DNA from: an uncultured virus (IMG/VR IMGVR_UViG_3300000255_000001)
Lineage: Duplodnaviria; Heunggongvirae; Uroviricota; Caudoviricetes
Length of the DNA stretch: 64,000 nucleotides
Strand: one strand, 5' to 3'
Virus record (IMG/VR): IMGVR_UViG_3300000255_000001
Shown: positions 1-64,000 of the stretch, piece by piece
Layout of the letters: each line of letters begins with the position of its first letter
How positions within the stretch are numbered: the stretch's first letter is position 1
The notes under the pieces: model-generated
Seen by the model: the letters and a program-made list of their open reading frames with translations, nothing else
The model's database searches: none
Told to the model about the DNA's origin: nothing
Translations under genes and position numbers: made by a program

Positions 1-332
1 CTGTCATTAATAGTTCTACATATCAAGCATTTTGTGCAGGGTTTAGAGAAGCATTTAAAACACATTCGTTATTTGGTGAATCTAGGATAAATTATACACT
101 TTCATGGTGTGTAAAAAGAGACGTAAAAAATGGAAAATCAAGTGCGTTTGGAGCAAGACTTGGATTTTTATATGCTATGGATAATAAAATTAGTCTTGTT
201 GATGTTAATAATTTTGAATTTTTAAAAGAGTTATTTACAGATTCTGATATTGAAAATTATACAAATGTAACTGATGAATTAAAAGAAAAATTATATCAAA
301 AACAATATATTATAAATAAAAGAAAGTGTTAG
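1..332 (+). CDS. 5'-truncated glycosyltransferase-like phage protein (paralog of 4753..5670 and 49497..50189)
   Basis: Frame 3 is open to TAG at 330-332; NSSTYQAFCAGFRE...KNGKSSAFGARLG...VNNFEFLKELF matches the C-terminal motifs of the two paralogs. Confidence 0.65.
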   Translation, partial: VINSSTYQAFCAGFREAFKTHSLFGESRINYTLSWCVKRDVKNGKSSAFGARLGFLYAMDNKISLVDVNNFEFLKELFTDSDIENYTNVTDELKEKLYQKQYIINKRKC

Positions 333-356
333 TTATTATATAACCCTATACTCATA

Positions 357-527
357 CTATCCTGTCCATGGACCAGATTCATCAAAAGAAATCCATGGTA
401 ATTTAAACTGCATAGGTCGCATTAAATTTATTTTCCATTTAACATATGATAAAAAACTTCCTGGCATTTCAGGATGAGTAATTCCTCGATCTGGGGTTTT
501 AATTTTTAAAAATATAGTATTAAACAT
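357..527 (-). CDS. 56-aa peptide, last gene of the GNAT/PP-loop/SET operon
   Basis: MFNTIFLKIKTPDRGITHPEMPGSFLSYVKWKINLMRPMQFKLPWISFDESGPWTG*; starts 12 nt after the SET gene stop; below the ORF-track cutoff. Confidence 0.55.
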   Translation of the reverse strand: MFNTIFLKIKTPDRGITHPEMPGSFLSYVKWKINLMRPMQFKLPWISFDESGPWTG

Positions 528-539
528 TTAACATTTTCT

Positions 540-1028
540 CTACATAACAGGATGAGAGTTTAAAAGATTAGACAATTCTTTAGAAGATTTGTCTAAATTT
601 GAATCTGCACTTATTCCGGTAACAGTTTTATTTGTTTCTTTATCCATAAATTTCACAGTATCATTTTCGGATAAAATATATTCATAATTTACTGTCAGTT
701 CATCGCCGATAAGTATATCTCTTTTAGCAATACCTAACCCCTGGTAATATAATATATTAGGATCAAAAGAATGATTTATATTATCATCTACTTCCAATGT
801 TGTACTATATACAAATTTATCATATACCCATCTGCAAGCACTTTTTTGAAATATTTTATCACTCCGGGTTGCTCTTAATTGTAAATATTCATCCTCGCTT
901 ATGACGGTTTCGTCTCCGTCTCGGCCCCAATAAAATACTATACTTCTTTGAGGTATACGTTCAAGAGCATATAATCCTGCACCATGAAGATTAGAATTTC
1001 TGTTTTCTAGTTCAAAGTAAAACATCAA
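540..1028 (-). CDS. SET-domain protein (putative lysine methyltransferase)
   Basis: HGAGLYA, INHSFDPN, AKRDILIGDELTVNY motifs. Confidence 0.85.
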   Translation of the reverse strand: MMFYFELENRNSNLHGAGLYALERIPQRSIVFYWGRDGDETVISEDEYLQLRATRSDKIFQKSACRWVYDKFVYSTTLEVDDNINHSFDPNILYYQGLGIAKRDILIGDELTVNYEYILSENDTVKFMDKETNKTVTGISADSNLDKSSKELSNLLNSHPVM

Positions 1029-1995
1029 GTATTCCTCCTATACAAGTATCATACATACTGTTAGGATATTTTTCTTGTAAAGGATACCGAAATAATTTAT
1101 TAAATTTATCATTTTCATTATATTTTTCCTTGTAATGTTTTTTAACTTTTTCAAACCCCGTTTGATCTTTTCTATTAGGCAAATCTATATCATATGCAAT
1201 CTTGTATAATTTGTTCTTTTCAGTATAGTAAGGCCACACATTTGGATCTTTTATCTTACATTCTTTTTGATATTCTATTACTTTGTTACAACCTTCTAAT
1301 AATATTTTAGGTGAATAGTAACACAAATTTGTTATGCAAGGTTGTTTTATTTTTTCTATAAATCTCAATTGTGATCCGATAGCGGCATTAGCACCATAAC
1401 ATATAATGGGATAGTTATGTTCGCCTATAGTTTGTACACCATAGTGTTCTTTTTTTATACTGTGATCCTTTAAGTCAACCCATTTTATTCCTGCTTCTAC
1501 AATATTTAAATCTATATCATCTAACAATACTACGGGCGGACAACCATCTACTAGTATTATATCTGCATTGGTTAATGTATACATCTTAAAAAATGTTGCA
1601 TATTGTGGCGATGCACATTCTGCAAGATCAGTATAATATTCGTATTCGCCACTTTCAAAAAAATCTAATAAATTAAAATCTTTTATATAATGCTTTATGT
1701 TATGTTCTTGGCAAAATTTTATTGCTGAATCTACTTCCCAATCATTGAAATCATTATCATATTTAAATGTTAATGCGTGGAAAGGTATTTTTAATTTGCA
1801 TAACATTAAACATAAAAATTGAGAATCTATACCGCCTGACAGCTGAACTTCTATAGCTTTATATTCTTTTAAATCATCAATTAAATCTGGCCAGCCAATA
1901 GAATCTTCTACAGACATATTGATAGATGCTTGCATATTTACAAAATCTATCCCCCAATAATCTTTATAAAATGATTTATATCCTGTAGATAACAT
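1012..1995 (-). CDS. PP-loop ATP pyrophosphatase / asparagine-synthase-like protein
   Basis: LSGGIDSQ PP-loop; C-terminal RKDQTGFE. Confidence 0.7.
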   Translation of the reverse strand: MLSTGYKSFYKDYWGIDFVNMQASINMSVEDSIGWPDLIDDLKEYKAIEVQLSGGIDSQFLCLMLCKLKIPFHALTFKYDNDFNDWEVDSAIKFCQEHNIKHYIKDFNLLDFFESGEYEYYTDLAECASPQYATFFKMYTLTNADIILVDGCPPVVLLDDIDLNIVEAGIKWVDLKDHSIKKEHYGVQTIGEHNYPIICYGANAAIGSQLRFIEKIKQPCITNLCYYSPKILLEGCNKVIEYQKECKIKDPNVWPYYTEKNKLYKIAYDIDLPNRKDQTGFEKVKKHYKEKYNENDKFNKLFRYPLQEKYPNSMYDTCIGGILDVLL

Positions 1996-2413
1996 AACAA
2001 TTTACTCCCCAATCGGCCTTTTCAAATTCTGAATCTTTAATAAATCCAACATTAGTATATACAGACATTGCTGTATCTTTAGGATAACTCCATATTCCAT
2101 CACCACCAAGATTTTTTGCTGTTTGTATTGCTTGTTCCAATAGTAATTTACCAAAACCTTTACATCTATATTCAGGTAATACATATAATCCTCGTGAACG
2201 ATATAGATTATTAGGAGTTAGATGTAAACTATTCACACCACACAGTTTATCTTTTATATAAAACCCAAAAAAAGTTATATTTAATTCATCTTCAGATAAA
2301 GTCCACCTTGCATTTTTATCTTTGTAAACCATTTGGGCATATTTTTTGTGTTTCCTACCAGGATGCAATAATTCCCACAATGGTAAAACATCTTCGAATT
2401 TTATTAGTAACAT
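1976..2413 (-). CDS. GNAT acetyltransferase
   Basis: RGLYVLPEYRCKGFGKLLL acetyl-CoA motif A; likely start MLLIKF at 2413. Confidence 0.85.
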   Translation of the reverse strand: MLLIKFEDVLPLWELLHPGRKHKKYAQMVYKDKNARWTLSEDELNITFFGFYIKDKLCGVNSLHLTPNNLYRSRGLYVLPEYRCKGFGKLLLEQAIQTAKNLGGDGIWSYPKDTAMSVYTNVGFIKDSEFEKADWGVNCYVIYRI

Positions 2414-2422
2414 CTTTTTTTC

Positions 2423-2451
2423 TTGACAAACTAGTGAGAATATAATATAAT
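2423..2451 (+). promoter_or_regulatory. sigma70 promoter
   Basis: TTGACA-17bp-TATAAT. Confidence 0.8.
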
Positions 2452-2465
2452 AGTATATGTAAGTA

Positions 2466-2473
2466 TATTTATA
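2466..2473 (-). promoter_or_regulatory. T4-like late promoter for the GNAT operon
   Basis: TATAAATA on the minus strand. Confidence 0.55.
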
Positions 2474-2486
2474 GTTAAATATTAAC

Positions 2487-3299
2487 ATGTCGAAGATTAT
2501 AGTAGTTTCAGGCGGTTTCGACCCTATTCACAAAGGGCATATCGCACTATTTGAATCAGCAAAAGCACTAGGAGATACACTTATAGTAGCGTTAAACAGT
2601 GATAAGTGGCTTCAGCGTAAAAAAGGCAGGTCTTTTATGTTGTTTGAAGAACGCCGTCTTATTACACGCAATTTACGTATGGTTGATGAAGTTTTCTCGT
2701 TTAATGATAATGACAATACTGCTATAGACGCATTAAAGAAAGTTAAAAGGCATTTCCCTGACGACACTATTGTATTTGCCAATGGTGGAGATCGTGGTAA
2801 AAACAATGTTCCAGAGCAAGAAGTAGAAGGTGTAGAGTTCGTGTTTAGTGTTGGTGGTGATGACAAGAAAAATTCCTCAAGCGATTTAATAAAGAACTAT
2901 AAATTTGGTATGACATATGAGGATTTTGGTTATTATAACATATTATACAATGACACAACATGTCGTGTAAAAGAAGTACATATTGATCCATACGAATCCA
3001 TGCAAATGGAACGACATTTAAAGAAAAGCGAATTTTGGTTTGTTGCTAAAGGTGATTGCGAGGTAGAATATGCTTGGCCAGATAATATTGATAAATTAAA
3101 ACATCGATCACTCACAAAGTATATGCATTTTTATGTTCCAGCAGGACAATTTCACCGTTTATACAATGAAACAAAGCAACCTTGTAAAATATTAGTAATG
3201 GAATACAGTCCTACAGCAGACGTTAGATTTGATGATGACTGCGAACCAATTGAAACCTATCGTAACCCTATCCCTATTACTAGTACAGCATTTTTATGA
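2487..3299 (+). CDS. cytidylyltransferase (RfaE/TagD-like) fused to a cupin domain
   Basis: SGGFDPIHKGH (HxGH), FANGGDR; C-terminal cupin RHxxKSEFW...FHRLYN. Confidence 0.85.
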   Translation: MSKIIVVSGGFDPIHKGHIALFESAKALGDTLIVALNSDKWLQRKKGRSFMLFEERRLITRNLRMVDEVFSFNDNDNTAIDALKKVKRHFPDDTIVFANGGDRGKNNVPEQEVEGVEFVFSVGGDDKKNSSSDLIKNYKFGMTYEDFGYYNILYNDTTCRVKEVHIDPYESMQMERHLKKSEFWFVAKGDCEVEYAWPDNIDKLKHRSLTKYMHFYVPAGQFHRLYNETKQPCKILVMEYSPTADVRFDDDCEPIETYRNPIPITSTAFL

Positions 3300-3312
3300 A
3301 ACTAAATAGTGT

Positions 3313-3606
3313 ATGCGTTGGACACAAGAAACAAGAGAAGAACGAGCAAAGAGATTGAGCCAATGGCATAAATGGTTTGCTTGGCGCCCTGTCCGTGTAT
3401 GGAAATTAAATCCAAGAAAATCTCACAGAACACATAAAGAAATGCAGATGTTAGAACATTCTAATCAAGTTATATGGTTAGAGCGTATTATGCGAAAGTT
3501 TGAAGATGATACTAGAATTTACGCAAGTTCACAAGAAGAAGTAACAATGATACAACTAGCAGACCCATTAATTAGACATAGAATAATTATTCGAGAGGAT
3601 GATTGA
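3313..3606 (+). CDS. hypothetical protein
   Basis: WHKWFAWRPV motif; preceded by TAAATA. Confidence 0.6.
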   Translation: MRWTQETREERAKRLSQWHKWFAWRPVRVWKLNPRKSHRTHKEMQMLEHSNQVIWLERIMRKFEDDTRIYASSQEEVTMIQLADPLIRHRIIIREDD

Positions 3607-3809
3607 TGCCAACATATGAATATAAATGTGATAATGAAAATTGCGAACATACTTTAGAAATAACACAATCCATTAAGGATGAACCATTGGAATTTTGCCC
3701 AAATTGTGGTGAAAACACATTTAAAAGAGTACCCTCGTTATCAGCATTTATTTTAAAAGGAGATGGTTGGTATAAAAACACCACTAAACCTTCAGATAAA
3801 GACTCGTAA
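3603..3809 (+). CDS. FmdB-family zinc-ribbon protein
   Basis: MPTYEYKC..C...CPNCG...FILKGDGWY. Confidence 0.9.
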   Translation: MMPTYEYKCDNENCEHTLEITQSIKDEPLEFCPNCGENTFKRVPSLSAFILKGDGWYKNTTKPSDKDS

Positions 3810-3817
3810 ATACGAGT

Positions 3818-4465
3818 ATGGTTACCTTAGAAGAAAATTCTTTGGCAACACTACTCACAAGTCACTCAACAATGAAAAAAGATAGAATCATATTAACAGA
3901 TGTAGATGGTGTCTTGCTAGACTGGGAATTCGCGTTTCATACGTGGATGGAAGAACATGGTCACACGGCAGGAAACGGACATAAACTAGTTTATAGCGTA
4001 GCAAAGCGTTTTAGTATAACTGGTAACAATGCTAAAAAATTAGTAGAATTTTTTAATGAGAGTGCTTCAATAGGCTTCCTCCCCCCATTGCGTGATGCTA
4101 TGTATTACGTAAAAAAACTACATGAGCAACATGGTTACGCATTTCACGCAATCACGTCATTAAGTTTGAATAGACACGCGATACGTTTAAGAGAACAAAA
4201 TTTGTCTAAACTGTTTGGTGACACAGCATTTGAAAAAGTAGTTTGTTTAGATACTGGCGTTGATAAAGATGACGCATTAGAACCTTATAGAGATTCAGGA
4301 TGTTGGTGGGTAGAAGACAAAATGAAAAATGTAGATACTGGCGAAAAAATGGGGTTACGCGGTATACTAATGGAACATGGACATAATATGGATTATGAAG
4401 GCCCTGCTTTAGTTGCTAAAAATTGGAAGGATATTTACAACTATATTACTAATCCTTCATCGTAA
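3818..4465 (+). CDS. HAD-family 5'-nucleotidase-like protein
   Basis: ILTDVDGVLLDW (DxDGV), WVEDK. Confidence 0.8.
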   Translation: MVTLEENSLATLLTSHSTMKKDRIILTDVDGVLLDWEFAFHTWMEEHGHTAGNGHKLVYSVAKRFSITGNNAKKLVEFFNESASIGFLPPLRDAMYYVKKLHEQHGYAFHAITSLSLNRHAIRLREQNLSKLFGDTAFEKVVCLDTGVDKDDALEPYRDSGCWWVEDKMKNVDTGEKMGLRGILMEHGHNMDYEGPALVAKNWKDIYNYITNPSS

Positions 4466-4790
4466 AGGATTCACCACATCCACAAGATGTAGTATCTGGG
4501 ATCATAACCTTAAATGCTGGCATAAAATCACCAGTATAATCAATTGTTGCGCCAGTCATATGTGTAATTGTAAATTTATCTATAAGGAATTGTTTGCTTT
4601 CTCCTAATTCGAAAGTAATATCACCATCTTCTAACTCTGTAGAATTTTCCCATTTGCCAATCAACCCCGAGCATCCGCCGCCATCAAGTAAATAGCGGAC
4701 GTAAGGCACGTCATTCTTAGTAGCAATTGTTAATAACTGCTTTTTTGCTGTTTCAGTTAGTGTTATATTGTATTCCATATTCTCTCTCAA
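4449..4790 (-). CDS. iscA: IscA/HesB Fe-S cluster carrier
   Basis: ITLTETA, GGGCSG, GATIDY, SCGCGESF. Confidence 0.9.
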   Translation of the reverse strand: MRENMEYNITLTETAKKQLLTIATKNDVPYVRYLLDGGGCSGLIGKWENSTELEDGDITFELGESKQFLIDKFTITHMTGATIDYTGDFMPAFKVMIPDTTSCGCGESFTMKD

Positions 4791-5670
4791 AAGTTTTCTT
4801 TAACCAATCATAATTGTCGGAAGTATTTCTGTATTCTTCTATCCAATTATTACATATTGTAGCACATTTTATGCCGTATGTCACTCCTTCTATACAGTAT
4901 TTACCATTTTTTTGCTCCTCGCCCACAGTTGCCCAATGATTTAATCTTTCTTCAGTTTCTTTCAAATTTGAATTTAAATTTAATAAACGAAATGTAAGCC
5001 TATTTCCCATCCTGAATCCAGTTTTCCAAGCATCATACGGAGAGGAATTAAAAAAGTCTACACTAGCAATTGCATTCGGTCGAATTCCTTCGCATTTGAA
5101 TGAATCTGCCTCGATTGATTTTATCGACTCTTTACTGTCTATATCGTTTATATAATTATATGGTATATTAAAATTAGTATCACACTTCCAATTGTATAGA
5201 CTATCAGATTTAAATGCTAAACCGATTGGGCTATGAGTGCCAATTTCTCCATTAACAGGATTTATAGAATTCCAAGTAATGCAATGTCTTGCTTTAACAT
5301 AATCGTAATTAAGTTCGTTGTGATCTAATGATGCTATACTTTGCAACCATTCTTGCGGTGGTTTAAAGTTAAAATCCTTACATATCATTGAATCTCCCTC
5401 TACAATAAAATAAAAAGGAGTTTCTGCTAATTCTCTGCAAGCATTATACGCATTGAGTATTCCTTTAACCCCATTTACACGTTTAGCACTAGGCACACGC
5501 TTTTTTAATAATTCATAATGTTTATCAGCAGCTTTTTCATTATAACTCATAAACACTACGTCTAAATGTGGTTCTGGTATAGGTTTTACATCAGATAAAT
5601 CAGAATTATATTCAATAAACTTATTAACAGTTTCTAAGTCAATATATTGTTTGGTTAAATCTAACTTCAT
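4753..5670 (-). CDS. glycosyltransferase-like phage protein
   Basis: DVVFMSYNE, KRVNGVKGILNAY, FIVEGDS, NSSPYDAWKTGFR; start set by TAAATA-N5-ATG. Confidence 0.65.
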   Translation of the reverse strand: MKLDLTKQYIDLETVNKFIEYNSDLSDVKPIPEPHLDVVFMSYNEKAADKHYELLKKRVPSAKRVNGVKGILNAYNACRELAETPFYFIVEGDSMICKDFNFKPPQEWLQSIASLDHNELNYDYVKARHCITWNSINPVNGEIGTHSPIGLAFKSDSLYNWKCDTNFNIPYNYINDIDSKESIKSIEADSFKCEGIRPNAIASVDFFNSSPYDAWKTGFRMGNRLTFRLLNLNSNLKETEERLNHWATVGEEQKNGKYCIEGVTYGIKCATICNNWIEEYRNTSDNYDWLKKTFEREYGIQYNTN

Positions 5671-5709
5671 ACTGATATTTAATAAATACATATAAACGGA
5701 AGCACTATT

Positions 5710-6696
5710 ATGAGCACGATGAAAAGTTTTATAACAACATTAGATCTGGTTATGCAGGATAAAGTTGAGCCTGAAACAGTAGTAGAAGAGGATGAGATAG
5801 AAGAAACTCTTACTATTAATGAAGATGGTGAAATTGTAGATGAAAATTTGTTAACTGATAAACTTAAAGCTGCTGAATCAGCGGTTTTGAGCGCGACGGA
5901 CATCATTATGGGTGGCAAATATGATGAAAGTGTAGAACAAGAGTGGAAAGCCTTTGATGATCTATATGAAAATATTAAACAAACAAATAAACTCAAAGTT
6001 ATGTCTGGCCAACAATTAGACGAGGCATTTACCAGGCAACATTTTGAATTATTTGCTGGTATGTTAAAAAATATTAGTGATGATGGTGCTCGTAATGATT
6101 ACGCGGGTCGTTTAGTAGCAATGTTTGAGAAGGATAATCCTCGTTTTAATAAAGAACAGTTCCTACAAGCCGCAGGTATTGATACTGCTGATGAGAAAAC
6201 AGAACTTGTATATGATGAAACTGGGAAGGTACATCAAATTAGACCATCTGAAGTAGATGCTTTCTTACAAGGGCATCCTGGCCGTGGTTTGGCCGAAGGA
6301 GCAGTCAATGAAATTTGGGCACCAAGTAAAGAAATAGATGATATGGAATTCCCCACTACAGGTGTAAAGGACGGTTGGAAGAAAGGAGATAGTGAAGAAT
6401 TAGTTTCATCAGATTGGGGCTCATCAGATTGGACTGTTGCAATGGAAGCAATGTGGGATTCACTTCTTAGACAGCATGATGGCAAAGTAACTCCTGAAAC
6501 AATGGAGGCGGCCGCTGAAGAAGTTATTATGGCGCATGGTGAACAAATGGGTTATGATGAAGGTTCATTTGGTGAAGGTGTTTCACAAGTTATTTCTATG
6601 TTTTTAAATAGACAAGATGGTATAAAAGATTCGAATATGATCGGCCTAGCAAATGATACTCATAGATATGCTGGCAAAACAAAATATATGAAATAA
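5710..6696 (+). CDS. acidic hypothetical protein, probable internal head protein
   Basis: Late promoter upstream; repeated L/V-x-E|A/G/N putative prohead-protease sites. Confidence 0.6.
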   Translation: MSTMKSFITTLDLVMQDKVEPETVVEEDEIEETLTINEDGEIVDENLLTDKLKAAESAVLSATDIIMGGKYDESVEQEWKAFDDLYENIKQTNKLKVMSGQQLDEAFTRQHFELFAGMLKNISDDGARNDYAGRLVAMFEKDNPRFNKEQFLQAAGIDTADEKTELVYDETGKVHQIRPSEVDAFLQGHPGRGLAEGAVNEIWAPSKEIDDMEFPTTGVKDGWKKGDSEELVSSDWGSSDWTVAMEAMWDSLLRQHDGKVTPETMEAAAEEVIMAHGEQMGYDEGSFGEGVSQVISMFLNRQDGIKDSNMIGLANDTHRYAGKTKYMK

Positions 6697-6721
6697 AAAC
6701 ATTAATTAAGGGAGATAGTTA

Positions 6722-6994
6722 ATGGCTGGACACTTAAAAAATGCCGCAATCGCGGCAAATCGTAAATGTAATTTTTCTTATTACTGCTATCACGCATGGA
6801 TAGCAAGTAGAGCAGGTGCTTTATTGGGTTATTTGTCAATCATGTCATTTGTTCATGCTTTTTTCCCATTCATATATGCTAAATTTGGATTAGCAAAATT
6901 AATTGTCCGTAATACTAACAATATACGCAGATCTATCCCAGATTGGGAAGGTTGGAAAGAGTTAGACAACTGGAATGACGAGAAATACAAATAA
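6722..6994 (+). CDS. DUF6356-like small membrane-associated protein
   Basis: HL...Y..H...FVHAFFPFIY pattern; paralog of 53620..53826. Confidence 0.55.
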   Translation: MAGHLKNAAIAANRKCNFSYYCYHAWIASRAGALLGYLSIMSFVHAFFPFIYAKFGLAKLIVRNTNNIRRSIPDWEGWKELDNWNDEKYK

Positions 6995-6995
6995 C

Positions 6996-7024
6996 TTGAC
7001 ATTTTACCCAAATTGTTATACAAT
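6996..7024 (+). promoter_or_regulatory. sigma70 promoter, leaderless into ATG 7031
   Basis: TTGACA-17bp-TACAAT. Confidence 0.75.
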
Positions 7025-7030
7025 TATAAC

Positions 7031-7501
7031 ATGACTAAAAAATATATTTACCTTGCTGGCCCGATAGCGCAATGCAATTATCAGGAAGCAAACGATTGGC
7101 GTGGTTATGTTCGTGACAAATTACATACAAACATAATTGGAATTTCCCCACTACGTTGTGAGCCTATGGAAGGCGAAACATACGGCCCAGGTAACGACCC
7201 GCGTTACAATTCCCCTGGAGCAATAGCGGCTAAGAATTGGTATGACACAGAAAAGTGTGATTTAATTCTTGCGTATATGCCACGTGAATTAAATGAACGC
7301 AGGCCATCTTATGGTACAACTATTGAAATTGGTTGGGCCATTGGTTTGAAAAAACCTATTATACTGGTCACAGATGACGCATACTTGACAGAGCATCCTT
7401 TAATTAGAGCAAATGTAAATTGGGTGTTTGAAGATTTTGAAAATGCTATAGATGTTATACATGGATTATTTGACGATTACGTAGGCAATGGATATAACTG
7501 A
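7031..7501 (+). CDS. nucleoside 2-deoxyribosyltransferase-like protein
   Basis: IYLAGPI, CDLILA, SYGTTIEIGWA. Confidence 0.85.
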   Translation: MTKKYIYLAGPIAQCNYQEANDWRGYVRDKLHTNIIGISPLRCEPMEGETYGPGNDPRYNSPGAIAAKNWYDTEKCDLILAYMPRELNERRPSYGTTIEIGWAIGLKKPIILVTDDAYLTEHPLIRANVNWVFEDFENAIDVIHGLFDDYVGNGYN

Positions 7502-7694
7502 AATACATTGTGTAGATAATGGGCAAATTGCTCCAGCAGATATATTGCATAAAAATGATAGAATGTTGGAAGTTGCTATTGTAGGCACCAACACCCCCAT
7601 AAAATTATTTAAAAAAACTCCTGATGCAAAAGTATATTATGGTAGATATGCTGGCCTAGAGTTTACTTCTACAGGCGAACCACCTAAAACGTAG
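7488..7694 (+). CDS. hypothetical protein
   Basis: Overlaps upstream gene; ends YAGLEFTS. Confidence 0.6.
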   Translation: MDITEIHCVDNGQIAPADILHKNDRMLEVAIVGTNTPIKLFKKTPDAKVYYGRYAGLEFTSTGEPPKT

Positions 7695-7769
7695 AGTTCT
7701 TGCAAGTAGTATTATTGGTATTTAACTAAATACTGGTAGATATTACTTTAATGGAGCACACCACGTTTA

Positions 7770-8543
7770 ATGAACGATTTTTACGATTTCGCTACACTTC
7801 TAATTGATAAAGAAAAGATTGAAAAAGTAATTCAGCGAAAGGCTTCTATAATTCAAAGAGCATTTGAAGAAAAACACAAATCTCCAGAAAGAATTATAAG
7901 CCTTGAATTTCACAGTATACTAGTAGATTTTGCCTTGCAAGGGTTAGATGTGAGCTATATCTCTGAAAATGAAAAACTTATCAAATATGTAGATAGTTTG
8001 TGTAAAGAATTTGATGTTAAAATTAAAAACCACAATATGCCATTAGATGCATTTTGTGTTAAATATCATATAAGTAAAGATGATCATCCACCATATGATG
8101 CTGTATTAGCATTAGATCAATATTTTACATATGCAACTAGTGAAGATGAGCAAAGAACTAACTTGCATAATGCTTTATCTTTATTACATTCAGACGGTAT
8201 TCTATTAACATCCTTGATGGATTATAAAAATATTAAATTTAATAATAAAATGTTTACTGAACCATTTTATATAAGCACTGGTGGAGTAGAACATATTCTA
8301 GTGTCTTACAGAAAATGGAATCAAGAGGACAGAAAAAAATGGATGCATTATTCATATGCTATTAACCAAACAGATAAAACAATGATAGCATTTGAACCAC
8401 AAGAACGACAAGCAATGTTTTTTAAACAATTGGCATATCATACTGCTACCGCAGGTTGGACTAATTTCACAGTTCATAAGAAACTGTTATATAAACCGAT
8501 ATATAGTAATAGCGGACAATATATTATATCAGTAACACAATAG
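7770..8543 (+). CDS. degenerate class I methyltransferase-like protein
   Basis: YDAVLALDQYFTY...LLHSDGILL resembles SAM-MTase core strands. Confidence 0.45.
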   Translation: MNDFYDFATLLIDKEKIEKVIQRKASIIQRAFEEKHKSPERIISLEFHSILVDFALQGLDVSYISENEKLIKYVDSLCKEFDVKIKNHNMPLDAFCVKYHISKDDHPPYDAVLALDQYFTYATSEDEQRTNLHNALSLLHSDGILLTSLMDYKNIKFNNKMFTEPFYISTGGVEHILVSYRKWNQEDRKKWMHYSYAINQTDKTMIAFEPQERQAMFFKQLAYHTATAGWTNFTVHKKLLYKPIYSNSGQYIISVTQ

Positions 8544-8551
8544 GAAAAAAT

Positions 8552-9442
8552 ATGGCCATTGCAACATTTGAAACATTATTATCACCAAGTTCTATTAGAA
8601 TAGAGCATGTTAATTTTGACACTAATGATTTAAGTGGTGATTATATAGATGGTGGTACAATAACACATTTTTCTAGTACTGGTATTAAAGATGACGCAAC
8701 TAATCTTGTATTACATATTGATGATAATGGTTTAAGTGTCGAAAGTCTTACTAGTAATGATATAGAAGTTACCAATATTACAGTTAGTGGTACAATGACC
8801 GTAGAAAATCTTAAATATAATTTTACACAAGAAGAAATAGTAGATAGTATCCACTTAGGTAAGCAAGGGTTAATTCATATGGGACATGATACAGTGTTAT
8901 CTCGTAGTGAATTAGGTTCAGGTGTTGCATATAGTAATTTAAGAACAGTAGGACATTTAGAGAAGTTAATAGTAATTGGCAATCTAGATGCAGGTTACAG
9001 TTTACACGTTAACTCGTTATCTAATCGAGTTGGTATTAATACTTCTGAACCCGTTGCCGCATTACACATACAGAATGATAGTGGTGCTGAATTAGTAGTT
9101 GATGGTGTTGGAGACAAAAGTTATATAGGTACTGCTCGAAATACTGATTTGGTATTTGGTACTAATATGCTTGGAAGTGAAAAAGCAGTACACATGACAG
9201 TATGTACTAATGGTAATGTTGGTATAGGTACTCGTGAGCCCACTGCTACATTAGAAGTACATGGTGATATTAAGTTTGACGGTGTTGCAATGTCTTCAGG
9301 CTATGCTACACCAAAACCAGGCTGGCATAACAAAAGTGAGATTATTTGGAATCAAGAGCCAGCAATTGGCCAGCCAATTGGTTGGGTCTGTATAGAGTCA
9401 GGCGACCCAGGATCATGGGCATTGTTTGGTCTAATCGAATAG
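8552..9442 (+). CDS. virion structural / fiber-like protein
   Basis: RVGINTSEP and GNVGIGTREPTATLEVHG repeats; C-terminal GWVC..SG.PG.W. Confidence 0.65.
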   Translation: MAIATFETLLSPSSIRIEHVNFDTNDLSGDYIDGGTITHFSSTGIKDDATNLVLHIDDNGLSVESLTSNDIEVTNITVSGTMTVENLKYNFTQEEIVDSIHLGKQGLIHMGHDTVLSRSELGSGVAYSNLRTVGHLEKLIVIGNLDAGYSLHVNSLSNRVGINTSEPVAALHIQNDSGAELVVDGVGDKSYIGTARNTDLVFGTNMLGSEKAVHMTVCTNGNVGIGTREPTATLEVHGDIKFDGVAMSSGYATPKPGWHNKSEIIWNQEPAIGQPIGWVCIESGDPGSWALFGLIE

Positions 9443-9501
9443 TCACTCTTTAAAATTCACTCTTTTATAATAAATATAATCATAATTCGGAGGTATCGAT
9501 T

Positions 9502-10575
9502 ATGAAAAAGTATTTATTAGTAATGGTACTTTGTATTATATGCTCGCCCAATATCTATGCATATGATACAAACTTTTCACTACACGGATCCCGTGCTAGT
9601 TTTCTAATGATGGATAGTAAGTGGATGACACTTAACTATCTCCATCCAAACGCAAATAAAAATGGCATGAGAGCGGCCGCCAAAGCAAATGGCGACACCC
9701 ACATTTATCTGTATAGTCGTAATGCTGGAGACAATGGCGGCGGATTTAATTTAGGACAAATAAGTCCACAGGCAGATTGGGAAACACAACTAGATGTTCT
9801 AAACGCCTCAGGTTTAAAACCAGTTATGTGGTTAACCCCAGACGATAGCAGAGCGATTACTGTCCAATCTTTGGATGAACAAAAGGCGCATTTCAATGAA
9901 GTAGTGCGTAGGTTTGATAATAAGGTAACAGGATATGTCGCTTGTTTGGAATGCGATGAATATTGGTCTCCGGCAATGGTTAATGCGTTAGTTATACACT
10001 TAAAGTCAATTACTGATAAACCAGTTGGGGTTCATTTAACATCAGGCATTGGCGGCCACAAGGGCAAAAACGAGTATTATGCTAATGCAGATTATGTCTT
10101 CCTTCAAACAGGATGGAATAAGACTCCCGCAGAAATTACTGCAATGGTTAAACAAGCAATGGCTGTTACAGGCAAACCTGTTGTTGCTTCTGAATATGCA
10201 ACAGAAAGCAGAACAGCGGCCGCCAGAGCATTAGGTGATGCGGCGTGTCGTGCTGGTGCAATAGGCACAGGCAATGGCAGAAGTGTTACACTATGTGGAT
10301 ACGAAGCACCACCGCCACCAAAGAAAAAATATGACAATTACTATTATGCAGTTGGAGCACTTGTTATAGTTGCTATAGCAACTTATGTTAATTATGATTA
10401 TGATGCAACTGGAATTGAACTTAGATTTGATGCAACAGATAATTATTCCAGGTTTGGTGTTAAAAAAACATTTCAATTAACTGAGCAGAGTTCATTTAGT
10501 CTAGAGGTAGAAAATTATGAACAAGATTACAATGATGATAACCGGCTTCTTGTTAGTTATCAGTTTAGTTGGTAA
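9502..10575 (+). CDS. secreted glycoside-hydrolase-like protein with C-terminal outer-membrane anchor
   Basis: Signal peptide; clan GH-A-like LECDE and GKPVVASEY; Pro linker; ends LVSYQFSW. Confidence 0.55.
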   Translation: MKKYLLVMVLCIICSPNIYAYDTNFSLHGSRASFLMMDSKWMTLNYLHPNANKNGMRAAAKANGDTHIYLYSRNAGDNGGGFNLGQISPQADWETQLDVLNASGLKPVMWLTPDDSRAITVQSLDEQKAHFNEVVRRFDNKVTGYVACLECDEYWSPAMVNALVIHLKSITDKPVGVHLTSGIGGHKGKNEYYANADYVFLQTGWNKTPAEITAMVKQAMAVTGKPVVASEYATESRTAAARALGDAACRAGAIGTGNGRSVTLCGYEAPPPPKKKYDNYYYAVGALVIVAIATYVNYDYDATGIELRFDATDNYSRFGVKKTFQLTEQSSFSLEVENYEQDYNDDNRLLVSYQFSW

Positions 10576-10587
10576 GGCACATTGTAG

Positions 10588-10616
10588 TTGACTTATTAAT
10601 GTAATTATGCTATAGT
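10588..10616 (+). promoter_or_regulatory. sigma70 promoter, leaderless into ATG 10623
   Basis: TTGACT-17bp-TATAGT with extended TG. Confidence 0.7.
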
Positions 10617-10622
10617 AATACT

Positions 10623-10841
10623 ATGCAATATGAAATTAAATCCGGAAGAACTTTGTATATGACTAATGCAAGTTCTTCCATTCAAGCAGTTCAAAATTTT
10701 AAAGTATCTGTTGGGAATTTACCCGTTGATTCAGTTCATTATATAGGAAATATTTCAGTATTAGATAATGTTATAAATAATTTTGAGAAGGAAAAAGAAT
10801 CCTATTTCGATTACTGGACATTTAATAATGGCAAGCATTGA
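10623..10841 (+). CDS. hypothetical protein
   Basis: ORF directly after promoter. Confidence 0.6.
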   Translation: MQYEIKSGRTLYMTNASSSIQAVQNFKVSVGNLPVDSVHYIGNISVLDNVINNFEKEKESYFDYWTFNNGKH

Positions 10842-11883
10842 CATTAAAACTACTGTTGGCATTACACATATAGAATTACTAGACAATCCATTTGTTAAAA
10901 AATGGACAGATCATTTCTGTAAAATGTTAGATAGTTATAGTATAAAATATACAGTTCCGCCCACTCCAGTATATGAGATTGAACCCAGATCAATTCCAGA
11001 TACATTACAAGATATACAAAATTTAAAAAATGAAATTTATTCAATTAATAATTTAATAACAGATGGAGCAAAATTCCCATTTGATCCAGAAAGAATAACT
11101 ATTAATTCTATTCGTGATGATCATGATGAAGGACAGAAAATATTAAATGAAGTTCATCGTTATTTTACTACTGCTGGTAGATCGATGAATGAATTTAGAA
11201 ATCAAGGCACACATACTCGAGGATTATGGTCAGATAGTTTCCCTTCAGAATTTTCATGGGATGTTTCTTATGAATCAGAATTTTTTCATTCTCATGCTTT
11301 AGTTAATGATTACGTACATGCATTAGATAGATATCAAGCAACATCTAGAAAAAAACAAGGATATGATAAACAAGTAGTTAATCTTAGGTTTAGTTTTGAT
11401 AATAAAATAGGTGATTGTCGATTTGAAGAAGGAGCATTCCATCATATTTCATCACAGGATTATGCGTATGCTGATGATAATGAAGATCTTGATGTTTGGG
11501 TAAGTAATGCCATATTAGGAAAAGATTATATAGAAGCATGGTATGATCAAGATGATCCTTCTCAATGGGATGTCACACCTATTAATGGGCATAGTGGATG
11601 TTTTAAAATTAACGTATACAATCGTTGGCATTATCATAGAAGTGAAGAAGGTCGCTTGATACAACATTTAGTAAAAAGTAATGAGTTTCAAAATTGGTTA
11701 AAAGAACATAATGTTGAATACCATCCTTCTATGTGCGGTATGCCATTGGGTAAGGTAACACGTGGTAAAAATTTACTTAATTGGATGAAAATACCTCCAC
11801 GAGATTGTCCATTATCTCCTTGGATTACAAATAATAATAATCAATGGATAAACAGATCTTTCGAGGTAATTTTAAATGTATAG
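10828..11883 (+). CDS. hypothetical protein, paralog of 28680..29639
   Basis: Shared PFVxKW, HRYFTTA, LGKDYI, DDPxxWD, MCGxPLGKV. Confidence 0.8.
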   Translation: MASIDIKTTVGITHIELLDNPFVKKWTDHFCKMLDSYSIKYTVPPTPVYEIEPRSIPDTLQDIQNLKNEIYSINNLITDGAKFPFDPERITINSIRDDHDEGQKILNEVHRYFTTAGRSMNEFRNQGTHTRGLWSDSFPSEFSWDVSYESEFFHSHALVNDYVHALDRYQATSRKKQGYDKQVVNLRFSFDNKIGDCRFEEGAFHHISSQDYAYADDNEDLDVWVSNAILGKDYIEAWYDQDDPSQWDVTPINGHSGCFKINVYNRWHYHRSEEGRLIQHLVKSNEFQNWLKEHNVEYHPSMCGMPLGKVTRGKNLLNWMKIPPRDCPLSPWITNNNNQWINRSFEVILNV

Positions 11884-12196
11884 ACCTTTACCAAATGGAA
11901 TAACAATAGGACAGTCCAAAATTGAAGGAATTGGTTTAATTGCAACCAGAAATTTTGATAAGGACATTGTATTGGGCATCGCTCATATTGCGAATAAGAA
12001 TTTTCCACATGGGTATATACGCACTGCATTAGGAGCTTTTTATAATCATAATAATAATCCAAATTGTAAAACAATGAATGGATTTTGGCATCAAATTCCT
12101 GTTAAGTATCTCGTTACGATTAAAAAAATTCAACCTAATGATGAATTAACAGCAGAATATTCTTTATATGTAGTAGAGGAAGATAATTGGGAATGA
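11876..12196 (+). CDS. minimal SET-domain protein
   Basis: SKIEGIGLIA, FYNHNNNPNC, DELTAEY. Confidence 0.85.
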   Translation: MYRPLPNGITIGQSKIEGIGLIATRNFDKDIVLGIAHIANKNFPHGYIRTALGAFYNHNNNPNCKTMNGFWHQIPVKYLVTIKKIQPNDELTAEYSLYVVEEDNWE

Positions 12197-13272
12197 ACAT
12201 AATAGCTCTAAATAAAGAATTAAATATTGATGATTTAAATCAAACTACAGAAATAGAATTAACATTTGATAATATATGTAACTTATCTTGTAGTTATTGT
12301 GATAGTTCCAAAAGTTCATCATGGGCCCTTAATATAAATTTGAATGGTGCTTTTAATTTACAAACAAGTAATTTATATAATGAAGTTTTTGAGTTTGATG
12401 GGCGGTTAATTCAAAAAAACTTAATTAAATTTATTAGTTGGTGGCATAATAATAGTAATCAAGTAACAGTACTCAAGATAAATGGTGGTGAACCAATATT
12501 ATCACAATATTTTTGGAAATTCATTCATAATATTTCAAAATCCCCTAATCCAGAATTAAATTTAATTATTGTATCCAATTTAGTCTATGATCCTGGCCAG
12601 CTTGATAAGTTATATGATGTAAGTGATAAATTTAAATCTATACAAATAATAGCAAGTATAGATGTCAATAATGGTATTTGCGATTTTTTAAGAGCAGGCG
12701 GCGGTTATTTAAGACAGAAAAATAATATTATGAGATCACTTGGTGCACCTATTAATTGTTTTCTTACATTGCAAAATGTTATTAGTGTATTTTCTGTTTG
12801 GTATTATAGTTCATTTATAGAGTATAATATAGAATTAAGAAAACACAGTTCAACTTCAAGATTTGATAGTTTAGAAGCACTTTTAAATCCTAGTGAATGG
12901 TCACGCTTTGCAACGATCCCAGGCAATCTTAGACCTTTTAGTAGTATTATATTAACATCTCCGTCTTTTCAAAGTATATTAATGTTACCTACACATTTAA
13001 GAGAATATTTGTATGAAGATATATTTACTACATATAGTTCTCTAAAAAGTGAGTTACATAAACCAGATAAAAATACCATTATTAGATGTTTAAATTATAT
13101 CCAATCTGCTAAATTTCCAGATAATCTGGAATCAAATAGATTAAGTATGGAACGAGATCTTAAAAAATTTATAATCGAATATGAAAAAATAGTTCGTAAT
13201 GACGATAAAGAATTCACATCAATATCTTCTATATTTCCTAAAGTATTTGTAGATTGGCTGGATACTATATAA
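12193..13272 (+). CDS. radical SAM protein
   Basis: CNLSCSYC, GGEP, ASID. Confidence 0.85.
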   Translation: MNIIALNKELNIDDLNQTTEIELTFDNICNLSCSYCDSSKSSSWALNINLNGAFNLQTSNLYNEVFEFDGRLIQKNLIKFISWWHNNSNQVTVLKINGGEPILSQYFWKFIHNISKSPNPELNLIIVSNLVYDPGQLDKLYDVSDKFKSIQIIASIDVNNGICDFLRAGGGYLRQKNNIMRSLGAPINCFLTLQNVISVFSVWYYSSFIEYNIELRKHSSTSRFDSLEALLNPSEWSRFATIPGNLRPFSSIILTSPSFQSILMLPTHLREYLYEDIFTTYSSLKSELHKPDKNTIIRCLNYIQSAKFPDNLESNRLSMERDLKKFIIEYEKIVRNDDKEFTSISSIFPKVFVDWLDTI

Positions 13273-13311
13273 TACGGTAATATATAATATATTATTTCTT
13301 TCTTAAATAAC

Positions 13312-13373
13312 AAACTAGGGGTGGATGGTTATGGATCACATATATAGGGTATATAATCATCGCTGACTAGTTT
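13312..13373 (+). other. long imperfect hairpin in 5' UTR (candidate cis-regulatory RNA)
   Basis: AAACTAG/CTAGTTT outer stem, GATGGTTAT/ATAATCATC inner stem, just after TAAATA at 13304. Confidence 0.5.
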
Positions 13374-13394
13374 AGCAACTTATTGGAGAATAAT

Positions 13395-13610
13395 ATGAAG
13401 GCAATAGTAATTGCAGCTTTAATTACAGGTTTTTCAATTAGTTCAGTTTATGCGTCGGATCACGGCGATGCCGCATGGCAAGCTCATGTCGGTACAGTTG
13501 GCACTCCAGCACCATGTGAAATGGTAATGGATCGTGGTGGTCCAGTTGAAGTTTGCGGTACAATATTTCTAGGTCATGAGTTGACAAAGGAAGATTTACT
13601 AGCAAAGTAA
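13395..13610 (+). CDS. small secreted protein
   Basis: GGAG RBS; signal peptide ending SSVYA; mature part has 3 His and 2 Cys. Confidence 0.7.
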   Translation: MKAIVIAALITGFSISSVYASDHGDAAWQAHVGTVGTPAPCEMVMDRGGPVEVCGTIFLGHELTKEDLLAK

Positions 13611-13665
13611 ACTATATAGCATAATTGAATCATTCGACAATAATAATTAAACGCTAAAAACACGG

Positions 13666-13690
13666 AAAGGGCCCGCTATAGGGCCCTTTT
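13666..13690. terminator. bidirectional intrinsic terminator
   Basis: AAAGGGCCC-gctata-GGGCCCTTTT between convergent genes. Confidence 0.85.
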
Positions 13691-13721
13691 CACTTATTAA
13701 ATCCATAGACTTGGTTTTAAC

Positions 13722-14093
13722 TTACGAGTGTTTCTTTTTTTCCGAAGCACCATTTTTATGTACGTCTTTGCGTATTACTTTTTCAAGTTTTAAATATGCT
13801 AATCTTTCGTTAGGAACATATCTCCAAACTACGCCTCTATCATTTACTTTTTCAAATACTGTTTTAGTAACACCAATTGCTATAATAACTGCTTCTTCAT
13901 CATCCAATATTACAATGTCACCGGGATTAAATGCGTTACTTAATTTAAATTTTATTCCTTTTGCTAAGGATGTTGCCCAATCTTTAATCATCATTGCCAT
14001 AATTATGCTTACTAGTATAGTAAGCCAAGGCATTAAAAATGTTGTAAGTTGCATACTAGTTGTTAGAGATAGTTCTTCAATATTCATATACAA
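13722..14093 (-). CDS. MscS-like small membrane protein
   Basis: TM helix followed by AFNPGDIVILD...IGVTKT...YVPNERL beta-domain. Confidence 0.7.
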   Translation of the reverse strand: MYMNIEELSLTTSMQLTTFLMPWLTILVSIIMAMMIKDWATSLAKGIKFKLSNAFNPGDIVILDDEEAVIIAIGVTKTVFEKVNDRGVVWRYVPNERLAYLKLEKVIRKDVHKNGASEKKKHS

Positions 14094-14120
14094 ATTTTCC
14101 TATTTGTGTAAATATTATTT

Positions 14121-14768
14121 ATGGTAAAGAAGGTAGCATTTTGTATAGGCAATGGTCAATCTCGTAAGGGGTATGATCTAGAGAAATTACGGGACGTTGG
14201 TCCATTATATGGCTGTGGCGCAATTTGGCGTGACCATCACGTGGATAATTTAATTTGTTGTGATAAATTTAGAGCAAAAGATGCCGCAGAGCATCACGTA
14301 GAAATGCGTTCAAATTTTTATACGCGAGTAGATTATATCCCACATTTAGAGGCAGTAGGTATTAAACCACTGCCATCACTTCCTTATTTTGGATTAGAAC
14401 CGCATGAACAACCTTCAGGTTGGGATAGTGGTTTATATGCTGTACATACCGCTATACACGAAAAAGCAGATGTAATAATGTTGCTTGGTTATGACTTTTA
14501 TGGTTGGGGTAAAAATCAAAGTAGAGTTAACAACATATACAAGAGAACAAAACATTATAATAAAGAGAAAAAACCACGTGATCCAATTACGTGGATTAAC
14601 CAATTTCAATTGTTGTTTAAAACGCATTATACAGTAACATTTATTTTTATTAAACCTGAAAATTATCCACATCCGCCAGAGTTTGACTCGTGGAGGTATG
14701 TATTGTTTGATACGTATGAGGGATTGGATAGGTTTGCTAGTAAAAAACTAGACGATATACACAATTAA
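14121..14768 (+). CDS. DUF115/glycosyltransferase-like Rossmann protein
   Basis: CIGNGQSR, YGCGAIWRD, SGLYA, LLGYDF, NNIY. Confidence 0.6.
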   Translation: MVKKVAFCIGNGQSRKGYDLEKLRDVGPLYGCGAIWRDHHVDNLICCDKFRAKDAAEHHVEMRSNFYTRVDYIPHLEAVGIKPLPSLPYFGLEPHEQPSGWDSGLYAVHTAIHEKADVIMLLGYDFYGWGKNQSRVNNIYKRTKHYNKEKKPRDPITWINQFQLLFKTHYTVTFIFIKPENYPHPPEFDSWRYVLFDTYEGLDRFASKKLDDIHN

Positions 14769-16396
14769 AGTTGTGGTGTAGTTTCTTCTTGATCAGCAGG
14801 TATTTCGTGTTTTGCGGCCGCTTGTTCCTTATCAAGTTTTTCCCAATCAGCAAGCTCTTTAAGTAATGGACCCATTTCTACAACATTACGTATAGCGGTT
14901 TCGGCCCAGTTAGTTCTAAATCTGACCAATCTTTCTTTTGTTGTAAACCCTGGTGGGTTACCACCAACAGGGGCACCATATATAATAAGTTCGTGCATTT
15001 TAGCACCAATTTTACTGTTTATTTTTAAATTATATCCTTTAAGTGCTTTCAGTAAAGGTTCACCAAATTGTAATTCGTAATATGCTTTTTTAGCAGATGG
15101 ACTTAAAATAACCATATAAACGCCTTCTTCTCTTCTAGTGGCATGATAATTTATTGCATCCCATAGTTGTTCAATAAATTTTGCTTCTTTTGTTTCATTA
15201 TCGCCCGCTAACATTGCATTTATTTGAGTTACTGCTTCACTATATGCTTGCCCAATTGGAGAATTGGTACCTTTATTAGCACCATAATTATAATTTCTAA
15301 TTTCAGTAGCACTCATATTTGGACGATTTCCTGAATCTGCAAATTGCCACTTTTGCTTTTTATCGTCTGAAAATTGAACTCCTACATGGTTAAAGAATTC
15401 TTGTATTTTTTCAAATGAAGCACCACTTACTTGACCAAATTGCTCAACTGTTTGTGCTTTAAGACTGATTAAGTTCAAATATTTTATTTGTTGTCCACCA
15501 TAGTAAATTTTCAAATCTACTTTTGTAGATTTTTGATTTGATGCATCTGCTCCATCACTTGCTACTAGTATTTGTTTTTTTACTTGATCGCTGTATGCAT
15601 GTTCAATAGCTTGTTTAACTCTAGGAGAAGATAATCCATAAAGTGCCGCATCTAACCACATTTGATTCAGAACCTTTAGTCTTTCTTTAGCTACACCTAG
15701 TTTACTTAATGCGTTTCCTTCTTCTAATACGCCACCTGTCTCCACTAATGCTTTAAATACCATACCATCAGCTCTAGGTAAAGATAAGTTAAATTTTAAA
15801 GGATCCATTGGTTTTGCATCTGTTTGTATTTCTATTTCTAAGTTTTCATTTTGAATTAGTTTTTTTGCAAGTTTTTGTGATTCTGATGCTAATTGTTCTT
15901 GACTCCAAGTCGGATTACCTTGTTCATCATGTAATTTTGTGCCTTGTTTAAAACAAACAGACATTACACAACCCATAATTGCTTCTGCTACAGATCCTAT
16001 AGTCCATTTAAGTGACCCAGTAGAATGTTCATCTTTTACTATATTGCTAATATAGATATTTTGCCACCCACCTTGGTCGTTTTGGGCGGTAAGTGCTTCT
16101 TCTCCAGAGTCTGTTTGTACTTCAAGTTTAACTTCAGCTGCTTGTGCTAAATCACCTGAGTCAAGTATTGCATTTAAGTCTCTTCTAACTCTTTTGGGAT
16201 TTAGAATTCTGCCGTGTATAATATGCGGAGGAATCTTACCACTCCATTTACCACCACCTATATTAAAATTATACGTTTGATTAGCACCAATGCCTTTAAT
16301 GAGATTTTTAATGTATTGACCATCGTGTTTTTTTACTTCAGACGCCGTCATTGTTTTGACCATGTCTGCTTCAATTAAAAATTCATGATACTTCAT
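14765..16396 (-). CDS. putative internal head protein with PD-(D/E)xK-like nuclease motif
   Basis: N-terminus MKYHEFLIE|A; GSVAEAI, STKVDL...ISLKA. Confidence 0.55.
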   Translation of the reverse strand: MKYHEFLIEADMVKTMTASEVKKHDGQYIKNLIKGIGANQTYNFNIGGGKWSGKIPPHIIHGRILNPKRVRRDLNAILDSGDLAQAAEVKLEVQTDSGEEALTAQNDQGGWQNIYISNIVKDEHSTGSLKWTIGSVAEAIMGCVMSVCFKQGTKLHDEQGNPTWSQEQLASESQKLAKKLIQNENLEIEIQTDAKPMDPLKFNLSLPRADGMVFKALVETGGVLEEGNALSKLGVAKERLKVLNQMWLDAALYGLSSPRVKQAIEHAYSDQVKKQILVASDGADASNQKSTKVDLKIYYGGQQIKYLNLISLKAQTVEQFGQVSGASFEKIQEFFNHVGVQFSDDKKQKWQFADSGNRPNMSATEIRNYNYGANKGTNSPIGQAYSEAVTQINAMLAGDNETKEAKFIEQLWDAINYHATRREEGVYMVILSPSAKKAYYELQFGEPLLKALKGYNLKINSKIGAKMHELIIYGAPVGGNPPGFTTKERLVRFRTNWAETAIRNVVEMGPLLKELADWEKLDKEQAAAKHEIPADQEETTPQL

Positions 16397-16704
16397 TAAT
16401 TCTTTGCGCCTTGTTGTGCTTTATTCAATTTATCTTTCAAATCCTTAGCATAGTCTTTACCAGACTGTTCTAAATTAGGATCTACTTTTCCGGTAGTAAT
16501 AGTTGTGCCCAATGCTTTGTTAAATTTTGTTTCATCACTTGGTTCTGCTTTATCAGGACCTTGCTCTGTATTTTGTTCTGCTTTATTCACTAGTTGTTGC
16601 CCGGCGTCACGCACTTGTTTATTCAAAGGACTAACAGCCTTAGGACGGTTATGAGAAATCGTGCCTTGTGGTGTTTCTTCTATAAGAATTTCAGAAATTT
16701 TCAT
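16396..16704 (-). CDS. putative internal head protein
   Basis: N-terminus MKISEILIE|E; TATAAATA on the minus strand upstream. Confidence 0.6.
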   Translation of the reverse strand: MKISEILIEETPQGTISHNRPKAVSPLNKQVRDAGQQLVNKAEQNTEQGPDKAEPSDETKFNKALGTTITTGKVDPNLEQSGKDYAKDLKDKLNKAQQGAKN

Positions 16705-16815
16705 AATACTACCATATTTGTTTTCTATATTTATACTATCTGTTAGTTAAAAATAGTTTTGCTATTAAGTCGGAGGGATTGTAAACTAAATATACATAAC
16801 ACAGGAGCGTGATAC

Positions 16816-18756
16816 ATGGTAAGCAAATTACTTAAAGAGTATTCTTCTAACTATCAAAGTAAAAAAGAGATAGAAATAACATTAGAAGAATATTTAACAT
16901 TATGTAAGAAAGATCCATTGGCTTATGCTACATCTGCTGAACGCATGTTAGCAGCTATCGGAGACCCAGAACACGTCGATACTTCAGAAGATTCAAGATT
17001 GTCTCGTATATTCTTGAATAGAACATTAAGAGTTTTCCCAGCATTTAAAGATTTTTATGGATTAGAAGATACAGTTGAACGAATTGTAGGCTTCTTTAAA
17101 CACGCCGCGCAAGGATTGGAAGAACGCAAACAAATATTATATTTGCTTGGTCCAGTAGGTGGCGGCAAGAGTTCTTTAGCAGAACGACTAAAAGAACTAA
17201 TGGAAACATATCCAATATATGTTCTTAAAGCAGGCGATACAATTAGTCCTGTGTATGAAAGTCCGTTATCATTATTTGATCCAGAAGTATATGGTGACCA
17301 ACTTGAAAAAGAATATAAAGTGCCAAAACGTTATCTCACCGGCTTGTTAAGTCCGTGGGCAATTAAACGTTTGGACGAATTTGACGGAGATATTACTAAA
17401 TTTTCCGTAGTTAAATTACAGCCTAGCAAATTAAAGCAAATTGCTGTAGTAAAAACAGAACCAGGTGATGAAAATAACCAAGATATAAGTGCTCTAGTAG
17501 GCAAAACAGACATTCGCCAATTAGAATACTTTTCACAACATGATCCAGATTCATATGCATTTAGTGGTGCATTGTGTAAGGGCAACCAAGGCCTTATGGA
17601 GTTTGTAGAAATGTTTAAAGCACCAATTAAAGTGCTACATCCACTATTAACTGCTACACAAGAAGGCAACTACATGGGCACAGAAGGTATTAGTGCTATC
17701 CCATTTAGTGGCACAATTTTAGCACATAGTAATGAATCAGAATGGACATCATTTAAAAACAACAAAAATAACGAAGCGTTTTTAGATCGTGTATATGTTG
17801 TTAAAGTTCCTTATTGTTTGCGTATAGATGAGGAAATTAAGATTTATGATAAGATGCTAACATCTAGTGGATTAGCAAATCATGCGTGTGCCCCACAAAC
17901 ACTAGATATGTTAGGACAGTTTTCAATTTTAAGCAGATTACTTGAGCATGAAAACAGCAATTTGTTTTCCAAAATGCAAGTGTATAATGGTAAGAACTTA
18001 AAGGATACGGATCCGCAAGCAAAGAGTCTACAGGAGTATAAAGATACTGCTGGAGTAGACGAAGGCATGTCAGGTTCATCGACACGTTTTGCTTTTAAGA
18101 TTTTATCTCAGACATTCAACTTTGACACAGCGGAGATAGCCGCTGATCCAGTACATCTAATGTTTGTATTGGAACAAGCGATAAAACGCGAGCAATTTGG
18201 TGAGGAAAAAGAAAAAGCACTCATTTATTATATTAAAGAGTGGCTCTCGCCAAAGTATGCTGATTTTATCGGCAATGAAATACAGAAAGCATATTTAGAA
18301 AGTTATAGTGATTATGGACAAAACTTGTTTGATCGTTATATTCAATATGCTGACCATTGGATACAAGAGATAGATTTTAAGGATCCTGATACAGGCAACC
18401 TCTTTAATCGTGACGTATTAAACGACGAACTAGAGAAAATAGAAAAGCCAGCAGGCATTGCTAACCCTAAAGACTTCCGTAGTGAAGTAGTCAACTTTGT
18501 TCTACGCGCTAAAGCAAAGAACAAAGGTAAAAATCCAAAATGGTCAAGTTACGAGAAACTACGTGAAATTATAGAGAAGAAAATGTTTGCGTCTACAGAG
18601 GAATTACTTCCAATTATTTCCTTTGGTAATAAGCAAAATAAAGATGATCAACAAAAGCATGACGATTTTGTAGAGCGTATGGAGTCAAAAGGCTATACAG
18701 AACGTCAAGTGCGCCGCCTCGTGGAGTGGTTTATGCGGACCCAGAAGTCAAGTTAA
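16816..18756 (+). CDS. prkA: PrkA/YeaG-family AAA+ protein
   Basis: LLGPVGGGKSSLAE Walker A; PGDENNQDISALVGK; EMFKAPIKVLHPLL. Confidence 0.97.
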   Translation: MVSKLLKEYSSNYQSKKEIEITLEEYLTLCKKDPLAYATSAERMLAAIGDPEHVDTSEDSRLSRIFLNRTLRVFPAFKDFYGLEDTVERIVGFFKHAAQGLEERKQILYLLGPVGGGKSSLAERLKELMETYPIYVLKAGDTISPVYESPLSLFDPEVYGDQLEKEYKVPKRYLTGLLSPWAIKRLDEFDGDITKFSVVKLQPSKLKQIAVVKTEPGDENNQDISALVGKTDIRQLEYFSQHDPDSYAFSGALCKGNQGLMEFVEMFKAPIKVLHPLLTATQEGNYMGTEGISAIPFSGTILAHSNESEWTSFKNNKNNEAFLDRVYVVKVPYCLRIDEEIKIYDKMLTSSGLANHACAPQTLDMLGQFSILSRLLEHENSNLFSKMQVYNGKNLKDTDPQAKSLQEYKDTAGVDEGMSGSSTRFAFKILSQTFNFDTAEIAADPVHLMFVLEQAIKREQFGEEKEKALIYYIKEWLSPKYADFIGNEIQKAYLESYSDYGQNLFDRYIQYADHWIQEIDFKDPDTGNLFNRDVLNDELEKIEKPAGIANPKDFRSEVVNFVLRAKAKNKGKNPKWSSYEKLREIIEKKMFASTEELLPIISFGNKQNKDDQQKHDDFVERMESKGYTERQVRRLVEWFMRTQKSS

Positions 18757-18783
18757 GTATTATAATGCGAGTTAAATACTATC

Positions 18784-19305
18784 ATGCATAAACATCATAT
18801 TATACCAAAACATATGGGTGGCACTGATGATTCCTCTAATATAGTTAAGCTGTCTGTGGAAGATCATTCACTTGCTCATAAAGCACTATATGAACAACAC
18901 GGCCACTGGGAAGATAAACTTGCTTGGCGGGCGTTATCTGGTATTATTGCTAAAGAAGACGTTATACTTGAGCTACAACGCGAAGCAGGGCGTAGAGTAA
19001 AATCCCCTGAAGAGCGAGCAAAGTTAAGTAAAAGTTTAACGGGCAGAACAGCATCTTTAGAGCATAGGGCAAATATAAGTAAAGGCTTGAGACTCAAGCA
19101 TAGCCTACGCCCAACATCTGCTGAAACAAAAGCAAAGATGGTAAAGGCTCATACTGGATATAAACACACACCCGAAACAAAAGAAAAGCTCAGCCTAATT
19201 GCTTCAAAAAGAATACCATCAGAATCAACTAAGAAAAAAATCAGTGAATCAATGAAAGCCTATAGAAAATCGCAACGAGATGATTCATGCCCAAGCATAT
19301 TATAG
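18784..19305 (+). mobile_element. free-standing HNH/NUMOD3 homing endonuclease
   Basis: HKHHIIPKHMGGTD..SNIV.L...H..AH; HTPETKEKLS-type NUMOD3 repeats. Confidence 0.9.
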
Positions 19306-20672
19306 ATAGGCGGCAGAATCCTAAAGGTAAAAACTTATCTAATAGACAGAGATTCATAAAACGCTCTAAAAAGCATCTTAAAGAGAGCATGGATGAAGCC
19401 ATGAAGACTCGTTCTGTAAAGGATTTAAAGTCTGGCAGCCGTGTTCGTGTGCCTTCCAAAAGTATTAAAGAGCCACAGTTTAATTATGATCCTAAATCAG
19501 GACAGAAAGATTATATACTGCCAGGTAATCAAGAATACTTACAAGGTGATAAAATACGTAAACCATCCTCTGGGCAAGGCGGTAGCGGCGGCCAAGAAGG
19601 ATCTGATGATGCGTATGGGGAAGACGATTTTGTTTTTTCTATTAGTAGAGATGAATTTCTAGACATATTATTTGAGGATTTGGAACTACCAAACCTCAAA
19701 GAAAAGAAAAAGAAAAGTATAGAGGAGTTTACTACTCGTCGTTCTGGCTATGTTAATGAGGGTTCTCCTAATAATTTAAATCTTGAGCAAAGTATGATAC
19801 GCAGTATTGGTAGACGTATTGCTCTTAAAAAACCTAAAGGAAAACGTATAAAGGAACTTGAAAAACGATTAGAAGAACTTATAGAGGAAAGAAAACCGCT
19901 TGTTGCTATTATAGAGAAGTATTCTTTTAATAAACAGGCAAGATGTAAAGAAGCATCTTTATTAAAAGAAATTGATGATGAGATTGTAGAGATAGAGGCA
20001 GAGATTAAAAAAATAAGAGCACGTTATAATGCTATCTCTTTTATTGACCCAATTGACTTAAAATTTAATAACTTTACTAAAGTTCCAAATCCTAAAAATG
20101 CCGCTGTTATGTTTTGTATATTGGATGTATCAATATCGATGCAAGAGCGTGAGAAAGATTTAGCAAAACGCTTCTTTATTTTATTACACTTGTTTCTTAG
20201 TATGAAGTATGATTTAGTAGAAGTAGTGTTTATACGACACCACACAACTGCTAAAGAATGCACAGAGGAAGAATTTTTTACTAGTAAAGAAAGTGGCGGT
20301 ACTGTAGTATCTACTGCACTAGATTTAGCATATGATATTATTAGAAAGAGATATGATTTGGAATATTGGAATGTTTATGTAAGTCAAGCAAGTGATGGTG
20401 ATAACTTTACTACTGATAATCAGCAAGTACATAATACTATGGAAACTAAATTATTACCATTAGTTCAGTTTTTTGCGTATGTTAGTATTGTAACACATCA
20501 ACACCAAGTCAATAATGATATAGGTTTATCTGTAGGAAGTGGTTTAGAAAAAATATATAAAGTATTAATGGATGCTTTTGAGTATGTGCAAATACGTAGA
20601 GTGTATGAACCAAAAGATATATATCCTGTGTTTAGAAAATTCTTTGCGCCGAAAGGAGAAAATGATGAGTAA
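19287..20672 (+). CDS. yeaH: YeaH/YhbH (DUF444) vWA-domain protein
   Basis: HIIDRR, LFEDLELPNL, LDVSISM, ESGGTVVS, QASDGDN. Confidence 0.95.
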   Translation: MPKHIIDRRQNPKGKNLSNRQRFIKRSKKHLKESMDEAMKTRSVKDLKSGSRVRVPSKSIKEPQFNYDPKSGQKDYILPGNQEYLQGDKIRKPSSGQGGSGGQEGSDDAYGEDDFVFSISRDEFLDILFEDLELPNLKEKKKKSIEEFTTRRSGYVNEGSPNNLNLEQSMIRSIGRRIALKKPKGKRIKELEKRLEELIEERKPLVAIIEKYSFNKQARCKEASLLKEIDDEIVEIEAEIKKIRARYNAISFIDPIDLKFNNFTKVPNPKNAAVMFCILDVSISMQEREKDLAKRFFILLHLFLSMKYDLVEVVFIRHHTTAKECTEEEFFTSKESGGTVVSTALDLAYDIIRKRYDLEYWNVYVSQASDGDNFTTDNQQVHNTMETKLLPLVQFFAYVSIVTHQHQVNNDIGLSVGSGLEKIYKVLMDAFEYVQIRRVYEPKDIYPVFRKFFAPKGENDE

Positions 20673-22308
20673 ACCTTTATATGAACCAAAAAGTGACTGG
20701 AGTTTTGATCTTATTTCTAAAATATATGATGCGTGTGAAGAAATAGCAATTAATGAACTTGGTTGTGATTGTTATATTAACCAATTAGAAGTAGTAACAT
20801 TTGAACAAATGTTAGATGCTTATGCTAGTATTGGTATGCCGTTATCTTATAATCACTGGAGTAATGGTAAAGCATGGGCACATTATGAGAACCAATATAG
20901 AAAAGGTAGAACAAGTTTAGCATATGAGTTGGTTATTAATAGTAATCCTTGTATTAATTATTTGATGGAAGAAAACTCGATGACTACACAAACGTTAGTC
21001 ATTGCACATGCCGCGTTTGGACATAATCATTTCTTTAAGAATAATTATTTGTTTAAAACATGGACAAGTGCTGACAGTATTATTGACTATCTATTATTTG
21101 CTAAAAATTATATACAAAAGTGTGAGGAAAAGTATGGACTTGATGAAGTAGAACTTTTCTTAGATTCCCTACATGCAATACGCAATTACGGAATAAACAA
21201 ATATAAACGTCCTGACAAATTAAATGTCACCGTAGAAGCAGAGAAAGCACAAGAACGAGCAACATATTTACGTAAACAAGTAAATGAACTATGGGATACT
21301 ACAGTTATTCCAAATAAAAAAAATACAGAAGAAAAAGAACAAAGAGTTAGTATGGCAAAGCCGGAAGAAAATATAATTTACTTTTTAGAAAAACATGCTC
21401 CTAATTTAACTGATTGGCAACGCGAATTATGCCGCATAGTGCGTAAAATTGCTCAATATTTTTATCCACAAGGGCAAACAAAAGTAATGAACGAGGGATT
21501 TGCTTGTTTTGTGCATTATTACTCAATGAATAGATTGCATGAGAAAGGATTAATTACTGATGCGGCAATGTTTGAGTTTTTAAGATTACATACTAATGTA
21601 TTAAATCAACCAACATTTGATAAAAAATGGTATAATGGTATGAATCCTTATTCACTAGGTTTTGCTATGTTTATGGATATTAAACGTATGTGCGAACATC
21701 CGACAGCAGAAGATAAGGAATGGTTTCCTGATATTGCTGGTGGTGATTGGAAAGAAATTATTTTAGATGCTGTTGCTAATTACAGAGATGAAAGTTTTAT
21801 ACTGCAATTTCTATCACCTAAAGTAATTAGAGATTTTAGATTATTCCAACTCGGGGATAACAAGTCAGATCCACATTATAAGGTTAAAGCAATTCATAAT
21901 GATAAAGGATATAAAAGTATACGCAAAGAGATGGCACGTCAGTATGATTATAATTATCGTATACCTGATATACAAGTTGTTGATTATGATCATGATGAGA
22001 AGCGTTCATTACTATTGCATCATTATAAAGGACCAAGTCAAAGAGAGTTGTCAAAGGACACAACAATTGAAGTATTAAATTATATTGCTTACATTTGGGG
22101 TTATGAGATACAATTAGATGTATATAGTAAGCAAGAAAAATTTATTGATGGTGAGTCAGTAGGTGATCCATTTCAGAAAGTAAATGGATATAAATCTACT
22201 TCTACTGACGGGACATCGCCACCACCAGAAAAAGTTCCTGCAAAGAATTTTGGTTACTGGGGAATGTGTTTAACATCAGACAACTCTGAAACCATTGACA
22301 AATCATAA
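20662..22308 (+). CDS. spoVR: SpoVR/YcgB-family protein
   Basis: LAYELVIN, VIAHAAFGHNHFFKNN, YFYPQGQTKVMNEGFA. Confidence 0.95.
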   Translation: MMSKPLYEPKSDWSFDLISKIYDACEEIAINELGCDCYINQLEVVTFEQMLDAYASIGMPLSYNHWSNGKAWAHYENQYRKGRTSLAYELVINSNPCINYLMEENSMTTQTLVIAHAAFGHNHFFKNNYLFKTWTSADSIIDYLLFAKNYIQKCEEKYGLDEVELFLDSLHAIRNYGINKYKRPDKLNVTVEAEKAQERATYLRKQVNELWDTTVIPNKKNTEEKEQRVSMAKPEENIIYFLEKHAPNLTDWQRELCRIVRKIAQYFYPQGQTKVMNEGFACFVHYYSMNRLHEKGLITDAAMFEFLRLHTNVLNQPTFDKKWYNGMNPYSLGFAMFMDIKRMCEHPTAEDKEWFPDIAGGDWKEIILDAVANYRDESFILQFLSPKVIRDFRLFQLGDNKSDPHYKVKAIHNDKGYKSIRKEMARQYDYNYRIPDIQVVDYDHDEKRSLLLHHYKGPSQRELSKDTTIEVLNYIAYIWGYEIQLDVYSKQEKFIDGESVGDPFQKVNGYKSTSTDGTSPPPEKVPAKNFGYWGMCLTSDNSETIDKS

Positions 22309-22323
22309 ATTATATAGTAGAAT
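22295..22323 (+). promoter_or_regulatory. sigma70 promoter for fusA
   Basis: TTGACA-17bp-TAGAAT. Confidence 0.75.
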
Positions 22324-22328
22324 TAACG

Positions 22329-22346
22329 TTAACTATAAATAGTTAA
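22329..22346 (+). promoter_or_regulatory. late promoter embedded in an inverted repeat
   Basis: TTAACTAT-aa-ATAGTTAA containing TATAAATA. Confidence 0.6.
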
Positions 22347-22366
22347 ACCTTTCGTGGAGCAGAAAC

Positions 22367-24466
22367 TTGTCTTTAAACAATTATAGAAACATTGGTATCT
22401 TCGCACATGTGGACGCGGGTAAAACTACGACTACTGAGAGGATCCTTAAGCTCACAGGAAAGATACACAAAATTGGTGAGGTACATGATGGCGCCGCAAC
22501 CACAGACTTTATGGAGCAAGAGCAAGAGCGAGGCATTACAATACAAAGTGCCGCGACTACTTGCTACTGGAAAGACCACCAATTAAACATCATCGACACC
22601 CCTGGGCATGTAGACTTCACTATTGAAGTCTATCGTTCCCTTAAGGTGTTGGATGGTGGCGTTGGTGTATTTTGTGCAAGCGGTGGCGTAGAGCCACAAT
22701 CCGAAACTAACTGGCGTTATGCTAACGACAGCGAAGTAGCACGTATTATATACATTAACAAGATGGATAGAGTAGGTGCTGATTTTAATCGTGTTGTAGC
22801 ACAAATAAGAACACGACTTGGTGCGAAGCCGTTAATTATGACATATCCAATTGGAGCGGAAGATAAATTCGTAGGTGTAGTTGATATACTTACTCAAAAG
22901 GCTTGGATATGGTCAGATTCTACTGACCCAACTTCTTACACTATAACTGACATCCCAGATGATAAAGTACCTAGTGAGAAAATAGGTGACAAGTATACAT
23001 ATAAAGAAATGGCAAAACAACATTATGATATATTAGTTGAGACAGTTGTTGAGCAAGACGATGAAGTTATGATGCAATGGATAGATGATCCAGATAGCAT
23101 TAGTGAAGAAGATCTTAAAATGTGTATACGTAAAGGTACTAATACTTGTGAGTTCTTTCCAACGTATTGCGGCAGTTCATTTAAAAACAAAGGCGTACAA
23201 AACATATTAAATGCTATTGTAGATTATTTGCCCAATCCTACCGAAGTTGACCCACAACCAATAGTAGATGACACTGGTGTAGAAACAGGTGAAGTTGCTA
23301 CGGTAGATGCAGAAGGGCCGTTGCGGGCACTTGCATTTAAGATTATGGAAGACAAATATGGCGCACTAACATTTACACGCATTTATTCAGGCAACATGAA
23401 GAAAGGTGACTCCATATACAATAGTACAAATGGTAAAACAGAACGTGTTGGGCGTATATTGGAAATGCATGCCGACTCGCGTGAGGAATTGGACAGTGCA
23501 TCAGCAGGTGACATTGTTGCATTGCTTGGTATGAAGTCTGTACAAACAGGCCATACATTGTGTGATAAAAAGAACCAAGCAATACTTGAACCAATGGTAT
23601 TCCCAGATCCAGTTATTAGCATAGCAATTGAACCAAAGACACAAAGTGATATGGACAAGTTAGGAACTGCTATTGGTAAAATGGTAGCAGAGGATCCTTC
23701 CTTCCATGTAGAGACAGACCAAGAAACTGGCCAAACAATACTTAAAGGCATGGGCGAGTTGCATTTAGATGTTAAGTGCGATATACTAAAACGCACATAC
23801 GGTGTGGAAGTAAGCATAGGTAAACCACAAGTAGCATATAGGGAAACAATTACTAAAACAGTCAGTGATAGGTATACCCATAAAAAGCAAACAGGTGGTG
23901 CAGGCCAGTTTGCTGATATTGAATATACTGTAGAACCTCTTGAAGCAGGAGAGGGATTCCAATTTGAAAGCAAGGTAGTTGGCGGCAATGTTCCAAGAGA
24001 GTTTTGGACTTCTATAGAGAAGGGATTTGCAGGCTCCAGTGCAGATGGTATACTTGCAAGTTACCCAGTGCTTGATTACAAAGTAACATTAACAGATGGT
24101 TCCAGTCACGCAGTAGATAGTAGTGCTGTGGCATTTGAGCTGGCGGCTCGCGGAGCATTTAGACAAACAATGCCCAAAGCAGGTCCGAAGTTATTAGAGC
24201 CAATTATGAAACTAGACGTTACTTGCCCCGGAGACAAAGTAGGTGATGTTATAGGTGATATAAATAGGCGTAGAGGCATGATACACAATCAAGAAATGGC
24301 TGGCACAACGGTTCGTATATACGCAGAAGCACCAATTGGTGAAATGTTTGGGTATATAGGAGACTTACGCAGTCAAACAAGTGGTCGTGGTCAATTTAGT
24401 ATGGAATTTAGTCATTATGCGCCGTGTCCTAATAGCATTACTGAGGTTATCTTAAAGAAAACTTAA
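22367..24466 (+). CDS. fusA: elongation factor G
   Basis: [53 protein letters not shown] start with GGAG RBS. Confidence 0.98.
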
Positions 24467-24504
24467 AACACCATATATCTCCCTCTTAAATCACTCTAAA
24501 TATA

Positions 24505-24729
24505 GTGATGAAATGGAGGATTTATATGATTCATTGTAAATCGTTGATTAAGACTATAAGTTGGAGATGTATCGCTACTACAGATACATTTCTTATTGCC
24601 TGGTTAATTACTGGAGAGTATACTTTCGCAGGCGCAATAGCAGGACTAGAAGTATGTACTAAAATGGTACTCTATTACCTCCACGAGAGAGGATGGGCTA
24701 GAATCAAGTTAGCGAAAAATGGAACATAG
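24505..24729 (+). CDS. DUF2061 small membrane protein
   Basis: SLIKTISWR...LYYLHERGW. Confidence 0.85.
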   Translation: MMKWRIYMIHCKSLIKTISWRCIATTDTFLIAWLITGEYTFAGAIAGLEVCTKMVLYYLHERGWARIKLAKNGT

Positions 24730-25321
24730 AACCTGTCACAGACGAGGATACGAACTTTTGACTCCCAACATTTGGGAATTATATGATGGAATGGAGTCAA
24801 AAGGTTTCGTAAAAAATTTTAAAAATGACGAATCGGTTCCACCGAAGTATAAAGTTGTTGGGCATCCTGATTTAGATAGAACGGTACTGCCTAAAGGTAG
24901 CGTTATACAAATGCACACTATAGAGGACGAGTTCCCACTAGGCCTAGAAGGTCCTGAAGTACATGAGATATTGGATACCAAAGAAGAAACAATTCAAACC
25001 TTATATGAAAAAATACAAACATTGCGCGACGAATGTGGCGAAATGGATATACAAATAAAACAATTACAACATGAACTAAAACATAAAAAGCCAGGTGGTT
25101 CCATACGATGGAAGCTTACTTATACTTGGTGTGATAATGTAACAGAAGTATATTGGGATTTTAGAACTAAGAAACAAGCTGTAGCATATATGGAAGACAA
25201 CATAAAAGGTTTCTTCGGCATTAAGGTAGTTGAATCAATTAAGGATGTAAAATATGACAAATACATATATGGAACACGTGGAGTAAAACAAGATGAAACT
25301 AGCATTACACAAAAGAAGTAA
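24719..25321 (+). CDS. hypothetical protein with coiled coil
   Basis: ORF track; operon context. Confidence 0.6.
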   Translation: MEHRTCHRRGYELLTPNIWELYDGMESKGFVKNFKNDESVPPKYKVVGHPDLDRTVLPKGSVIQMHTIEDEFPLGLEGPEVHEILDTKEETIQTLYEKIQTLRDECGEMDIQIKQLQHELKHKKPGGSIRWKLTYTWCDNVTEVYWDFRTKKQAVAYMEDNIKGFFGIKVVESIKDVKYDKYIYGTRGVKQDETSITQKK

Positions 25322-25406
25322 ATATTTTGCTGTTACTAGGCGAAATAAACGTCGTGGTAAGAATCGCCTTAAGACTAAAAGTCGTAACAGTAGATCTACT
25401 ACATAA
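25293..25406 (+). CDS. 37-aa highly basic peptide
   Basis: MKLALHKRSKYFAVTRRNKRRGKNRLKTKSRNSRSTT*; GGAG at 25280. Confidence 0.55.
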   Translation: MKLALHKRSKYFAVTRRNKRRGKNRLKTKSRNSRSTT

Positions 25407-25414
25407 ATATTTTA

Positions 25415-25939
25415 ATGAACGTCAAAATTAGCTTATCTGGCTTCTTTTGTAATACATGGCCAGATTGTGTTGTAGTTTGTAATGGTCATACAATATTCCA
25501 GGATAAAATTATCAATGATAATATAATAGATTTTACTATTGATTTTTCTGCTGACAATTTATTAACAATAGGTATGACTAATAAGTTAATGGGTGAAAAT
25601 AGTGTATATGATATTTTGTTAGATGCACATAATAATATTATCGAGGACAAGTATATTAAAGTAAATGATATACTTTTTGATGATGTTAGCGTGGATAACT
25701 TAATACATGAATTTGTTTTTATTAAAGATTCTAATGAAAAAATATCAACATCTGGTAATATTAATTATAATGGTAGTATACATATCCCATTTCAACAACC
25801 AATTTATGATTGGTTAATACAAGAAAAATATATTAAAAAAGAAATACAAGAAACTAATTATCAAGGTTTTGGTAGTTGGAATAATAAATTTAATTATGAT
25901 GTACAGGATTTAATTAAAAAGTTAGAAACAATTGTATGA
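25415..25939 (+). CDS. hypothetical protein
   Basis: TAAATA-N5-ATG; coupled to the radical SAM gene. Confidence 0.7.
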   Translation: MNVKISLSGFFCNTWPDCVVVCNGHTIFQDKIINDNIIDFTIDFSADNLLTIGMTNKLMGENSVYDILLDAHNNIIEDKYIKVNDILFDDVSVDNLIHEFVFIKDSNEKISTSGNINYNGSIHIPFQQPIYDWLIQEKYIKKEIQETNYQGFGSWNNKFNYDVQDLIKKLETIV

Positions 25940-27309
25940 AGATTGCACTTGTACAACTCCCCAAATATTCTATAGATAGACCCCCTATGACACTTGCTGT
26001 TTTAACCAGTGTTATTAAAAATAATTTTGATTATGATATTGAGTGCTATGATTTATCATTAAAACTTTATCAAGATATTGAAAGAGAAGATTTCTATGAG
26101 ATTGAAGACTATTTAGAACATAATATATATAAATCTTCTGTAGATATATTGACAGATAACTTTTCTATATATGCTATAGAGATAAAAAATTGTGATTTAA
26201 TAGCAATAAGTGTTTTTAGTGATGCATCATGTCGAGCATGTGAAGTGCTGTGTAAGGAATTAAAAAAGTATAATTGCAAAATTGTTATTGGTGGACAAGG
26301 TTTGGCTAACGAAAACTGGTGTAAAAATATGTCTGATGCCAAGTTAATAGATGATTATATAGTAGGGGAAGGAGAATATACATTTGTAAATTATTTAAAT
26401 GGTTTACAAGGACCTGGTATAAACAATCATAATAATGAACAAATAGATGATTTAGATTTATTGCCTATTCCTGATTATAGTTTATTAAATTTGAATGATT
26501 ATAATCTTAAGGAATTATATGTTACTGGTTCTCGTGGATGTGTACGCAAATGTACTTACTGTGATGTTCCTTTTTTATGGAAAAAATATAGATATCGCTC
26601 TGGCCAACATATTGCTAATGAGTTAATACGACATTATGAGAAAAGTGGTATTACTGGCTTCTGGTTTACTGATAGTTTGGTCAATGGCAGTCTTAAACAT
26701 TTTAGAGAATTTTGCTATGCTTTAGAGAAATACTATGAAAATAATAACGTAAGATTTACTTGGAAGGGACAGTATATTTTTAGACGTATGAATCAGTTAA
26801 ATGAAGAATATTTTAGAATGATATCAGCAGCTGGTGGTAGTGAATTTTATGTAGGATTAGAAACTGGTAGTGACAAAATACGTTGGGAAATGGATAAAAA
26901 ATTTACTAATGAAGATGCAACCTATCATTTAGAGATGTTTAAAAAATATAAAATAACTTGTTTATTGCTTATGATTAGTGGTTATATAACAGAAACAAAT
27001 CAAGATCATTTAGATACAATGGCTATGTTTAAAAAATGGCAGAAATTTGTTGCATCAGGAACAATTACTGGCATAGAGTTAGGCAATACGTTAAGTATAC
27101 TAGAAAATACTCCTTTAGAAGAAGAAAATTTAGAGTTTGTTATACCAGGTGACAAGCATAGTTGGCACATTAAAGATAATACATATCAAGTACGTGTTAG
27201 AAATAGGTTAGAAATAACTAAAGAAGCGATGAAGTATCATTGGCCAATTACCAATAATCGTTTTAGATTAAAAACCTTTATTGCTAAATTAGAGCAATAT
27301 TATATATAA
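25936..27309 (+). CDS. B12-binding radical SAM protein
   Basis: IVIGG/VGEGE cobalamin-binding domain; SRGCVRKCTYC; GLETGS. Confidence 0.9.
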   Translation: MKIALVQLPKYSIDRPPMTLAVLTSVIKNNFDYDIECYDLSLKLYQDIEREDFYEIEDYLEHNIYKSSVDILTDNFSIYAIEIKNCDLIAISVFSDASCRACEVLCKELKKYNCKIVIGGQGLANENWCKNMSDAKLIDDYIVGEGEYTFVNYLNGLQGPGINNHNNEQIDDLDLLPIPDYSLLNLNDYNLKELYVTGSRGCVRKCTYCDVPFLWKKYRYRSGQHIANELIRHYEKSGITGFWFTDSLVNGSLKHFREFCYALEKYYENNNVRFTWKGQYIFRRMNQLNEEYFRMISAAGGSEFYVGLETGSDKIRWEMDKKFTNEDATYHLEMFKKYKITCLLLMISGYITETNQDHLDTMAMFKKWQKFVASGTITGIELGNTLSILENTPLEEENLEFVIPGDKHSWHIKDNTYQVRVRNRLEITKEAMKYHWPITNNRFRLKTFIAKLEQYYI

Positions 27310-27315
27310 ATATCC

Positions 27316-27344
27316 TTGACTTTACCTTAAGGTTAGTCTATAAT
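27316..27344 (+). promoter_or_regulatory. sigma70 promoter
   Basis: TTGACT-17bp-TATAAT. Confidence 0.8.
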
Positions 27345-27373
27345 AGTAGTATATCAATCAAAGGAGATATAAA

Positions 27374-27976
27374 ATGAAGAAGTTATTAATTGCCTTGGCG
27401 TTCAGTGGACTCTTAATTGGGTGTGTTGATCAGGAGGCAGAAGCCATGGAATGGGAAAGTGGTGTTAGTGTTTCTGCAGGAGACTCTAATGTATCTTTTA
27501 CCCAAGATGGTAATGAGTTTGCCGTAGGTTTTGGAGGCGCATCAGTTTATCATAGTGACTCAACTGATTTCGGCGTATCATTTGGTATGAATATTTTAGG
27601 GCCACTTTCTGGTACATTTTCATACGATTATACTAGTGACGAAGATAGTGTTGTAGGTATTGAAACACCAATTACATTACTTGGTTTAACTACGACCCCT
27701 TCAGTAGACTGGAACATTAATGATTCAGATATTGATGGCGCATTAGAAAACACATTTAGTTTACTAGGTGGTGGTGTTCGTTCAAAATTTATGTTTGATG
27801 TAGATGACACAGATTTTACTGGATCAGAGTTTGAAGTTAATTATACTTGGGACCTGTCAAGCAATTTCGCAGTACAACCATATGTCGAAGTACCTATGGA
27901 TGATGACTGGGGTCGTGGCGACACAGTTGCAGGTTTAAGAATTACTATGAATTGGGCCGGTAATAGTTCAGAGTAA
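27374..27976 (+). CDS. outer-membrane beta-barrel-like protein
   Basis: AAGGAG RBS; signal/lipobox LIGC; alternating amphipathic beta strands. Confidence 0.6.
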   Translation: MKKLLIALAFSGLLIGCVDQEAEAMEWESGVSVSAGDSNVSFTQDGNEFAVGFGGASVYHSDSTDFGVSFGMNILGPLSGTFSYDYTSDEDSVVGIETPITLLGLTTTPSVDWNINDSDIDGALENTFSLLGGGVRSKFMFDVDDTDFTGSEFEVNYTWDLSSNFAVQPYVEVPMDDDWGRGDTVAGLRITMNWAGNSSE

Positions 27977-27988
27977 ATAAATACCTAT

Positions 27989-28291
27989 GTGGCAGTCACT
28001 CGTAAAGTTAGAACTAAAGAAGAATATATTTACGAATCTCGGGATAACGGGGTTACCGTGTCTCGACGACTGCCTTTAGGTGAACAAAAAGAATATCTTA
28101 TCACAGAAGAAACTGTAGATAAAGTAAATGCGTTTAAGAAGAAGAAATTTGGTTGGCTATCCCATGATGAATTAATGGATTTGGGCCGAGAGAAATATCA
28201 ACAACAAGAATTGCGTGAAAAATATCCTGCGTTGAAAGAGGCATGGGAAAAATATCTTGTATTGTTAAACCTAGTTAAATCGGGTAAATAG
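27989..28291 (+). CDS. hypothetical protein
   Basis: YIYESRDNG.TV..R; YPALKEAWEKY; TAAATA-N5-GTG. Confidence 0.7.
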   Translation: MAVTRKVRTKEEYIYESRDNGVTVSRRLPLGEQKEYLITEETVDKVNAFKKKKFGWLSHDELMDLGREKYQQQELREKYPALKEAWEKYLVLLNLVKSGK

Positions 28292-28295
28292 TATT

Positions 28296-28640
28296 ATGCG
28301 TTACACTGAACTAAATGAAAGCGGCTCCATACACTGGGAAGATGAGAAATTTGATGCAGATAATCCAACTGTATTAATACGCGGGTATGGTACACTAACC
28401 TATAAAACTCTCCAACAAGCGATCGCTAGAGATTTAGCAGAGATGTCCCAGCGGGTGGCAGATGGTAGTTTAGAAGTTGTAGCAAATCACCAATTATTTG
28501 ATAGTAAAAGCGCATTCAATGGCAAAGTTCAAGCATATTTAGATGTTACTAAAGAACTAGCAAAGCCAACAATCAAGCGAAAACTCACACTTCACAAGAA
28601 AAATAGTCTATTTAATACCATAAAAAATAGTGATCAATAA
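28296..28640 (+). CDS. putative internal head protein
   Basis: MRYTELNE|S; TAAATA-N5-ATG. Confidence 0.6.
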   Translation: MRYTELNESGSIHWEDEKFDADNPTVLIRGYGTLTYKTLQQAIARDLAEMSQRVADGSLEVVANHQLFDSKSAFNGKVQAYLDVTKELAKPTIKRKLTLHKKNSLFNTIKNSDQ

Positions 28641-28643
28641 TTC

Positions 28644-28672
28644 TTGACAATTTCTTAATATCTTAGTATAAT
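28644..28672 (+). promoter_or_regulatory. sigma70 promoter, leaderless into ATG 28680
   Basis: TTGACA-17bp-TATAAT. Confidence 0.85.
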
Positions 28673-28679
28673 TAAGAAT

Positions 28680-29639
28680 ATGTCATATTTAATATTTCAT
28701 AATGATAATATTAATTTTTTTACAATACAATTGCGGGAAGATCCATTTGTTGAAAAATGGGCAAATCATCTTCAATATATTTTAGATAATTATAATTGTC
28801 GCTTATACAAATCAAAATATCCAAGATATGAAAAATTAGAAGAAAATGAAATTAAACAACATGTAGATAATCTACACACCGCTATTAGAAATCTAAATAA
28901 TTTAGGCACTTGTTTTCCATTATTAAGAATAGATATTCCTTATATACGATTTTTAACTTTAGACTTAGATACACAGAAAATTTTAAATAAGTTACATAGA
29001 TATTTTACTACTGCTAATTGTTCTCTTAATGACATTGGTGATCAAGTAACTTATTCATATAAAGATAATAATTATTTTACAATTGATTATACCAAAAAAG
29101 AAGAATTTCGTAAACTCATACAAGACATAAATCAAATAGTACACAATTTAGATAATTCTATATTGTTGCCTAGAGTACGTGATGCAATAGACAATGATGA
29201 ATTAATAGAACAAGTAACAATAATGTTTGATCTATATGGAACAAGAGAACATAGTTTATTACCTAATACATTTAAGTTTATGGATAAAGAGGATGAATCA
29301 AGTATAATAGATAATGATGAATATGATGTGTGGATGGGAGTAGATTTGTTAGGTAAAGATTATATTACAGGATATTATAATCATGATGATCCGACAGAAT
29401 GGGATATTAAAACATTAAATTGCTATACAGGTAAGATGGAAATAATATTGGGGTCAAATACTATTCCTAAAATAATTAAAGGAGATAAGTTTCAAAATTG
29501 GTTGAAAGAATATGGTATGACATATATTCCAGCAATGTGTGGCATACCATTAGGTAAGGTAATATCTGGTAAAGATCTTCTAAACGATAAAACTTTACAA
29601 CAACAGATGTCAGTGTTTAATATTAAAATAGAGGAATAA
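28680..29639 (+). CDS. hypothetical protein, paralog of 10828..11883
   Basis: Shared motif blocks. Confidence 0.8.
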   Translation: MSYLIFHNDNINFFTIQLREDPFVEKWANHLQYILDNYNCRLYKSKYPRYEKLEENEIKQHVDNLHTAIRNLNNLGTCFPLLRIDIPYIRFLTLDLDTQKILNKLHRYFTTANCSLNDIGDQVTYSYKDNNYFTIDYTKKEEFRKLIQDINQIVHNLDNSILLPRVRDAIDNDELIEQVTIMFDLYGTREHSLLPNTFKFMDKEDESSIIDNDEYDVWMGVDLLGKDYITGYYNHDDPTEWDIKTLNCYTGKMEIILGSNTIPKIIKGDKFQNWLKEYGMTYIPAMCGIPLGKVISGKDLLNDKTLQQQMSVFNIKIEE

Positions 29640-30250
29640 TGCAAATGTTTATCAGTTTCACAATTCATGGTTACGGTGGAGAAGTTGTTCTCGGTAAAAT
29701 ATCTAAAAAGGCGGCTGAATTTTGGCAATCTGAAGAAATGCAAGAATACTTGCATGGTTATGTTTTTAGTCCAGAATGGTTTGAAGAAGAAAACCCAAAC
29801 ATCAAAATACCCAAGTATGCCCAAATAGGTGTGTGGCATGATATGGAAGATCGCGGGCACGAGTGGGGAGCGGCACAAGGCGGTGCGTATCTTACTATAA
29901 ATGAAGTGAGCGATGATGCATGGGATGCTAATCATGTACGCGACATTTTTTATGGTGAATTAATGGATTATGTGAATGAACACGAAGTAGAAATTCATTC
30001 TGATGAACAACATCCTAAACCAAAAGAATATACATTCTGTGGTGTTAACTCTGAGAAAGGTACATTTTACGACGGCACTATAGAAATTGAAGGAGACTTT
30101 GATCCTAAAAAAGTCTCTTTTGGTAGCACAGAAATCCATCAAGATACTCTTATTACACAAATTTTTTATGGTGATGAAACCATAGATAATTCTGGTGGAG
30201 GTACTGATGGCAAAGCCATGGATTTTGAAATTATAGAGCCGTGGGAGTAA
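29639..30250 (+). CDS. hypothetical acidic protein
   Basis: GYGGEVVLG, SEKGTFY, GGTDGK. Confidence 0.7.
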   Translation: MQMFISFTIHGYGGEVVLGKISKKAAEFWQSEEMQEYLHGYVFSPEWFEEENPNIKIPKYAQIGVWHDMEDRGHEWGAAQGGAYLTINEVSDDAWDANHVRDIFYGELMDYVNEHEVEIHSDEQHPKPKEYTFCGVNSEKGTFYDGTIEIEGDFDPKKVSFGSTEIHQDTLITQIFYGDETIDNSGGGTDGKAMDFEIIEPWE

Positions 30251-30258
30251 ATACATAT

Positions 30259-30609
30259 ATGAGCCTTAAACTTGATCCAGTTGATTTGATGGTATACGCT
30301 GACGTTGCCGAAGCTTTTGAAGGATGGATTATTAATAATCCTGAAATAAAAGATGAGTCTACTGGTATTCGGCAGTCAAGAGTATTTGCTAAAACATATT
30401 TAAATCTTTATATTACATTTTTACAAATGCTTAGGTATGTTCCTAAAGAAGAGATGGAATATGAATCAACTACCGAGGAGGGAGTTAAACGTAAATTTGC
30501 CGCTATAGATGATATATATGTTAATTTAAAAGCATCTACAGAATTATCAGATGAAGATAAAGCACATATGGATTTAATTAAATCTAAAATAAAACCAACA
30601 TTACACTAA
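30259..30609 (+). CDS. hypothetical protein
   Basis: TAAATA-N5-ATG. Confidence 0.65.
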   Translation: MSLKLDPVDLMVYADVAEAFEGWIINNPEIKDESTGIRQSRVFAKTYLNLYITFLQMLRYVPKEEMEYESTTEEGVKRKFAAIDDIYVNLKASTELSDEDKAHMDLIKSKIKPTLH

Positions 30610-30613
30610 TATT

Positions 30614-31027
30614 ATGAATACAGAAATGAAAAAAGCGTTAGGAACATTAACAGATTGTCAATTAATTCATGTTGTAAGTGAAATAATGAGTTATGGTTAT
30701 CCCGAAACATATAAACTTGCCCATGAGCAAGCTCATGTTGAAGGTGATCCATGGGAAAGATGGTCACATAATTTTAGTTTAGTTGTTGATGGCGGCAATA
30801 AATTGCCAATACCTGTACGCAATGAATTAGAAGAAGCAATGGAGAAATTCCATACTGAGGACAGAATTAAACCAGGATATTTTAAAAGTATACATCGTGC
30901 TAACCGTAAGATTAGTACATCTGATACAATGTTTGGTTCCAGTGCTGGTACTATTTTAAAATGGATGGCTTGGCTATGGTTTGGTTATTTTATATTAGGG
31001 TTTATTTCTAGTTGTGGTGGTCCATAA
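30614..31027 (+). CDS. hypothetical protein with C-terminal TM helix
   Basis: ILKWMAWLWFGYFILGFI. Confidence 0.65.
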   Translation: MNTEMKKALGTLTDCQLIHVVSEIMSYGYPETYKLAHEQAHVEGDPWERWSHNFSLVVDGGNKLPIPVRNELEEAMEKFHTEDRIKPGYFKSIHRANRKISTSDTMFGSSAGTILKWMAWLWFGYFILGFISSCGGP

Positions 31028-31052
31028 ACCTCCAAAAAGGAGGTTTATTTTT
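31024..31052 (+). terminator. intrinsic terminator
   Basis: ATAAACCTCC-aaaaa-GGAGGTTTAT-TTTT. Confidence 0.8.
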
Positions 31053-31072
31053 GAGTCTTAATAAATAATGAC

Positions 31073-31264
31073 ATGAAGAGATTGTTCGATAAGTTTAAGA
31101 AAAATGAACCGCCTCCTCAGAAAAGAAAGTTTGTAGCAGAAATTAGAGACACGTTTAATGAAAAGAAAATCTACAGAGCAAGGTGGGTATGGTATCATAC
31201 AATCCTTGCCGCGGAATTGTTTTTAATTATTATTTTGTTGATTGGGATATTGATAAAAATTTAG
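31073..31264 (+). CDS. small membrane protein
   Basis: RARWVWYHTILAAELFLIIILL; TAAATA-N5-ATG. Confidence 0.7.
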   Translation: MKRLFDKFKKNEPPPQKRKFVAEIRDTFNEKKIYRARWVWYHTILAAELFLIIILLIGILIKI

Positions 31265-31279
31265 GGAACATAGTTAGGC

Positions 31280-31732
31280 GTGGCCACAACACCTATACAC
31301 AAGCACTTAATTATAAGAGCAGAAGTAGCAAATCCACCCGGAAAAGACGATATTCAACGAATGATCGATTGGACTACAGAGTTAATCGATGATATAGATA
31401 TGAAACTCCTCGATGGTCCTTTTTGTAAATATGTGGACATCGAAGGAAACTCCGGACTCACCGTTGTAGCAATTATAGAAACCAGTCATATTGCGATGCA
31501 CGTATGGGATGAAATATCACCAGCGTTAATGCAATTGGATGTGTATACCTGTGGCCCATTTAAACCAATTTTAGTATTTGAGAAATTGCGAGATTTTGGA
31601 TTAACTAAACTTGAATGGAAGTATTTGGACCGAGAAACAAAATTAAAATTAGAGCATATAGGACAATGGAACAATCCTGAAAATGATCCTTTTGAGCAAT
31701 TGCCTAATCATGCAACCCTTAACAACGGATAA
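31280..31732 (+). CDS. speD: pyruvoyl-dependent AdoMetDC/SpeD-family decarboxylase
   Basis: HKHLII, GLTVVAIIETSHIAMHVWDE, QLDVYTCG. Confidence 0.85.
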   Translation: MATTPIHKHLIIRAEVANPPGKDDIQRMIDWTTELIDDIDMKLLDGPFCKYVDIEGNSGLTVVAIIETSHIAMHVWDEISPALMQLDVYTCGPFKPILVFEKLRDFGLTKLEWKYLDRETKLKLEHIGQWNNPENDPFEQLPNHATLNNG

Positions 31733-32030
31733 AGAAAAAGAATATAAACCGACTCTAATACAATGCCCAAGGTGTACTGCGTCTGGATTTGCTATACATG
31801 ACGATGAAACACATTGGAAGTGTCTTGTCTGCGGACACATTATGCCACATAAAGGAGCAAATGGAAATAATATGAGCCACTGGCCATACACTACGGAAGA
31901 ATGGGATATGGTTTCACAAGCAAGTCATGTTCACATCAAGGATCCAGATATGGGTCCAACTCAATTAAAAGAATCAATAATTACAAATTTATACCAGCAG
32001 ACTAAAGACTGGTTATACAAGAGGTGGTAA
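31710..32030 (+). CDS. zinc-ribbon protein
   Basis: CPRC...WKCLVCGH. Confidence 0.55.
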   Translation: MQPLTTDKEKEYKPTLIQCPRCTASGFAIHDDETHWKCLVCGHIMPHKGANGNNMSHWPYTTEEWDMVSQASHVHIKDPDMGPTQLKESIITNLYQQTKDWLYKRW

Positions 32031-32031
32031 T

Positions 32032-32211
32032 ATGTCAGATACCGCCGACTGGGAGGCCCTAAAGAAGAAAGCATTCGATAGGGAGTTAGCAAACGATATA
32101 TGGGTAAAACTAAAAGGACACGAATTACTTGACACTTGGGATGAAGGACAAGTGCAATCAATTATAGAAAGATATTGGCACAGAGCAATAGCATATAGTG
32201 AAGGATATTAA
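32032..32211 (+). CDS. 59-aa hypothetical protein
   Basis: GAGGT RBS; MSDTADWEALKKKAFDRE...SEGY*. Confidence 0.6.
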   Translation: MSDTADWEALKKKAFDRELANDIWVKLKGHELLDTWDEGQVQSIIERYWHRAIAYSEGY

Positions 32212-32219
32212 ATGAGTTT

Positions 32220-32609
32220 TTGGAAAAAGTAGGATTGAAAAAGAAAAAAGTAATTCAATATAATCCAACAGGAGTTACAGTAACACCTTCAGCATTAGAA
32301 AAGATTAAAGAAATGTGTGAAGAGGCCGCAATGCCTGCCGTACGTCCATTTGTAGTAGGAGGTAGTTGTGCAGGCATGGCTCATTCAATGACATTTGCAG
32401 ATACAAAAGAAAGATTAGATGTTGAAATTGCCTCACATGTTTATATAGACCCAGTGGCATATTCATTTATGAATGGTGCTACTATAGATTATGAAGATGA
32501 TGGGATACACGCAAGTTTTGTATTTCGTGATGTATTCAAAGCACAAGGTGGTAGTGGTGTTTGTGGAGGATGTGGCGCGGCCACAGGGCCAGGCTATTCA
32601 CCCCATTAA
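32220..32609 (+). CDS. second IscA/HesB-like protein
   Basis: VTVTPSA, GGSCAG, GATIDY, CGGCG; start uncertain. Confidence 0.8.
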   Translation: MEKVGLKKKKVIQYNPTGVTVTPSALEKIKEMCEEAAMPAVRPFVVGGSCAGMAHSMTFADTKERLDVEIASHVYIDPVAYSFMNGATIDYEDDGIHASFVFRDVFKAQGGSGVCGGCGAATGPGYSPH

Positions 32610-32636
32610 ATAAATACATTAACTGGGAGAGTAGTT

Positions 32637-33419
32637 ATGATTAGTGATGCAGAAGCATTCGAGTATCTTAAATTAGAACTAAAAGAAACAGTTCTATCTC
32701 ATCCAATCATTAAGAGAAACAGATATCTTTGGTGGTTTTCTCAAACCCTAGATTTAACCAAAGAAGATCTTATTATCTTAACAAAAGAGTTTTCAGTATT
32801 TTCAAATCAATTTATAGTTGCTCAACTACACAAAACACTTAATGCTAATAGTTTGGAACAGATGCATGACGCCAAAGAAATATTAGTAAATGAATTGGGT
32901 GTACTTTTTACAAACGAAACAGTAAACGATAGCACATTTAGATTTAAGGCCGCTCATTTTGAGTGGCTCGTTCATTTTGCAAGCAAGTTAGGTTTGGAAT
33001 TTAATGATATTGGCAAACGCAAACATGGCAGTCCATCTACATTATTTTATTGTGATGAACTAATACGTTTATATGGTAATGAAGATTTTAATGTGGGTGC
33101 AGGTGCTAGTTTTGCTGTAGAGAATTGGGCCAATGCAGGGTTTTGGAAACAGTTAATGGAAGGCATAGAAAATTTTAATGCGTATAATGAAGAAGATATT
33201 ACATTGCCATTACAATTTTTCTCATTTCACGATAAATTAGAAGCACAACATGCACAACATACGTGGGATGAATTACGTGAATTACATGACAATGTTAAAG
33301 AATTTGATAAAGATAAGTTTATTGCCGCTGGTATGGAAATGCTAAATGGTGTTAATGCTTTTTGGAATGGATTAGACCAAGATCGCATAGCACGTTATTG
33401 GCATTCTACTAGAGGTTAA
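32637..33419 (+). CDS. heme-oxygenase-like (PqqC/CADD/TenA-fold) diiron protein
   Basis: ILVNELG, AHFEWL, FAVENWA, FHDKLEAQHAQH, FWNGL. Confidence 0.65.
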   Translation: MISDAEAFEYLKLELKETVLSHPIIKRNRYLWWFSQTLDLTKEDLIILTKEFSVFSNQFIVAQLHKTLNANSLEQMHDAKEILVNELGVLFTNETVNDSTFRFKAAHFEWLVHFASKLGLEFNDIGKRKHGSPSTLFYCDELIRLYGNEDFNVGAGASFAVENWANAGFWKQLMEGIENFNAYNEEDITLPLQFFSFHDKLEAQHAQHTWDELRELHDNVKEFDKDKFIAAGMEMLNGVNAFWNGLDQDRIARYWHSTRG

Positions 33420-33435
33420 AGATAAATAATATATT

Positions 33436-34269
33436 ATGAGACTTAAAGAACTTCAAATTAAAGAAGCCGCAACTGCTGGTGCAACAGCCAGTGGTAATAT
33501 TGCCGCTGTTGTAAACCCACATGTTGCTAATCCTTCACGTAATTCAGTAGCATATACTGGCACACCTGGCGTATCAGGCAAAGGCCCTGTTAAACAAGTA
33601 AAGGGTGGCACATACAATACTGGTAAAAACGCTTTAGATGGTGATAAAATGTTAATGTCTAGCAAAGAACCACAAATGATTAGACGTCATATTAAAGAAG
33701 GCTCATTATATGAAGAACAACTCAATGAATGGTTACCAGCACTTGCTATAGGTGCAGGCGTTGTAGCCGCAGGTGGTTGGGTTTTAAACAAATTCGGTAA
33801 GTGGATTAAAAAAGAACGAGGTAAAACTCAAGCTGCACTTGATGACAGTATAGCAAAAGCCACTGATGGATATTACGCAAAGCCAAAAGTAAAAGCTGAT
33901 GAAGGACATATTACATTACCATCAATAGACACAGAACGTTATGCTGAACGTCCTGGACTAGAAGGTCCAATACGAGCACGTAATGGTAGGGTAGTTTACT
34001 ATGATCCTAAGGAAGGCCAGTATTACGATCCAGATACAGACATATATATTTCTAATGATGACTGGAAAGCAATGAACGAAGGTCTAAAAATTGAACCGCG
34101 TGGCGAAGCAGGGAAAGCAAATGCGTTTAAAGGAATGATGGCGAATGCATCTAAAAATAAAGAAACGCGAGCAATTAATACAGAAAAATCCAAGAGACAA
34201 ACTGCTCAAGCCGCTGGATATAGAGCAATTGTAGGCGGAAAAGACGTATCTCAAATAGCCAAAGGCTAA
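33436..34269 (+). CDS. putative internal head polyprotein
   Basis: MRLKELQIKE|A plus internal IKE|G, LNE|W, MNE|G; GLEGP...YYDPKEGQYYDP module. Confidence 0.6.
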   Translation: MRLKELQIKEAATAGATASGNIAAVVNPHVANPSRNSVAYTGTPGVSGKGPVKQVKGGTYNTGKNALDGDKMLMSSKEPQMIRRHIKEGSLYEEQLNEWLPALAIGAGVVAAGGWVLNKFGKWIKKERGKTQAALDDSIAKATDGYYAKPKVKADEGHITLPSIDTERYAERPGLEGPIRARNGRVVYYDPKEGQYYDPDTDIYISNDDWKAMNEGLKIEPRGEAGKANAFKGMMANASKNKETRAINTEKSKRQTAQAAGYRAIVGGKDVSQIAKG

Positions 34270-34352
34270 CTCACTGATTTCATTGACTTTTTAACCCATT
34301 GATTTCATTGACCTTTAAACTTTTTCACTAATCCTTTAAAATCAAGCATTTA
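34267..34352. promoter_or_regulatory. three IHF-consensus sites, two in a 25-bp-period direct repeat
   Basis: TAActcaCTGATT (34267, 1 mismatch), TAAcccaTTGATT (34292), AATCAAgcatTTA (34340) versus WATCAANNNNTTR. Confidence 0.65.
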
Positions 34353-34366
34353 GAGCACAAAAATGA

Positions 34367-34394
34367 GTGACAATTCTGCTTGATATGCTATAAT
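34367..34394 (+). promoter_or_regulatory. sigma70 early promoter
   Basis: GTGACA-16bp-TATAAT with extended TG. Confidence 0.7.
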
Positions 34395-34429
34395 GTATGT
34401 ATAGTTAAGTAAACCCAAGTACAGAAATT

Positions 34430-34780
34430 ATGTCAAAAACTCTTACATTCGCACCCGGTTGGACCCAAACCATCAATACTTCAAATGAAGTTGATGAGCG
34501 GAATGACCTCCTCTCATACATCTCGGACACGTACAAGGGGTTGTACGGTTTCCGTCCCCGAGGTGATACTTCCAACATGACGATCGAGGACCTGCGCGAA
34601 CAAGCCGCAGGCCTCGAACGTGATGTATTGCGCGAAATGGAATACATTAAGAAGGAGTACCTCCGCGAAAAGCGTGAGAAGGTTGCCCACAAGCGGGCAG
34701 TGAAGTATTATATGAATCTCAAACCGCGTAGCAATGTCATGGAAGTGGCAATGCTTGACGCAATGGATAAGGTAGCTTAA
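34430..34780 (+). CDS. hypothetical early protein
   Basis: YISDTYKGLYGFRPR motif; visibly GC-richer codon usage. Confidence 0.75.
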   Translation: MSKTLTFAPGWTQTINTSNEVDERNDLLSYISDTYKGLYGFRPRGDTSNMTIEDLREQAAGLERDVLREMEYIKKEYLREKREKVAHKRAVKYYMNLKPRSNVMEVAMLDAMDKVA

Positions 34781-35008
34781 ATGGAAGATTACGCAATGTT
34801 TACCAGCAAAGGTAATAACGCAGTGGCTAAGGTAGTTGCAACTGCTATTGATAATAAACATACATGGCCATGGGTACTAGCCAAACTGGATGCACTTGGC
34901 AACCGCAAGGGTACGGAAGAAGCATATGATACAGATGTCCGGGAACATGCGTTCGATGCTATGGATCAAGCAGGTGCTCTACCTGCAGGACAATCATTCT
35001 GGGGATAA
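34781..35008 (+). CDS. hypothetical early protein
   Basis: YAMFTSKGNNAV...EAYDTDVRE. Confidence 0.7.
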   Translation: MEDYAMFTSKGNNAVAKVVATAIDNKHTWPWVLAKLDALGNRKGTEEAYDTDVREHAFDAMDQAGALPAGQSFWG

Positions 35009-35012
35009 CATT

Positions 35013-35135
35013 ATGAAGAACCTTGAAGCACTTCGACTTAAACGACATAACAATAGCCTTAAGGATCCTTGGATCTATGCTAGTGGTGTTGCTCTTGTAG
35101 TCTTTATTTACTTTCTACACTATGGAGCGTTATGA
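35013..35135 (+). CDS. small membrane peptide
   Basis: MKNLEAL...GVALVVFIYFL. Confidence 0.5.
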   Translation: MKNLEALRLKRHNNSLKDPWIYASGVALVVFIYFLHYGAL

Positions 35136-35464
35136 TGTCATACGCAGAACATTTGGAAAAATACGACGACTACTCACCTAAGTTACCGATTAGTAAAGAT
35201 AATCGGTATAAGGGATACTATCTTGTACAACATAGTGAAGAAGAGCCGGATGGTGATTGCTCGAAAATTTACCATGTTGCTCGCGCATGGCCCTCTGGTG
35301 ATGTTCATATTGATTGGACTCCATATGAGTTTATGACGGATGAAGAATTCAAATTGTGGATCGAACTTAAAATGCCGGGTCGCATATCCGCTGGCCCACT
35401 TCGTACAGAAGATCTTTGGTACCTCGCAAAAGAGTATATGAACAATGATGGTATACCAGCATAA
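35132..35464 (+). CDS. hypothetical protein
   Basis: GGAG RBS; operon context. Confidence 0.65.
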   Translation: MMSYAEHLEKYDDYSPKLPISKDNRYKGYYLVQHSEEEPDGDCSKIYHVARAWPSGDVHIDWTPYEFMTDEEFKLWIELKMPGRISAGPLRTEDLWYLAKEYMNNDGIPA

Positions 35465-35654
35465 ACAAGACAAAAATCTTATAGTTTGTGGTGAGTGTGC
35501 TGAAACGCATACTGCTATAGACTTGAATAATTACAACGAGAGTCCATTTAGTGAATGCTCTATATGTGGCTATGTGGATGAACAAGCACGTGAAGAATAT
35601 ATGTGGTGGTCTTATAAACTTGACACCGAAATGAGAGATTGGGAAGACGTATAG
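35445..35654 (+). CDS. small zinc-finger protein
   Basis: CGEC...CSICG. Confidence 0.6.
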   Translation: MMVYQHKQDKNLIVCGECAETHTAIDLNNYNESPFSECSICGYVDEQAREEYMWWSYKLDTEMRDWEDV

Positions 35655-35656
35655 TA

Positions 35657-36796
35657 ATGGTTAAGATGAAAAATATTGTAAGTTTAAAGCCGCTATATAA
35701 GCGAGATAGCAAAGGCAAAATCCGCATTTGGACTGTAGAAGTTGGCTATAACAATGAAGGCGTAGCTGGCATTCGTAGTATAAGTGGATTGGTTGATGGT
35801 GAAAAAGTCACCAGCGTTTGGAATATGAGCCGGGCCAAAAACGTAGGCAGGGCGAACGCAACAACTGCTAAAGGCCAGGCTGAGTTTGAAGCACAGGCAC
35901 AATGGACAAAGAAAGCAGACAAAGAGTACTTTGCGAAGAAAAAGGACGTTGATAGTTACGAGTTGTTCAAGCCTATGTTGGCGCACGACTTTACAAAGAC
36001 GCCAGTTGTAAGTGGCTATACTCAGCCCAAACTAGATGGTATTCGTTGTGTTGTTGATAAGAACGGTATGCATACTCGCGGCGGAAAGCCTATTAATAGT
36101 TGTCCGCATATCTGGGAGAGTGTAAAGCATATAATCAAAGACAATCCAAATATTGTATTGGACGGCGAACTTTACAACCATAAATTGAAAGCAGACTTCC
36201 AAAAGATTATTAGTCTGGTTAGAAAAGTAAAATGCCGCCCAGAGGAGATTGCTGAAAGTGCTGAATTAGTTGAGTATCATATCTACGATATGTTTGATCG
36301 TGACAGTGAAGATATGCTTTTCACCGACCGAGCACAATGGCTTAAAGACCATATCGGAAATGTATCACGATACACTTCTGTTGTTTTGGTAAAGACTACC
36401 AAATGTAAAGACATTGCCAAGATTGATGAAATGTATGGCAAGTATACAGAGGCAGGGTTTGAAGGTCAAATGGTTAGGCAGAATAACAAATATGAATGTA
36501 AACGTAGTAAAGGTTTGCTTAAAAGAAAAGAATTCATTACCGAAGAGTTTGATGTGGTTGGCGTAGAGGAAGGACAAGGTGCATGGACAGGCTATGCTAA
36601 AAAGTTCACTCTCAAATTGCCAGATGGTAGAACGTTTAGTAGTGGAGTTCGAGGTTCCCAGGCACAATTGAAAGCATTGCTCAAAGCAAAGCAAAAGCCA
36701 AATTGGGCAACTTGCAGATTTTTTGAATTAAGCAACGACGGCGTACCACGTTTTCCCGTAGTTATTGATTATGGGGTTGGGGTACGTGACGATTAA
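35657..36796 (+). CDS. ATP-dependent DNA ligase
   Basis: KPMLAH, QPKLDGIRC, LDGELY, FEGQMVR, LLKRK, PRFP. Confidence 0.95.
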   Translation: MVKMKNIVSLKPLYKRDSKGKIRIWTVEVGYNNEGVAGIRSISGLVDGEKVTSVWNMSRAKNVGRANATTAKGQAEFEAQAQWTKKADKEYFAKKKDVDSYELFKPMLAHDFTKTPVVSGYTQPKLDGIRCVVDKNGMHTRGGKPINSCPHIWESVKHIIKDNPNIVLDGELYNHKLKADFQKIISLVRKVKCRPEEIAESAELVEYHIYDMFDRDSEDMLFTDRAQWLKDHIGNVSRYTSVVLVKTTKCKDIAKIDEMYGKYTEAGFEGQMVRQNNKYECKRSKGLLKRKEFITEEFDVVGVEEGQGAWTGYAKKFTLKLPDGRTFSSGVRGSQAQLKALLKAKQKPNWATCRFFELSNDGVPRFPVVIDYGVGVRDD

Positions 36797-36803
36797 TAAG
36801 AAT

Positions 36804-36887
36804 GCCCCCGTGGCGGAACGGCAGACGCTGTTGACTTAAAATCAATTTCCGATAGGAGTGCTGGTTCGAATCCAGCCGGGGGCACCA
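36804..36887 (+). tRNA. tRNA-Leu(TAA)
   Basis: Cloverleaf with long variable arm; CCA encoded. Confidence 0.95.
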
Positions 36888-36894
36888 AATTAAT

Positions 36895-37239
36895 ATGAAA
36901 AGAATACTAACATTATATTTCACGTATAAAGGACTCAGTGGTTTTGAGATTGACCAATACGTGCCATTTACTACTGCGGTGGTAAATGATGATTCAGAAT
37001 ACGAATTCACACAACAATGGCTTGCTAATATTTTGGATGCTCGCCTTAAATGTGACCAGGATATATCAAGTTTTGTTATAACTGAAACAGAAGAAACTGA
37101 CGAAGAAGCCGCGAAGCAAACAGAAAACCTTGGTGTTTTTGTTGAGCACCAAAAGAAAGTAATCCCTAAACCCGAAGGTAACATTGTTACCGTAGATTTT
37201 GGAAAGAGAAATGGACCCGACGACACAAAAGATAATTGA
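36895..37239 (+). CDS. hypothetical protein
   Basis: Ends GNIVTVDFGK. Confidence 0.65.
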   Translation: MKRILTLYFTYKGLSGFEIDQYVPFTTAVVNDDSEYEFTQQWLANILDARLKCDQDISSFVITETEETDEEAAKQTENLGVFVEHQKKVIPKPEGNIVTVDFGKRNGPDDTKDN

Positions 37240-37444
37240 TCATTACAGAGCCATTAGCAAAGAGATGATGGATCGTGTTGCGGCAAGTCAGGTTAAAGTA
37301 GTTCCGCCTGAATTATTTGCAACATATGAATCAGGATCAGTGCAGGGACTTATGTATAAAGTATATAAGGATTGGAAGGATAATTTAACTTGTAATTGTC
37401 CGGGTTTTGTTTACAGGAGAAAGTGCAAGCATATAAGCAGTTGA
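37211..37444 (+). CDS. SWIM zinc-finger protein
   Basis: CNCPGFVYRRKCKH. Confidence 0.8.
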   Translation: MDPTTQKIIDHYRAISKEMMDRVAASQVKVVPPELFATYESGSVQGLMYKVYKDWKDNLTCNCPGFVYRRKCKHISS

Positions 37445-37452
37445 TTATATAC

Positions 37453-37481
37453 TTGACAAAATTAGTAAAATGCAGTATCAT
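37453..37481 (+). promoter_or_regulatory. sigma70 promoter, leaderless into ATG 37488
   Basis: TTGACA-17bp-TATCAT. Confidence 0.75.
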
Positions 37482-37487
37482 AATAGT

Positions 37488-37643
37488 ATGAAGAACCCTC
37501 GCCGCAAGACGAGATTCGCTCGTGTTCTGTTTGAACGCGATAACCCTTACTCTCAGAAAGTTGAACGTAAGAAAACCGCTTATACTCGTCGTGCCAAGCA
37601 CAATCACGAATATAAGCAAGAACTAGGAGACTATAATGTCTGA
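37488..37643 (+). CDS. 51-aa ArfA-like basic peptide (putative ribosome rescue/binding factor)
   Basis: MKNPRRKTRFARVLFERDNPYSQKVERKKTAYTRRAKHNHEYKQELGDYNV*; resembles ArfA [23 protein letters not shown]. Confidence 0.65.
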   Translation: MKNPRRKTRFARVLFERDNPYSQKVERKKTAYTRRAKHNHEYKQELGDYNV

Positions 37644-38022
37644 TCAAGGATTACTCAGTAGCGTTGGAACAGTTAATGCGATGAAAAAAGCGGAGGCCTT
37701 ACGTAAACAATATCATTCAGTCTTGCCAAGCATCAAGGAAGTTGGTGAAGTAGTGCGATGGGTTGGTGATTTGTCAGCCAAAGACAAAGAGCCCTTGCAT
37801 AGTGGTTCATTTCGTTGGATGTTTACTGATATTGCCACGTGGCAGAGAAAAGTAACCCCCAGTGAAAGTTATATTATGGTTGAGAGTGCTCTGGAAGAGA
37901 CTCGCTTTCCAACTTGGGGTGAAGCACGTGATTATTTGACTGCTGAAGATAACTTTCACGCCAAACGTTATTATAACGCAGAGGTTGAAGTGTCGTTGAT
38001 GGACGAAGACGAGGATGAATGA
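37636..38022 (+). CDS. hypothetical protein
   Basis: AGGAG RBS. Confidence 0.7.
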   Translation: MSDQGLLSSVGTVNAMKKAEALRKQYHSVLPSIKEVGEVVRWVGDLSAKDKEPLHSGSFRWMFTDIATWQRKVTPSESYIMVESALEETRFPTWGEARDYLTAEDNFHAKRYYNAEVEVSLMDEDEDE

Positions 38023-38176
38023 CTTATTTGATAAGTACGATGTAGTGGCTGATATGGTTGTTGTGTTTGGTGCTGACAAAGTGCTAGAAGCAATGGCCCA
38101 TTATTTCAGTGAAAAAGAAATCGACGAGTTGCATAGTTTTATATGCGATGAGTTCAATAAGAACCTTATGGGGTAA
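38015..38176 (+). CDS. 53-aa hypothetical protein
   Basis: MNDLFDKYDVVADM...NLMG* fills the intergenic gap. Confidence 0.55.
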   Translation: MNDLFDKYDVVADMVVVFGADKVLEAMAHYFSEKEIDELHSFICDEFNKNLMG

Positions 38177-38179
38177 GTT

Positions 38180-38689
38180 ATGATTATAACCACAAATGGT
38201 TATAACACACAAAGTAAAAGGTTTAGAACTTTGTTAGAGGATTCCGCAGAGTTTTATGCCCAGAAGATGATGAGGTCTGACTTATGTAGAAACATACATT
38301 TGGATATCGTCGTAACGAAGGATTTAGCGAAAAAAGAAGGAGTAACGCAGATATATGGTTATTGCCATATATCAGATTATAGATTATCTCGTCCACGTGA
38401 ATTTGAAATTGAGCTAGATGCTAAAAAGCGTGTAACGAAAATGTTGCTAACATTAGCACATGAAATGACACATTTGAAGCAGTTTGCAAGGCTACAATTG
38501 CGAAATTATGATAATGGTAGCACAAAGTGGAAAGGTGAAACAGTTGGTCGTAAGAGGGAAAAGAAAATAGGTCATCGCCAACTTCCATGGGAAGTTGAGG
38601 CCTATAAGAAAGAGAAGGAATTATTTCTAGATTTGGTAAATAATACTGACATACTAGACGATTATATGGATGGAATTAAGAGAAATTGA
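38180..38689 (+). CDS. zinc metallopeptidase-like protein
   Basis: TLAHEMTHLKQ (HExxH), PWEVEA. Confidence 0.8.
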   Translation: MIITTNGYNTQSKRFRTLLEDSAEFYAQKMMRSDLCRNIHLDIVVTKDLAKKEGVTQIYGYCHISDYRLSRPREFEIELDAKKRVTKMLLTLAHEMTHLKQFARLQLRNYDNGSTKWKGETVGRKREKKIGHRQLPWEVEAYKKEKELFLDLVNNTDILDDYMDGIKRN

Positions 38690-38921
38690 TTTAGAATATC
38701 TCTTTATGTTAAATCGACAACAACAGGCAGAACAACTTTTTAATAAGTGGTGGTTATGCAAAATAAACGACAAATACTTTGCTGGGCAGTTTGACTATCC
38801 TAGTGGTCCATGGGGCGGTGGCGGTGGTGTAATCCACTTTAATCCAGTGCCATGGAATCCAAGTGGTCATACTTTTACGGTAATGACAGGTTGGCAAGGT
38901 CTTTGGGAAATACTCAACTAA
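38670..38921 (+). CDS. hypothetical protein
   Basis: ORF track; operon context. Confidence 0.5.
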   Translation: MELREIDLEYLFMLNRQQQAEQLFNKWWLCKINDKYFAGQFDYPSGPWGGGGGVIHFNPVPWNPSGHTFTVMTGWQGLWEILN

Positions 38922-38940
38922 TAACAAGAGACTAAAAAAA

Positions 38941-39891
38941 ATGAAACTTATTTCAGGTAACTCGAACCTGGAGTTGGCAAAACGAATATCCCAGTTTGCC
39001 GGTGTACCGCTAGTTAAGGCAAACATAGGGAGGTTTGCCGACGGCGAGGTTAGAGCAGAAATTCACGAAAACATCAGAGGTAAAGACGCATTCGTAATAC
39101 AAAGTACTAGCACCCCAGTTAATGATAATGTAATGGAATTATTAGTTATGATTGACGCGCTCAAAAGAGCAAGTGCAAGGCGCATAACAGCAGTAATGCC
39201 ATATTTTGGTTACGCGAGGCAAGACAGAAAAACAATGAGTAGAGCACCAATTAGTGCAAAACTCATGGCAGATTTAATAACAACGGCAGGCGCAGATCGT
39301 GTATTAACACTCGATCTACACGCAGGTCAAATCCAAGGATTTTTTAATATCCCAGTAGACACTTTGATAGCACGACCTATCCTAGTCAATGATTTGCGGA
39401 AAAGAATAGATACAGAGAATCTTGTATTTGTCAGTCCAGACGCTGGCGGTACAGAACGAGCAAGAAGTTATGCTAAGAAGTTTGATACAGAGATTGCTGT
39501 AATCGATAAAAGACGCCCAGAACCGGGCGCAAGTGAGGTTATGAATGTTGTTGGTGACGTTAAGGATAAACAATGTATTATTGTTGACGACATCATAGAC
39601 AGTGGAGGCACTCTAGCCAACGCGGCCACGGCTTTGTTGGAACAAGGTGCTATTAAAGTAAGAGCATATATTACGCACGGAGTACTGACGCCTAAGGCAG
39701 ATGAAAAAATTGGTAATAGCGATTTAACTGAATTGATAGTAACAGATTCCATTAAAATTAGTAGGGAATCTAGTATAGCCCAACTCAGGTATGTAACAAT
39801 TGCTCCACTAATTGGACGAGCGATAGTAAATGTTCATAATGAAGAAAGTGTAAGTAATCTACTTATAGAGGATAATTGGGATATATTATGA
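38941..39891 (+). CDS. prs: ribose-phosphate pyrophosphokinase
   Basis: FADGE, PYFGYARQDRK, DLHAGQIQGFF, SPDAGG, IVDDIIDSGGT. Confidence 0.97.
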   Translation: MKLISGNSNLELAKRISQFAGVPLVKANIGRFADGEVRAEIHENIRGKDAFVIQSTSTPVNDNVMELLVMIDALKRASARRITAVMPYFGYARQDRKTMSRAPISAKLMADLITTAGADRVLTLDLHAGQIQGFFNIPVDTLIARPILVNDLRKRIDTENLVFVSPDAGGTERARSYAKKFDTEIAVIDKRRPEPGASEVMNVVGDVKDKQCIIVDDIIDSGGTLANAATALLEQGAIKVRAYITHGVLTPKADEKIGNSDLTELIVTDSIKISRESSIAQLRYVTIAPLIGRAIVNVHNEESVSNLLIEDNWDIL

Positions 39892-40355
39892 AGAAGTATC
39901 AAAAATTCCTAGCGATAGGTTTGGCGTCAATATCATTGATAGGCTGTGCCAATATGACTCGCGAAGAGTCAGGAAATATGATAGGTGCATTGCTGGGCGG
40001 CGCATTAGCATATGAACTTGCCGGAGACAGTTCAAATAAAGAAATTTGGGTTGCGACTGGTTTAATTGGTGGTGCTCTTGCAGGAGGCCATTATGCTGTA
40101 TTGACGCAGAAAGGCCAACTTATGCATCAATCTGCGATTCATTCCAACTTGGAAACTGCTCAAGATAATTCAACAACGTCTTGGAACAATCCTAACAACA
40201 ATGAGCATGGCTCAGTTACCGTTAGAAATACTAACGTGAGCAATGGAACTCCTTGTAGGGAATTTACCCAAACAATTTATGTTGGTGGTAAAGCAGTCGA
40301 AGGATATGGCACCGCTTGTAGAATGGCAGATGGGAGTTGGAAAATCATACAATAA
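39888..40355 (+). CDS. 17-kDa surface-antigen-like glycine-zipper lipoprotein
   Basis: Lipobox LIGC, glycine zipper, WNNP, CREFTQ...GTACRMADGSWKI. Confidence 0.85.
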   Translation: MKKYQKFLAIGLASISLIGCANMTREESGNMIGALLGGALAYELAGDSSNKEIWVATGLIGGALAGGHYAVLTQKGQLMHQSAIHSNLETAQDNSTTSWNNPNNNEHGSVTVRNTNVSNGTPCREFTQTIYVGGKAVEGYGTACRMADGSWKIIQ

Positions 40356-40363
40356 TTAACAAC

Positions 40364-40438
40364 GCACCGGTCGTCTAATGGTTAGGACATCGGCCTTTCA
40401 CGCCGACAACCGGGGTTCGATCCCCCGTCGGTGTACCA
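40364..40438 (+). tRNA. tRNA-Glu(TTC)
   Basis: Cloverleaf; CCA. Confidence 0.95.
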
Positions 40439-40454
40439 AAGAGGAAATAAAATA

Positions 40455-40724
40455 ATGGCAGATATATATCAAAAAGTAGAAAGAAGCACACAAAGTCTTG
40501 CAATGAAAATTGCTAATGCTGGTAAAGCAAGATTAAAGGGCATGGCTCGTCAATTGTATCTTGAAGGGTTCGCCAGTTTAAAAAACTGCGAAAAAGTTGC
40601 TCAGAATGGTAATCAAGGCAGAGGATTTTATATTGCTAAAGTAGTAAACAAGGAATTTGCTGAGAAAGAAAAAGAGAACGAAAAGAAGAAGCGAAATAAG
40701 GGCAAGAAAACACAGAGCAAATAA
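40455..40724 (+). CDS. basic hypothetical protein within the tRNA cluster
   Basis: GAGG RBS; Lys-rich tail. Confidence 0.6.
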   Translation: MADIYQKVERSTQSLAMKIANAGKARLKGMARQLYLEGFASLKNCEKVAQNGNQGRGFYIAKVVNKEFAEKEKENEKKKRNKGKKTQSK

Positions 40725-40727
40725 TCT

Positions 40728-40805
40728 CTCGGTGTAGGAAAGTCTGGTTAATCCGCTTCGTTTGGGACGAAGAAATCGCTGGTTCAACTCCAGCCACCGA
40801 GACCA
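40728..40805 (+). tRNA. tRNA-Pro(TGG)
   Basis: Cloverleaf; CCA. Confidence 0.92.
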
Positions 40806-40810
40806 TATTG

Positions 40811-40894
40811 GGACAGGCTGAACAATGGTGAGTTCACCGGATTGTAAATCCGACGCCTCAGGCTGTGCTGGTTCGAGCCCAGCCCTGTCCACCA
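40811..40894 (+). tRNA. tRNA-Tyr(GTA)
   Basis: Cloverleaf with long variable arm; CCA. Confidence 0.92.
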
Positions 40895-40897
40895 AAT

Positions 40898-40971
40898 TGG
40901 GACATAGTGTAACGGTAGCACTACAGATTTTGATTCTGTCAGTTGGGGTTCGAATCCCTGTGTCCCAGCCA
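40898..40971 (+). tRNA. tRNA-Gln(TTG)
   Basis: Cloverleaf; CCA. Confidence 0.92.
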
Positions 40972-40972
40972 T

Positions 40973-41048
40973 GGGCCTGTAACTCAGCGGTGAGAGTGCC
41001 GGTCTTATATGCCGGTGGTCGATGGTTCGAATCCATCCAGGCCCACCA
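40973..41048 (+). tRNA. tRNA-Ile(TAT)
   Basis: CCGGT-ct-TAT-at-GCCGG anticodon arm; CCA. Confidence 0.9.
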
Positions 41049-41053
41049 AAATA

Positions 41054-41090
41054 GGTTAGTTCTGATAAATAGTCCGAGGGAGGACTAACT
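41054..41090 (+). promoter_or_regulatory. RBS-sequestering hairpin with a late promoter in its loop
   Basis: GGTTAGTTCT/AGGACTAACT 10-bp stem; TAAATA at 41066; GGAGG overlaps the 3' arm. Confidence 0.7.
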
Positions 41091-41091
41091 A

Positions 41092-41571
41092 ATGATAGGA
41101 ACATGTAAAGTTTGTAGTAAAGAGTTTAAATATTTCCCTAGTCAATCTAAAGGACAATATTGCTCAAATAAGTGCCAAGGTGCGTTAAGGGCAGAAGTTA
41201 CTAAAGCGAAGTGGCGTGTCCATTACGAAGAAGGTGCTGATATAGGGAGACCGAGACAGCGTCAGATGTTAACAGAAGATCATGGGTATAATTGTAGTGT
41301 ATGTAAGTTAAGTGAATGGCAAGATAAGCCTATTACATTACAAGTAGATCATATAGATGGTAATGCTGATAACAACGATAAGAAAAATTTACGACTTATA
41401 TGTCCAAATTGCCATAGCCAAACAGATACATTTGCTGGAGGTAATAGAGGACAAGGTCGTTGGAGTAAGGGTTTGAAAGACAGATACAAAGGACAATCTT
41501 TTACGCATGGTAAGATCCGGGTCCGGCCGGGATCCTTCGGGAACAAGAATGGCTCCCTCTCCACCAAATAA
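41092..41571 (+). mobile_element. HNH endonuclease inserted in the tRNA cluster
   Basis: CKVC..CSNKC; CSVC; LQVDHIDG...NL..ICPNCHSQT. Confidence 0.9.
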
Positions 41572-41581
41572 ATAATATTAC

Positions 41582-41655
41582 GCCTCTATAGTTAAACGGT
41601 ATAACAATACCCTTGTAAGGTTTAGTTGTTGGTTCGATTCCATCTAGAGGCTCCA
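41582..41655 (+). tRNA. tRNA-Thr(TGT)
   Basis: Cloverleaf with one anticodon-stem mismatch; CCA. Confidence 0.85.
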
Positions 41656-41664
41656 ATTTTTTAT

Positions 41665-41738
41665 GGGGGATTGGTGAAATGGGATCACGTGGCCTTTGCA
41701 AGGCTAAATTAAGAGTTCGACTCTCTTATTCTCCACCA
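41665..41738 (+). tRNA. tRNA-Ala(TGC)
   Basis: G3:U70 identity pair; CCA. Confidence 0.92.
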
Positions 41739-41741
41739 GAT

Positions 41742-41816
41742 GGGCCCTTAATTCAGCGGTAGAATGCTGTCTTTACATGGCAGAAGTCGGAAGTTCGAAT
41801 CTTCCAGGGCCCACCA
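41742..41816 (+). tRNA. tRNA-Val(TAC)
   Basis: Cloverleaf; CCA. Confidence 0.92.
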
Positions 41817-41821
41817 AATTC

Positions 41822-41897
41822 GGTCCCATGGTGTAATTGGTTAACACGCTAGCCTGTCACGCTGGTATTAGGGGTTCGAGTCCCCTTGGGACCGCCA
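41822..41897 (+). tRNA. tRNA-Asp(GTC)
   Basis: Cloverleaf; CCA. Confidence 0.93.
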
Positions 41898-41901
41898 ATT
41901 T

Positions 41902-41976
41902 TCCCTAGAGCGCGCAAGGTGTGCGAGGTGACTGTTAATCACTTGTGGGTTGGTTCGATTCCAACCTAGGGAGCCA
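41902..41976 (+). tRNA. tRNA-Asn(GTT)
   Basis: Cloverleaf; CCA. Confidence 0.88.
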
Positions 41977-41979
41977 AAT

Positions 41980-42054
41980 GCGGGTGTAGCTCAGCGGTAG
42001 AGCCTCTCGTTGCCAACGAGAATGTCGTCAGTTCGAATCCCACCCTCTCCGCCA
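41980..42054 (+). pseudogene. chimeric tRNA: Gly(GCC) 5' part joined to a Ser-type 3' end
   Basis: GCGGGTG...GCC anticodon...GTCAG TTCGAAT then CCCAC CCTCTCC GCCA; acceptor and T stems do not pair. Confidence 0.8.
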
Positions 42055-42065
42055 TAAATATTGAT

Positions 42066-43058
42066 ATGAGTTATTCTACAATTATAAAATATATTCCTGA
42101 AGAATATACACAATATCTTATTCAATATCACAAAGAAAATAAACATAATTATGATATCTTTGATTGGGAAGAAGATGACCTTTTTTTACAGATGTGGGGA
42201 TTAACTGAAAAAAGTAAAATATCTGGCCGTAGTAAAATATCTGGCCGTTACGGTGCTACAAATTGGCAATCCAATCATGCTATGGATGATCCACTAGCAC
42301 GCTCATCAGCCGGTGTCTTATCAATTGGAAGCATCATTTGGACGTTCGTGCGGCGGATTACGTCACCAATTCCTACAAGAAAAGGTGAGGTATATGACAA
42401 ATGCGAGATTGAAATGAATCTAATAGTAAAGAAAATTTTAGATTTATTTAACGTAGAATATACTGAATTTGAAGCATTTATTAAAACTTCTTATTTACCA
42501 ATTTCTTTACACGTTGATGCGAATCGTTATGAAGGGCCCACTACTTCACATAATAATTGGGATGGTAAAGTACCTTCTCAGCGTCAGGATGGAAGTGATT
42601 CAAAACAAGGAATATCTATTATAATACCACTAACATTTAATAAAGATATCCATACTATAATATTTAAAAATATCGCAGAAGATAATGATTATGTTCAAGA
42701 TTTTCAAGATGTAGTTTCTGGTCTTTATGAAGAACCCAATCCCAAAGAGCACCAAGCGTTGACGCGAGCCATTGGCGGGCCTGATAGAGCCAATCTTCCA
42801 ATATATGAACATAATTTAGATTATAGAGATTATATTCCCAATATTTGGAATAAACAAATGATTGAATTTTATCTAGATCCAGAAAATAAACCATATGCTA
42901 GGGGTGATCAGATATTAGATTATCTTGAAGTAGATGAGATAATCCCGTGGGAGAAAAATGTTGCTTGTATGTTTGATAAACAAAAAATGCATATGAGTAA
43001 TAATTTTAAAAAACTTGGTATAGAAAGTAAAGATTTTCTTTTAATACATACACACTAA
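42066..43058 (+). CDS. putative 2OG-Fe(II) oxygenase-like protein
   Basis: LHVD, IIIPL, FDxxKMHMS; TAAATA-N5-ATG. Confidence 0.5.
   Translation: MSYSTIIKYIPEEYTQYLIQYHKENKHNYDIFDWEEDDLFLQMWGLTEKSKISGRSKISGRYGATNWQSNHAMDDPLARSSAGVLSIGSIIWTFVRRITSPIPTRKGEVYDKCEIEMNLIVKKILDLFNVEYTEFEAFIKTSYLPISLHVDANRYEGPTTSHNNWDGKVPSQRQDGSDSKQGISIIIPLTFNKDIHTIIFKNIAEDNDYVQDFQDVVSGLYEEPNPKEHQALTRAIGGPDRANLPIYEHNLDYRDYIPNIWNKQMIEFYLDPENKPYARGDQILDYLEVDEIIPWEKNVACMFDKQKMHMSNNFKKLGIESKDFLLIHTH
42213..42248 (+). repeat. 18-bp in-frame tandem duplication
   Basis: AGTAAAATATCTGGCCGT x2 (SKISGR SKISGR). Confidence 0.95.
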
Positions 43059-43750
43059 TGGATTCAAAAATACAAGAGTTTTACTTACAGCACAAAGATA
43101 AAGTATGGAATTATGAACGAATTCCAGACAATAAAACTCCTAGGCATTGGGCAACTTGGGAAAGCAAATATCCGTGGTTAAAACTTATGATAGATGCTCC
43201 GTTTAAGGAAATGCTTGAAGAAGCCAAAAATATAAAGCATTTATTTGTTGAGCATAGAACAGATTATTCACAAGGATGGAAAAGTGTATGCATTCATGGC
43301 ATTGGTGATCATGTTACATCTATACCTGAAGATCATGGATTTAGCAAAGATGCAAAAAGAGATTGGACCAATGCCTCTGTAGAATGCCCAATTACAACGA
43401 ATTATTTTAAAAATGAATATCCAATTAATGTTTATGATAGAATTAGATTTATGTTAATTGAACCAGGTGGGTATATTGATGTTCATGTTGATGGAAGTAG
43501 AGATGATAATCCTAGTCGTGCTGTTAATATGAGTCTTAATAATCCTGATAAGTGTTTTTTAATAACTGAAAATGGAATAGTTCCTTACGATAATAATGGT
43601 AGCGTTTTTTATTTTAATATTGCTTATGAGCATGGGGTAATAAATAATAGCAATAAAGATAGATATCATATTATTGTACATGGTGCTGAAACAGTAGAGT
43701 TTGAAGATATTGTATTAAAAAGTTATGAAGATCAAGTTATTAATCGATAA
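43058..43750 (+). CDS. aspartyl/asparaginyl beta-hydroxylase-like 2OG-Fe(II) oxygenase
   Basis: RIRFMLIEPGGYIDVHVD...HGVINNSNKDRYHIIVHG. Confidence 0.85.
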   Translation: MDSKIQEFYLQHKDKVWNYERIPDNKTPRHWATWESKYPWLKLMIDAPFKEMLEEAKNIKHLFVEHRTDYSQGWKSVCIHGIGDHVTSIPEDHGFSKDAKRDWTNASVECPITTNYFKNEYPINVYDRIRFMLIEPGGYIDVHVDGSRDDNPSRAVNMSLNNPDKCFLITENGIVPYDNNGSVFYFNIAYEHGVINNSNKDRYHIIVHGAETVEFEDIVLKSYEDQVINR

Positions 43751-44921
43751 AATAAATGATAAAAACTGCTCTAAAATTGCACAAAGATTGTATGAGTTTA
43801 CAAGATTCTGTGGCCAAGGATTTTTTGAGGATGATTTTAGTCATGATTATTATGATCATGATGCAAGCCTCGACATTGAAAATTACGATTATATTTTTGT
43901 AATTAAAGCAGGGCATTTGTTTTGGGATAGATTAATTTTTGATCAATGTTTAGAAGAAAAGATAACAAAACTTTCTAATGAACCTGTGGTTGGAGATGAG
44001 AATTGGTTTTTAATTGATTGTAAAAAGATTAATACAAAAATATTCAATAAGGCCTTGAGGAGCGAGCGGGCCCGCTCACTCCTTAAAGAAGAATATAATA
44101 TTAAGCCGTTTAGTGACTCTATAAACGAACAAATAATATTTTCATTTCCAGAAACAATGTATCCTTACATCGAAGAATTAATGTTAGATCTCAAAAGTAA
44201 TGTTCCTGATAAATTAAAACCTTTTGCGGATGAATTGAAGATGTCAGCTAGAACTTTAGAAAGATGTTATTATATTCTAAACACAGAACATGTTAATATA
44301 ACCAAAACCTTTGAAAATAAATTTGATAATTATATTGGAGTCTGTGGTGGGTTAAAGACATATATTTTATTAGGACAAGAGTATTTTAGTGAAAATACCA
44401 ATGTTTTAATGTTTGATATAAGTCCCGCGGCGATTAGATGGCAACAATTTCTTAAAGAAACTTGGAATGGTGAGGTGGAACATTTATCATCAATAGCACA
44501 ACTGTTTAAAGAAGAGGTGTATAAGTTGGGTTTACCTTTTAATCCTATCGGTCGTCGAGCTGATGGAAGAATGACCAAGAGCGAGCGTGCTCATCATCTT
44601 AATATCGACTTATGTAACTATTTAGAAGATAATAACATTGATTCTCAGCAACTAAAACACAACTGGAAACGTTTTCATAATATGAATGTTACTTATGAAC
44701 AAGTAGATCTTTTTAATACTGCGGATGTCGATAAATTAATTCAACATACGAAACTTGGAACTAATACTTATTTTTGGCTCAGTAATTGTTTTCAAATGGA
44801 TAGACTTATATTTAAATATGGTACAAAGTGGACTTGGGATTCAGAAGCTTCTTTTAAAAAAGACTTTAGAAGTAAATCATATACACCTTGTACTTTTGAT
44901 GTTGATGATGAAATAACCTAA
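43725..44921 (+). CDS. hypothetical protein (possible degenerate methyltransferase fold)
   Basis: YYILNTE, GVCGGLK, MFDISPAA, FWLSN. Confidence 0.6.
   Translation: MKIKLLIDKINDKNCSKIAQRLYEFTRFCGQGFFEDDFSHDYYDHDASLDIENYDYIFVIKAGHLFWDRLIFDQCLEEKITKLSNEPVVGDENWFLIDCKKINTKIFNKALRSERARSLLKEEYNIKPFSDSINEQIIFSFPETMYPYIEELMLDLKSNVPDKLKPFADELKMSARTLERCYYILNTEHVNITKTFENKFDNYIGVCGGLKTYILLGQEYFSENTNVLMFDISPAAIRWQQFLKETWNGEVEHLSSIAQLFKEEVYKLGLPFNPIGRRADGRMTKSERAHHLNIDLCNYLEDNNIDSQQLKHNWKRFHNMNVTYEQVDLFNTADVDKLIQHTKLGTNTYFWLSNCFQMDRLIFKYGTKWTWDSEASFKKDFRSKSYTPCTFDVDDEIT
44055..44086. repeat. 32-bp GC-rich loopless palindrome inside a CDS
   Basis: TTGAGGAGCGAGCGGG|CCCGCTCACTCCTTAA; 14 of 16 positions Watson-Crick paired. 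Confidence 0.9.
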
Positions 44922-44938
44922 TCATAATAAATATTGCT

Positions 44939-45091
44939 ATGAAAATAGTTGAGTTAATGGAAGCAGTTGGTATAGGACGCGGCTTAATGGAACTAATTAC
45001 TACTGGTGAGTACCAAACTATCAATTTATCGTGCTTCAACCCCACTCGAGTGTTAAATAAAGAAAAGCGGTTAGAACCTTACGTTATTTAA
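44939..45091 (+). CDS. 50-aa peptide with internal-protein-like N-terminus
   Basis: MKIVELME|AVG; TAAATA-N5-ATG. Confidence 0.5.
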   Translation: MKIVELMEAVGIGRGLMELITTGEYQTINLSCFNPTRVLNKEKRLEPYVI

Positions 45092-45105
45092 ATTGGAGCG
45101 AAATA

Positions 45106-45555
45106 ATGCCTAGACTATACTGGCGCCAGAATAATTTTCTTGAGCGTCTAGAGCCTATGGATATGTGGCCACCGGGAACAAAGTGTGAAGACGATCCTGT
45201 TAGGCCAAATATAGGAGAAAGAGATAGATTTTTATATGGCAGAGAGGTATATGCTCTGTGGACACATGCCATTTGTTGTGTAGCATTTTGTGATGAAGTG
45301 CCAAGAACAGAAAAGCAATTAACAACTATGGCGGGATTAGACATAGCAGTTTTTTATACTGTGTGGAGTTACAGAAAAGGTAAAGGTAGTGAAATTTTAA
45401 ATTTACTATTACCATATTTTCAAGAGAAAAAACCTTGGGTTAAAAGATTTGTAACATTATCTCCCAAAACAGAAATGGCACACAATTTCCATATTAAAAA
45501 TGGTGCGGAAGAATTTCGTAGAAATAAACTAACCGTAAATTACGAATACAAATAA
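45106..45555 (+). CDS. phage protein, GNAT-like
   Basis: DDPVRP, FYTVWSY.KGKG, RFVTLSPKTEMA..FH.KNGA. Confidence 0.7.
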   Translation: MPRLYWRQNNFLERLEPMDMWPPGTKCEDDPVRPNIGERDRFLYGREVYALWTHAICCVAFCDEVPRTEKQLTTMAGLDIAVFYTVWSYRKGKGSEILNLLLPYFQEKKPWVKRFVTLSPKTEMAHNFHIKNGAEEFRRNKLTVNYEYK

Positions 45556-45556
45556 T

Positions 45557-45641
45557 GCCCGCGTGGTGAAATTGGAATACACGATTGTTTTAGGGGCAAT
45601 TGCCGCAAGGCGTGCTGGTTCGAGTCCAGCCGCGGGCACCA
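45557..45641 (+). tRNA. tRNA-Leu(TAG)
   Basis: Cloverleaf with long variable arm; CCA. Confidence 0.92.
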
Positions 45642-45646
45642 AAAAT

Positions 45647-45738
45647 GGTGGGTTGGCAGAGCCCGGTTGAATGCACCAGACTTGAAATCTGGCATACGTG
45701 TAAGCGTATCGAAGGTTCGAATCCTTCACCCACCGCCA
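45647..45738 (+). tRNA. tRNA-Ser(TGA)
   Basis: Cloverleaf with long variable arm, G73; CCA. Confidence 0.95.
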
Positions 45739-45772
45739 ACTTAATCAATAAATATTTTTAGAGGATCAAATT

Positions 45773-46285
45773 ATGAATGAAGATACATTATATAGCTCAA
45801 ATTGGGACAATATGTGGGACTGCCGAACTGCTTCTGGTGAAAAATTTAATTTACAAGAAGAATGTGAAGGTAAAGTTCTATTAGTAGTAAACACAGCAAG
45901 TGAATGTGGTTGGACACGACATTATGAACCCTTACAAACACTTTATGAAGAATTGAAAGAGAAAGGATTAATAGTTGTTGCTTTTCCATGTAATCAATTT
46001 GGAGAACAAGAACCTGGTACAGATGAGGAAATTTTAGAATTTTGTCAAACAAAATACAACGTAACTTTTCCTGTAATGCAAAAAGGTGATGTTGAAGGAG
46101 ATAACTGTCAACCACTTTATCAATGGCTTATAAGTGATCATGGTGAAGGGAAAAGTTGGATTGGCTGGAATTTTCATAAATTTTTAATTGACCGAACAGG
46201 CAATGTTGTCGGTAATTGGGAAATGGAAGAAGAAATGGAACCAGTTATAGAAGCGGTTCAGTCATGCCTGCAGAAATCAAATTAG
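45773..46285 (+). CDS. glutathione peroxidase (Cys type)
   Basis: VNTASECG, FPCNQFGEQEPG, WNFHKFLIDR. Confidence 0.95.
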   Translation: MNEDTLYSSNWDNMWDCRTASGEKFNLQEECEGKVLLVVNTASECGWTRHYEPLQTLYEELKEKGLIVVAFPCNQFGEQEPGTDEEILEFCQTKYNVTFPVMQKGDVEGDNCQPLYQWLISDHGEGKSWIGWNFHKFLIDRTGNVVGNWEMEEEMEPVIEAVQSCLQKSN

Positions 46286-47094
46286 ATTGGAATAAAGTAT
46301 TAAACTGTTCTGCTATAATCAATAACAATATTGATAATGTTTATTTTGAATATATTTGGCATAGATATATTGACAATCAAGATATAGAGTATAAGGACTG
46401 GAAACCTTCCGGTTTAACATTTGATAGTCATTGGCTTGTTAAATACTATCTTAATTTTATACATTGTAAAGATCTATTAAAAGACTATAATGTTTTAGAT
46501 TTGGGATGTGGGATTCCTTTTTATGCTAAATGGTTTTTAAATTCTGGTGCAAAATCTTATGATGGTATAGATTTAGATTTTAATAGAATTATTATTGGTG
46601 ATCAATTATTAGAATTACAAAATCTTAAAGATAAAGCAAATATTATTTCTGATGATATAGAAAGTTATGTGTATAAACCACAGTTTGTGGACTCGCGTCC
46701 GTGGATACCGCAATATTTAAAATCATATGATATTGTCTATCTAATAGAGTCACTATATTATATACATAATCAGCACGATTTACTAACTACGATTAAGCAA
46801 AATATTAAACCAAAGAACTTAATTATAGAAAGTGTTGTAGTAGATGATATATTAGAACATCCAGAAGGAATTATTCGAGTAAAATATAGTTCAGAAGATT
46901 CAAAAGACTATGATGGGGTTAAATCAGACTTGCCTAGGTTAAAGATGCATAGTAGTCGTAAAGCATATGAAAAACTTTTTGAATCTACTGGTTGGAAAAT
47001 TAAAGAATATTATGACTTTAAAAACTATAAGGGTCCTGATTTTCCAAGTGAAAATATTGCAAATGGCCGTAAGATGTTCTATGTTTTAGAATAA
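46264..47094 (+). CDS. class I SAM-dependent methyltransferase
   Basis: VLDLGCG, GIDLD, YDIVY, IIES. Confidence 0.85.
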   Translation: MPAEIKLDWNKVLNCSAIINNNIDNVYFEYIWHRYIDNQDIEYKDWKPSGLTFDSHWLVKYYLNFIHCKDLLKDYNVLDLGCGIPFYAKWFLNSGAKSYDGIDLDFNRIIIGDQLLELQNLKDKANIISDDIESYVYKPQFVDSRPWIPQYLKSYDIVYLIESLYYIHNQHDLLTTIKQNIKPKNLIIESVVVDDILEHPEGIIRVKYSSEDSKDYDGVKSDLPRLKMHSSRKAYEKLFESTGWKIKEYYDFKNYKGPDFPSENIANGRKMFYVLE

Positions 47095-48407
47095 AAATCA
47101 GCAAATAATTCGTAGTATTCTGGCATAGTATTTTTAAAACTTTGTTTTCGATATCCGTCTATTTTGCCATTTATATCCCAAAATGTATCTCTATGTCGAT
47201 CATAATCATCAGGAGTATAATCTAAAGTATTAATTACTGTTTCCATATCTCGTGTATACATATGTTTTACAGCATGTGCGCCATTTTTTCCAGTTGGCGG
47301 ATCATAGTTTAATAACTTTTTTCTAATTACTTCTTTAATAGGTTCTGGAATGTACATAATGTTACATTCCTTTTTATCATATACTCTGTTAGCAAATGAC
47401 ATAGAAACATTGCCAACACCATTGATATTAGCCAGTTTCTCCTCTTCTGATCGTTGAAAAATAGTAAACTCATTTTCTAGCCAGCCTTTTTCATGTACAT
47501 ATTGACAAATTTCAGGAAGATAGAATACATTTAATATTTGAGTTGTAATTGAAAAATCAGGGAATATTGAAGGATGATTCATTGATGCTTTTAAAAACTT
47601 TTCTATATTTTCTTCAATTTGGTCCCATTTGCTTAAATGTCTAATATAATCATTATGTTTACCAATAGCATCAAAACTTAATCCTAATACAGCATGTTTG
47701 AATTTTCCTAGTTTTTCAACTATTTCATTTGAGAAAATTGTACAATTTGTATGTATACCTAATACTTGTTCTTTTGCTACATCATTTTCTATACTCTTAT
47801 CAATTATTTCATATGTAAAAGGATTTAGGAGTGGTTCTCCACCATATAAGTCAATAACAGCAAATCCTTTATTCCAGTTAGATAAAACACGACGGAGTTC
47901 TTCATTACTTTCATGATAACTCAGTTCATAACTTTCCCATTTTTTAAGCCATTCTTTATATGGTTTTTTTATATTTTTTATTTTGTAAGAGTCTTTATAC
48001 CATTGAACACTAGTTGATGGATGACATGATCTGCAAGCATTATTACATTTATTACCGTGTTTTAATACTAAAACTCTGGGTTGATCTTCCATTGGTTCAA
48101 TACCAGCAAATACTTCATTTAACATTGTTCTATGACTTTTTGTGCCACTTTCTTCATTTACTCTACATTGTTTACAACCTTCCGGCCAGATACCTTGTTT
48201 ATGTTGTTCTAATAAACGATCCCGCATATCATTATTCCATGCTTTTTCCAAACTATCATGCTGTAGAATAATCATATGACTAGGTTCATTCTCTCCATGA
48301 TTTGTCATTAAATGATAATCTAGTAATTGGTTACAGGGAGAAATATGGCCGCCCATATGTCCTGTTAAGCCTAATTGTGCGAGTTTACATACTATTTCTT
48401 TTGGCAT
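47079..48407 (-). CDS. radical SAM protein with N-terminal twitch/SPASM-like domain
   Basis: CNNACRSC, YGGEPL, CKQC; TAAATA-N5-ATG. Confidence 0.9.
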   Translation of the reverse strand: MPKEIVCKLAQLGLTGHMGGHISPCNQLLDYHLMTNHGENEPSHMIILQHDSLEKAWNNDMRDRLLEQHKQGIWPEGCKQCRVNEESGTKSHRTMLNEVFAGIEPMEDQPRVLVLKHGNKCNNACRSCHPSTSVQWYKDSYKIKNIKKPYKEWLKKWESYELSYHESNEELRRVLSNWNKGFAVIDLYGGEPLLNPFTYEIIDKSIENDVAKEQVLGIHTNCTIFSNEIVEKLGKFKHAVLGLSFDAIGKHNDYIRHLSKWDQIEENIEKFLKASMNHPSIFPDFSITTQILNVFYLPEICQYVHEKGWLENEFTIFQRSEEEKLANINGVGNVSMSFANRVYDKKECNIMYIPEPIKEVIRKKLLNYDPPTGKNGAHAVKHMYTRDMETVINTLDYTPDDYDRHRDTFWDINGKIDGYRKQSFKNTMPEYYELFADFYSKT

Positions 48408-48452
48408 ACCCGTATTTATGAATTATACCTATTCTATGAATAAATATTTGTT

Positions 48453-48529
48453 TGGTCCATAGCTCAGTTAGTTAGAGCGCCGCTCTGATAAAGCGGAGGT
48501 CCCTGGTTCGAATCCAGGTGGACCAACCA
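48453..48529 (+). tRNA. tRNA-Ile(GAT)
   Basis: Cloverleaf; CCA. Confidence 0.93.
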
Positions 48530-48549
48530 TTTATTAAATAAATATCAAC

Positions 48550-49104
48550 ATGCTCGGATTAAGAACATTAGTATTAAACGCATCATATATGCCAATTTCT
48601 TTATTGCCATTACATACTATTCCCGTGGAAGATGCTGTTAATAGAATATTTAACGATAGTTGTCATGTAGTTTTTAGTTATAATAGATGGATTCAAACAC
48701 CTAATTTACATATGAAATGGCCTAGTGTTATTGCTCGTAATAGTTATGTTAATGTCAAGTCTATTATGAAGTTAAAACGAGAATCTCTATACTATAGAGA
48801 TCACGGCATATGTGTATATTGTGAACAGCCGTTAACTGTAAGAGAAGTAACCTATGATCACGTTATCCCCAAACGTCTAGGTGGTCGAAAAGTGTGGGAA
48901 AATGTAGTTTCGGCATGTTCACGATGTAATTCACTTAAAGGAAATCATAATCCAGTAGGCATATGGAAACCAAAATGGAAGCCATATAAGCCGAATTACT
49001 TTCAATTATTAGCAAGACGCAAGAAATTTCCTATTATGATTGATCATGAGAGTTGGAAACAGTTTTTTGGTGATTGGGAAAGTGACATTATTATTAGGAC
49101 ATAA
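48550..49104 (+). CDS. HNH endonuclease (McrA-like)
   Basis: LVLNASY.P, RDHGICVYC, TYDHVIP..GG..WENVVSACSRCN..K. Confidence 0.9.
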   Translation: MLGLRTLVLNASYMPISLLPLHTIPVEDAVNRIFNDSCHVVFSYNRWIQTPNLHMKWPSVIARNSYVNVKSIMKLKRESLYYRDHGICVYCEQPLTVREVTYDHVIPKRLGGRKVWENVVSACSRCNSLKGNHNPVGIWKPKWKPYKPNYFQLLARRKKFPIMIDHESWKQFFGDWESDIIIRT

Positions 49105-49147
49105 TTACAATAACTAAATAATATTAGCATATTATGGAGAGATATTA

Positions 49148-49495
49148 ATGTTTGATTTTATTAAAGCATTGTTTGGTATTAAAACAATGCCTTCACCTAA
49201 AACAGTTAAAACTGTACAAGAAGTTGCGGAAAAAATGGTAGAACCTGTTATCCAAGAAACCCTTAAAATAACAGAGGGAAATTGGAAAAGTAAGGAAGTA
49301 GCACCAGCACCAGCACCAGCACCAGCACCAAAGCCAAAACGTTATACTAAAAAACAACTAACTGAAATGACAAAGAAAGAAGTTGATGAGTTGGGGTTAG
49401 AGTTGTTTAATGTAAAATTGGATAGACGCGTTCAAAAACAGGTTCTTATTCAGGCATTTATAAACGTTCAGCGTGATTTTCATAAAAAGAAATAA
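49148..49495 (+). CDS. hypothetical protein with (AP)5 linker
   Basis: GCACCA x5 at 49301-49330; MTKKE...LDRR C-terminal module. Confidence 0.7.
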   Translation: MFDFIKALFGIKTMPSPKTVKTVQEVAEKMVEPVIQETLKITEGNWKSKEVAPAPAPAPAPKPKRYTKKQLTEMTKKEVDELGLELFNVKLDRRVQKQVLIQAFINVQRDFHKKK

Positions 49496-49496
49496 A

Positions 49497-50189
49497 ATGT
49501 ATGATGTATTTTTTCAATGCTTTGATGAACTCAATGCAGACGAAAATTTTGAAGTAATAAAACAAAAAGCACCCCACGCACAACGAATACAAGGTATAGT
49601 AGGTATACATAGTGCTCATAAATTTTGTGCTGAACAAAGTAAAACTAATTTATTTTATCTCGTAGATGGAGACTCTCGTATAAGAGATGATTTTGAGTTT
49701 AAATATGAAGGATTTGATAACAAAGTATATCTTTGGAAGGCAATAGACGGAGTTTACGGATATGCTAGTTGGCACGGATGCCTCAAATTATTTCCTAAAA
49801 GTATAGTGTTAAACGCCGGTGATTGGGGAGTAAAATATATTGATTCTACTATGACTATTAGTGATAAAAAACATATTGTTATAAATGAAATAGCAACCTC
49901 TCATTTATATAATACTTCCCCGTTCCATACTTGGAGAGCAATTTTTAGGGAATATATGAAGCAAGTAATAAAAGATAATCCTAATAAGCAACAAGAAATA
50001 CAAATGAAATTGTTTCTAACATATGGAAATCGCAATACTCCCGGGTATGCGTGGTATGCGAAAATGGGTGCGAATGCGGCGCATTCGTATTACGAAAAAT
50101 ACAAGAATTCACCCGAAAAACTCATGATTATTAATGATTACGATAAACTTTCTGATATGTTCAACAAATTCAACTACTTAGACTCATGA
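49497..50189 (+). CDS. glycosyltransferase-like phage protein
   Basis: YDVFF, RIQGIVGIHSAH, FYLVDGD, NTSPFHTWRAIFRE, INDYD. Confidence 0.7.
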   Translation: MYDVFFQCFDELNADENFEVIKQKAPHAQRIQGIVGIHSAHKFCAEQSKTNLFYLVDGDSRIRDDFEFKYEGFDNKVYLWKAIDGVYGYASWHGCLKLFPKSIVLNAGDWGVKYIDSTMTISDKKHIVINEIATSHLYNTSPFHTWRAIFREYMKQVIKDNPNKQQEIQMKLFLTYGNRNTPGYAWYAKMGANAAHSYYEKYKNSPEKLMIINDYDKLSDMFNKFNYLDS

Positions 50190-50194
50190 AAAGA

Positions 50195-50222
50195 TAGACA
50201 AATCTGCTAGATATGTTATAAT
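50195..50222 (+). promoter_or_regulatory. sigma70 early promoter
   Basis: TAGACA-16bp-TATAAT with extended TG. Confidence 0.65.
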
Positions 50223-50408
50223 AGTATAGTAAATTAATTAACAGTCGAGAGTTTATGTCCCTAGTAAAATGGAAAGCAATTACCCCAAATTCAGCCGTTT
50301 GTCGTGCCCTAGGAGAAGTAGTCCACGCACGTTTTAAAACATTACCCCAAGCAAGCAAATTTCTTAAAACACTTAATCAACCAGCATTTATCAAGCAAGA
50401 TTTAAAAA

Positions 50409-50606
50409 ATGTTAAACTCTAATAAACTTGTGCCAAACTGTCCAACCTGCGGAAAGCATATCACTCTCAGAGTATATCCCGAAATCGGAGATATAGTTGT
50501 TTGTGAAGGATGCGGCTCAAAAGCAGAAATTGCTTATATAGACAGAATGGAGCCAGATTACTTAGATGTTGATTTCGGCAATGCACAAGAAAGAGGCACA
50601 GCATAA
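50409..50606 (+). CDS. small zinc-ribbon protein
   Basis: CPTCG...CEGCG. Confidence 0.65.
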   Translation: MLNSNKLVPNCPTCGKHITLRVYPEIGDIVVCEGCGSKAEIAYIDRMEPDYLDVDFGNAQERGTA

Positions 50607-50713
50607 TGGCAACCTATAACAAGGAAGCGGTCGACAAGGCCATTAAGAAGAATCCAAAGATCAAACCCAAAGAGGCAAAACTGATCCACCGACTACTGAA
50701 AGGGAGAAAGTAA
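50606..50713 (+). CDS. 35-aa basic peptide
   Basis: MATYNKEAVDKAIKKNPKIKPKEAKLIHRLLKGRK*; TAATG-coupled at both ends. Confidence 0.65.
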   Translation: MATYNKEAVDKAIKKNPKIKPKEAKLIHRLLKGRK

Positions 50714-51012
50714 TGTCCTACGGACTCAAACACGTTAAACTCAATTTAAGCGGCTCCCACGGAAACGTTTTTCATATATTGGGTGCCGCAAAAGGCCTAG
50801 TTAGGAAAGTTGAAGGATTCAAAGCGGCTAATGAATTTGCAAGGCAAGCAGATGGTACTGCGTGGCGTGAAATGGGTGGTGATTGGTCTTATAATGACGT
50901 TCTCCGCACTGTAAAAGACAAGATAGGGTTAACGTTTGTCGCTGATGGCGAATTAACAGACGTTGACAAAGATTTATATGAACTTAATGATCACAAAGAG
51001 GTATGGATATGA
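50713..51012 (+). CDS. hypothetical protein
   Basis: LSGSHGNVFHILG motif. Confidence 0.7.
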   Translation: MSYGLKHVKLNLSGSHGNVFHILGAAKGLVRKVEGFKAANEFARQADGTAWREMGGDWSYNDVLRTVKDKIGLTFVADGELTDVDKDLYELNDHKEVWI

Positions 51013-51203
51013 TAGATCCGAATAACATGACGTTTGAACAATTTAAAGGTGTAATGGCTTATCAGTTTCAGGGCATTGATCCTTTGTGTGACAAATACTA
51101 CTGGAATTTATGGCAGGATAGCAGGCGTTATGGTTGCAAGAATACAGCCGCTAAACCTGTATGGGAAGACTTCTTAGAAGCAATTCGCACAGGAAAGATA
51201 TAA
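51003..51203 (+). CDS. hypothetical protein
   Basis: ORF track. Confidence 0.55.
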   Translation: MDMIDPNNMTFEQFKGVMAYQFQGIDPLCDKYYWNLWQDSRRYGCKNTAAKPVWEDFLEAIRTGKI

Positions 51204-51299
51204 TGAGTAAAAAAGAATTCTTTATACCACTTTTCCTGCTGGTATTATTGATATTAGTATCGAGAGCATTTGCTGAAATAGTTTAAGAGGAAAGATATA

Positions 51300-51548
51300 A
51301 TGAGTATGATCAGAAGGCGGCCAAATACAGCAGTTTTTCCTACTGAAGAGGAAATGGATGTTTTTCTTACTGAAAATGTGAACCCTGGCTCTACAGTTAT
51401 TATTAAAGAGGATAAAGGTCAGTGGCGAGCCAGTTGGTGTCCAGGAACAGATATTGGAAAATATTTTCCTAATGGCGCATCAAGTGAAGATCAAATTTAT
51501 TTTTACAACAGAGAAAGGTTATGGCTAGAAATTCCAGCATTTCAGTGA
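51300..51548 (+). CDS. hypothetical protein
   Basis: GAGG RBS. Confidence 0.6.
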   Translation: MSMIRRRPNTAVFPTEEEMDVFLTENVNPGSTVIIKEDKGQWRASWCPGTDIGKYFPNGASSEDQIYFYNRERLWLEIPAFQ

Positions 51549-51691
51549 ATCCAAATACAGTAGTTACCCGCATTTGGTGGACAGTGATAGTTGTTTCAAT
51601 GTGGGTTGGCATTGTTGTTGTAGCAGATCTTAACTGGCCCAGTCATATGGGTGAGCAAGGCGCATTGCTGAGGGCAATTGGCCTATTGTAA
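51545..51691 (+). CDS. 48-aa membrane peptide coupled to the pilin gene
   Basis: GTG start; IWWTVIVVSMWVGIVVV; TAATG overlap with pilin. Confidence 0.5.
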   Translation: MNPNTVVTRIWWTVIVVSMWVGIVVVADLNWPSHMGEQGALLRAIGLL

Positions 51692-52635
51692 TGAGCAAGG
51701 GGTTTACACTTATTGAATTGATGATGGTTGTTGCTATCATCGGCGTTACGGCGGCCATCGCATTGCCTGTTTATAATGGGTATGTTGCTAGGGCGCAAGT
51801 AAGCGAAGGAATTATTTTGGCATCACCAGCACGATATAGTGTAGAAGAAATGTGCCAAGTTGAAGGCAAATATCCAGCAGATAACATAGAAGCAGGATTA
51901 CCAGAACCTAAACTTATAACAGGAGATTATACGGATAATATTGCAGTAAACGATGGCACTGTTATAGCAGAATTTGGCAAGGATGCGGTGAGTCAATTAC
52001 AAGGGCATACAATATCATTTATACCCGATGGTTGTGGTTTGTGGAATTGTACAGCAGATGAATCTATTATGAAATATGCCCCTGCAATATGTACAGGTAT
52101 AGGCAGTGGTACAATGTCTGCGGCAAGCATGTTATTGGATCCAGACAAAGGTGAAACATTTTGTAGTGCATTTTCTAAACCATTGCCGGCACGACCAGGG
52201 CACGAAGAAGGTTGGACCCATCCGTGGGGAGCACCGGGTGCTTTTGCTTCTACATATTTGTCTAAGCCAAAAACAGGAATGACAGCAAGTGATGTTCTTA
52301 AAAGTCAATTAAACTTTGTAGGCTGTGATTCTAGTCGCGGATCTATGTATGTTAAACGCTCAGGTGATGGTGGTAAATGTCGACAAGCGAGTTGTAATAA
52401 GTCATATGACTATATGCCAGGTGGCAACGCCAAATGGGTTAGCGATTTATTAACTGAAACTCTAACAGAAATTGGTGTGGATAAAGATGATTTTAAGATT
52501 GACATAATTTCACCCCCAGGCACAATATTGCGTGATCAAGAAGTAGAAATTGAGTATAAAGATAGTGATGGTGTATGGCAACTAGATATTATTAAAATCG
52601 GAGAACAAGGATTAGGTAAAGACTATGACTTATAA
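51691..52635 (+). CDS. pilA: type IV major-pilin-like protein with C-terminal extension
   Basis: KG|FTLIELMMVVAIIG class III signal; ARAQVSEG; WNC...APAIC disulfide loop. Confidence 0.9.
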   Translation: MSKGFTLIELMMVVAIIGVTAAIALPVYNGYVARAQVSEGIILASPARYSVEEMCQVEGKYPADNIEAGLPEPKLITGDYTDNIAVNDGTVIAEFGKDAVSQLQGHTISFIPDGCGLWNCTADESIMKYAPAICTGIGSGTMSAASMLLDPDKGETFCSAFSKPLPARPGHEEGWTHPWGAPGAFASTYLSKPKTGMTASDVLKSQLNFVGCDSSRGSMYVKRSGDGGKCRQASCNKSYDYMPGGNAKWVSDLLTETLTEIGVDKDDFKIDIISPPGTILRDQEVEIEYKDSDGVWQLDIIKIGEQGLGKDYDL

Positions 52636-52819
52636 AAAAAATGATTGTCCATTTCAAGTAAAAAGAAATATGGATTCTAAACAAAAAGCGTATGCTAATG
52701 ATTGGATTACTTATAATCAAAATTCTGGAAATGATGTTTACACTGGCGGCCTTTCCGTATGTCACGAGTTGGCGTCAACACTTAATACTGAATGGTTTTT
52801 CGAAAAGTACATAGGATAA
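52625..52819 (+). CDS. hypothetical protein
   Basis: ORF track. Confidence 0.5.
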   Translation: MTYKKNDCPFQVKRNMDSKQKAYANDWITYNQNSGNDVYTGGLSVCHELASTLNTEWFFEKYIG

Positions 52820-52830
52820 TAAATACTACT

Positions 52831-53091
52831 ATGCTTATATACGCACAAATGGTAAACGCCCGTACGGAGGAAGTTTACGAAACTATCCACAAAGTGGATA
52901 CGCTTAATAAAGCGATTCGTTTATGGTCAGAGTATTTTCCTAATGATGATGCAGAATACGAGATAGTTATTTCAGAATCAAGTTATGACTATATGTATGG
53001 TGACAAGAAATTAGCGTCATTAATGAAAGTAGGAACTACGCCCGGCTATGTCTCTAAAGCATCATCCTGGTTATTACTACACGCCCAATGA
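52831..53091 (+). CDS. hypothetical protein
   Basis: TAAATA-N5-ATG. Confidence 0.6.
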   Translation: MLIYAQMVNARTEEVYETIHKVDTLNKAIRLWSEYFPNDDAEYEIVISESSYDYMYGDKKLASLMKVGTTPGYVSKASSWLLLHAQ

Positions 53092-53422
53092 ATGGGCACG
53101 TTTAGGTATGACGGGCCCATTGCCAGATGAGCGCAATAAATTATTACAGAGAGAACTTGCTGAAATGAAACTTAATGAAGTAGAAGCCAAAAGAGGACCT
53201 GTTCGAAATCACGGTTGGTGTTGGAGAGTGACAGATTCAGATGGTAATGAAGGCTTTTTATGCACTAAAACTGTTGGTGTAGGTGAATGGTCACGATCTG
53301 CTCGAGGTAGAGAGCCTGGCAAACAAGTATTTTATTTTGTTAATAAGAATACTGGAAAAGAAATTGACTTTGAAAGTGAACAACAAGCGTTGGAAACATT
53401 AACTAAAATACCTTGGGAGTAA
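53048..53422 (+). CDS. hypothetical protein
   Basis: ORF track. Confidence 0.55.
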   Translation: MSLKHHPGYYYTPNEWARLGMTGPLPDERNKLLQRELAEMKLNEVEAKRGPVRNHGWCWRVTDSDGNEGFLCTKTVGVGEWSRSARGREPGKQVFYFVNKNTGKEIDFESEQQALETLTKIPWE

Positions 53423-53425
53423 TCC

Positions 53426-53611
53426 ATGAGTTGGTTATTAGTTGTAACTATGCTTGCCACTATAAACGGTGAGCAAAACGAAATGAGTATAGCAACAGAG
53501 TACGCAAGTAGGGTAGAATGTGAGCAACAACTCACCTACCAGAAAAATACATCCATTAGTTTTATGGACATAAAATTAGAAGTTTCAGGTGAATGTGTGG
53601 AGAAAAACTAA
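53426..53611 (+). CDS. small secreted/membrane protein
   Basis: Hydrophobic N-terminus; EYASRVECE...EC. Confidence 0.6.
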   Translation: MSWLLVVTMLATINGEQNEMSIATEYASRVECEQQLTYQKNTSISFMDIKLEVSGECVEKN

Positions 53612-53619
53612 ATAGTTGG

Positions 53620-53826
53620 ATGGAAAATCCCTTTACCAAACATCCAAATAGCATTAACGAAACATATTTTGAGCATATGAAAAATGCTCTTAGGTTTGTT
53701 GTTGTATTGAAGTGTTTAGCATTTGCGGGATTTATTCACTCTATATTTCCATTCTGGTTTGAAAAAACTGTATCTGATGGCATTAAAGAGTTAAATCTTA
53801 TTTTAGAAAAGCGGAACAAAACTTGA
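53620..53826 (+). CDS. DUF6356-like protein
   Basis: FTKHPNSINETYFEH...IHSIFPFWF; TAAATA-N5-ATG. Confidence 0.75.
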   Translation: MENPFTKHPNSINETYFEHMKNALRFVVVLKCLAFAGFIHSIFPFWFEKTVSDGIKELNLILEKRNKT

Positions 53827-53851
53827 CTAAATACTAGTAATACTGTATAAT
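53823..53851 (+). promoter_or_regulatory. sigma70 promoter
   Basis: TTGACT-17bp-TATAAT. Confidence 0.8.
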
Positions 53852-53883
53852 ATAGTACAGATTAAGACAATTAGGAGGTACCT

Positions 53884-54108
53884 ATGTATCATACTATAAA
53901 TGATGTCTTAAGTCTTGTAAATGTAATGCATACAAAGGCAAAAGAAGTAGAAAAGAAGCAATCAACAACTAAAGAAAGCAATAATGAGGCAGAAATAGAC
54001 ATCTTAATGAGCGATATTGGTTATATGGCTAATTTATTAGCAGAAGAACTAAAAATCCAAGAAGAGAGTAAAAAGTGGTCACGTATCAAATCTTTAGGCA
54101 AAGACTAA
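53884..54108 (+). CDS. hypothetical protein
   Basis: AGGAGGT RBS. Confidence 0.75.
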   Translation: MYHTINDVLSLVNVMHTKAKEVEKKQSTTKESNNEAEIDILMSDIGYMANLLAEELKIQEESKKWSRIKSLGKD

Positions 54109-54235
54109 TAGAGAAATAACAATGAAGTATCCAAAATATAAATTTTAACAAATAGAACACTATACATAATGATAATATAGTCGACTGCGGAGGTCTTTAG
54201 GGCCTGGAAGACGTTAAAAGAGATTTACTTACATT

Positions 54236-54268
54236 AAAATGCCCGGCAACTAAACCCGGGCATTTTTT
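54236..54268. terminator. bidirectional intrinsic terminator
   Basis: AAAATGCCCGG-loop-CCGGGCATTTTTT. Confidence 0.85.
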
Positions 54269-55430
54269 ATCTAAAATAATCCTCACAATTGCCTTCTCTG
54301 TTCACGTCCAAGGTAATACAATGTAATCCACCATCCCAAAAGAAACGATGACGGAAAGGAGTAATGATATATTCTACTTTATGACGTTTAAATGCGTCTT
54401 TAACTTGTTGTGGTGGTTCATTAGTGCAAAGTATTAGATTTTCGTTTATACTTAACATGTTGACATCAAATACTGTTTCTTCTATATAACCAACCCATTC
54501 GTCTAACCATCCTTCAACAAATTTAATCAACATGTCATTATTTTCTTCACCTTGCAACCACCATTTCCCTTTATTACTATATTTTATAGCTGTAAATCCT
54601 TTAATAACATTTGACTCGTGAGCTTGTTCTTCTAAATATATTCCTTCCCATCCAGGTACAGATTTTTTGTATTCGTTTTCCCAATCTTTCGTATGTACAT
54701 ATAAACCTGGTTTAATGGGGCAAAATGCACCATCTGAATGTCCTCTTATGTCAGTATTAAATAAAGTATATTGACTAAATTCTTTATTGATCCATTTTTT
54801 TTGGAAAGATGGAAAATTATCAACTATTAATCGTTGTCCTAATCTTACTAAGCAAGGCGCGTCCATTAAATGTGTTCGTATAGTTTTAGTATGTTCTATA
54901 TTCATTCCTGGTATAAATTTTCCATTGTCTTTTTTATATGCATTGTCTGTTGAATTTGATGATGTACATGGTAATACCATCTTAGTTAATTCTTTAAGTT
55001 CTTCTTTATTCATAGGTTCTAATGAATTAAAATCATCAGGGCGTTTATATGGATCGAATGTTTTGCCGTCAATTAGTAGACTAAAAATACTATCCATTTC
55101 TTCTTTATATACAAATCGATATAAGGTATTTGCTACAGTAATATATCCATCTCGTACTGCTAATGAAGGAATAGGTGGTTTTGCAGAATTGTCTATATAT
55201 TCTTGTACTAATTCTACTGGAGGAGAGTCTGGTCTATATACTTTAACATTATGCTCCTCTAATACAGCACTTAAATTTAGTAAATCTTCTTCAGTTTCTG
55301 CTAGTATACGCTTCAAAGGATCACGAATGCGTAGTTCTTTTATAAAGTCAAACGATTTTTGATTATAAGAACGTCCTACTACAATTTCTTTTAATGGTTG
55401 GAAGTCGCTATGACAGTTTATTCTCATCAT
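54267..55430 (-). CDS. amidinotransferase (glycine/inosamine-phosphate type)
   Basis: DFQPLKEIVVG, RD, GHSDG, FDVNML, WDGGLHCITLD. Confidence 0.9.
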   Translation of the reverse strand: MMRINCHSDFQPLKEIVVGRSYNQKSFDFIKELRIRDPLKRILAETEEDLLNLSAVLEEHNVKVYRPDSPPVELVQEYIDNSAKPPIPSLAVRDGYITVANTLYRFVYKEEMDSIFSLLIDGKTFDPYKRPDDFNSLEPMNKEELKELTKMVLPCTSSNSTDNAYKKDNGKFIPGMNIEHTKTIRTHLMDAPCLVRLGQRLIVDNFPSFQKKWINKEFSQYTLFNTDIRGHSDGAFCPIKPGLYVHTKDWENEYKKSVPGWEGIYLEEQAHESNVIKGFTAIKYSNKGKWWLQGEENNDMLIKFVEGWLDEWVGYIEETVFDVNMLSINENLILCTNEPPQQVKDAFKRHKVEYIITPFRHRFFWDGGLHCITLDVNREGNCEDYFR

Positions 55431-56100
55431 TGATAATTTTTAATAATTTTGGTGGAGTTATTTGTATGTATCTGTTTACTAATTTTTCTATTGCTTCTGT
55501 ATGAGCATCAGTTAAAGGATGATCTATTATTGTTTCTATTTCTCCAATATATTTTTCTGGAGCCTGAAAAATTGAATTATAATTAAAAAGATTATCTATT
55601 TTATCAAATTCTCTAATAATTTTTAATTGTTTTTCTTTATATATTATTTTTTCATTTTTAATGACTTTGTGGTTAATATTATCATGAGTTCTAAAAGGCA
55701 CATTTCCCTTTTCATAACATGCTCTTGTTCTAGCTTTATTAGACATTAATAAAAATATATTAGTAGTATGTTTAGAAGAAAGTCTTGCCAAATTTTGTAT
55801 ATTTCCAAATGCCACTGGTGTTGTTCTATTTTCTTCAGGTCCATGCATGTTTATCCACCATGCTGTGCAATATGGATTTTCTTTATATACATTTTCATGA
55901 AATATCCATCCAGCCAGGGGTTGATTTTTTTCATTACGAATTGTGCAATAATTATCTTTTAATTTTTTCGGAAAACATGCTAATGCGGTAGGAAGTAGTG
56001 TATAGTCATGAGCTAGTGCTAATAACCAACTAACAATAACACCTCCTGATCCAGGAAAATAAAAGATAGAATATTTGAGTTTATCTCTGTCTGACGACAT
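55408..56100 (-). CDS. hypothetical protein
   Basis: IFYFPGSGG N-terminal loop (P-loop/sulfotransferase-like, weak). Confidence 0.55.
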   Translation of the reverse strand: MSSDRDKLKYSIFYFPGSGGVIVSWLLALAHDYTLLPTALACFPKKLKDNYCTIRNEKNQPLAGWIFHENVYKENPYCTAWWINMHGPEENRTTPVAFGNIQNLARLSSKHTTNIFLLMSNKARTRACYEKGNVPFRTHDNINHKVIKNEKIIYKEKQLKIIREFDKIDNLFNYNSIFQAPEKYIGEIETIIDHPLTDAHTEAIEKLVNRYIQITPPKLLKIINDENKLS

Positions 56101-56106
56101 TTAAAA

Positions 56107-57294
56107 TTAGTCTTCTTGTAATTCTTCTAGTAATACAGTTATATTTAATGAAAATGTTTGTGGACCATCTCTATTTTCGGTTATGCGATCCACTTTGAAT
56201 ACAACTTTGTCACCTGGCTTTTTTTGAGTAAACCAGATAAAGAAATCATATGTTGTATTAATTGGCACATCATCAGCATATGTGATAATGTCTTCTGGTA
56301 ATAAGTCTGAACGACTTGCTGGCGATTCGTCTGATAGTTCATCAACAATAATACCTATATCATCACCTGGCCGGTTTCTCACAGACATACCCATACGTGG
56401 ACGTCTTACACGTTTATATACGCGCAATTCTTCAACAACGTGTTTTGCTAGATCACTTCTAACTGCGAAATTAAGACCTGAATCTACAGGATTGCCTTCT
56501 TCTGATTGACCAATTAACATTACATTAACACCAACAACTTCACCATGCATATTAAACAACGGACCACCGCTGTTGCCTGGATTTACTGAAGTGTCAGTTT
56601 GGATTAACCATTGCCATGGTGAAGAAATACGTCTGCGTGGATGACTCAATATGCCTTCAGTTACTGTCCAATATAAACCATGTGGATGTCCAATAGCAAA
56701 TAGTTTTTCGCCTAGTGTCCAATTATCTGTATTAGTAAATTTTAATGGTTCAATTGCGTTAGAATTTTCATCAGGATCGATAATTTCTAGTATGGCAAGA
56801 TCTGTTTTTTCATCAAATGCTATAACTCTTGCTTTATACTGTTTATATTTGAATGAATATAATGTAATAATATATTCATCTGCAACACCTTTTTCAATAA
56901 CATGGTGATTTGTTAAAATAACATTCTTACTAACAAAAAACCCAGTTCCTTGCCCCATAGGTGATAAATGGTTATTTATTTTTGTAAATTTAAGTGATCC
57001 TTCTTCTAGAAATTCATCTACTGAGTTATCATCTTCGGGAGTTTTTTCTTCTGGTTTAGGTGTGGTTCGTTCAACAGAGCCTGGTGCGGCTTCTTTTACA
57101 CCCATTGATGTAATTATTACAACACTATTAATAACTTGTGGTACTAATTGTTCAGTTGTTTGATAACTTTGTGAAGTTAAATTAGTATTAGCTGCCCAGG
57201 ACCATGTAGCGTTACGGTCACCAGCACTAGACACGGAACCAAAAAATAACAAACTTGCTCCGATAATAGAATTGGCAATAGCGCGTAATAGCAT
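56107..57294 (-). CDS. HtrA/DegP-family serine protease with PDZ domain
   Basis: GTGFF, LTNHHV, DLAIL, IQTDTSVNPGNSGGPL, PDZ; signal peptide. Confidence 0.95.
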   Translation of the reverse strand: MLLRAIANSIIGASLLFFGSVSSAGDRNATWSWAANTNLTSQSYQTTEQLVPQVINSVVIITSMGVKEAAPGSVERTTPKPEEKTPEDDNSVDEFLEEGSLKFTKINNHLSPMGQGTGFFVSKNVILTNHHVIEKGVADEYIITLYSFKYKQYKARVIAFDEKTDLAILEIIDPDENSNAIEPLKFTNTDNWTLGEKLFAIGHPHGLYWTVTEGILSHPRRRISSPWQWLIQTDTSVNPGNSGGPLFNMHGEVVGVNVMLIGQSEEGNPVDSGLNFAVRSDLAKHVVEELRVYKRVRRPRMGMSVRNRPGDDIGIIVDELSDESPASRSDLLPEDIITYADDVPINTTYDFFIWFTQKKPGDKVVFKVDRITENRDGPQTFSLNITVLLEELQED

Positions 57295-57387
57295 ATAAAA
57301 GCTCCCTTCTATATTTATTTACACTAAATCATACAGGTATTAAACTACGTGGTTAAATAATTCATGTATTTTTTAATAAATATGATT

Positions 57388-58938
57388 ATGGCAAAACAAG
57401 TAATCAATATTGGTGCGTTAGCAAATGATGGCACTGGCGATACGCTAAGAGCGGCATTTGATAAAGTTAATGATAATTTTTCTGAAGCATATCTTTTTGA
57501 TGTTAACCAATTATCCGATGTAGATACATCTGCTAATGGTGGTTTGGCGAATGGTAAAGTACTTGCCTATGATAGTTCATCTGGTAAATTTGAACCATCC
57601 TCATTAGTTTACGCTTCTAATTTAACTGACTTAGCAGATGTAGTAATTACAGCAGGCGCCGCAGGCGAAGTAATAAGACACAATGGTACCAATTGGGTAG
57701 ATGCAGTATTAACAACTTCAGATGTTAATGAAGGTACTAATCTCTATTATACAGATGCAAGAGCAGATGCAAGAGCACAATTAAAGATAACTACTTTAAT
57801 TGATGGTGCTCCCGCCGCATTAGATACACTAAATGAACTAGCCGCCGCAGTTAATGATGATGCTGGTTATGCCGCAACAATAACATCAGCATTAGCAGGC
57901 AAAGAGTCAACAATTACAGCAGGATCCATAGCACAATACTGGAGAGGCGACAAATCCTTTCAACCATTAGACACAAGTAATGTAACAGAAAACACAAACC
58001 TTTATTATACAAATGTACGAGCAGACGCTCGCATTGCCGCCGCTAATATTGGTGATTTAAATAATGTAAACACAGCAGGTGTAGGTGCTAATAAGGCATT
58101 GAAATATAATAGTGGCACTAGTGTATTTGAAGTAGTTGATTATACATTAGCTGCATTAACTGATGTTACTATTACTTCCGCCGCCAGTGGTGATATTTTA
58201 AAACATAATGGTAGTGCTTGGGTTGACGTAGTATTAGACAGTAGTATTGTTCCAGAAAACACTAATTTATATCACACTAGTGCTAGAGCAGACGCTAGAG
58301 CAGATGTTCGTATTGCCGCATCAAGTGTTAATGCATTAAATGACGTTACTATTACAAGTGTAGCAAATAATCAATTATTACAATATAATTCAGGCAGTAG
58401 TCAATGGGTTAACGTTGCACAAGCATTGGGTGGAGGTGGTGTATCAGTAACAACAGAAAGTTTTAGTGGAAATAGTGTTCTAACAGCTTTTACTTTGACA
58501 ACATCTGGTGTTAGTACTAATAACCTTATTGTTAGTGTTAGTGGTGTTGTTCAAAGACCTGTAGGAGCCTATTCTGTAAGTGGACAAACTTTAACATTTA
58601 CTGCCGCTCCTCCAACCGGAACAGATAATATTGAAGTAAGATGTCTTGCAACAGGTGAACCAGGATTTTTAGTTATTACCGCGTCACAAGCTGTTGTAAC
58701 CGCTGGTAGATATGCTGTAGATACTGTTGGTGGTATTGTCACATGCACATTGCCAGGATCGCCAGCTGCTGGTGATGCTATATATTTTGTGGATGCTGGT
58801 GGTGCATATGCAACTAATAATTTAACTATTGCTCGTAATGGTAATACAATTAATGGCGTTGCTTCAAACCATGTAATTAGTACTAATGGGCAGTCAACTG
58901 GCTTCGTTTATAACGGAGCAACTTGGCGTACGTACTAA
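57388..58938 (+). CDS. tail fiber / baseplate-associated structural protein
   Basis: gp9/gp10-like N-terminus KQVINIG..ANDGTGDTLR; LDTLNELAAA; LxDV repeats. Confidence 0.8.
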   Translation: MAKQVINIGALANDGTGDTLRAAFDKVNDNFSEAYLFDVNQLSDVDTSANGGLANGKVLAYDSSSGKFEPSSLVYASNLTDLADVVITAGAAGEVIRHNGTNWVDAVLTTSDVNEGTNLYYTDARADARAQLKITTLIDGAPAALDTLNELAAAVNDDAGYAATITSALAGKESTITAGSIAQYWRGDKSFQPLDTSNVTENTNLYYTNVRADARIAAANIGDLNNVNTAGVGANKALKYNSGTSVFEVVDYTLAALTDVTITSAASGDILKHNGSAWVDVVLDSSIVPENTNLYHTSARADARADVRIAASSVNALNDVTITSVANNQLLQYNSGSSQWVNVAQALGGGGVSVTTESFSGNSVLTAFTLTTSGVSTNNLIVSVSGVVQRPVGAYSVSGQTLTFTAAPPTGTDNIEVRCLATGEPGFLVITASQAVVTAGRYAVDTVGGIVTCTLPGSPAAGDAIYFVDAGGAYATNNLTIARNGNTINGVASNHVISTNGQSTGFVYNGATWRTY

Positions 58939-59115
58939 GTGGTATCATTTGAATTATTAGTACATTTCTCATGTCAAAAATGTTCAGCATGGTGGTCTAT
59001 CGCTACAGAGTCTGGCAAAGAAGATTTTTTTAAAGAAAAAGATTGGTATTGTCCTTGGTGCGGACATATTAATAACTACAGTAACGAACCTACTCCAGAT
59101 AGTATAAATACTTAA
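58939..59115 (+). CDS. 58-aa zinc-finger protein
   Basis: HFSCQKCSAWWS...WYCPWCGH. Confidence 0.6.
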   Translation: MVSFELLVHFSCQKCSAWWSIATESGKEDFFKEKDWYCPWCGHINNYSNEPTPDSINT

Positions 59116-59139
59116 TAATACAATTATTTGGAGAAAATA

Positions 59140-59415
59140 ATGGCTAGACAAGCAATTGGAATTGGCAGTACTGCTAATGACGGTACCGGTGATCCACTAC
59201 GTACGGCATTTGATAAAGCAAATGATAACTTTTTAGAGTTATACATGCTACAAGCAGATGGCGCAACAGCAGTAGCGGCACCAGCCACAGCAGTAGGTGC
59301 TACCGGCGATTACGCAGGTAAAACAGCATATGATACAAGTTATTTTTATGTTTGTTTTGCGGCATATGATGGTGCAACAAGCATTTGGCGTAGATCAGCA
59401 CACGCATCTTGGTAA
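59140..59415 (+). CDS. small baseplate-associated protein
   Basis: ANDGTGDPLRTAFDKANDNF; YFYVC...IWRR. Confidence 0.8.
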   Translation: MARQAIGIGSTANDGTGDPLRTAFDKANDNFLELYMLQADGATAVAAPATAVGATGDYAGKTAYDTSYFYVCFAAYDGATSIWRRSAHASW

Positions 59416-59420
59416 AATAA

Positions 59421-60494
59421 ATGGCCGCACCATATTGGGTAACTACGGCTGGAGATCTTGGAATTATCCAAGAAATGGAGTTTTATTCACTTCAGTTAAC
59501 TGGGCGAGATCCTGAAGAAAGCTCAAATAATACTGGATTAACATTTAAGTTAATTGCCGGTAAATTACCTGGCGGCGTAGCATTAGCACCAACTGGACTT
59601 ATTGATGGAATACCTACACAACGTAGTTTATTAAAAGGTGTTCCATACGAAGTTGCTAATAATGTTACAAGCACTTTTGTTATTAGAATAACTGATGCTG
59701 AATCTTTATTAGCCGATAGAACTTTTAGTTTAACTGTTGCTGGTCCTGACGCGCCAATTTGGTCTACGGCGGCAGGAAAATTAGCAGATGTTCATGATGG
59801 GCAAGAAATTATTACAACATTGGCGGCAACTGACTCAGATTTAGATGTGTTGACTTATAGTATACATTCAGGTAGTTTACCAGCTGGTTTAATTATGAGC
59901 ACAACTGGTGTAATAACTGGACGAATTTCTAAAATAACAGTATCACAAGATTTTAACTTTGTTATTAGAGTAACTGATGGTAATACTAATGTAGATAGAC
60001 AGTTCAGTTATAGAGTACATGCTCTTGCTAAAGCGAGAGTTGACACTCATCAAGACATATTTGGTGATAATATTACATGTGATAGTACTAGTACAATGTG
60101 GCTGTGTGACAATTATCTTTTTGCTAGACCATATATGACAAAGCCAGCAGGATCAGTTGGTACAATTAGGCATAGTAATTTTTATATTGAATTGTTTGAA
60201 GGGAAATTATTAGAAGACCTACCTTTAATTAGTTTTGAGCAAAGTGGTAATCTACCACAAGGTACAACATTTGATGGTGTATATGAAACTAATGCTAATG
60301 ACGGTGTTGGTTCGTGTATTATATATGGCACTATACCACATACAACAGCATCTTCTACAACATATACTTTTTCAATTAGAGCAAAAAATCTTGATGAAGA
60401 TTTTTATTATAAAGATTTAACAATTTATGGTGACTGGATTGAGTATACTTTGACTGTGCGAGGCGCGGCAGATACTGAGGTCACTTGGGGTTAA
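59421..60494 (+). CDS. virion protein with Ig-like repeats
   Basis: P.W.T.AG.L, G.LP.GL.....G.I.G, F.IR.TD repeats. Confidence 0.8.
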   Translation: MAAPYWVTTAGDLGIIQEMEFYSLQLTGRDPEESSNNTGLTFKLIAGKLPGGVALAPTGLIDGIPTQRSLLKGVPYEVANNVTSTFVIRITDAESLLADRTFSLTVAGPDAPIWSTAAGKLADVHDGQEIITTLAATDSDLDVLTYSIHSGSLPAGLIMSTTGVITGRISKITVSQDFNFVIRVTDGNTNVDRQFSYRVHALAKARVDTHQDIFGDNITCDSTSTMWLCDNYLFARPYMTKPAGSVGTIRHSNFYIELFEGKLLEDLPLISFEQSGNLPQGTTFDGVYETNANDGVGSCIIYGTIPHTTASSTTYTFSIRAKNLDEDFYYKDLTIYGDWIEYTLTVRGAADTEVTWG

Positions 60495-60496
60495 TT

Positions 60497-62500
60497 ATGG
60501 CATATACAAGTTTAGGAACAATAAATGCAGGCAAATCTTGTAAGTTAAAAATTAACGCAACAGCACCTGATGGTTCAGCACTATTCATTAGAATGAAGCG
60601 ATCAAAAGATGCTGGTGAACTTCCACAAGGCTTAAGAGTATCGCAAGATGGCTCAATATTAGGACGAACTACTTTTCGTAATAATACAATGTTTGATCAA
60701 GCAACCACAACGTTTGTAGATACAGATTCTACTGCTATAACATCGTGGGATAGTAACTATGAATTTATAGTAGAAGCATATAGTGCAATTGGCCCATTAA
60801 CAAGTATTGTTGTACTTAATGGTGGAACCGGCTATACGTCAGCACCTACTGTAACTATTGCTGGCGGTGGCGGTGGGCAAGCAACAGCAACTTGTACCGT
60901 ATCTGGTGGTGCTGTTAATGCGATTACAGTAACGGCGGGAGGCGACAACTATACACATGAACCAACTATTACTTTTACTGGTGGCGGCGGCTCTGGTGCA
61001 ATTGGTCGTGGTGACATTGCTGGTGGATTGGGTATAAGTTCATTTAAAAATTATTCAATTACAGTTAAATCATTAGCATTTAAACCATGGCAGAATTTAT
61101 ATTGTGTTGCTAAACCTAGTTTAGCAAATAGAGCAAATTGGGAAGATTTTACATCAGATTTTAACACATTTGATCAGGCATCATTATATAGAAAAAATGA
61201 TGATCAGTTTGGTTTACAACGTGATATTAAAATACTTGTCAAATCAGGATTAAATCCAAAATATCTTAAAGATTATATGACAATAATGGAAAAGTATCAT
61301 TATACTAAACAATTACGTTTTGGAGATCTTAAAAGTGCGCGATCTTATGTAAATGGCAAAGTAGAATATGAAGTTATATATTATGAAATAATAGAAATCA
61401 GTTCTTCAACAGATACTTTGTTAGATTTAAATACAAGTAGCATACATGATTTTGCCCCAGTATTTGCATCTAGTGAAAAAATACGAGCTAGTATAACAGA
61501 TGGGCCCGGCCTGCCAGATTATACAGTAGATATGACAACTTGGGACAAGGCGTATGATATCTATCCAAATAGTTTTAAAAATATGAGAGCAACTTTAAAA
61601 ACAAATGTTGGCGAAGTAGTAAGCGAAGCAAAATCATTACCTAGTTGGATGTCAACTGAACAAACAGATGGTAGTATTTTACAACATAAATTAGCAGTAC
61701 CATTGGTGTATGTAGAACCAGGTAATGCAGAGCGTATTAAATTTTTAATTAACCGATCCAAATTTAATCCAAATAAATTTTTATTTGAGGTTGACAGATA
61801 TGAGTGGGATACTGATTTAACACAATCGTTTAATATAGATACTGGTTATTATGCCGCAAGGAAAGAAACAACTTTTGATTCATTAACAACTACAATTGAT
61901 AATAAAGATATGAAGTTTATAGATGCTATACAAACAATTACAGGTGATGGCTCTACAAAGAAATTTACATTAAATCATTATGTAAATCATTCTGCTGAGA
62001 TACATGTTACAAATCCAGGATTTAGTGGTGATATTTCTGGTGCCACACAAGCTAATCCTGTAGTAATTACTACAATCACGGCACATAATTTAATTGATAG
62101 TACAAAAGTACAAATTGTCAATTTGCCAGGTTATGGTTATTCATATGATGAATTTATATATGATTTAGGAAGTATGCCTGAATTGAATGGTAATATATAT
62201 TATGTAGATGTTATTGATTCAACATCATTTGCTTTATATACAGACGTAGCATTAGCAACTGCGGTAGATGGTACAGGGTATACAGCATATACGTCGGGTG
62301 GACAATTTATAGGTACAGATCTATTATTAACACCAGTTAAAGATTATGTGGCGCAATTTAACCAAATAGAGTATACTACAATACCATTAAATAACGTAAA
62401 ATATCACGTGATTTATAGAAAGTATGCACCGAGAACATATTCAAAAGTTGGAGAAAACGATAAATACTTGAAATTCCCACAGACAGGAGTGTATGAATAA
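60497..62500 (+). CDS. baseplate/tail structural protein
   Basis: GGTGYTSAPTVTI repeats; FEVDRY; ATQANPVVIT module. Confidence 0.8.
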   Translation: MAYTSLGTINAGKSCKLKINATAPDGSALFIRMKRSKDAGELPQGLRVSQDGSILGRTTFRNNTMFDQATTTFVDTDSTAITSWDSNYEFIVEAYSAIGPLTSIVVLNGGTGYTSAPTVTIAGGGGGQATATCTVSGGAVNAITVTAGGDNYTHEPTITFTGGGGSGAIGRGDIAGGLGISSFKNYSITVKSLAFKPWQNLYCVAKPSLANRANWEDFTSDFNTFDQASLYRKNDDQFGLQRDIKILVKSGLNPKYLKDYMTIMEKYHYTKQLRFGDLKSARSYVNGKVEYEVIYYEIIEISSSTDTLLDLNTSSIHDFAPVFASSEKIRASITDGPGLPDYTVDMTTWDKAYDIYPNSFKNMRATLKTNVGEVVSEAKSLPSWMSTEQTDGSILQHKLAVPLVYVEPGNAERIKFLINRSKFNPNKFLFEVDRYEWDTDLTQSFNIDTGYYAARKETTFDSLTTTIDNKDMKFIDAIQTITGDGSTKKFTLNHYVNHSAEIHVTNPGFSGDISGATQANPVVITTITAHNLIDSTKVQIVNLPGYGYSYDEFIYDLGSMPELNGNIYYVDVIDSTSFALYTDVALATAVDGTGYTAYTSGGQFIGTDLLLTPVKDYVAQFNQIEYTTIPLNNVKYHVIYRKYAPRTYSKVGENDKYLKFPQTGVYE

Positions 62501-64000
62501 ATGGCAAGTTCAATAAACCCTAGTAATATTGACGGAACATATCCAGTAGCTGGTCAAGATAATGACAGTCAAGGATTTAGAGACAATTTTACAAATATAA
62601 AAACAAATTTTACGGCGGCAAAGACGGAAATAGAGACGTTACAAACGTCTTCAGTTACGTTAAGTGCAACGAACGATTTTAACTTTACTGGTACAATCAG
62701 TGAAGCATTAATGAAAAATAATGCCGATGTAGTAAATGCATTAGGCACAGTTGGTGGCGCTGTAACATTAGACCACGCAACAGCAATAATCCATACTGCT
62801 ACATTAAATGCAAGCGGCACATTAGCATTTAGTAACTGGCCAGCGTCAGGAAAAGGTGGCAGAATGCGTTTTATTGTTACAATTGCTAATGTAGCACATA
62901 CGCTAACCTTGCCGTCGGCTGTTACATTAGGTGCAACGACTGTCCAAGGGATTAGTTCACTAGTAATTACTTTTCCAGCAACTGGAACATACATTTACGA
63001 TTTTAGTTCAATAGATGGTGGCACAATTGTGCTAGTAGAAGATAAAACACAGAGTGATTCAGCACTAGGTAACTTGCAAGTTTCAGGTAATGCAATTAGT
63101 GCTATTAATACAAACGGTGGTATTACACTTACTCCAAACGGAACCGGTGTAGTTGCTACAGATAATTTAAGTTTTGATGCTGGTACAGTTGCCACAACAA
63201 ACACCAATGGTAATTTAACACTAGCACCAAATGGTACAGGTACAGTTGATTTAAGTGGCGCAACAGCGACTATTTCAACATCAACTACTGACCAAGCATT
63301 AGCACTTGCACCAAATGGTACAGGCACAGTAACGGTTCCAGCAGGTTATAAGGACCGTGCAGGACATGGTGCCAACTCCCTGACGACAAAGCAATACGTA
63401 GATGCTACTGTCGCAGGTGGGTCAATTGCAAATATTCCTTTGCGCCATGGTGTCACTATCGGAATGATGGGTGCTACGGTAGCAAATCCAGTAGTAATTA
63501 CAACATCTGATGGTTCAACAAGAAGTATAACAGCTGCTACACAAGCAAATCCAGTAGTAATAACAGCAGGCACTCACAACTTGTCAGATAGAGATAGAGT
63601 TCAAATCACAAGCGTTGTAGGTATGACACAACTAAATGATCTTGATTTTTACGTTGATGTTCTTAATTCTACTACGTTTGCTTTGTATACTGATATCTGG
63701 TTATCAAATGGTATTAATGGTACTGGTTATGGTGCATACATCTCAGGCGGTGAAGTTGACAAATTCCAAGAATATGATCTAGACGATGGTGCCAAGATTT
63801 CGATTGCCGGTGTTGTAGGTATGACAGAACTGAATAGTAACACGTACTATGCCAAACGGGTAACATCAACAACGTTTCAACTATACACTGATTTAGGATT
63901 AACAACAACTGCCGATGGCTCAGCGTTTACAGCATACACATCAGGTGGTGTAATATCATTACAAGAACAAATTGATACAGGCGATACACTTACAATTTCA
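62501..64000 (+). CDS. 3'-truncated tail structural protein
   Basis: MASSINPSNIDGTYPVAGQDNDSQGFRDNF; L.L.PNGTG repeats; ANPVVIT/VGMTxLN modules; open to the window end. Confidence 0.85.
   Translation, partial: MASSINPSNIDGTYPVAGQDNDSQGFRDNFTNIKTNFTAAKTEIETLQTSSVTLSATNDFNFTGTISEALMKNNADVVNALGTVGGAVTLDHATAIIHTATLNASGTLAFSNWPASGKGGRMRFIVTIANVAHTLTLPSAVTLGATTVQGISSLVITFPATGTYIYDFSSIDGGTIVLVEDKTQSDSALGNLQVSGNAISAINTNGGITLTPNGTGVVATDNLSFDAGTVATTNTNGNLTLAPNGTGTVDLSGATATISTSTTDQALALAPNGTGTVTVPAGYKDRAGHGANSLTTKQYVDATVAGGSIANIPLRHGVTIGMMGATVANPVVITTSDGSTRSITAATQANPVVITAGTHNLSDRDRVQITSVVGMTQLNDLDFYVDVLNSTTFALYTDIWLSNGINGTGYGAYISGGEVDKFQEYDLDDGAKISIAGVVGMTELNSNTYYAKRVTSTTFQLYTDLGLTTTADGSAFTAYTSGGVISLQEQIDTGDTLTIS

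Follow-up and report, generated by a model that had tools for sequence, protein, structure and literature searches.

Probable separate translation aids in a T4-like marine jumbo phage: elongation factor G, an ArfA-like protein, tRNAs, and leaderless-type gene starts

Introduction

Huge bacteriophages encode parts of the translation apparatus, among them elongation factor G (EF-G), tRNAs, ribosomal protein bS21, peptide deformylase (PDF), and tmRNA, and passages of the paper describing them put forward the hypotheses that elongation factors of phage origin maintain efficient translation and that the genes as a group redirect translation in the host (Al-Shayeb et al., 2020; PMC7162821). Translation gene sets of this kind are already in print. 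Less known are an apparently leaderless design of genes, common to the phage considered here and the Pelagibacter phage HTVC008M, and a link between ArfA and the family DUF7230.

Several better described systems serve as points of comparison. In pelagimyophages, PDF, bS21, and an Asp/Asn beta-hydroxylase are core to all members, the SAR11-like host has a GC content of 30–35%, and late-promoter prediction failed (Zaragoza-Solas et al., 2020; PMC7029224); the terms "elongation factor," "tmRNA," and "PrkA" are absent from the text of that paper. The late box of T4, TATAAATA, lies at -13 to -6 (PMC1524935). In Pseudomonas aeruginosa, EF-G1B and the str-operon copy EF-G1A show that paired copies can split translocation and recycling (PMC3832671). 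A phage gene with an ArfA domain has also been reported, in that gp30 of pelagiphage HTVC027P is annotated as ArfA (PMC12753301), a likeness by annotation.

This article considers a stretch of 64,000 nucleotides (the window) from an uncultured marine T4-like phage with a genome of at least 322 kb (about 325 kb; record G002). A first-pass annotation had joined its EF-G, an ArfA-like peptide, other short K/R-rich peptides, tRNAs, and apparently leaderless genes into one translation-autonomy kit. All of the named components exist and, as far as their sequences indicate, all plausibly bear on translation. The flagged features are probably four aids to translation that evolved separately, such as are known from huge phages.

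The Phage and Its Host

The phage has core genes of the T4 type and encodes a late sigma factor of the gp55 kind, and long open reading frames (ORFs) occupy 93% of G002. On this T4-like backbone it encodes PDF (PF01327), bS21 (phrog_21469), and an Asp/Asn beta-hydroxylase (PF05118, 43058–43750); because these three pelagimyophage core proteins are carried, a SAR11-like alphaproteobacterial host is likely. An alpha-type permuted tmRNA in the relative G004 was also counted towards this identity. By sequence, the phage resembles pelagimyophages and shares with the type phage HTVC008M the T4-like core, PDF, bS21, the beta-hydroxylase, and a low GC content. Kinship to HTVC008M appears distant, however, since only 2 of 38 tested proteins have matches there; the HTVC008M genome is half as large, and no tRNAs are listed for it, compared with 16 in the present phage genome. 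The lineage shares EF-G, tRNAs, a tmRNA in two relatives and, beyond the window, bS21 and PDF with the huge phages of Al-Shayeb et al. (2020), but differs from them in being T4-like and pelagimyophage-related, in the fixed place of EF-G behind PrkA-YeaH-SpoVR, and in its many leaderless-type starts.

Elongation Factor G and the PrkA-YeaH-SpoVR Genes

The EF-G gene and the genes ahead of it are as follows.

16816–18756, + strand: PrkA/YeaG-type AAA serine kinase (PF08298, 5e-173; PF06798, 2e-67), heading the PrkA-YeaH-SpoVR trio
18784–19305, + strand: HNH/NUMOD3 homing-endonuclease-like gene (Pfam NUMOD3 and HNH) between prkA and yeaH, with a TAAATA-N5-ATG start (box 18773–18778)
19287–20672, + strand: YeaH/YhbH (DUF444; PF04285, 4e-150)
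20572–22308, + strand: SpoVR/YcgB (PF04293, 2e-155, and SpoVR_C); translation probably begins at an in-frame ATG further on
22367–24466, + strand: EF-G, full length, 699 aa, TTG start behind GGAG (Pfam, NCBIfam, motifs)

The Pfam domains PF00009, PF03144/PF22042, PF14492, PF03764, and PF00679 are all matched end to end, giving the five-domain architecture of EF-G (G with G', II, III, IV, and V). Against NCBIfam TIGR00484 (EFG I type; cut-off 659.4) the protein reaches 920.5 bits, and it falls below each model's own cut-off for EF-G2, Tet, LepA, TypA, and RF3. AHVDAGKTT at 13, DTPGH at 77, NKMD at 131, GGAGQF at 510, and HAVDS at 581, strings that we take to be the P-loop, switch II with its histidine, the NKMD motif, and the domain IV tip loops, are intact and are common to 117–120 of 120 homologues. 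The earlier identification of an EF-G is borne out by this intact protein.

EF-G is 80–100% identical across 13 viral loci, and across the clade its identity is 80–93%, as against 49–71% for YeaH and 56–77% for SpoVR. Ten phage EF-Gs form one clade (SH-aLRT 100). The nearest cellular EF-Gs are 67–72% identical and lie outside the str operon in all eight loci examined, of 80 matches listed; like the second EF-G of P. aeruginosa, these closest cellular kin are full-length proteins of the EFG-I type. It would appear that a single acquisition from a cellular lineage of stand-alone EF-Gs brought the gene into the phage clade, where it has been kept under strong purifying selection. Most likely the protein supplements or replaces the host EF-G, and it could sustain elongation and, together with host RRF, recycling when the host is slow, poor in factors, or shut off.

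In all 13 related viral loci, PrkA, YeaH, and SpoVR come before EF-G, with only 0–4 kb of variable genes in between, and the HNH/NUMOD3 insert is confined to three loci identical to the window.

An ArfA-Like Small Basic Protein

Two features are concerned here.

37453–37481, + strand: putative sigma-70-like promoter TTGACA-17-TATCAT, a consensus match only (11 of 12 positions), ending 6 nt before the ATG at 37488
37470–37643, + strand: ArfA-like (DUF7230-related) small basic protein of 57 aa, or 51 aa from Met7 at 37488

The first-pass annotation gave no coordinates for its ArfA-like peptide, for which this ORF is the sole candidate. It is a conserved gene, with 18 close homologue clusters, and in G003 its first 40 codons are identical, with seven synonymous changes. 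The 57-aa protein itself has no match at E ≤ 10 in Pfam, NCBIfam, or PDB, neither to ArfA nor to DUF7230. Among 26 distant representatives, 18 match DUF7230 (PF23876) at E ≤ 1 (best 26.6 bits, threshold 27), and three match ArfA (PF03889), all below threshold (best P0279, 20.3 bits against 25.5); a six-frame search of G001–G004 with the ArfA Pfam model gave 0 matches. A viral DUF7230 cluster is also Atlas neighbour rank 5 (0.89) of the protein, which appears closer to DUF7230 than to ArfA.

ArfA (E. coli YhdL) is likewise small and basic and is of similar length. Aligned with hhalign to an ArfA profile built from 15 close enterobacterial sequences, the profile of the 57-aa family gives a probability of 88.8% (E 2.5e-6) over 32 columns, ArfA residues 21–55, and pairwise BLASTP supports the likeness at E 0.003. 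The family profile matches the basic C-terminal core of ArfA (...VEK..K...SY.RK.KH), and the core D-P-[FY]-x-Q-[KR]-V-E-x-x-K...Y-x-R-[KR]-x-K-H aligns at an equal distance from the N-terminus in the 57-aa protein. ArfA residues 1–20 have no alignment with the family, from which the three-residue KGK stretch of ArfA is also absent. What stands of the original designation is a conserved gene whose family aligns with the ArfA core; the ArfA Pfam threshold is not reached, and the N-terminal likeness is missing. In ArfA, the basic C-terminal core occupies the mRNA channel and the N-terminal part contacts RF2, the factor that ArfA brings to non-stop ribosomes. The 51–57-aa protein may thus be seen as a member of a family that is rich in phage sequences and has DUF7230 and the C-terminal core of ArfA as relatives. 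Its probable docking site is the empty mRNA channel of the ribosome, and its most likely activity would be non-stop ribosome rescue via a host release factor.

ArfA itself is made from an mRNA that is truncated and lacks a stop codon, through a hairpin or terminator within the ORF. In the phage, the ORF ends at an ordinary TGA overlapping the ATG of the next gene, so that the gene has no non-stop design, and the only terminator-like hairpin lies near codons 14–19, with none near the 3' end. The gene looks leaderless behind its near-consensus, host-type putative promoter.

tRNAs and tmRNA

The tRNA genes of the window lie at four places.

36804–36887, + strand: tRNA-Leu(UAA) (ARAGORN and Rfam)
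40364–42050, + strand: main array of Glu-UUC, Pro-UGG, Tyr-GUA, Gln-UUG, Ile-UAU, Thr-UGU, Ala-UGC, Val-UAC, Asp-GUC, Asn-GUU, and Gly-GCC (ARAGORN, Rfam)
41092–41571: HNH gene within the main array (Pfam)
45557–45738, + strand: tRNA-Leu(UAG) and tRNA-Ser(UGA) (ARAGORN and Rfam)
48453–48529, + strand: tRNA-Ile(GAU) (ARAGORN and Rfam)

ARAGORN finds 15 tRNAs and Rfam 14 at its gathering score, because the Asn tRNA at 41902–41976 scores below gathering. All those of the earlier count of 14 are present, including the ten with U34 (position 34 is T in 10 of the 15) and the UAU tRNA-Ile, which at 40973–41048 is the top Rfam tRNA match (72.6 bits). Third codon positions are 37% A and 39% T, ATA accounts for 43% of Ile codons, and for seven of the ten U34 tRNAs the Watson-Crick codon is the most used synonymous codon. 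Fifteen tRNAs, mostly for favored A-ending codons, would raise the decoding supply. Codon compensation in its usual sense is doubtful, since the phage GC content of 35.7% is not below that of a SAR11-like host; the tRNAs may instead boost supply or replace cleaved tRNAs. Translation autonomy, as originally proposed, does not follow, because the set covers 13 of the 20 amino acids and has no initiator.

A permuted tmRNA is present in G003 (119.7 bits) and G004 (121.8 bits; Rfam RF04321, RF01849, and RF01850; gathering 47). None was found in G002 or the window, and the ends of the G002 assembly flank exactly the segment of about 4 kb, missing from this assembly, that bears the tmRNA in both relatives.

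Gene Starts Behind a TAAATA Box

The sequence TAAATA-N5-ATG occurs 18 times in the window, compared with 3.17 ± 1.87 in shuffled sequences (0 of 100 shuffles reach 18), and a GTG start, at 27989, follows one further box. Within 22367–48529 there are nine such sites.

24497–24510, + strand: DUF2061 membrane protein gene, kept in G003
25404–25417, + strand: box TAA is the stop codon of a 37-aa gene
27978–27991, + strand: TAAATA-N5-GTG, kept in G003
28285–28298, + strand: TAAATA-N5-ATG
30248–30261, + strand: TAAATA-N5-ATG
31062–31075, + strand: TAAATA-N5-ATG
42055–42068, + strand: directly behind tRNA-Gly
44928–44941, + strand: 50-aa ORF
48405–48418, - strand: radical SAM gene 47079–48407
48539–48552, + strand: HNH gene, directly behind tRNA-Ile(GAU)
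57377–57390, + strand: gp9/10-like baseplate gene
2476, 3807, 5668 (- strand), 7598 (- strand), 18773, 52820, and 53609: further TAAATA-N5-ATG sites

In the whole of G002, 46 of 415 TAAATA boxes have an ATG at spacer 5, compared with 3–15 at other spacers, and 36 of the 46 open ORFs of at least 50 aa. The same peak is seen in G003 (25), G004 (21), and, as in the present phage, HTVC008M (12 ORF-opening sites). It is absent from T4 (3; peak at 23–29) and cyanophage P-SSM2 (4; peak at 20–25); ORF starts in these two phages lie 20–29 nt behind the box, whereas the commonest distance in the present phage is 5 nt. Orthologues retain box and spacing while the spacer letters differ (19 of 21 in G003, 8 of 17 in G004). 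The box is accompanied by an A-rich -13/-12, with no other conserved upstream column and no -35 element. Ahead of the portal and tail tube genes, it lies 19–22 nt upstream, before a Shine-Dalgarno (SD) sequence.

T4 late promoters (TATAAATA; gp55, gp33, and gp45) likewise have a core box without a -35 element and stand upstream of conserved late genes, and a gp55 homologue is encoded here (phrog_12791, 2e-74, and phrog_234; L025:10978–11817), while no gene was named as gp33 or gp45. T4 late-promoter geometry, with its start 6 nt behind the box, would place the transcript start on the A of the ATG, and a distance of 5 nt leaves no room for a leader or SD. A late-promoter box exactly 5 nt ahead of the start codon may thus represent a style of gene expression in which many messages begin on AUG and are initiated without an SD leader. 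Parts of the region are represented among RNA-library contigs from four marine runs; being assembled, these contigs cannot reveal transcript starts. The "about 20" leaderless genes of the first-pass annotation hold as a geometry (18 ATG sites against 3.2 expected, and one GTG site), from which their leaderless nature is predicted. Thermus phage phiYS40, a large phage that has a PrkA-like kinase (28% identity), is said to express many middle and late genes leaderless. Its promoter type, host, and phage family differ from those of the present phage.

Alternative Readings

Two alternatives concern single features. EF-G might be a working part of a PrkA-YeaH-SpoVR starvation module instead of a general translation booster, the four genes jointly retuning protein synthesis in a starved host with, for example, EF-G as target or partner of the kinase module. 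The constant order in the 13 loci fits this, and three huge phages of another clade encode the two proteins, PrkA at about 60% identity and EF-G at about 48%, at distant places in the genome; but the 13 loci are relatives, so that the shared order counts as one inherited arrangement, and the closest cellular EF-Gs are not beside prkA in eight of eight loci. We regard such a module as unlikely. Somewhat less likely still is that TAAATA-N5-ATG is an initiation or coupling signal within polycistronic mRNAs, with neither promoter nor leaderless genes involved. Tight gene packing would suit such a signal, as would the many starts 4–15 nt behind a previous ORF. Yet the box TAA is the upstream stop in only 5 of 38 cases, the upstream ORF ending 4–132 nt away; two sites follow tRNA genes; the same box precedes SD-led late genes; and the spacing equals exactly the T4 box-to-start distance in a phage that encodes a gp55 homologue.

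The third alternative is the integrated kit: with EF-G and the ArfA-like peptide, the phage would release stalled 70S ribosomes, reuse them on leaderless mRNAs, and so resist defences that cleave mRNA, tRNA, or the anti-SD. The co-occurrence of EF-G, ArfA-like protein, tRNAs, and 18–19 leaderless-type starts in one genome speaks for it, as do bS21 in the lineage, tmRNA in two relatives, the leaderless look of the ArfA-like gene itself, and a polynucleotide kinase gene elsewhere in G002, whose T4 counterpart takes part in tRNA repair. The parts do occur together, but only among close kin, and their co-occurrence is therefore not independent evidence. Ribosome splitting by EF-G requires RRF, and EF-G is no rescue factor for stalled ribosomes; together, the two factors split the 70S ribosome instead of preserving it. 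RRF, the RF-1 family (RF1/RF2/ArfB), and SmpB are absent from three of three related records, one of them 90% complete, and no aaRS, IF, RF, RRF, or SmpB was found among the lineage ORFs and in the searches run. SD cores precede 33% of phage ORFs (background 5–8%), including capsid, sheath, and tube, so that dependence on the anti-SD persists. The ArfA-like protein, below the ArfA threshold and with no likeness to residues 1–20, also weighs against such a scheme, and no defence-related context was found. With EF-G alone insufficient, a single rescue-and-reuse system is not supported, and we consider it very improbable; four separately evolved aids are the preferred reading.

Other Short Basic Proteins

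Two further short K/R-rich peptides had been assigned to the kit.

25293–25406, + strand: 37-aa polybasic protein, a real gene by its codon changes in G003
50606–50713, + strand: putative 35-aa K-rich ORF adjoining both neighbour genes, with GAGG upstream

The 35-aa ORF has no family match in Pfam or NCBIfam, and the 37-aa protein has no match in PDB and none below E 0.014 in Pfam. The latter is truly coding, as nine synonymous and three non-synonymous codon changes separate it from G003, including the Arg change AGA to CGT.

Phage Identity and Records Compared

By its gene content, the window is assigned to a T4-like myovirus. Among four related viral records, G002 (322,647 bp; about 90% complete by CheckV) is the same phage and contains window positions 2423-64000 at 99.98% identity, G001 (100 kb) has 97% of the window's sampled words in common and reaches 38.8 kb further, and G003 and G004 are diverged relatives. 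Window positions 1-2422, with minus-strand genes of SET-domain, QueC-like, and GNAT type, have no alignment to G002, which points to a variable island or else to a difference in assembly. Scanning 139 and 74 G002 proteins against PHROG (one giant ORF and 13 ORFs that span borders were left out, and 49 further ORFs were covered by Pfam instead) recovered a T4 core comprising the major head protein, portal, prohead protease, sheath, tube, large terminase, gp32, UvsX/Y, helicase, primase, DNA polymerase, gp46/47, and a gp55-type late sigma factor. Clamp loader and PhoH genes lie outside the window, which contributes the following structural genes:

57364-59415, gp9/10-type baseplate proteins

The phage also encodes peptide deformylase (PDF), ribosomal protein bS21, and an Asp/Asn beta-hydroxylase, three genes described as core to all pelagimyophages (PMC7029224). 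Marine and RNA-library labels of the matching sequencing runs are consistent with a seawater origin, and we infer a SAR11-like host.

Putative Start-Codon-Fused Late Promoters

Two features of this phage deserve attention: putative promoters fused to start codons and a mini-protein related to ArfA. About 20 apparently leaderless genes had been reported in the first-pass annotation, and the arrangement TAAATA-N5-ATG, in which a late-promoter-like box lies exactly 5 nt before the start codon, is indeed found at 18 sites in the window where shuffled sequences give 3.17 ± 1.87, its geometry pointing to leaderless messages. There are 46 such sites in G002, compared with 3-15 for other spacers, and 36 of them begin ORFs of 50 aa or more. 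The sites have neither a -35 element nor a Shine-Dalgarno (SD) sequence, are A-rich at -13 and -12, and mostly carry T at -1. SD-led initiation is also in use in this phage: GGAG, GAGG, or AGGA is found at -18 to -4 in 33% of 353 G002 ORFs (background 5-8%), with a G peak at -10. The portal and tube genes have the same box 19-22 nt upstream together with an SD, and the large terminase and head-tail adaptor genes are of the 5-nt type.

Termination-reinitiation was weighed as a cause of the fixed spacing and rejected; upstream ORFs end 4-132 nt from the site, and the TAA of the box serves as the upstream stop in only 5 of 38 cases. Two sites are immediately preceded by tRNA genes. Box and spacing are kept in orthologues in which the spacer letters have altered (19 of 21 in G003 and 8 of 17 in G004, by a strict count), and the spacer-5 peak recurs in both relatives (25 and 21 sites, respectively). 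The same peak is present in the cultured Pelagibacter phage HTVC008M (segments L146-L153), where 14 ATG sites, 12 of them at the head of ORFs of 50 aa or longer, stand against 0-3 for other spacers. T4 and cyanophage P-SSM2 differ, their ORF starts gathering 20-29 nt after the box. As the T4 late box is placed at -13 to -6 (PMC1524935), a 5-nt spacer would set +1 on the A of the ATG.

Five marine RNA libraries contain 5-8% of the sampled words and assemble into short contigs only; these lack information on 5' ends and strand and may include DNA carry-over, so that transcript starts and expression level cannot be read from them. A literature search (‘leaderless’, HTVC008M) found no paper describing start-codon-fused promoters in such phages, and late-promoter prediction is reported to have failed in pelagimyophages (PMC7029224). 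If our reading holds, abundant marine T4-like phages, HTVC008M included, would express many genes from start-codon-fused promoters, and HTVC008M offers a cultured system in which leaderless late transcription could be tested.

An ArfA-Related Small Protein

One candidate in the window resembles the ribosome-rescue factor ArfA:

37470-37643 (+), 57-aa basic ORF

Sequence evidence marks this ORF as a real gene; its homologues fall into 18 clusters at 82-91% identity, and the first 40 residues of the G003 orthologue are identical despite seven synonymous codon changes. A near-consensus TTGACA-17-TATCAT promoter terminates 6 nt upstream of the invariant Met7, so the protein may be 51 aa long and itself leaderless.

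Pfam, NCBIfam, and PDB sequence searches gave the 57-aa protein no name. Family searches at E ≤ 10 found no ArfA among eight small ORFs (Pfam) or six (NCBIfam), a PDB sequence search of the small ORFs returned no match, and neither did a six-frame search of G001-G004 with PF03889. The family is tied to ArfA by profile methods only. Its profile retrieves 26 more distant representatives of 39-103 aa that have in common the pattern KTR-x-[HA]-x-x-LF-x-x-D-x-P-[FY]-x-x-K-V-E-x-x-K-x-x-Y-x-R-K-x-K-H. Pfam DUF7230 is matched at E ≤ 1 by 18 of the 26, the best reaching 26.6 bits where the cut-off is 27, and ArfA by three (best E 3.7e-4, 20.3 bits against 25.5), while E. coli ArfA matches DUF7230 at E 0.11. 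A viral DUF7230 cluster is also among the protein's neighbours in a protein atlas (0.89), which serves as a lead only. Loci retrieved with the close alignment came from this phage itself and its relative at 86% alone, and a tblastn search of 50,697 phage records with the 57-aa protein and two distant relatives as queries found nothing, for which low-complexity filtering may account.

The ArfA-like identity first proposed stands in part. Compared with 15 enterobacterial ArfAs, the family aligns to the ArfA core, residues 21-55, with a profile-profile probability of 88.8% (E 2.5e-6); it is not a member of PF03889, however, and differs from ArfA in having no match to residues 1-20, in missing a three-residue KGK insert, and in ending at an ordinary stop codon that overlaps the next gene. 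The small protein thus probably acts like the channel-binding half of ArfA, as judged from these alignments. A gene annotated as ArfA has already been published for pelagiphage HTVC027P (PMC12753301). If the relationship holds, a widespread and unnamed phage mini-protein family would consist of ArfA-related ribosome-channel binders, and alternative ribosome rescue would extend to viruses. Two other small basic ORFs had been put forward:

25293-25406, 37-aa K/R-rich peptide
50606-50713, candidate small basic ORF

The first is a real gene, with purifying selection in its frame.

Elongation Factor G

The EF-G gene first noted is confirmed:

22367-24466, EF-G, complete and canonical-looking ORF

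A passenger or decaying gene was rejected in view of its conservation and intact motifs. EF-G is the sole translational GTPase in G002, G003, and G004, and the phage group comprises 41 clusters at 77-93% identity, the next matches being cellular EF-Gs at 70-72%. A quick maximum-likelihood tree with 75 rows (65 of 80 cellular loci kept; row L104, a long branch, is an ORF-picking artefact) unites all 10 phage rows in one clade on a long stem (SH-aLRT 100), amid EF-Gs of Gammaproteobacteria, Verrucomicrobiota, and Cyanobacteria, with no single donor group singled out. Neither rpsG nor tuf flanks EF-G in the eight cellular loci inspected from the tree set (8/8), which indicates stand-alone copies outside the str operon; second EF-G copies can be specialised, as in Pseudomonas aeruginosa (PMC3832671).

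PrkA, YeaH, and SpoVR precede EF-G in 13 of 13 related viral loci, across which EF-G (80-83% identity) is better conserved than YeaH (49-71%) or SpoVR (56-77%); as these loci are kin, the gene order counts as one inherited arrangement. The window's own lineage alone has an HNH/NUMOD3 homing-endonuclease-like gene (18784-19305) separating prkA from yeaH. The idea of an EF-G resistant to reactive oxygen species was dropped, since the protein has nine cysteines, among which Cys103 and Cys268 would be the two redox-sensitive ones by correspondence to E. coli EF-G. If these readings hold, EF-G would rank alongside bS21 and PDF among the translation genes under strong selection in phages of slow-growing ocean bacteria.

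Transfer RNAs

The window carries 14 tRNAs by Rfam and 15 by ARAGORN, 10 of them with U34, Ile-UAU included, in agreement with the first count. Third codon positions of the phage are 37% A and 39% T, the commonest synonymous codon is the one matching the U34 tRNA for Ala, Glu, Leu, Pro, Gln, Thr, and Val, and 43% of Ile codons are ATA. With 13 amino acids covered, the set has no tRNA for Met, Lys, Arg, Phe, His, Cys, or Trp, and no aminoacyl-tRNA synthetase was among the family matches of Pfam and PHROG scans of window and related-record ORFs. Translation autonomy, as originally suggested, is therefore not sustained, and the tRNAs are a supplement to host supply.

G002 has one tRNA more than the window, a second Asn-GUU tRNA of 85 nt far off at 8563-8647; the window's tRNA-Asn(GUU) (41902-41976) is called by ARAGORN and falls below the Rfam tRNA gathering score. 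HNH genes lie within and next to the tRNA arrays (41092-41571, 48550-49104), and an ATP-dependent ligase gene (35639-36796) stops 8 nt short of tRNA-Leu(UAA). A polynucleotide kinase, a possible tRNA-repair partner of the ligase, is encoded elsewhere in G002 (segment L029:5902-6381).

One System or Separate Aids

The first-pass annotation joined EF-G, the ArfA-like peptide, tRNAs, and leaderless genes into a single kit that would free stalled 70S ribosomes and reuse them. The components themselves are confirmed, and the integrated mechanism is not supported because the partners it needs are missing: RRF, the RF-1 family (RF1, RF2, ArfB), and SmpB were each found in none of G002-G004 (0/3), in searches that gave matches in control genomes. 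Co-occurrence of fusA and the small protein was seen in close kin, the sole group open to comparison. The translation genes match the repertoire known from huge phages, which includes EF-G, tmRNA, S21, and PDF (PMC7162821). The lineage does have a true rescue RNA:

L053:6569-7083, permuted (two-piece) tmRNA, segment of G003
L045:11809-12103, permuted (two-piece) tmRNA, segment of G004

Both score about 120 bits with RF04321 (threshold 47). The G003 copy, about 300 nt longer, also matches beta_tmRNA (99.6 bits against 84) and the G004 copy alpha_tmRNA (83.7 against 50), with a tag predicted by ARAGORN as ANDDYYDYALAA. No tmRNA was found in G002, both contig ends of which flank the exact segment of about 4 kb that bears the tmRNA in both relatives.

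About 43 residues extend the N-terminus of the G002 bS21 homologue, a feature also noted for huge-phage S21 (PMC7162821):

L020:5611-5937 (-), bS21 homologue, segment of G002, 108 aa, match covering residues 44-108

A broader proposal, which we regard as unlikely, is that this aquatic T4-like lineage retunes host ribosomes through AUG-starting leaderless messages and matched ribosome-directed parts. A large share of genes would have shifted to leaderless messages beginning on AUG, and the phage would bring an N-terminally extended bS21, its own EF-G, a channel-binding protein of the ArfA/DUF7230 type, and tmRNA, such that host ribosomes would preferentially initiate and finish leaderless phage mRNAs. 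Such a strategy would be distinct from the Shine-Dalgarno-based takeover of T4.

Other Genes

Proteostasis genes are found at several positions in the window and in segments of the related records:

L003:6796-10585 (G001), L002:4360-4761, L020:3121-3588, and window 56107-57294, proteostasis genes

DnaJ, peptide deformylase, and a ClpB-like two-AAA ATPase are encoded by adjoining genes, and the phage also encodes Cpn10, Hsp20, and a DegP-like trypsin/PDZ protease. Radical SAM enzymes are numerous and scattered beside small ORFs (window 12187-13272, 25936-27309, and 47079-48407, with several more in G002), some having B12-binding or SPASM domains. A type IV pilin gene (window 51691-52635) encodes an N-methylation motif and pilin domain followed by a long C-terminal extension. 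In G002, the Rfam cis-regulatory RNA motif ‘freshwater-2’ (segment L024:15614-15691, minus strand) lies downstream of the gene for the major head protein, at a distance of about 0.5 kb, scoring 63.9 bits against a threshold of 49.9.

Follow-up and report, generated by a model that had tools for sequence, protein, structure and literature searches.

We investigated a 51-codon open reading frame (ORF) in a 64,000-nucleotide stretch of DNA from an uncultured Caudoviricetes virus (IMG/VR record IMGVR_UViG_3300000255_000001; hereafter, the window). The ORF is a conserved gene, its product is akin in sequence to the ribosome-rescue factor ArfA, and it lies directly behind a near-consensus sigma-70 promoter. 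The mini-protein very likely falls within the lineage covered by ArfA and DUF7230, where it appears to be a divergent, shortened member of a short-loop, DUF7230-like ArfA branch common in phages. As for its role, we lean, with modest confidence, towards a constitutive, probably leaderless, release-factor-dependent ribosome-rescue factor.

A conserved gene and its promoter

The features, in positions of the window, are as follows.

37453..37458, plus strand: −35 hexamer TTGACA, identical in the related copies L122, L123 and L124
37476..37481, plus strand: −10 hexamer TATCAT, following the −35 hexamer after a 17-nt spacer
37488..37643, plus strand: ORF of 51 codons plus stop (ATG 37488, TGA 37641-37643), encoding the ArfA-like mini-protein (P0002)
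37515..37601, plus strand: core (F10 to H38), collinear with ArfA residues about 15-45 by hhalign and alignments
37602..37640, plus strand: acidic, fast-evolving tail NHEYKQELGDYNV, from substitution counts and an alignment read by eye
37636..38022, plus strand: next ORF, 128 aa, of no known family; its ATG overlaps the mini-protein stop, and it is syntenic in the relative L135

The original prediction had placed the feature at 37453..37643. The end stands, whereas the start does not: the −35 hexamer begins at 37453, and the 51-aa ORF, which is present, opens at 37488. Its product is MKNPRRKTRFARVLFERDNPYSQKVERKKTAYTRRAKHNHEYKQELGDYNV (51 residues), and a 57-aa alternative form would begin at an in-frame ATG at 37470, within the promoter spacer. 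Residues 1-38 contain 14 K/R and 3 D/E, and the last 13 contain 1 K/R and 3 D/E. The core comprises VLF (13-15), P-Y (20-21), QKVE (23-26), Y32, R34 and K37-H38. The ORF is closed by its own TGA 13 residues past KH, in keeping with the predicted lack of a long C-terminal tail, and this stop overlaps the start of the next ORF (ATGTCTGA, 37636), ahead of which AGGAG stands at 37625-37629. In databases, copies of the mini-protein carry the label unnamed or hypothetical protein.

A word-indexed search over 5.8 billion proteins yielded close homologues in 18 clusters (80-96% identity), and a HMMER search of 1.84 billion representatives with the close-homologue profile added 26 remote relatives at E <= 1e-3, all of 39-103 residues. 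The gene occurs on five IMG/VR contigs, one of them 322,647 bases long (CheckV completeness 90%), with one copy per record; IMG/VR loci for three queries numbered 5, 1 and 21. When compared with an 84%-identical copy (L123), DNA identity was 88% in the ORF, 70% in the upstream 300 nt and 79% in the next ORF. Codons 1-34 differed by four synonymous and no non-synonymous changes, and codons 35-51 by three synonymous and eight non-synonymous changes. The ORF is therefore more than a chance frame, and the gene is under purifying selection among close relatives; we regard it as almost certainly real. That it is no gene, merely a chance ORF behind a promoter serving the downstream 128-aa gene, is highly improbable: its ATG lacks a Shine-Dalgarno sequence, but the purely synonymous changes in codons 1-34, a conservation outdoing both flanks and the 26 relatives at the protein level contradict it.

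The sigma-70 promoter predicted directly before the ORF was recovered: TTGACA-17-TATCAT matches 11 of the 12 consensus positions, and 6 nt (AATAGT) separate the −10 box from ATG 37488, with no Shine-Dalgarno sequence in front of this ATG. Sigma-70 transcripts usually begin about 7 nt past the −10 box. Based on the spacing between −10 box and ATG, and on the conservation of that spacing, the mini-protein mRNA is probably leaderless; transcription from the near-consensus promoter would start at or beside the AUG. Both hexamers are unchanged in L123, and the spacer differs at 4 of 17 bases in L123 and L124. The syntenic relative L135, with neighbour proteins about 44-56% identical, has the arrangement TAGACA-17-TATAAT, again with 6 nt to the ATG of the homologous gene. 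Other family members have ordinary leaders.

Gene callers translate the −10 box as the Tyr-His of an N-terminal extension. This extension is present in 16 of the 19 rows of the close-homologue alignment, where the −10 codons read Y-H in 15 and Y-N in one, and the positions after Tyr-His/Asn are variable. The invariant columns of the 18 close clusters start at the Met of 37488, and the extensions upstream of it differ in length and residues.

Twelve sites in the window match the promoter consensus at 11 or more of its 12 positions, and three of them have the ATG of a substantial ORF 6-7 nt past the −10 box (7031..7501, 28680..29639 and the mini-protein). The promoters of the former two lie at 6996..7033 and 28644..28682 (plus strand; 11/12 and 12/12 matches), and this phage may make leaderless early mRNAs habitually. 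RNA contigs from four marine RNA runs, surveyed over 36900-38700, leave 37388-37692 uncovered, and such contigs cannot show transcript starts. Near-identical contigs were found in RNA libraries labelled marine or seawater.

Kinship with ArfA and DUF7230

The peptide alone matches little. Pfam returned no family at E <= 10 for P0001 or P0002, NCBIfam gave no match, the close-homologue profile found none among PDB sequences at E <= 10, and PHROGs yielded just E 1.8 and 2.8. Likewise, nothing was found by the ArfA model PF03889 over six frames of the near-identical record G001, by tblastn of P0002 and P0154 on GenBank phages, or by megablast of the region on phages. The alignment with E. coli ArfA that had been drawn by eye was reproduced by BLASTP against the protein from NC_000913 (18.5 bits, 9/25 identities, one 3-residue gap), with an E of 0.003 that is a single-comparison value. 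Against an unfiltered HMM of 25 diverse ArfAs, P0002 scored 8.0 bits, which 3 of 2000 shuffles of the peptide reached; this is meaningful for one pre-stated comparison and far too weak for a database claim. The mini-protein lies below the PF03889 gathering score (25.5 bits) and has no match to DUF7230 (PF23876; gathering score 27 bits), to which 15 of the 19 close homologues match, at about 14 bits. Furthermore, K34, G35, K36 and G37, invariant in 25/25 ArfAs, are absent from it (3-residue gap). Because its scores are below the Pfam cut-offs and one invariant ArfA feature is missing, we do not place it as a formal member of either family.

With the 26 relatives, the family consensus is R-x(4)-L-F-x(2)-D-x-P-[FY]-x(2)-[KR]-V-E-x(2)-K-x(2)-Y-x-R-K-x-K-H. 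In the 30-member alignment, L14, F15, P20, Y32, R34 and K37 are invariant, P-[FY] is found in all 30 members, and the [KR]-V-E stretch has K or R in 28 and V-E in 21. Searched singly, 19 of the 30 members match DUF7230 (best E 6.8e-6, 26.6 bits versus the cut-off of 27), and these matches fall on VE-x-K-x-x-Y-x-R-K-x-K-H. Three members match PF03889, all below the cut-off; the best is P0162 (20.3 bits, E 3.7e-4, profile positions 20-44 of 44). Among the 30, no further Pfam family turns up repeatedly. The nearest ESM-Atlas clusters carry DUF7230, three members of two relative clusters bear the IMG product name "stalled ribosome alternative rescue factor ArfA", and the PHROGs matched by relatives are phrog_2701, phrog_6310 and phrog_18092.

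ArfA sequences were collected with the Pfam model (matching in 85 of 251 genomes from the order around Escherichia, and in 4 of a class sample of 300), and 25 were aligned. An HHpred-type comparison bore out the predicted likeness to the ArfA profile: hhalign of the 30-member family against the 25 diverse ArfAs gave 83% probability (P 9e-6, score 32.5, 25 columns), and against 17 enterobacterial ArfAs 82% over 37 columns. Column-permuted controls peaked at 14 over 198 runs and at 17 over 197 runs, so that none of the 395 exceeded 17, and reversed profiles scored 10.7 and 12.9. The close-homologue profile alone reached only 31% against ArfA. In the converse direction, the family profile, run over six frames of one whole Escherichia genome, had its best match within arfA (E 0.0098). 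Over the 251 genomes, 85 of which carry ArfA, it gave E <= 0.1 in five, of which two were at arfA and the remaining three were one 60-aa bacterial ORF and two apparently spurious places; this run missed the Escherichia genome G002, in which the single-genome search had matched arfA. The 60-aa ORF, at L160 159..341 (plus strand; G334:C72, a genome of the Escherichia order) and missed by the Pfam ArfA model, begins much as ArfA does (KKNIKDSAIKDFAK) and ends in a short-loop tail, NKKKYTRKQKH.

A phage protein bridges the two families. On GenBank phages, tblastn of P0144 gave one weak match (E 0.3), in Pseudoalteromonas phage J2-1, whose 51-aa protein ATN93434.1 (MF988720) is deposited as "alternative ribosome-rescue factor A". 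It reaches 41.3 bits against the ArfA model, whose cut-off is 25.5, and 28.6 bits against DUF7230, whose cut-off is 27, and since it passes both on overlapping residues, DUF7230 and ArfA are overlapping descriptions of one lineage. The protein starts like a canonical ArfA (HDHGRGKTKDNKLKQIVTSDLFRTRVE) and ends like the mini-protein family (RDKTKYRRKKKH); in its tail, RVERDKTKYRRKKKH, the loop is likewise 3 residues shorter, and BLASTP against P0002 gave 9/18 identities without gaps (E 3e-4). Similar to the mini-protein, it is phage-borne, 51 aa long, closed by its own stop codon and short in the loop (RVERDKTKY-RRK-KKH), whereas it retains the canonical N-terminal half of ArfA (HDHGRGKTKDNKLKQIV) and passes the ArfA cut-off. 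DUF7230 itself is uncharacterised, and no mention of it was found in the literature. The two bacterial DUF7230 genes compared, from 2 of 401 Pseudomonadota genomes, carry NPVAK...F+x+V..DKRK, which is ArfA-like, and differ from the mini-protein in this N-terminal half, NPVAK....

Phage ArfA as such is already known, from the GenBank product name in J2-1 and from the annotation and expression of gp30 in Pelagibacter phage HTVC027P (PMC12753301). According to the available excerpt of that paper, gp30 is named ArfA and is highly expressed early and late in infection. It is a phage-encoded ArfA-type mini-protein as well, but of a different branch, with the KKGRGS loop kept and no KH motif. BrfA of B. 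subtilis and ArfT of Francisella, compared by description only, are alike in being small, basic and release-factor-dependent in rescue (PMC8012679, in part). The same excerpt gives the KH motif as common to BrfA and ArfA and regards BrfA and ArfT as independently evolved; BrfA is set apart, again by description, in being translated from a non-stop mRNA. According to PMC8012679, ArfA and BrfA systems are species-adapted. ArfT is a member of another broad family, as excerpted from PMC6514570. Among listings and abstracts, we found neither published work testing the function of a phage ArfA nor an account of the short-loop family.

The kinship could also be deceptive. The mini-protein may be small and basic but serve a different purpose, for example by binding RNA or DNA or by associating with the ribosome in a non-rescue role, its likeness to ArfA being convergent or too old to inform on function. 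In favour of this, the alignment spans only 25-37 columns and is K/R-rich, the peptide itself falls below threshold everywhere, and the reciprocal genome search was weak (5/251 genomes, 2 at arfA). However, the composition-preserving controls never came near the real score, the hydrophobic, aromatic, QxVE, Y-x-R and KH positions are collinear, and the bridging J2-1 protein passes both Pfam cut-offs. We consider this explanation rather unlikely.

Residue-level comparison and proposed function

The joint alignment is collinear over almost the whole active part of ArfA. In the available excerpt of PMC8012679, ArfA residues 15-24 fold into a short helix located at the decoding centre, the hydrophobic contacts of F25 are RF2-specific, Q27-E30 adds a strand to the sheet of RF2 domain II/IV, and the mRNA channel is occupied by the C-terminal part with the KH motif; the first 14 residues become ordered only upon RF2 opening. 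At the sequence level, QKVE of the mini-protein (residues 23-26) stands opposite the QRVE strand Q27-E30, Y21 opposite F25, and Y32-T-R-R-A-K37-H38 opposite the basic KH tail, while VLF stands where ArfA has A-L-L. MAFFT sets RRKT-RFARVLF opposite KGQIKDNAIEALL with few identities, and the position aligned to A18, which is variable in the family, is a beta-branched Val. The N-terminal block of ArfA (G-x-I-x-D-N) has no clear counterpart, only nine residues of the mini-protein standing in its place. The shorter loop that had been proposed is indeed 3 residues shorter in the alignments. Past KH, an aromatic-Glu pair can be traced by eye (KHGNRGNWE in ArfA versus KHKHEYE or KHQNREYE in the phage family), and the mini-protein tail retains KH-x3-Y(-x0-2)-E where ArfA has W-E.

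Like E. coli ArfA (YhdL, PF03889), the mini-protein is small and basic and has a collinear hydrophobic segment, an aromatic residue at F25 (Y21), QKVE for QRVE, and the Y-x-R-K-x-K-H tail followed by aromatic-Glu. Unlike it, the mini-protein lacks the K-G-K-G loop, shows no recognisable match to the N-terminal 14 residues, is phage-borne and stays below the Pfam cut-off. The two also differ in expression: E. coli ArfA comes from a non-stop mRNA that is under repression by trans-translation, whereas the phage gene has its own stop codon. The ORF contains no non-stop device in the form of a 3' terminator; the sole terminator-like site, at codons 8-12, consists of a weak 5-bp stem and a poor T run, and the RNA fold of the ORF has z = −2.67.

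The rescue mechanism that we infer would run as follows. The basic Y32-x-R-R-x-K37-H38 segment would thread the mRNA entry channel, left empty when a ribosome stalls at the 3' end of a truncated message. QKVE and Y21 would dock a class-I release factor through beta-strand addition and hydrophobic contact, with the VLF segment replacing the A18-L19-L20 helix of ArfA, and the docked release factor would then hydrolyse the peptidyl-tRNA. The gene's own stop codon and near-consensus promoter point to constitutive, early production, so that the mini-protein would not be subject to the tmRNA-dependent repression by which bacterial ArfA is kept low. A complex prediction with E. coli RF2 and the family alignment scored 0.06 against a mark of 0.32, in a run without controls, and speaks neither for nor against binding.

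An alternative is a ribosome-binding mimic, which would fill the empty mRNA channel and might bind a release factor while triggering no hydrolysis; it may thereby block the access of tmRNA-SmpB or host ArfA, or park ribosomes. Conservation is highest in the half that would bind the channel (Y-x-R-K/R-x-K-H), the activation region at the ArfA N-terminus cannot be recognised, and Val occupies the A18 position, at which A18T, in the excerpt of PMC8012679, binds and recruits RF2 without activating it. Against this, the QKVE strand and the aromatic residue at the F25 position are also conserved, although a pure channel plug would not need them, the phage invests in translation (EF-G and 15 tRNAs; see below), and other phages carry an ArfA with a canonical N-terminus. 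We regard the mimic as unlikely and retain the release-factor-dependent rescue factor as the preferred reading. Its benefit would be that ribosomes stranded on decaying or cleaved mRNAs are recycled during infection by a phage that carries EF-G and at least 15 tRNAs.

Genomic setting and implications

The window encodes a full-length EF-G at 22367..24466 (plus strand; six Pfam domains, including GTP_EFTU, D2, EFG_III, EFG_IV and EFG_C; phrog_6880, "translation elongation factor"). Copies of the phage lineage are 77-93% identical and occur on contigs of up to 224 kb, and the nearest named cellular EF-Gs, at about 71% identity, belong to mixed phyla, so that they give no pointer to the host. A T4 gp9/10-like baseplate protein likewise reaches only distant cyano- and pelagi-myophages. 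Fifteen tRNA genes, all on the plus strand, lie within 36804..48529, with HNH endonuclease ORFs at 41092..41571 and 48550..49104. A trio of PrkA kinase, DUF444 and SpoVR (16816..22308, plus strand), with very strong Pfam scores, resembles the bacterial yeaG-yeaH-ycgB stress operon. The window also encodes an ATP-dependent DNA ligase and a PRPP synthetase, as well as a type IV pilin with the N-methylation motif (51691..52635), a glutathione peroxidase (45773..46285), an Asp/Asn beta-hydroxylase-like protein (43058..43750) and two radical-SAM proteins (25936..27309 and 47079..48407).

The neighbour genes of the mini-protein are common only to the syntenic relative L135. Just upstream, an 81-aa ORF (37199..37444, plus strand) with no match in Pfam or PHROGs ends in C-x-C-x(9)-C-x-H, which we take to resemble a SWIM-type zinc finger. 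Downstream, a 169-aa HExxH protein (38180..38689, plus strand) has a weak match to the DUF6782 metallopeptidase and strong matches to phrog_10499 and phrog_16532, neither with a known function; in L135 this protein and the mini-protein are syntenic.

Among three or four related records, neither an RF-1-domain protein nor SmpB was found, and tmRNA matches in related records were sub-threshold only. In an 84%-identity relative, L125 (G553:C1:106873-107132) has a full-model Rfam tmRNA match of 40.1 bits, below the gathering score of 47, and ARAGORN calls tmRNAs in the 84%-identity relative, with odd tag peptides. The 322-kb near-identical record gave no tmRNA match.

A broader reading, which we put forward tentatively, is that short-loop ArfA mini-proteins form a large unnamed phage family, constitutively produced, and that together with EF-G and tRNAs they make up a translation-maintenance kit against ribosome-stalling defences. 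Here, production would be from a leaderless early transcript, and the kit would free ribosomes stranded where host or phage nucleases or abortive-infection RNases cut messages, as a counter-measure to such defences and not as mere housekeeping. The loss of KGKG may be an adaptation to a different release factor or to non-gammaproteobacterial ribosomes.

ArfA is described, in the excerpt of PMC8012679, as confined to part of the beta- and gamma-proteobacteria. On the evidence of its sequence, this giant marine phage probably supplies its own rescue factor. If so, viruses would bring their own release-factor-dependent rescue system, the KGKG loop would be dispensable, and the ArfA lineage, including DUF7230 and three PHROGs of unknown function, would be much wider than annotated. 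A 51-residue peptide is also an easily synthesised probe of the minimal needs of release-factor recruitment, and the rescue reading offers a testable hypothesis of why phages with large translation gene sets would need ribosome recycling.
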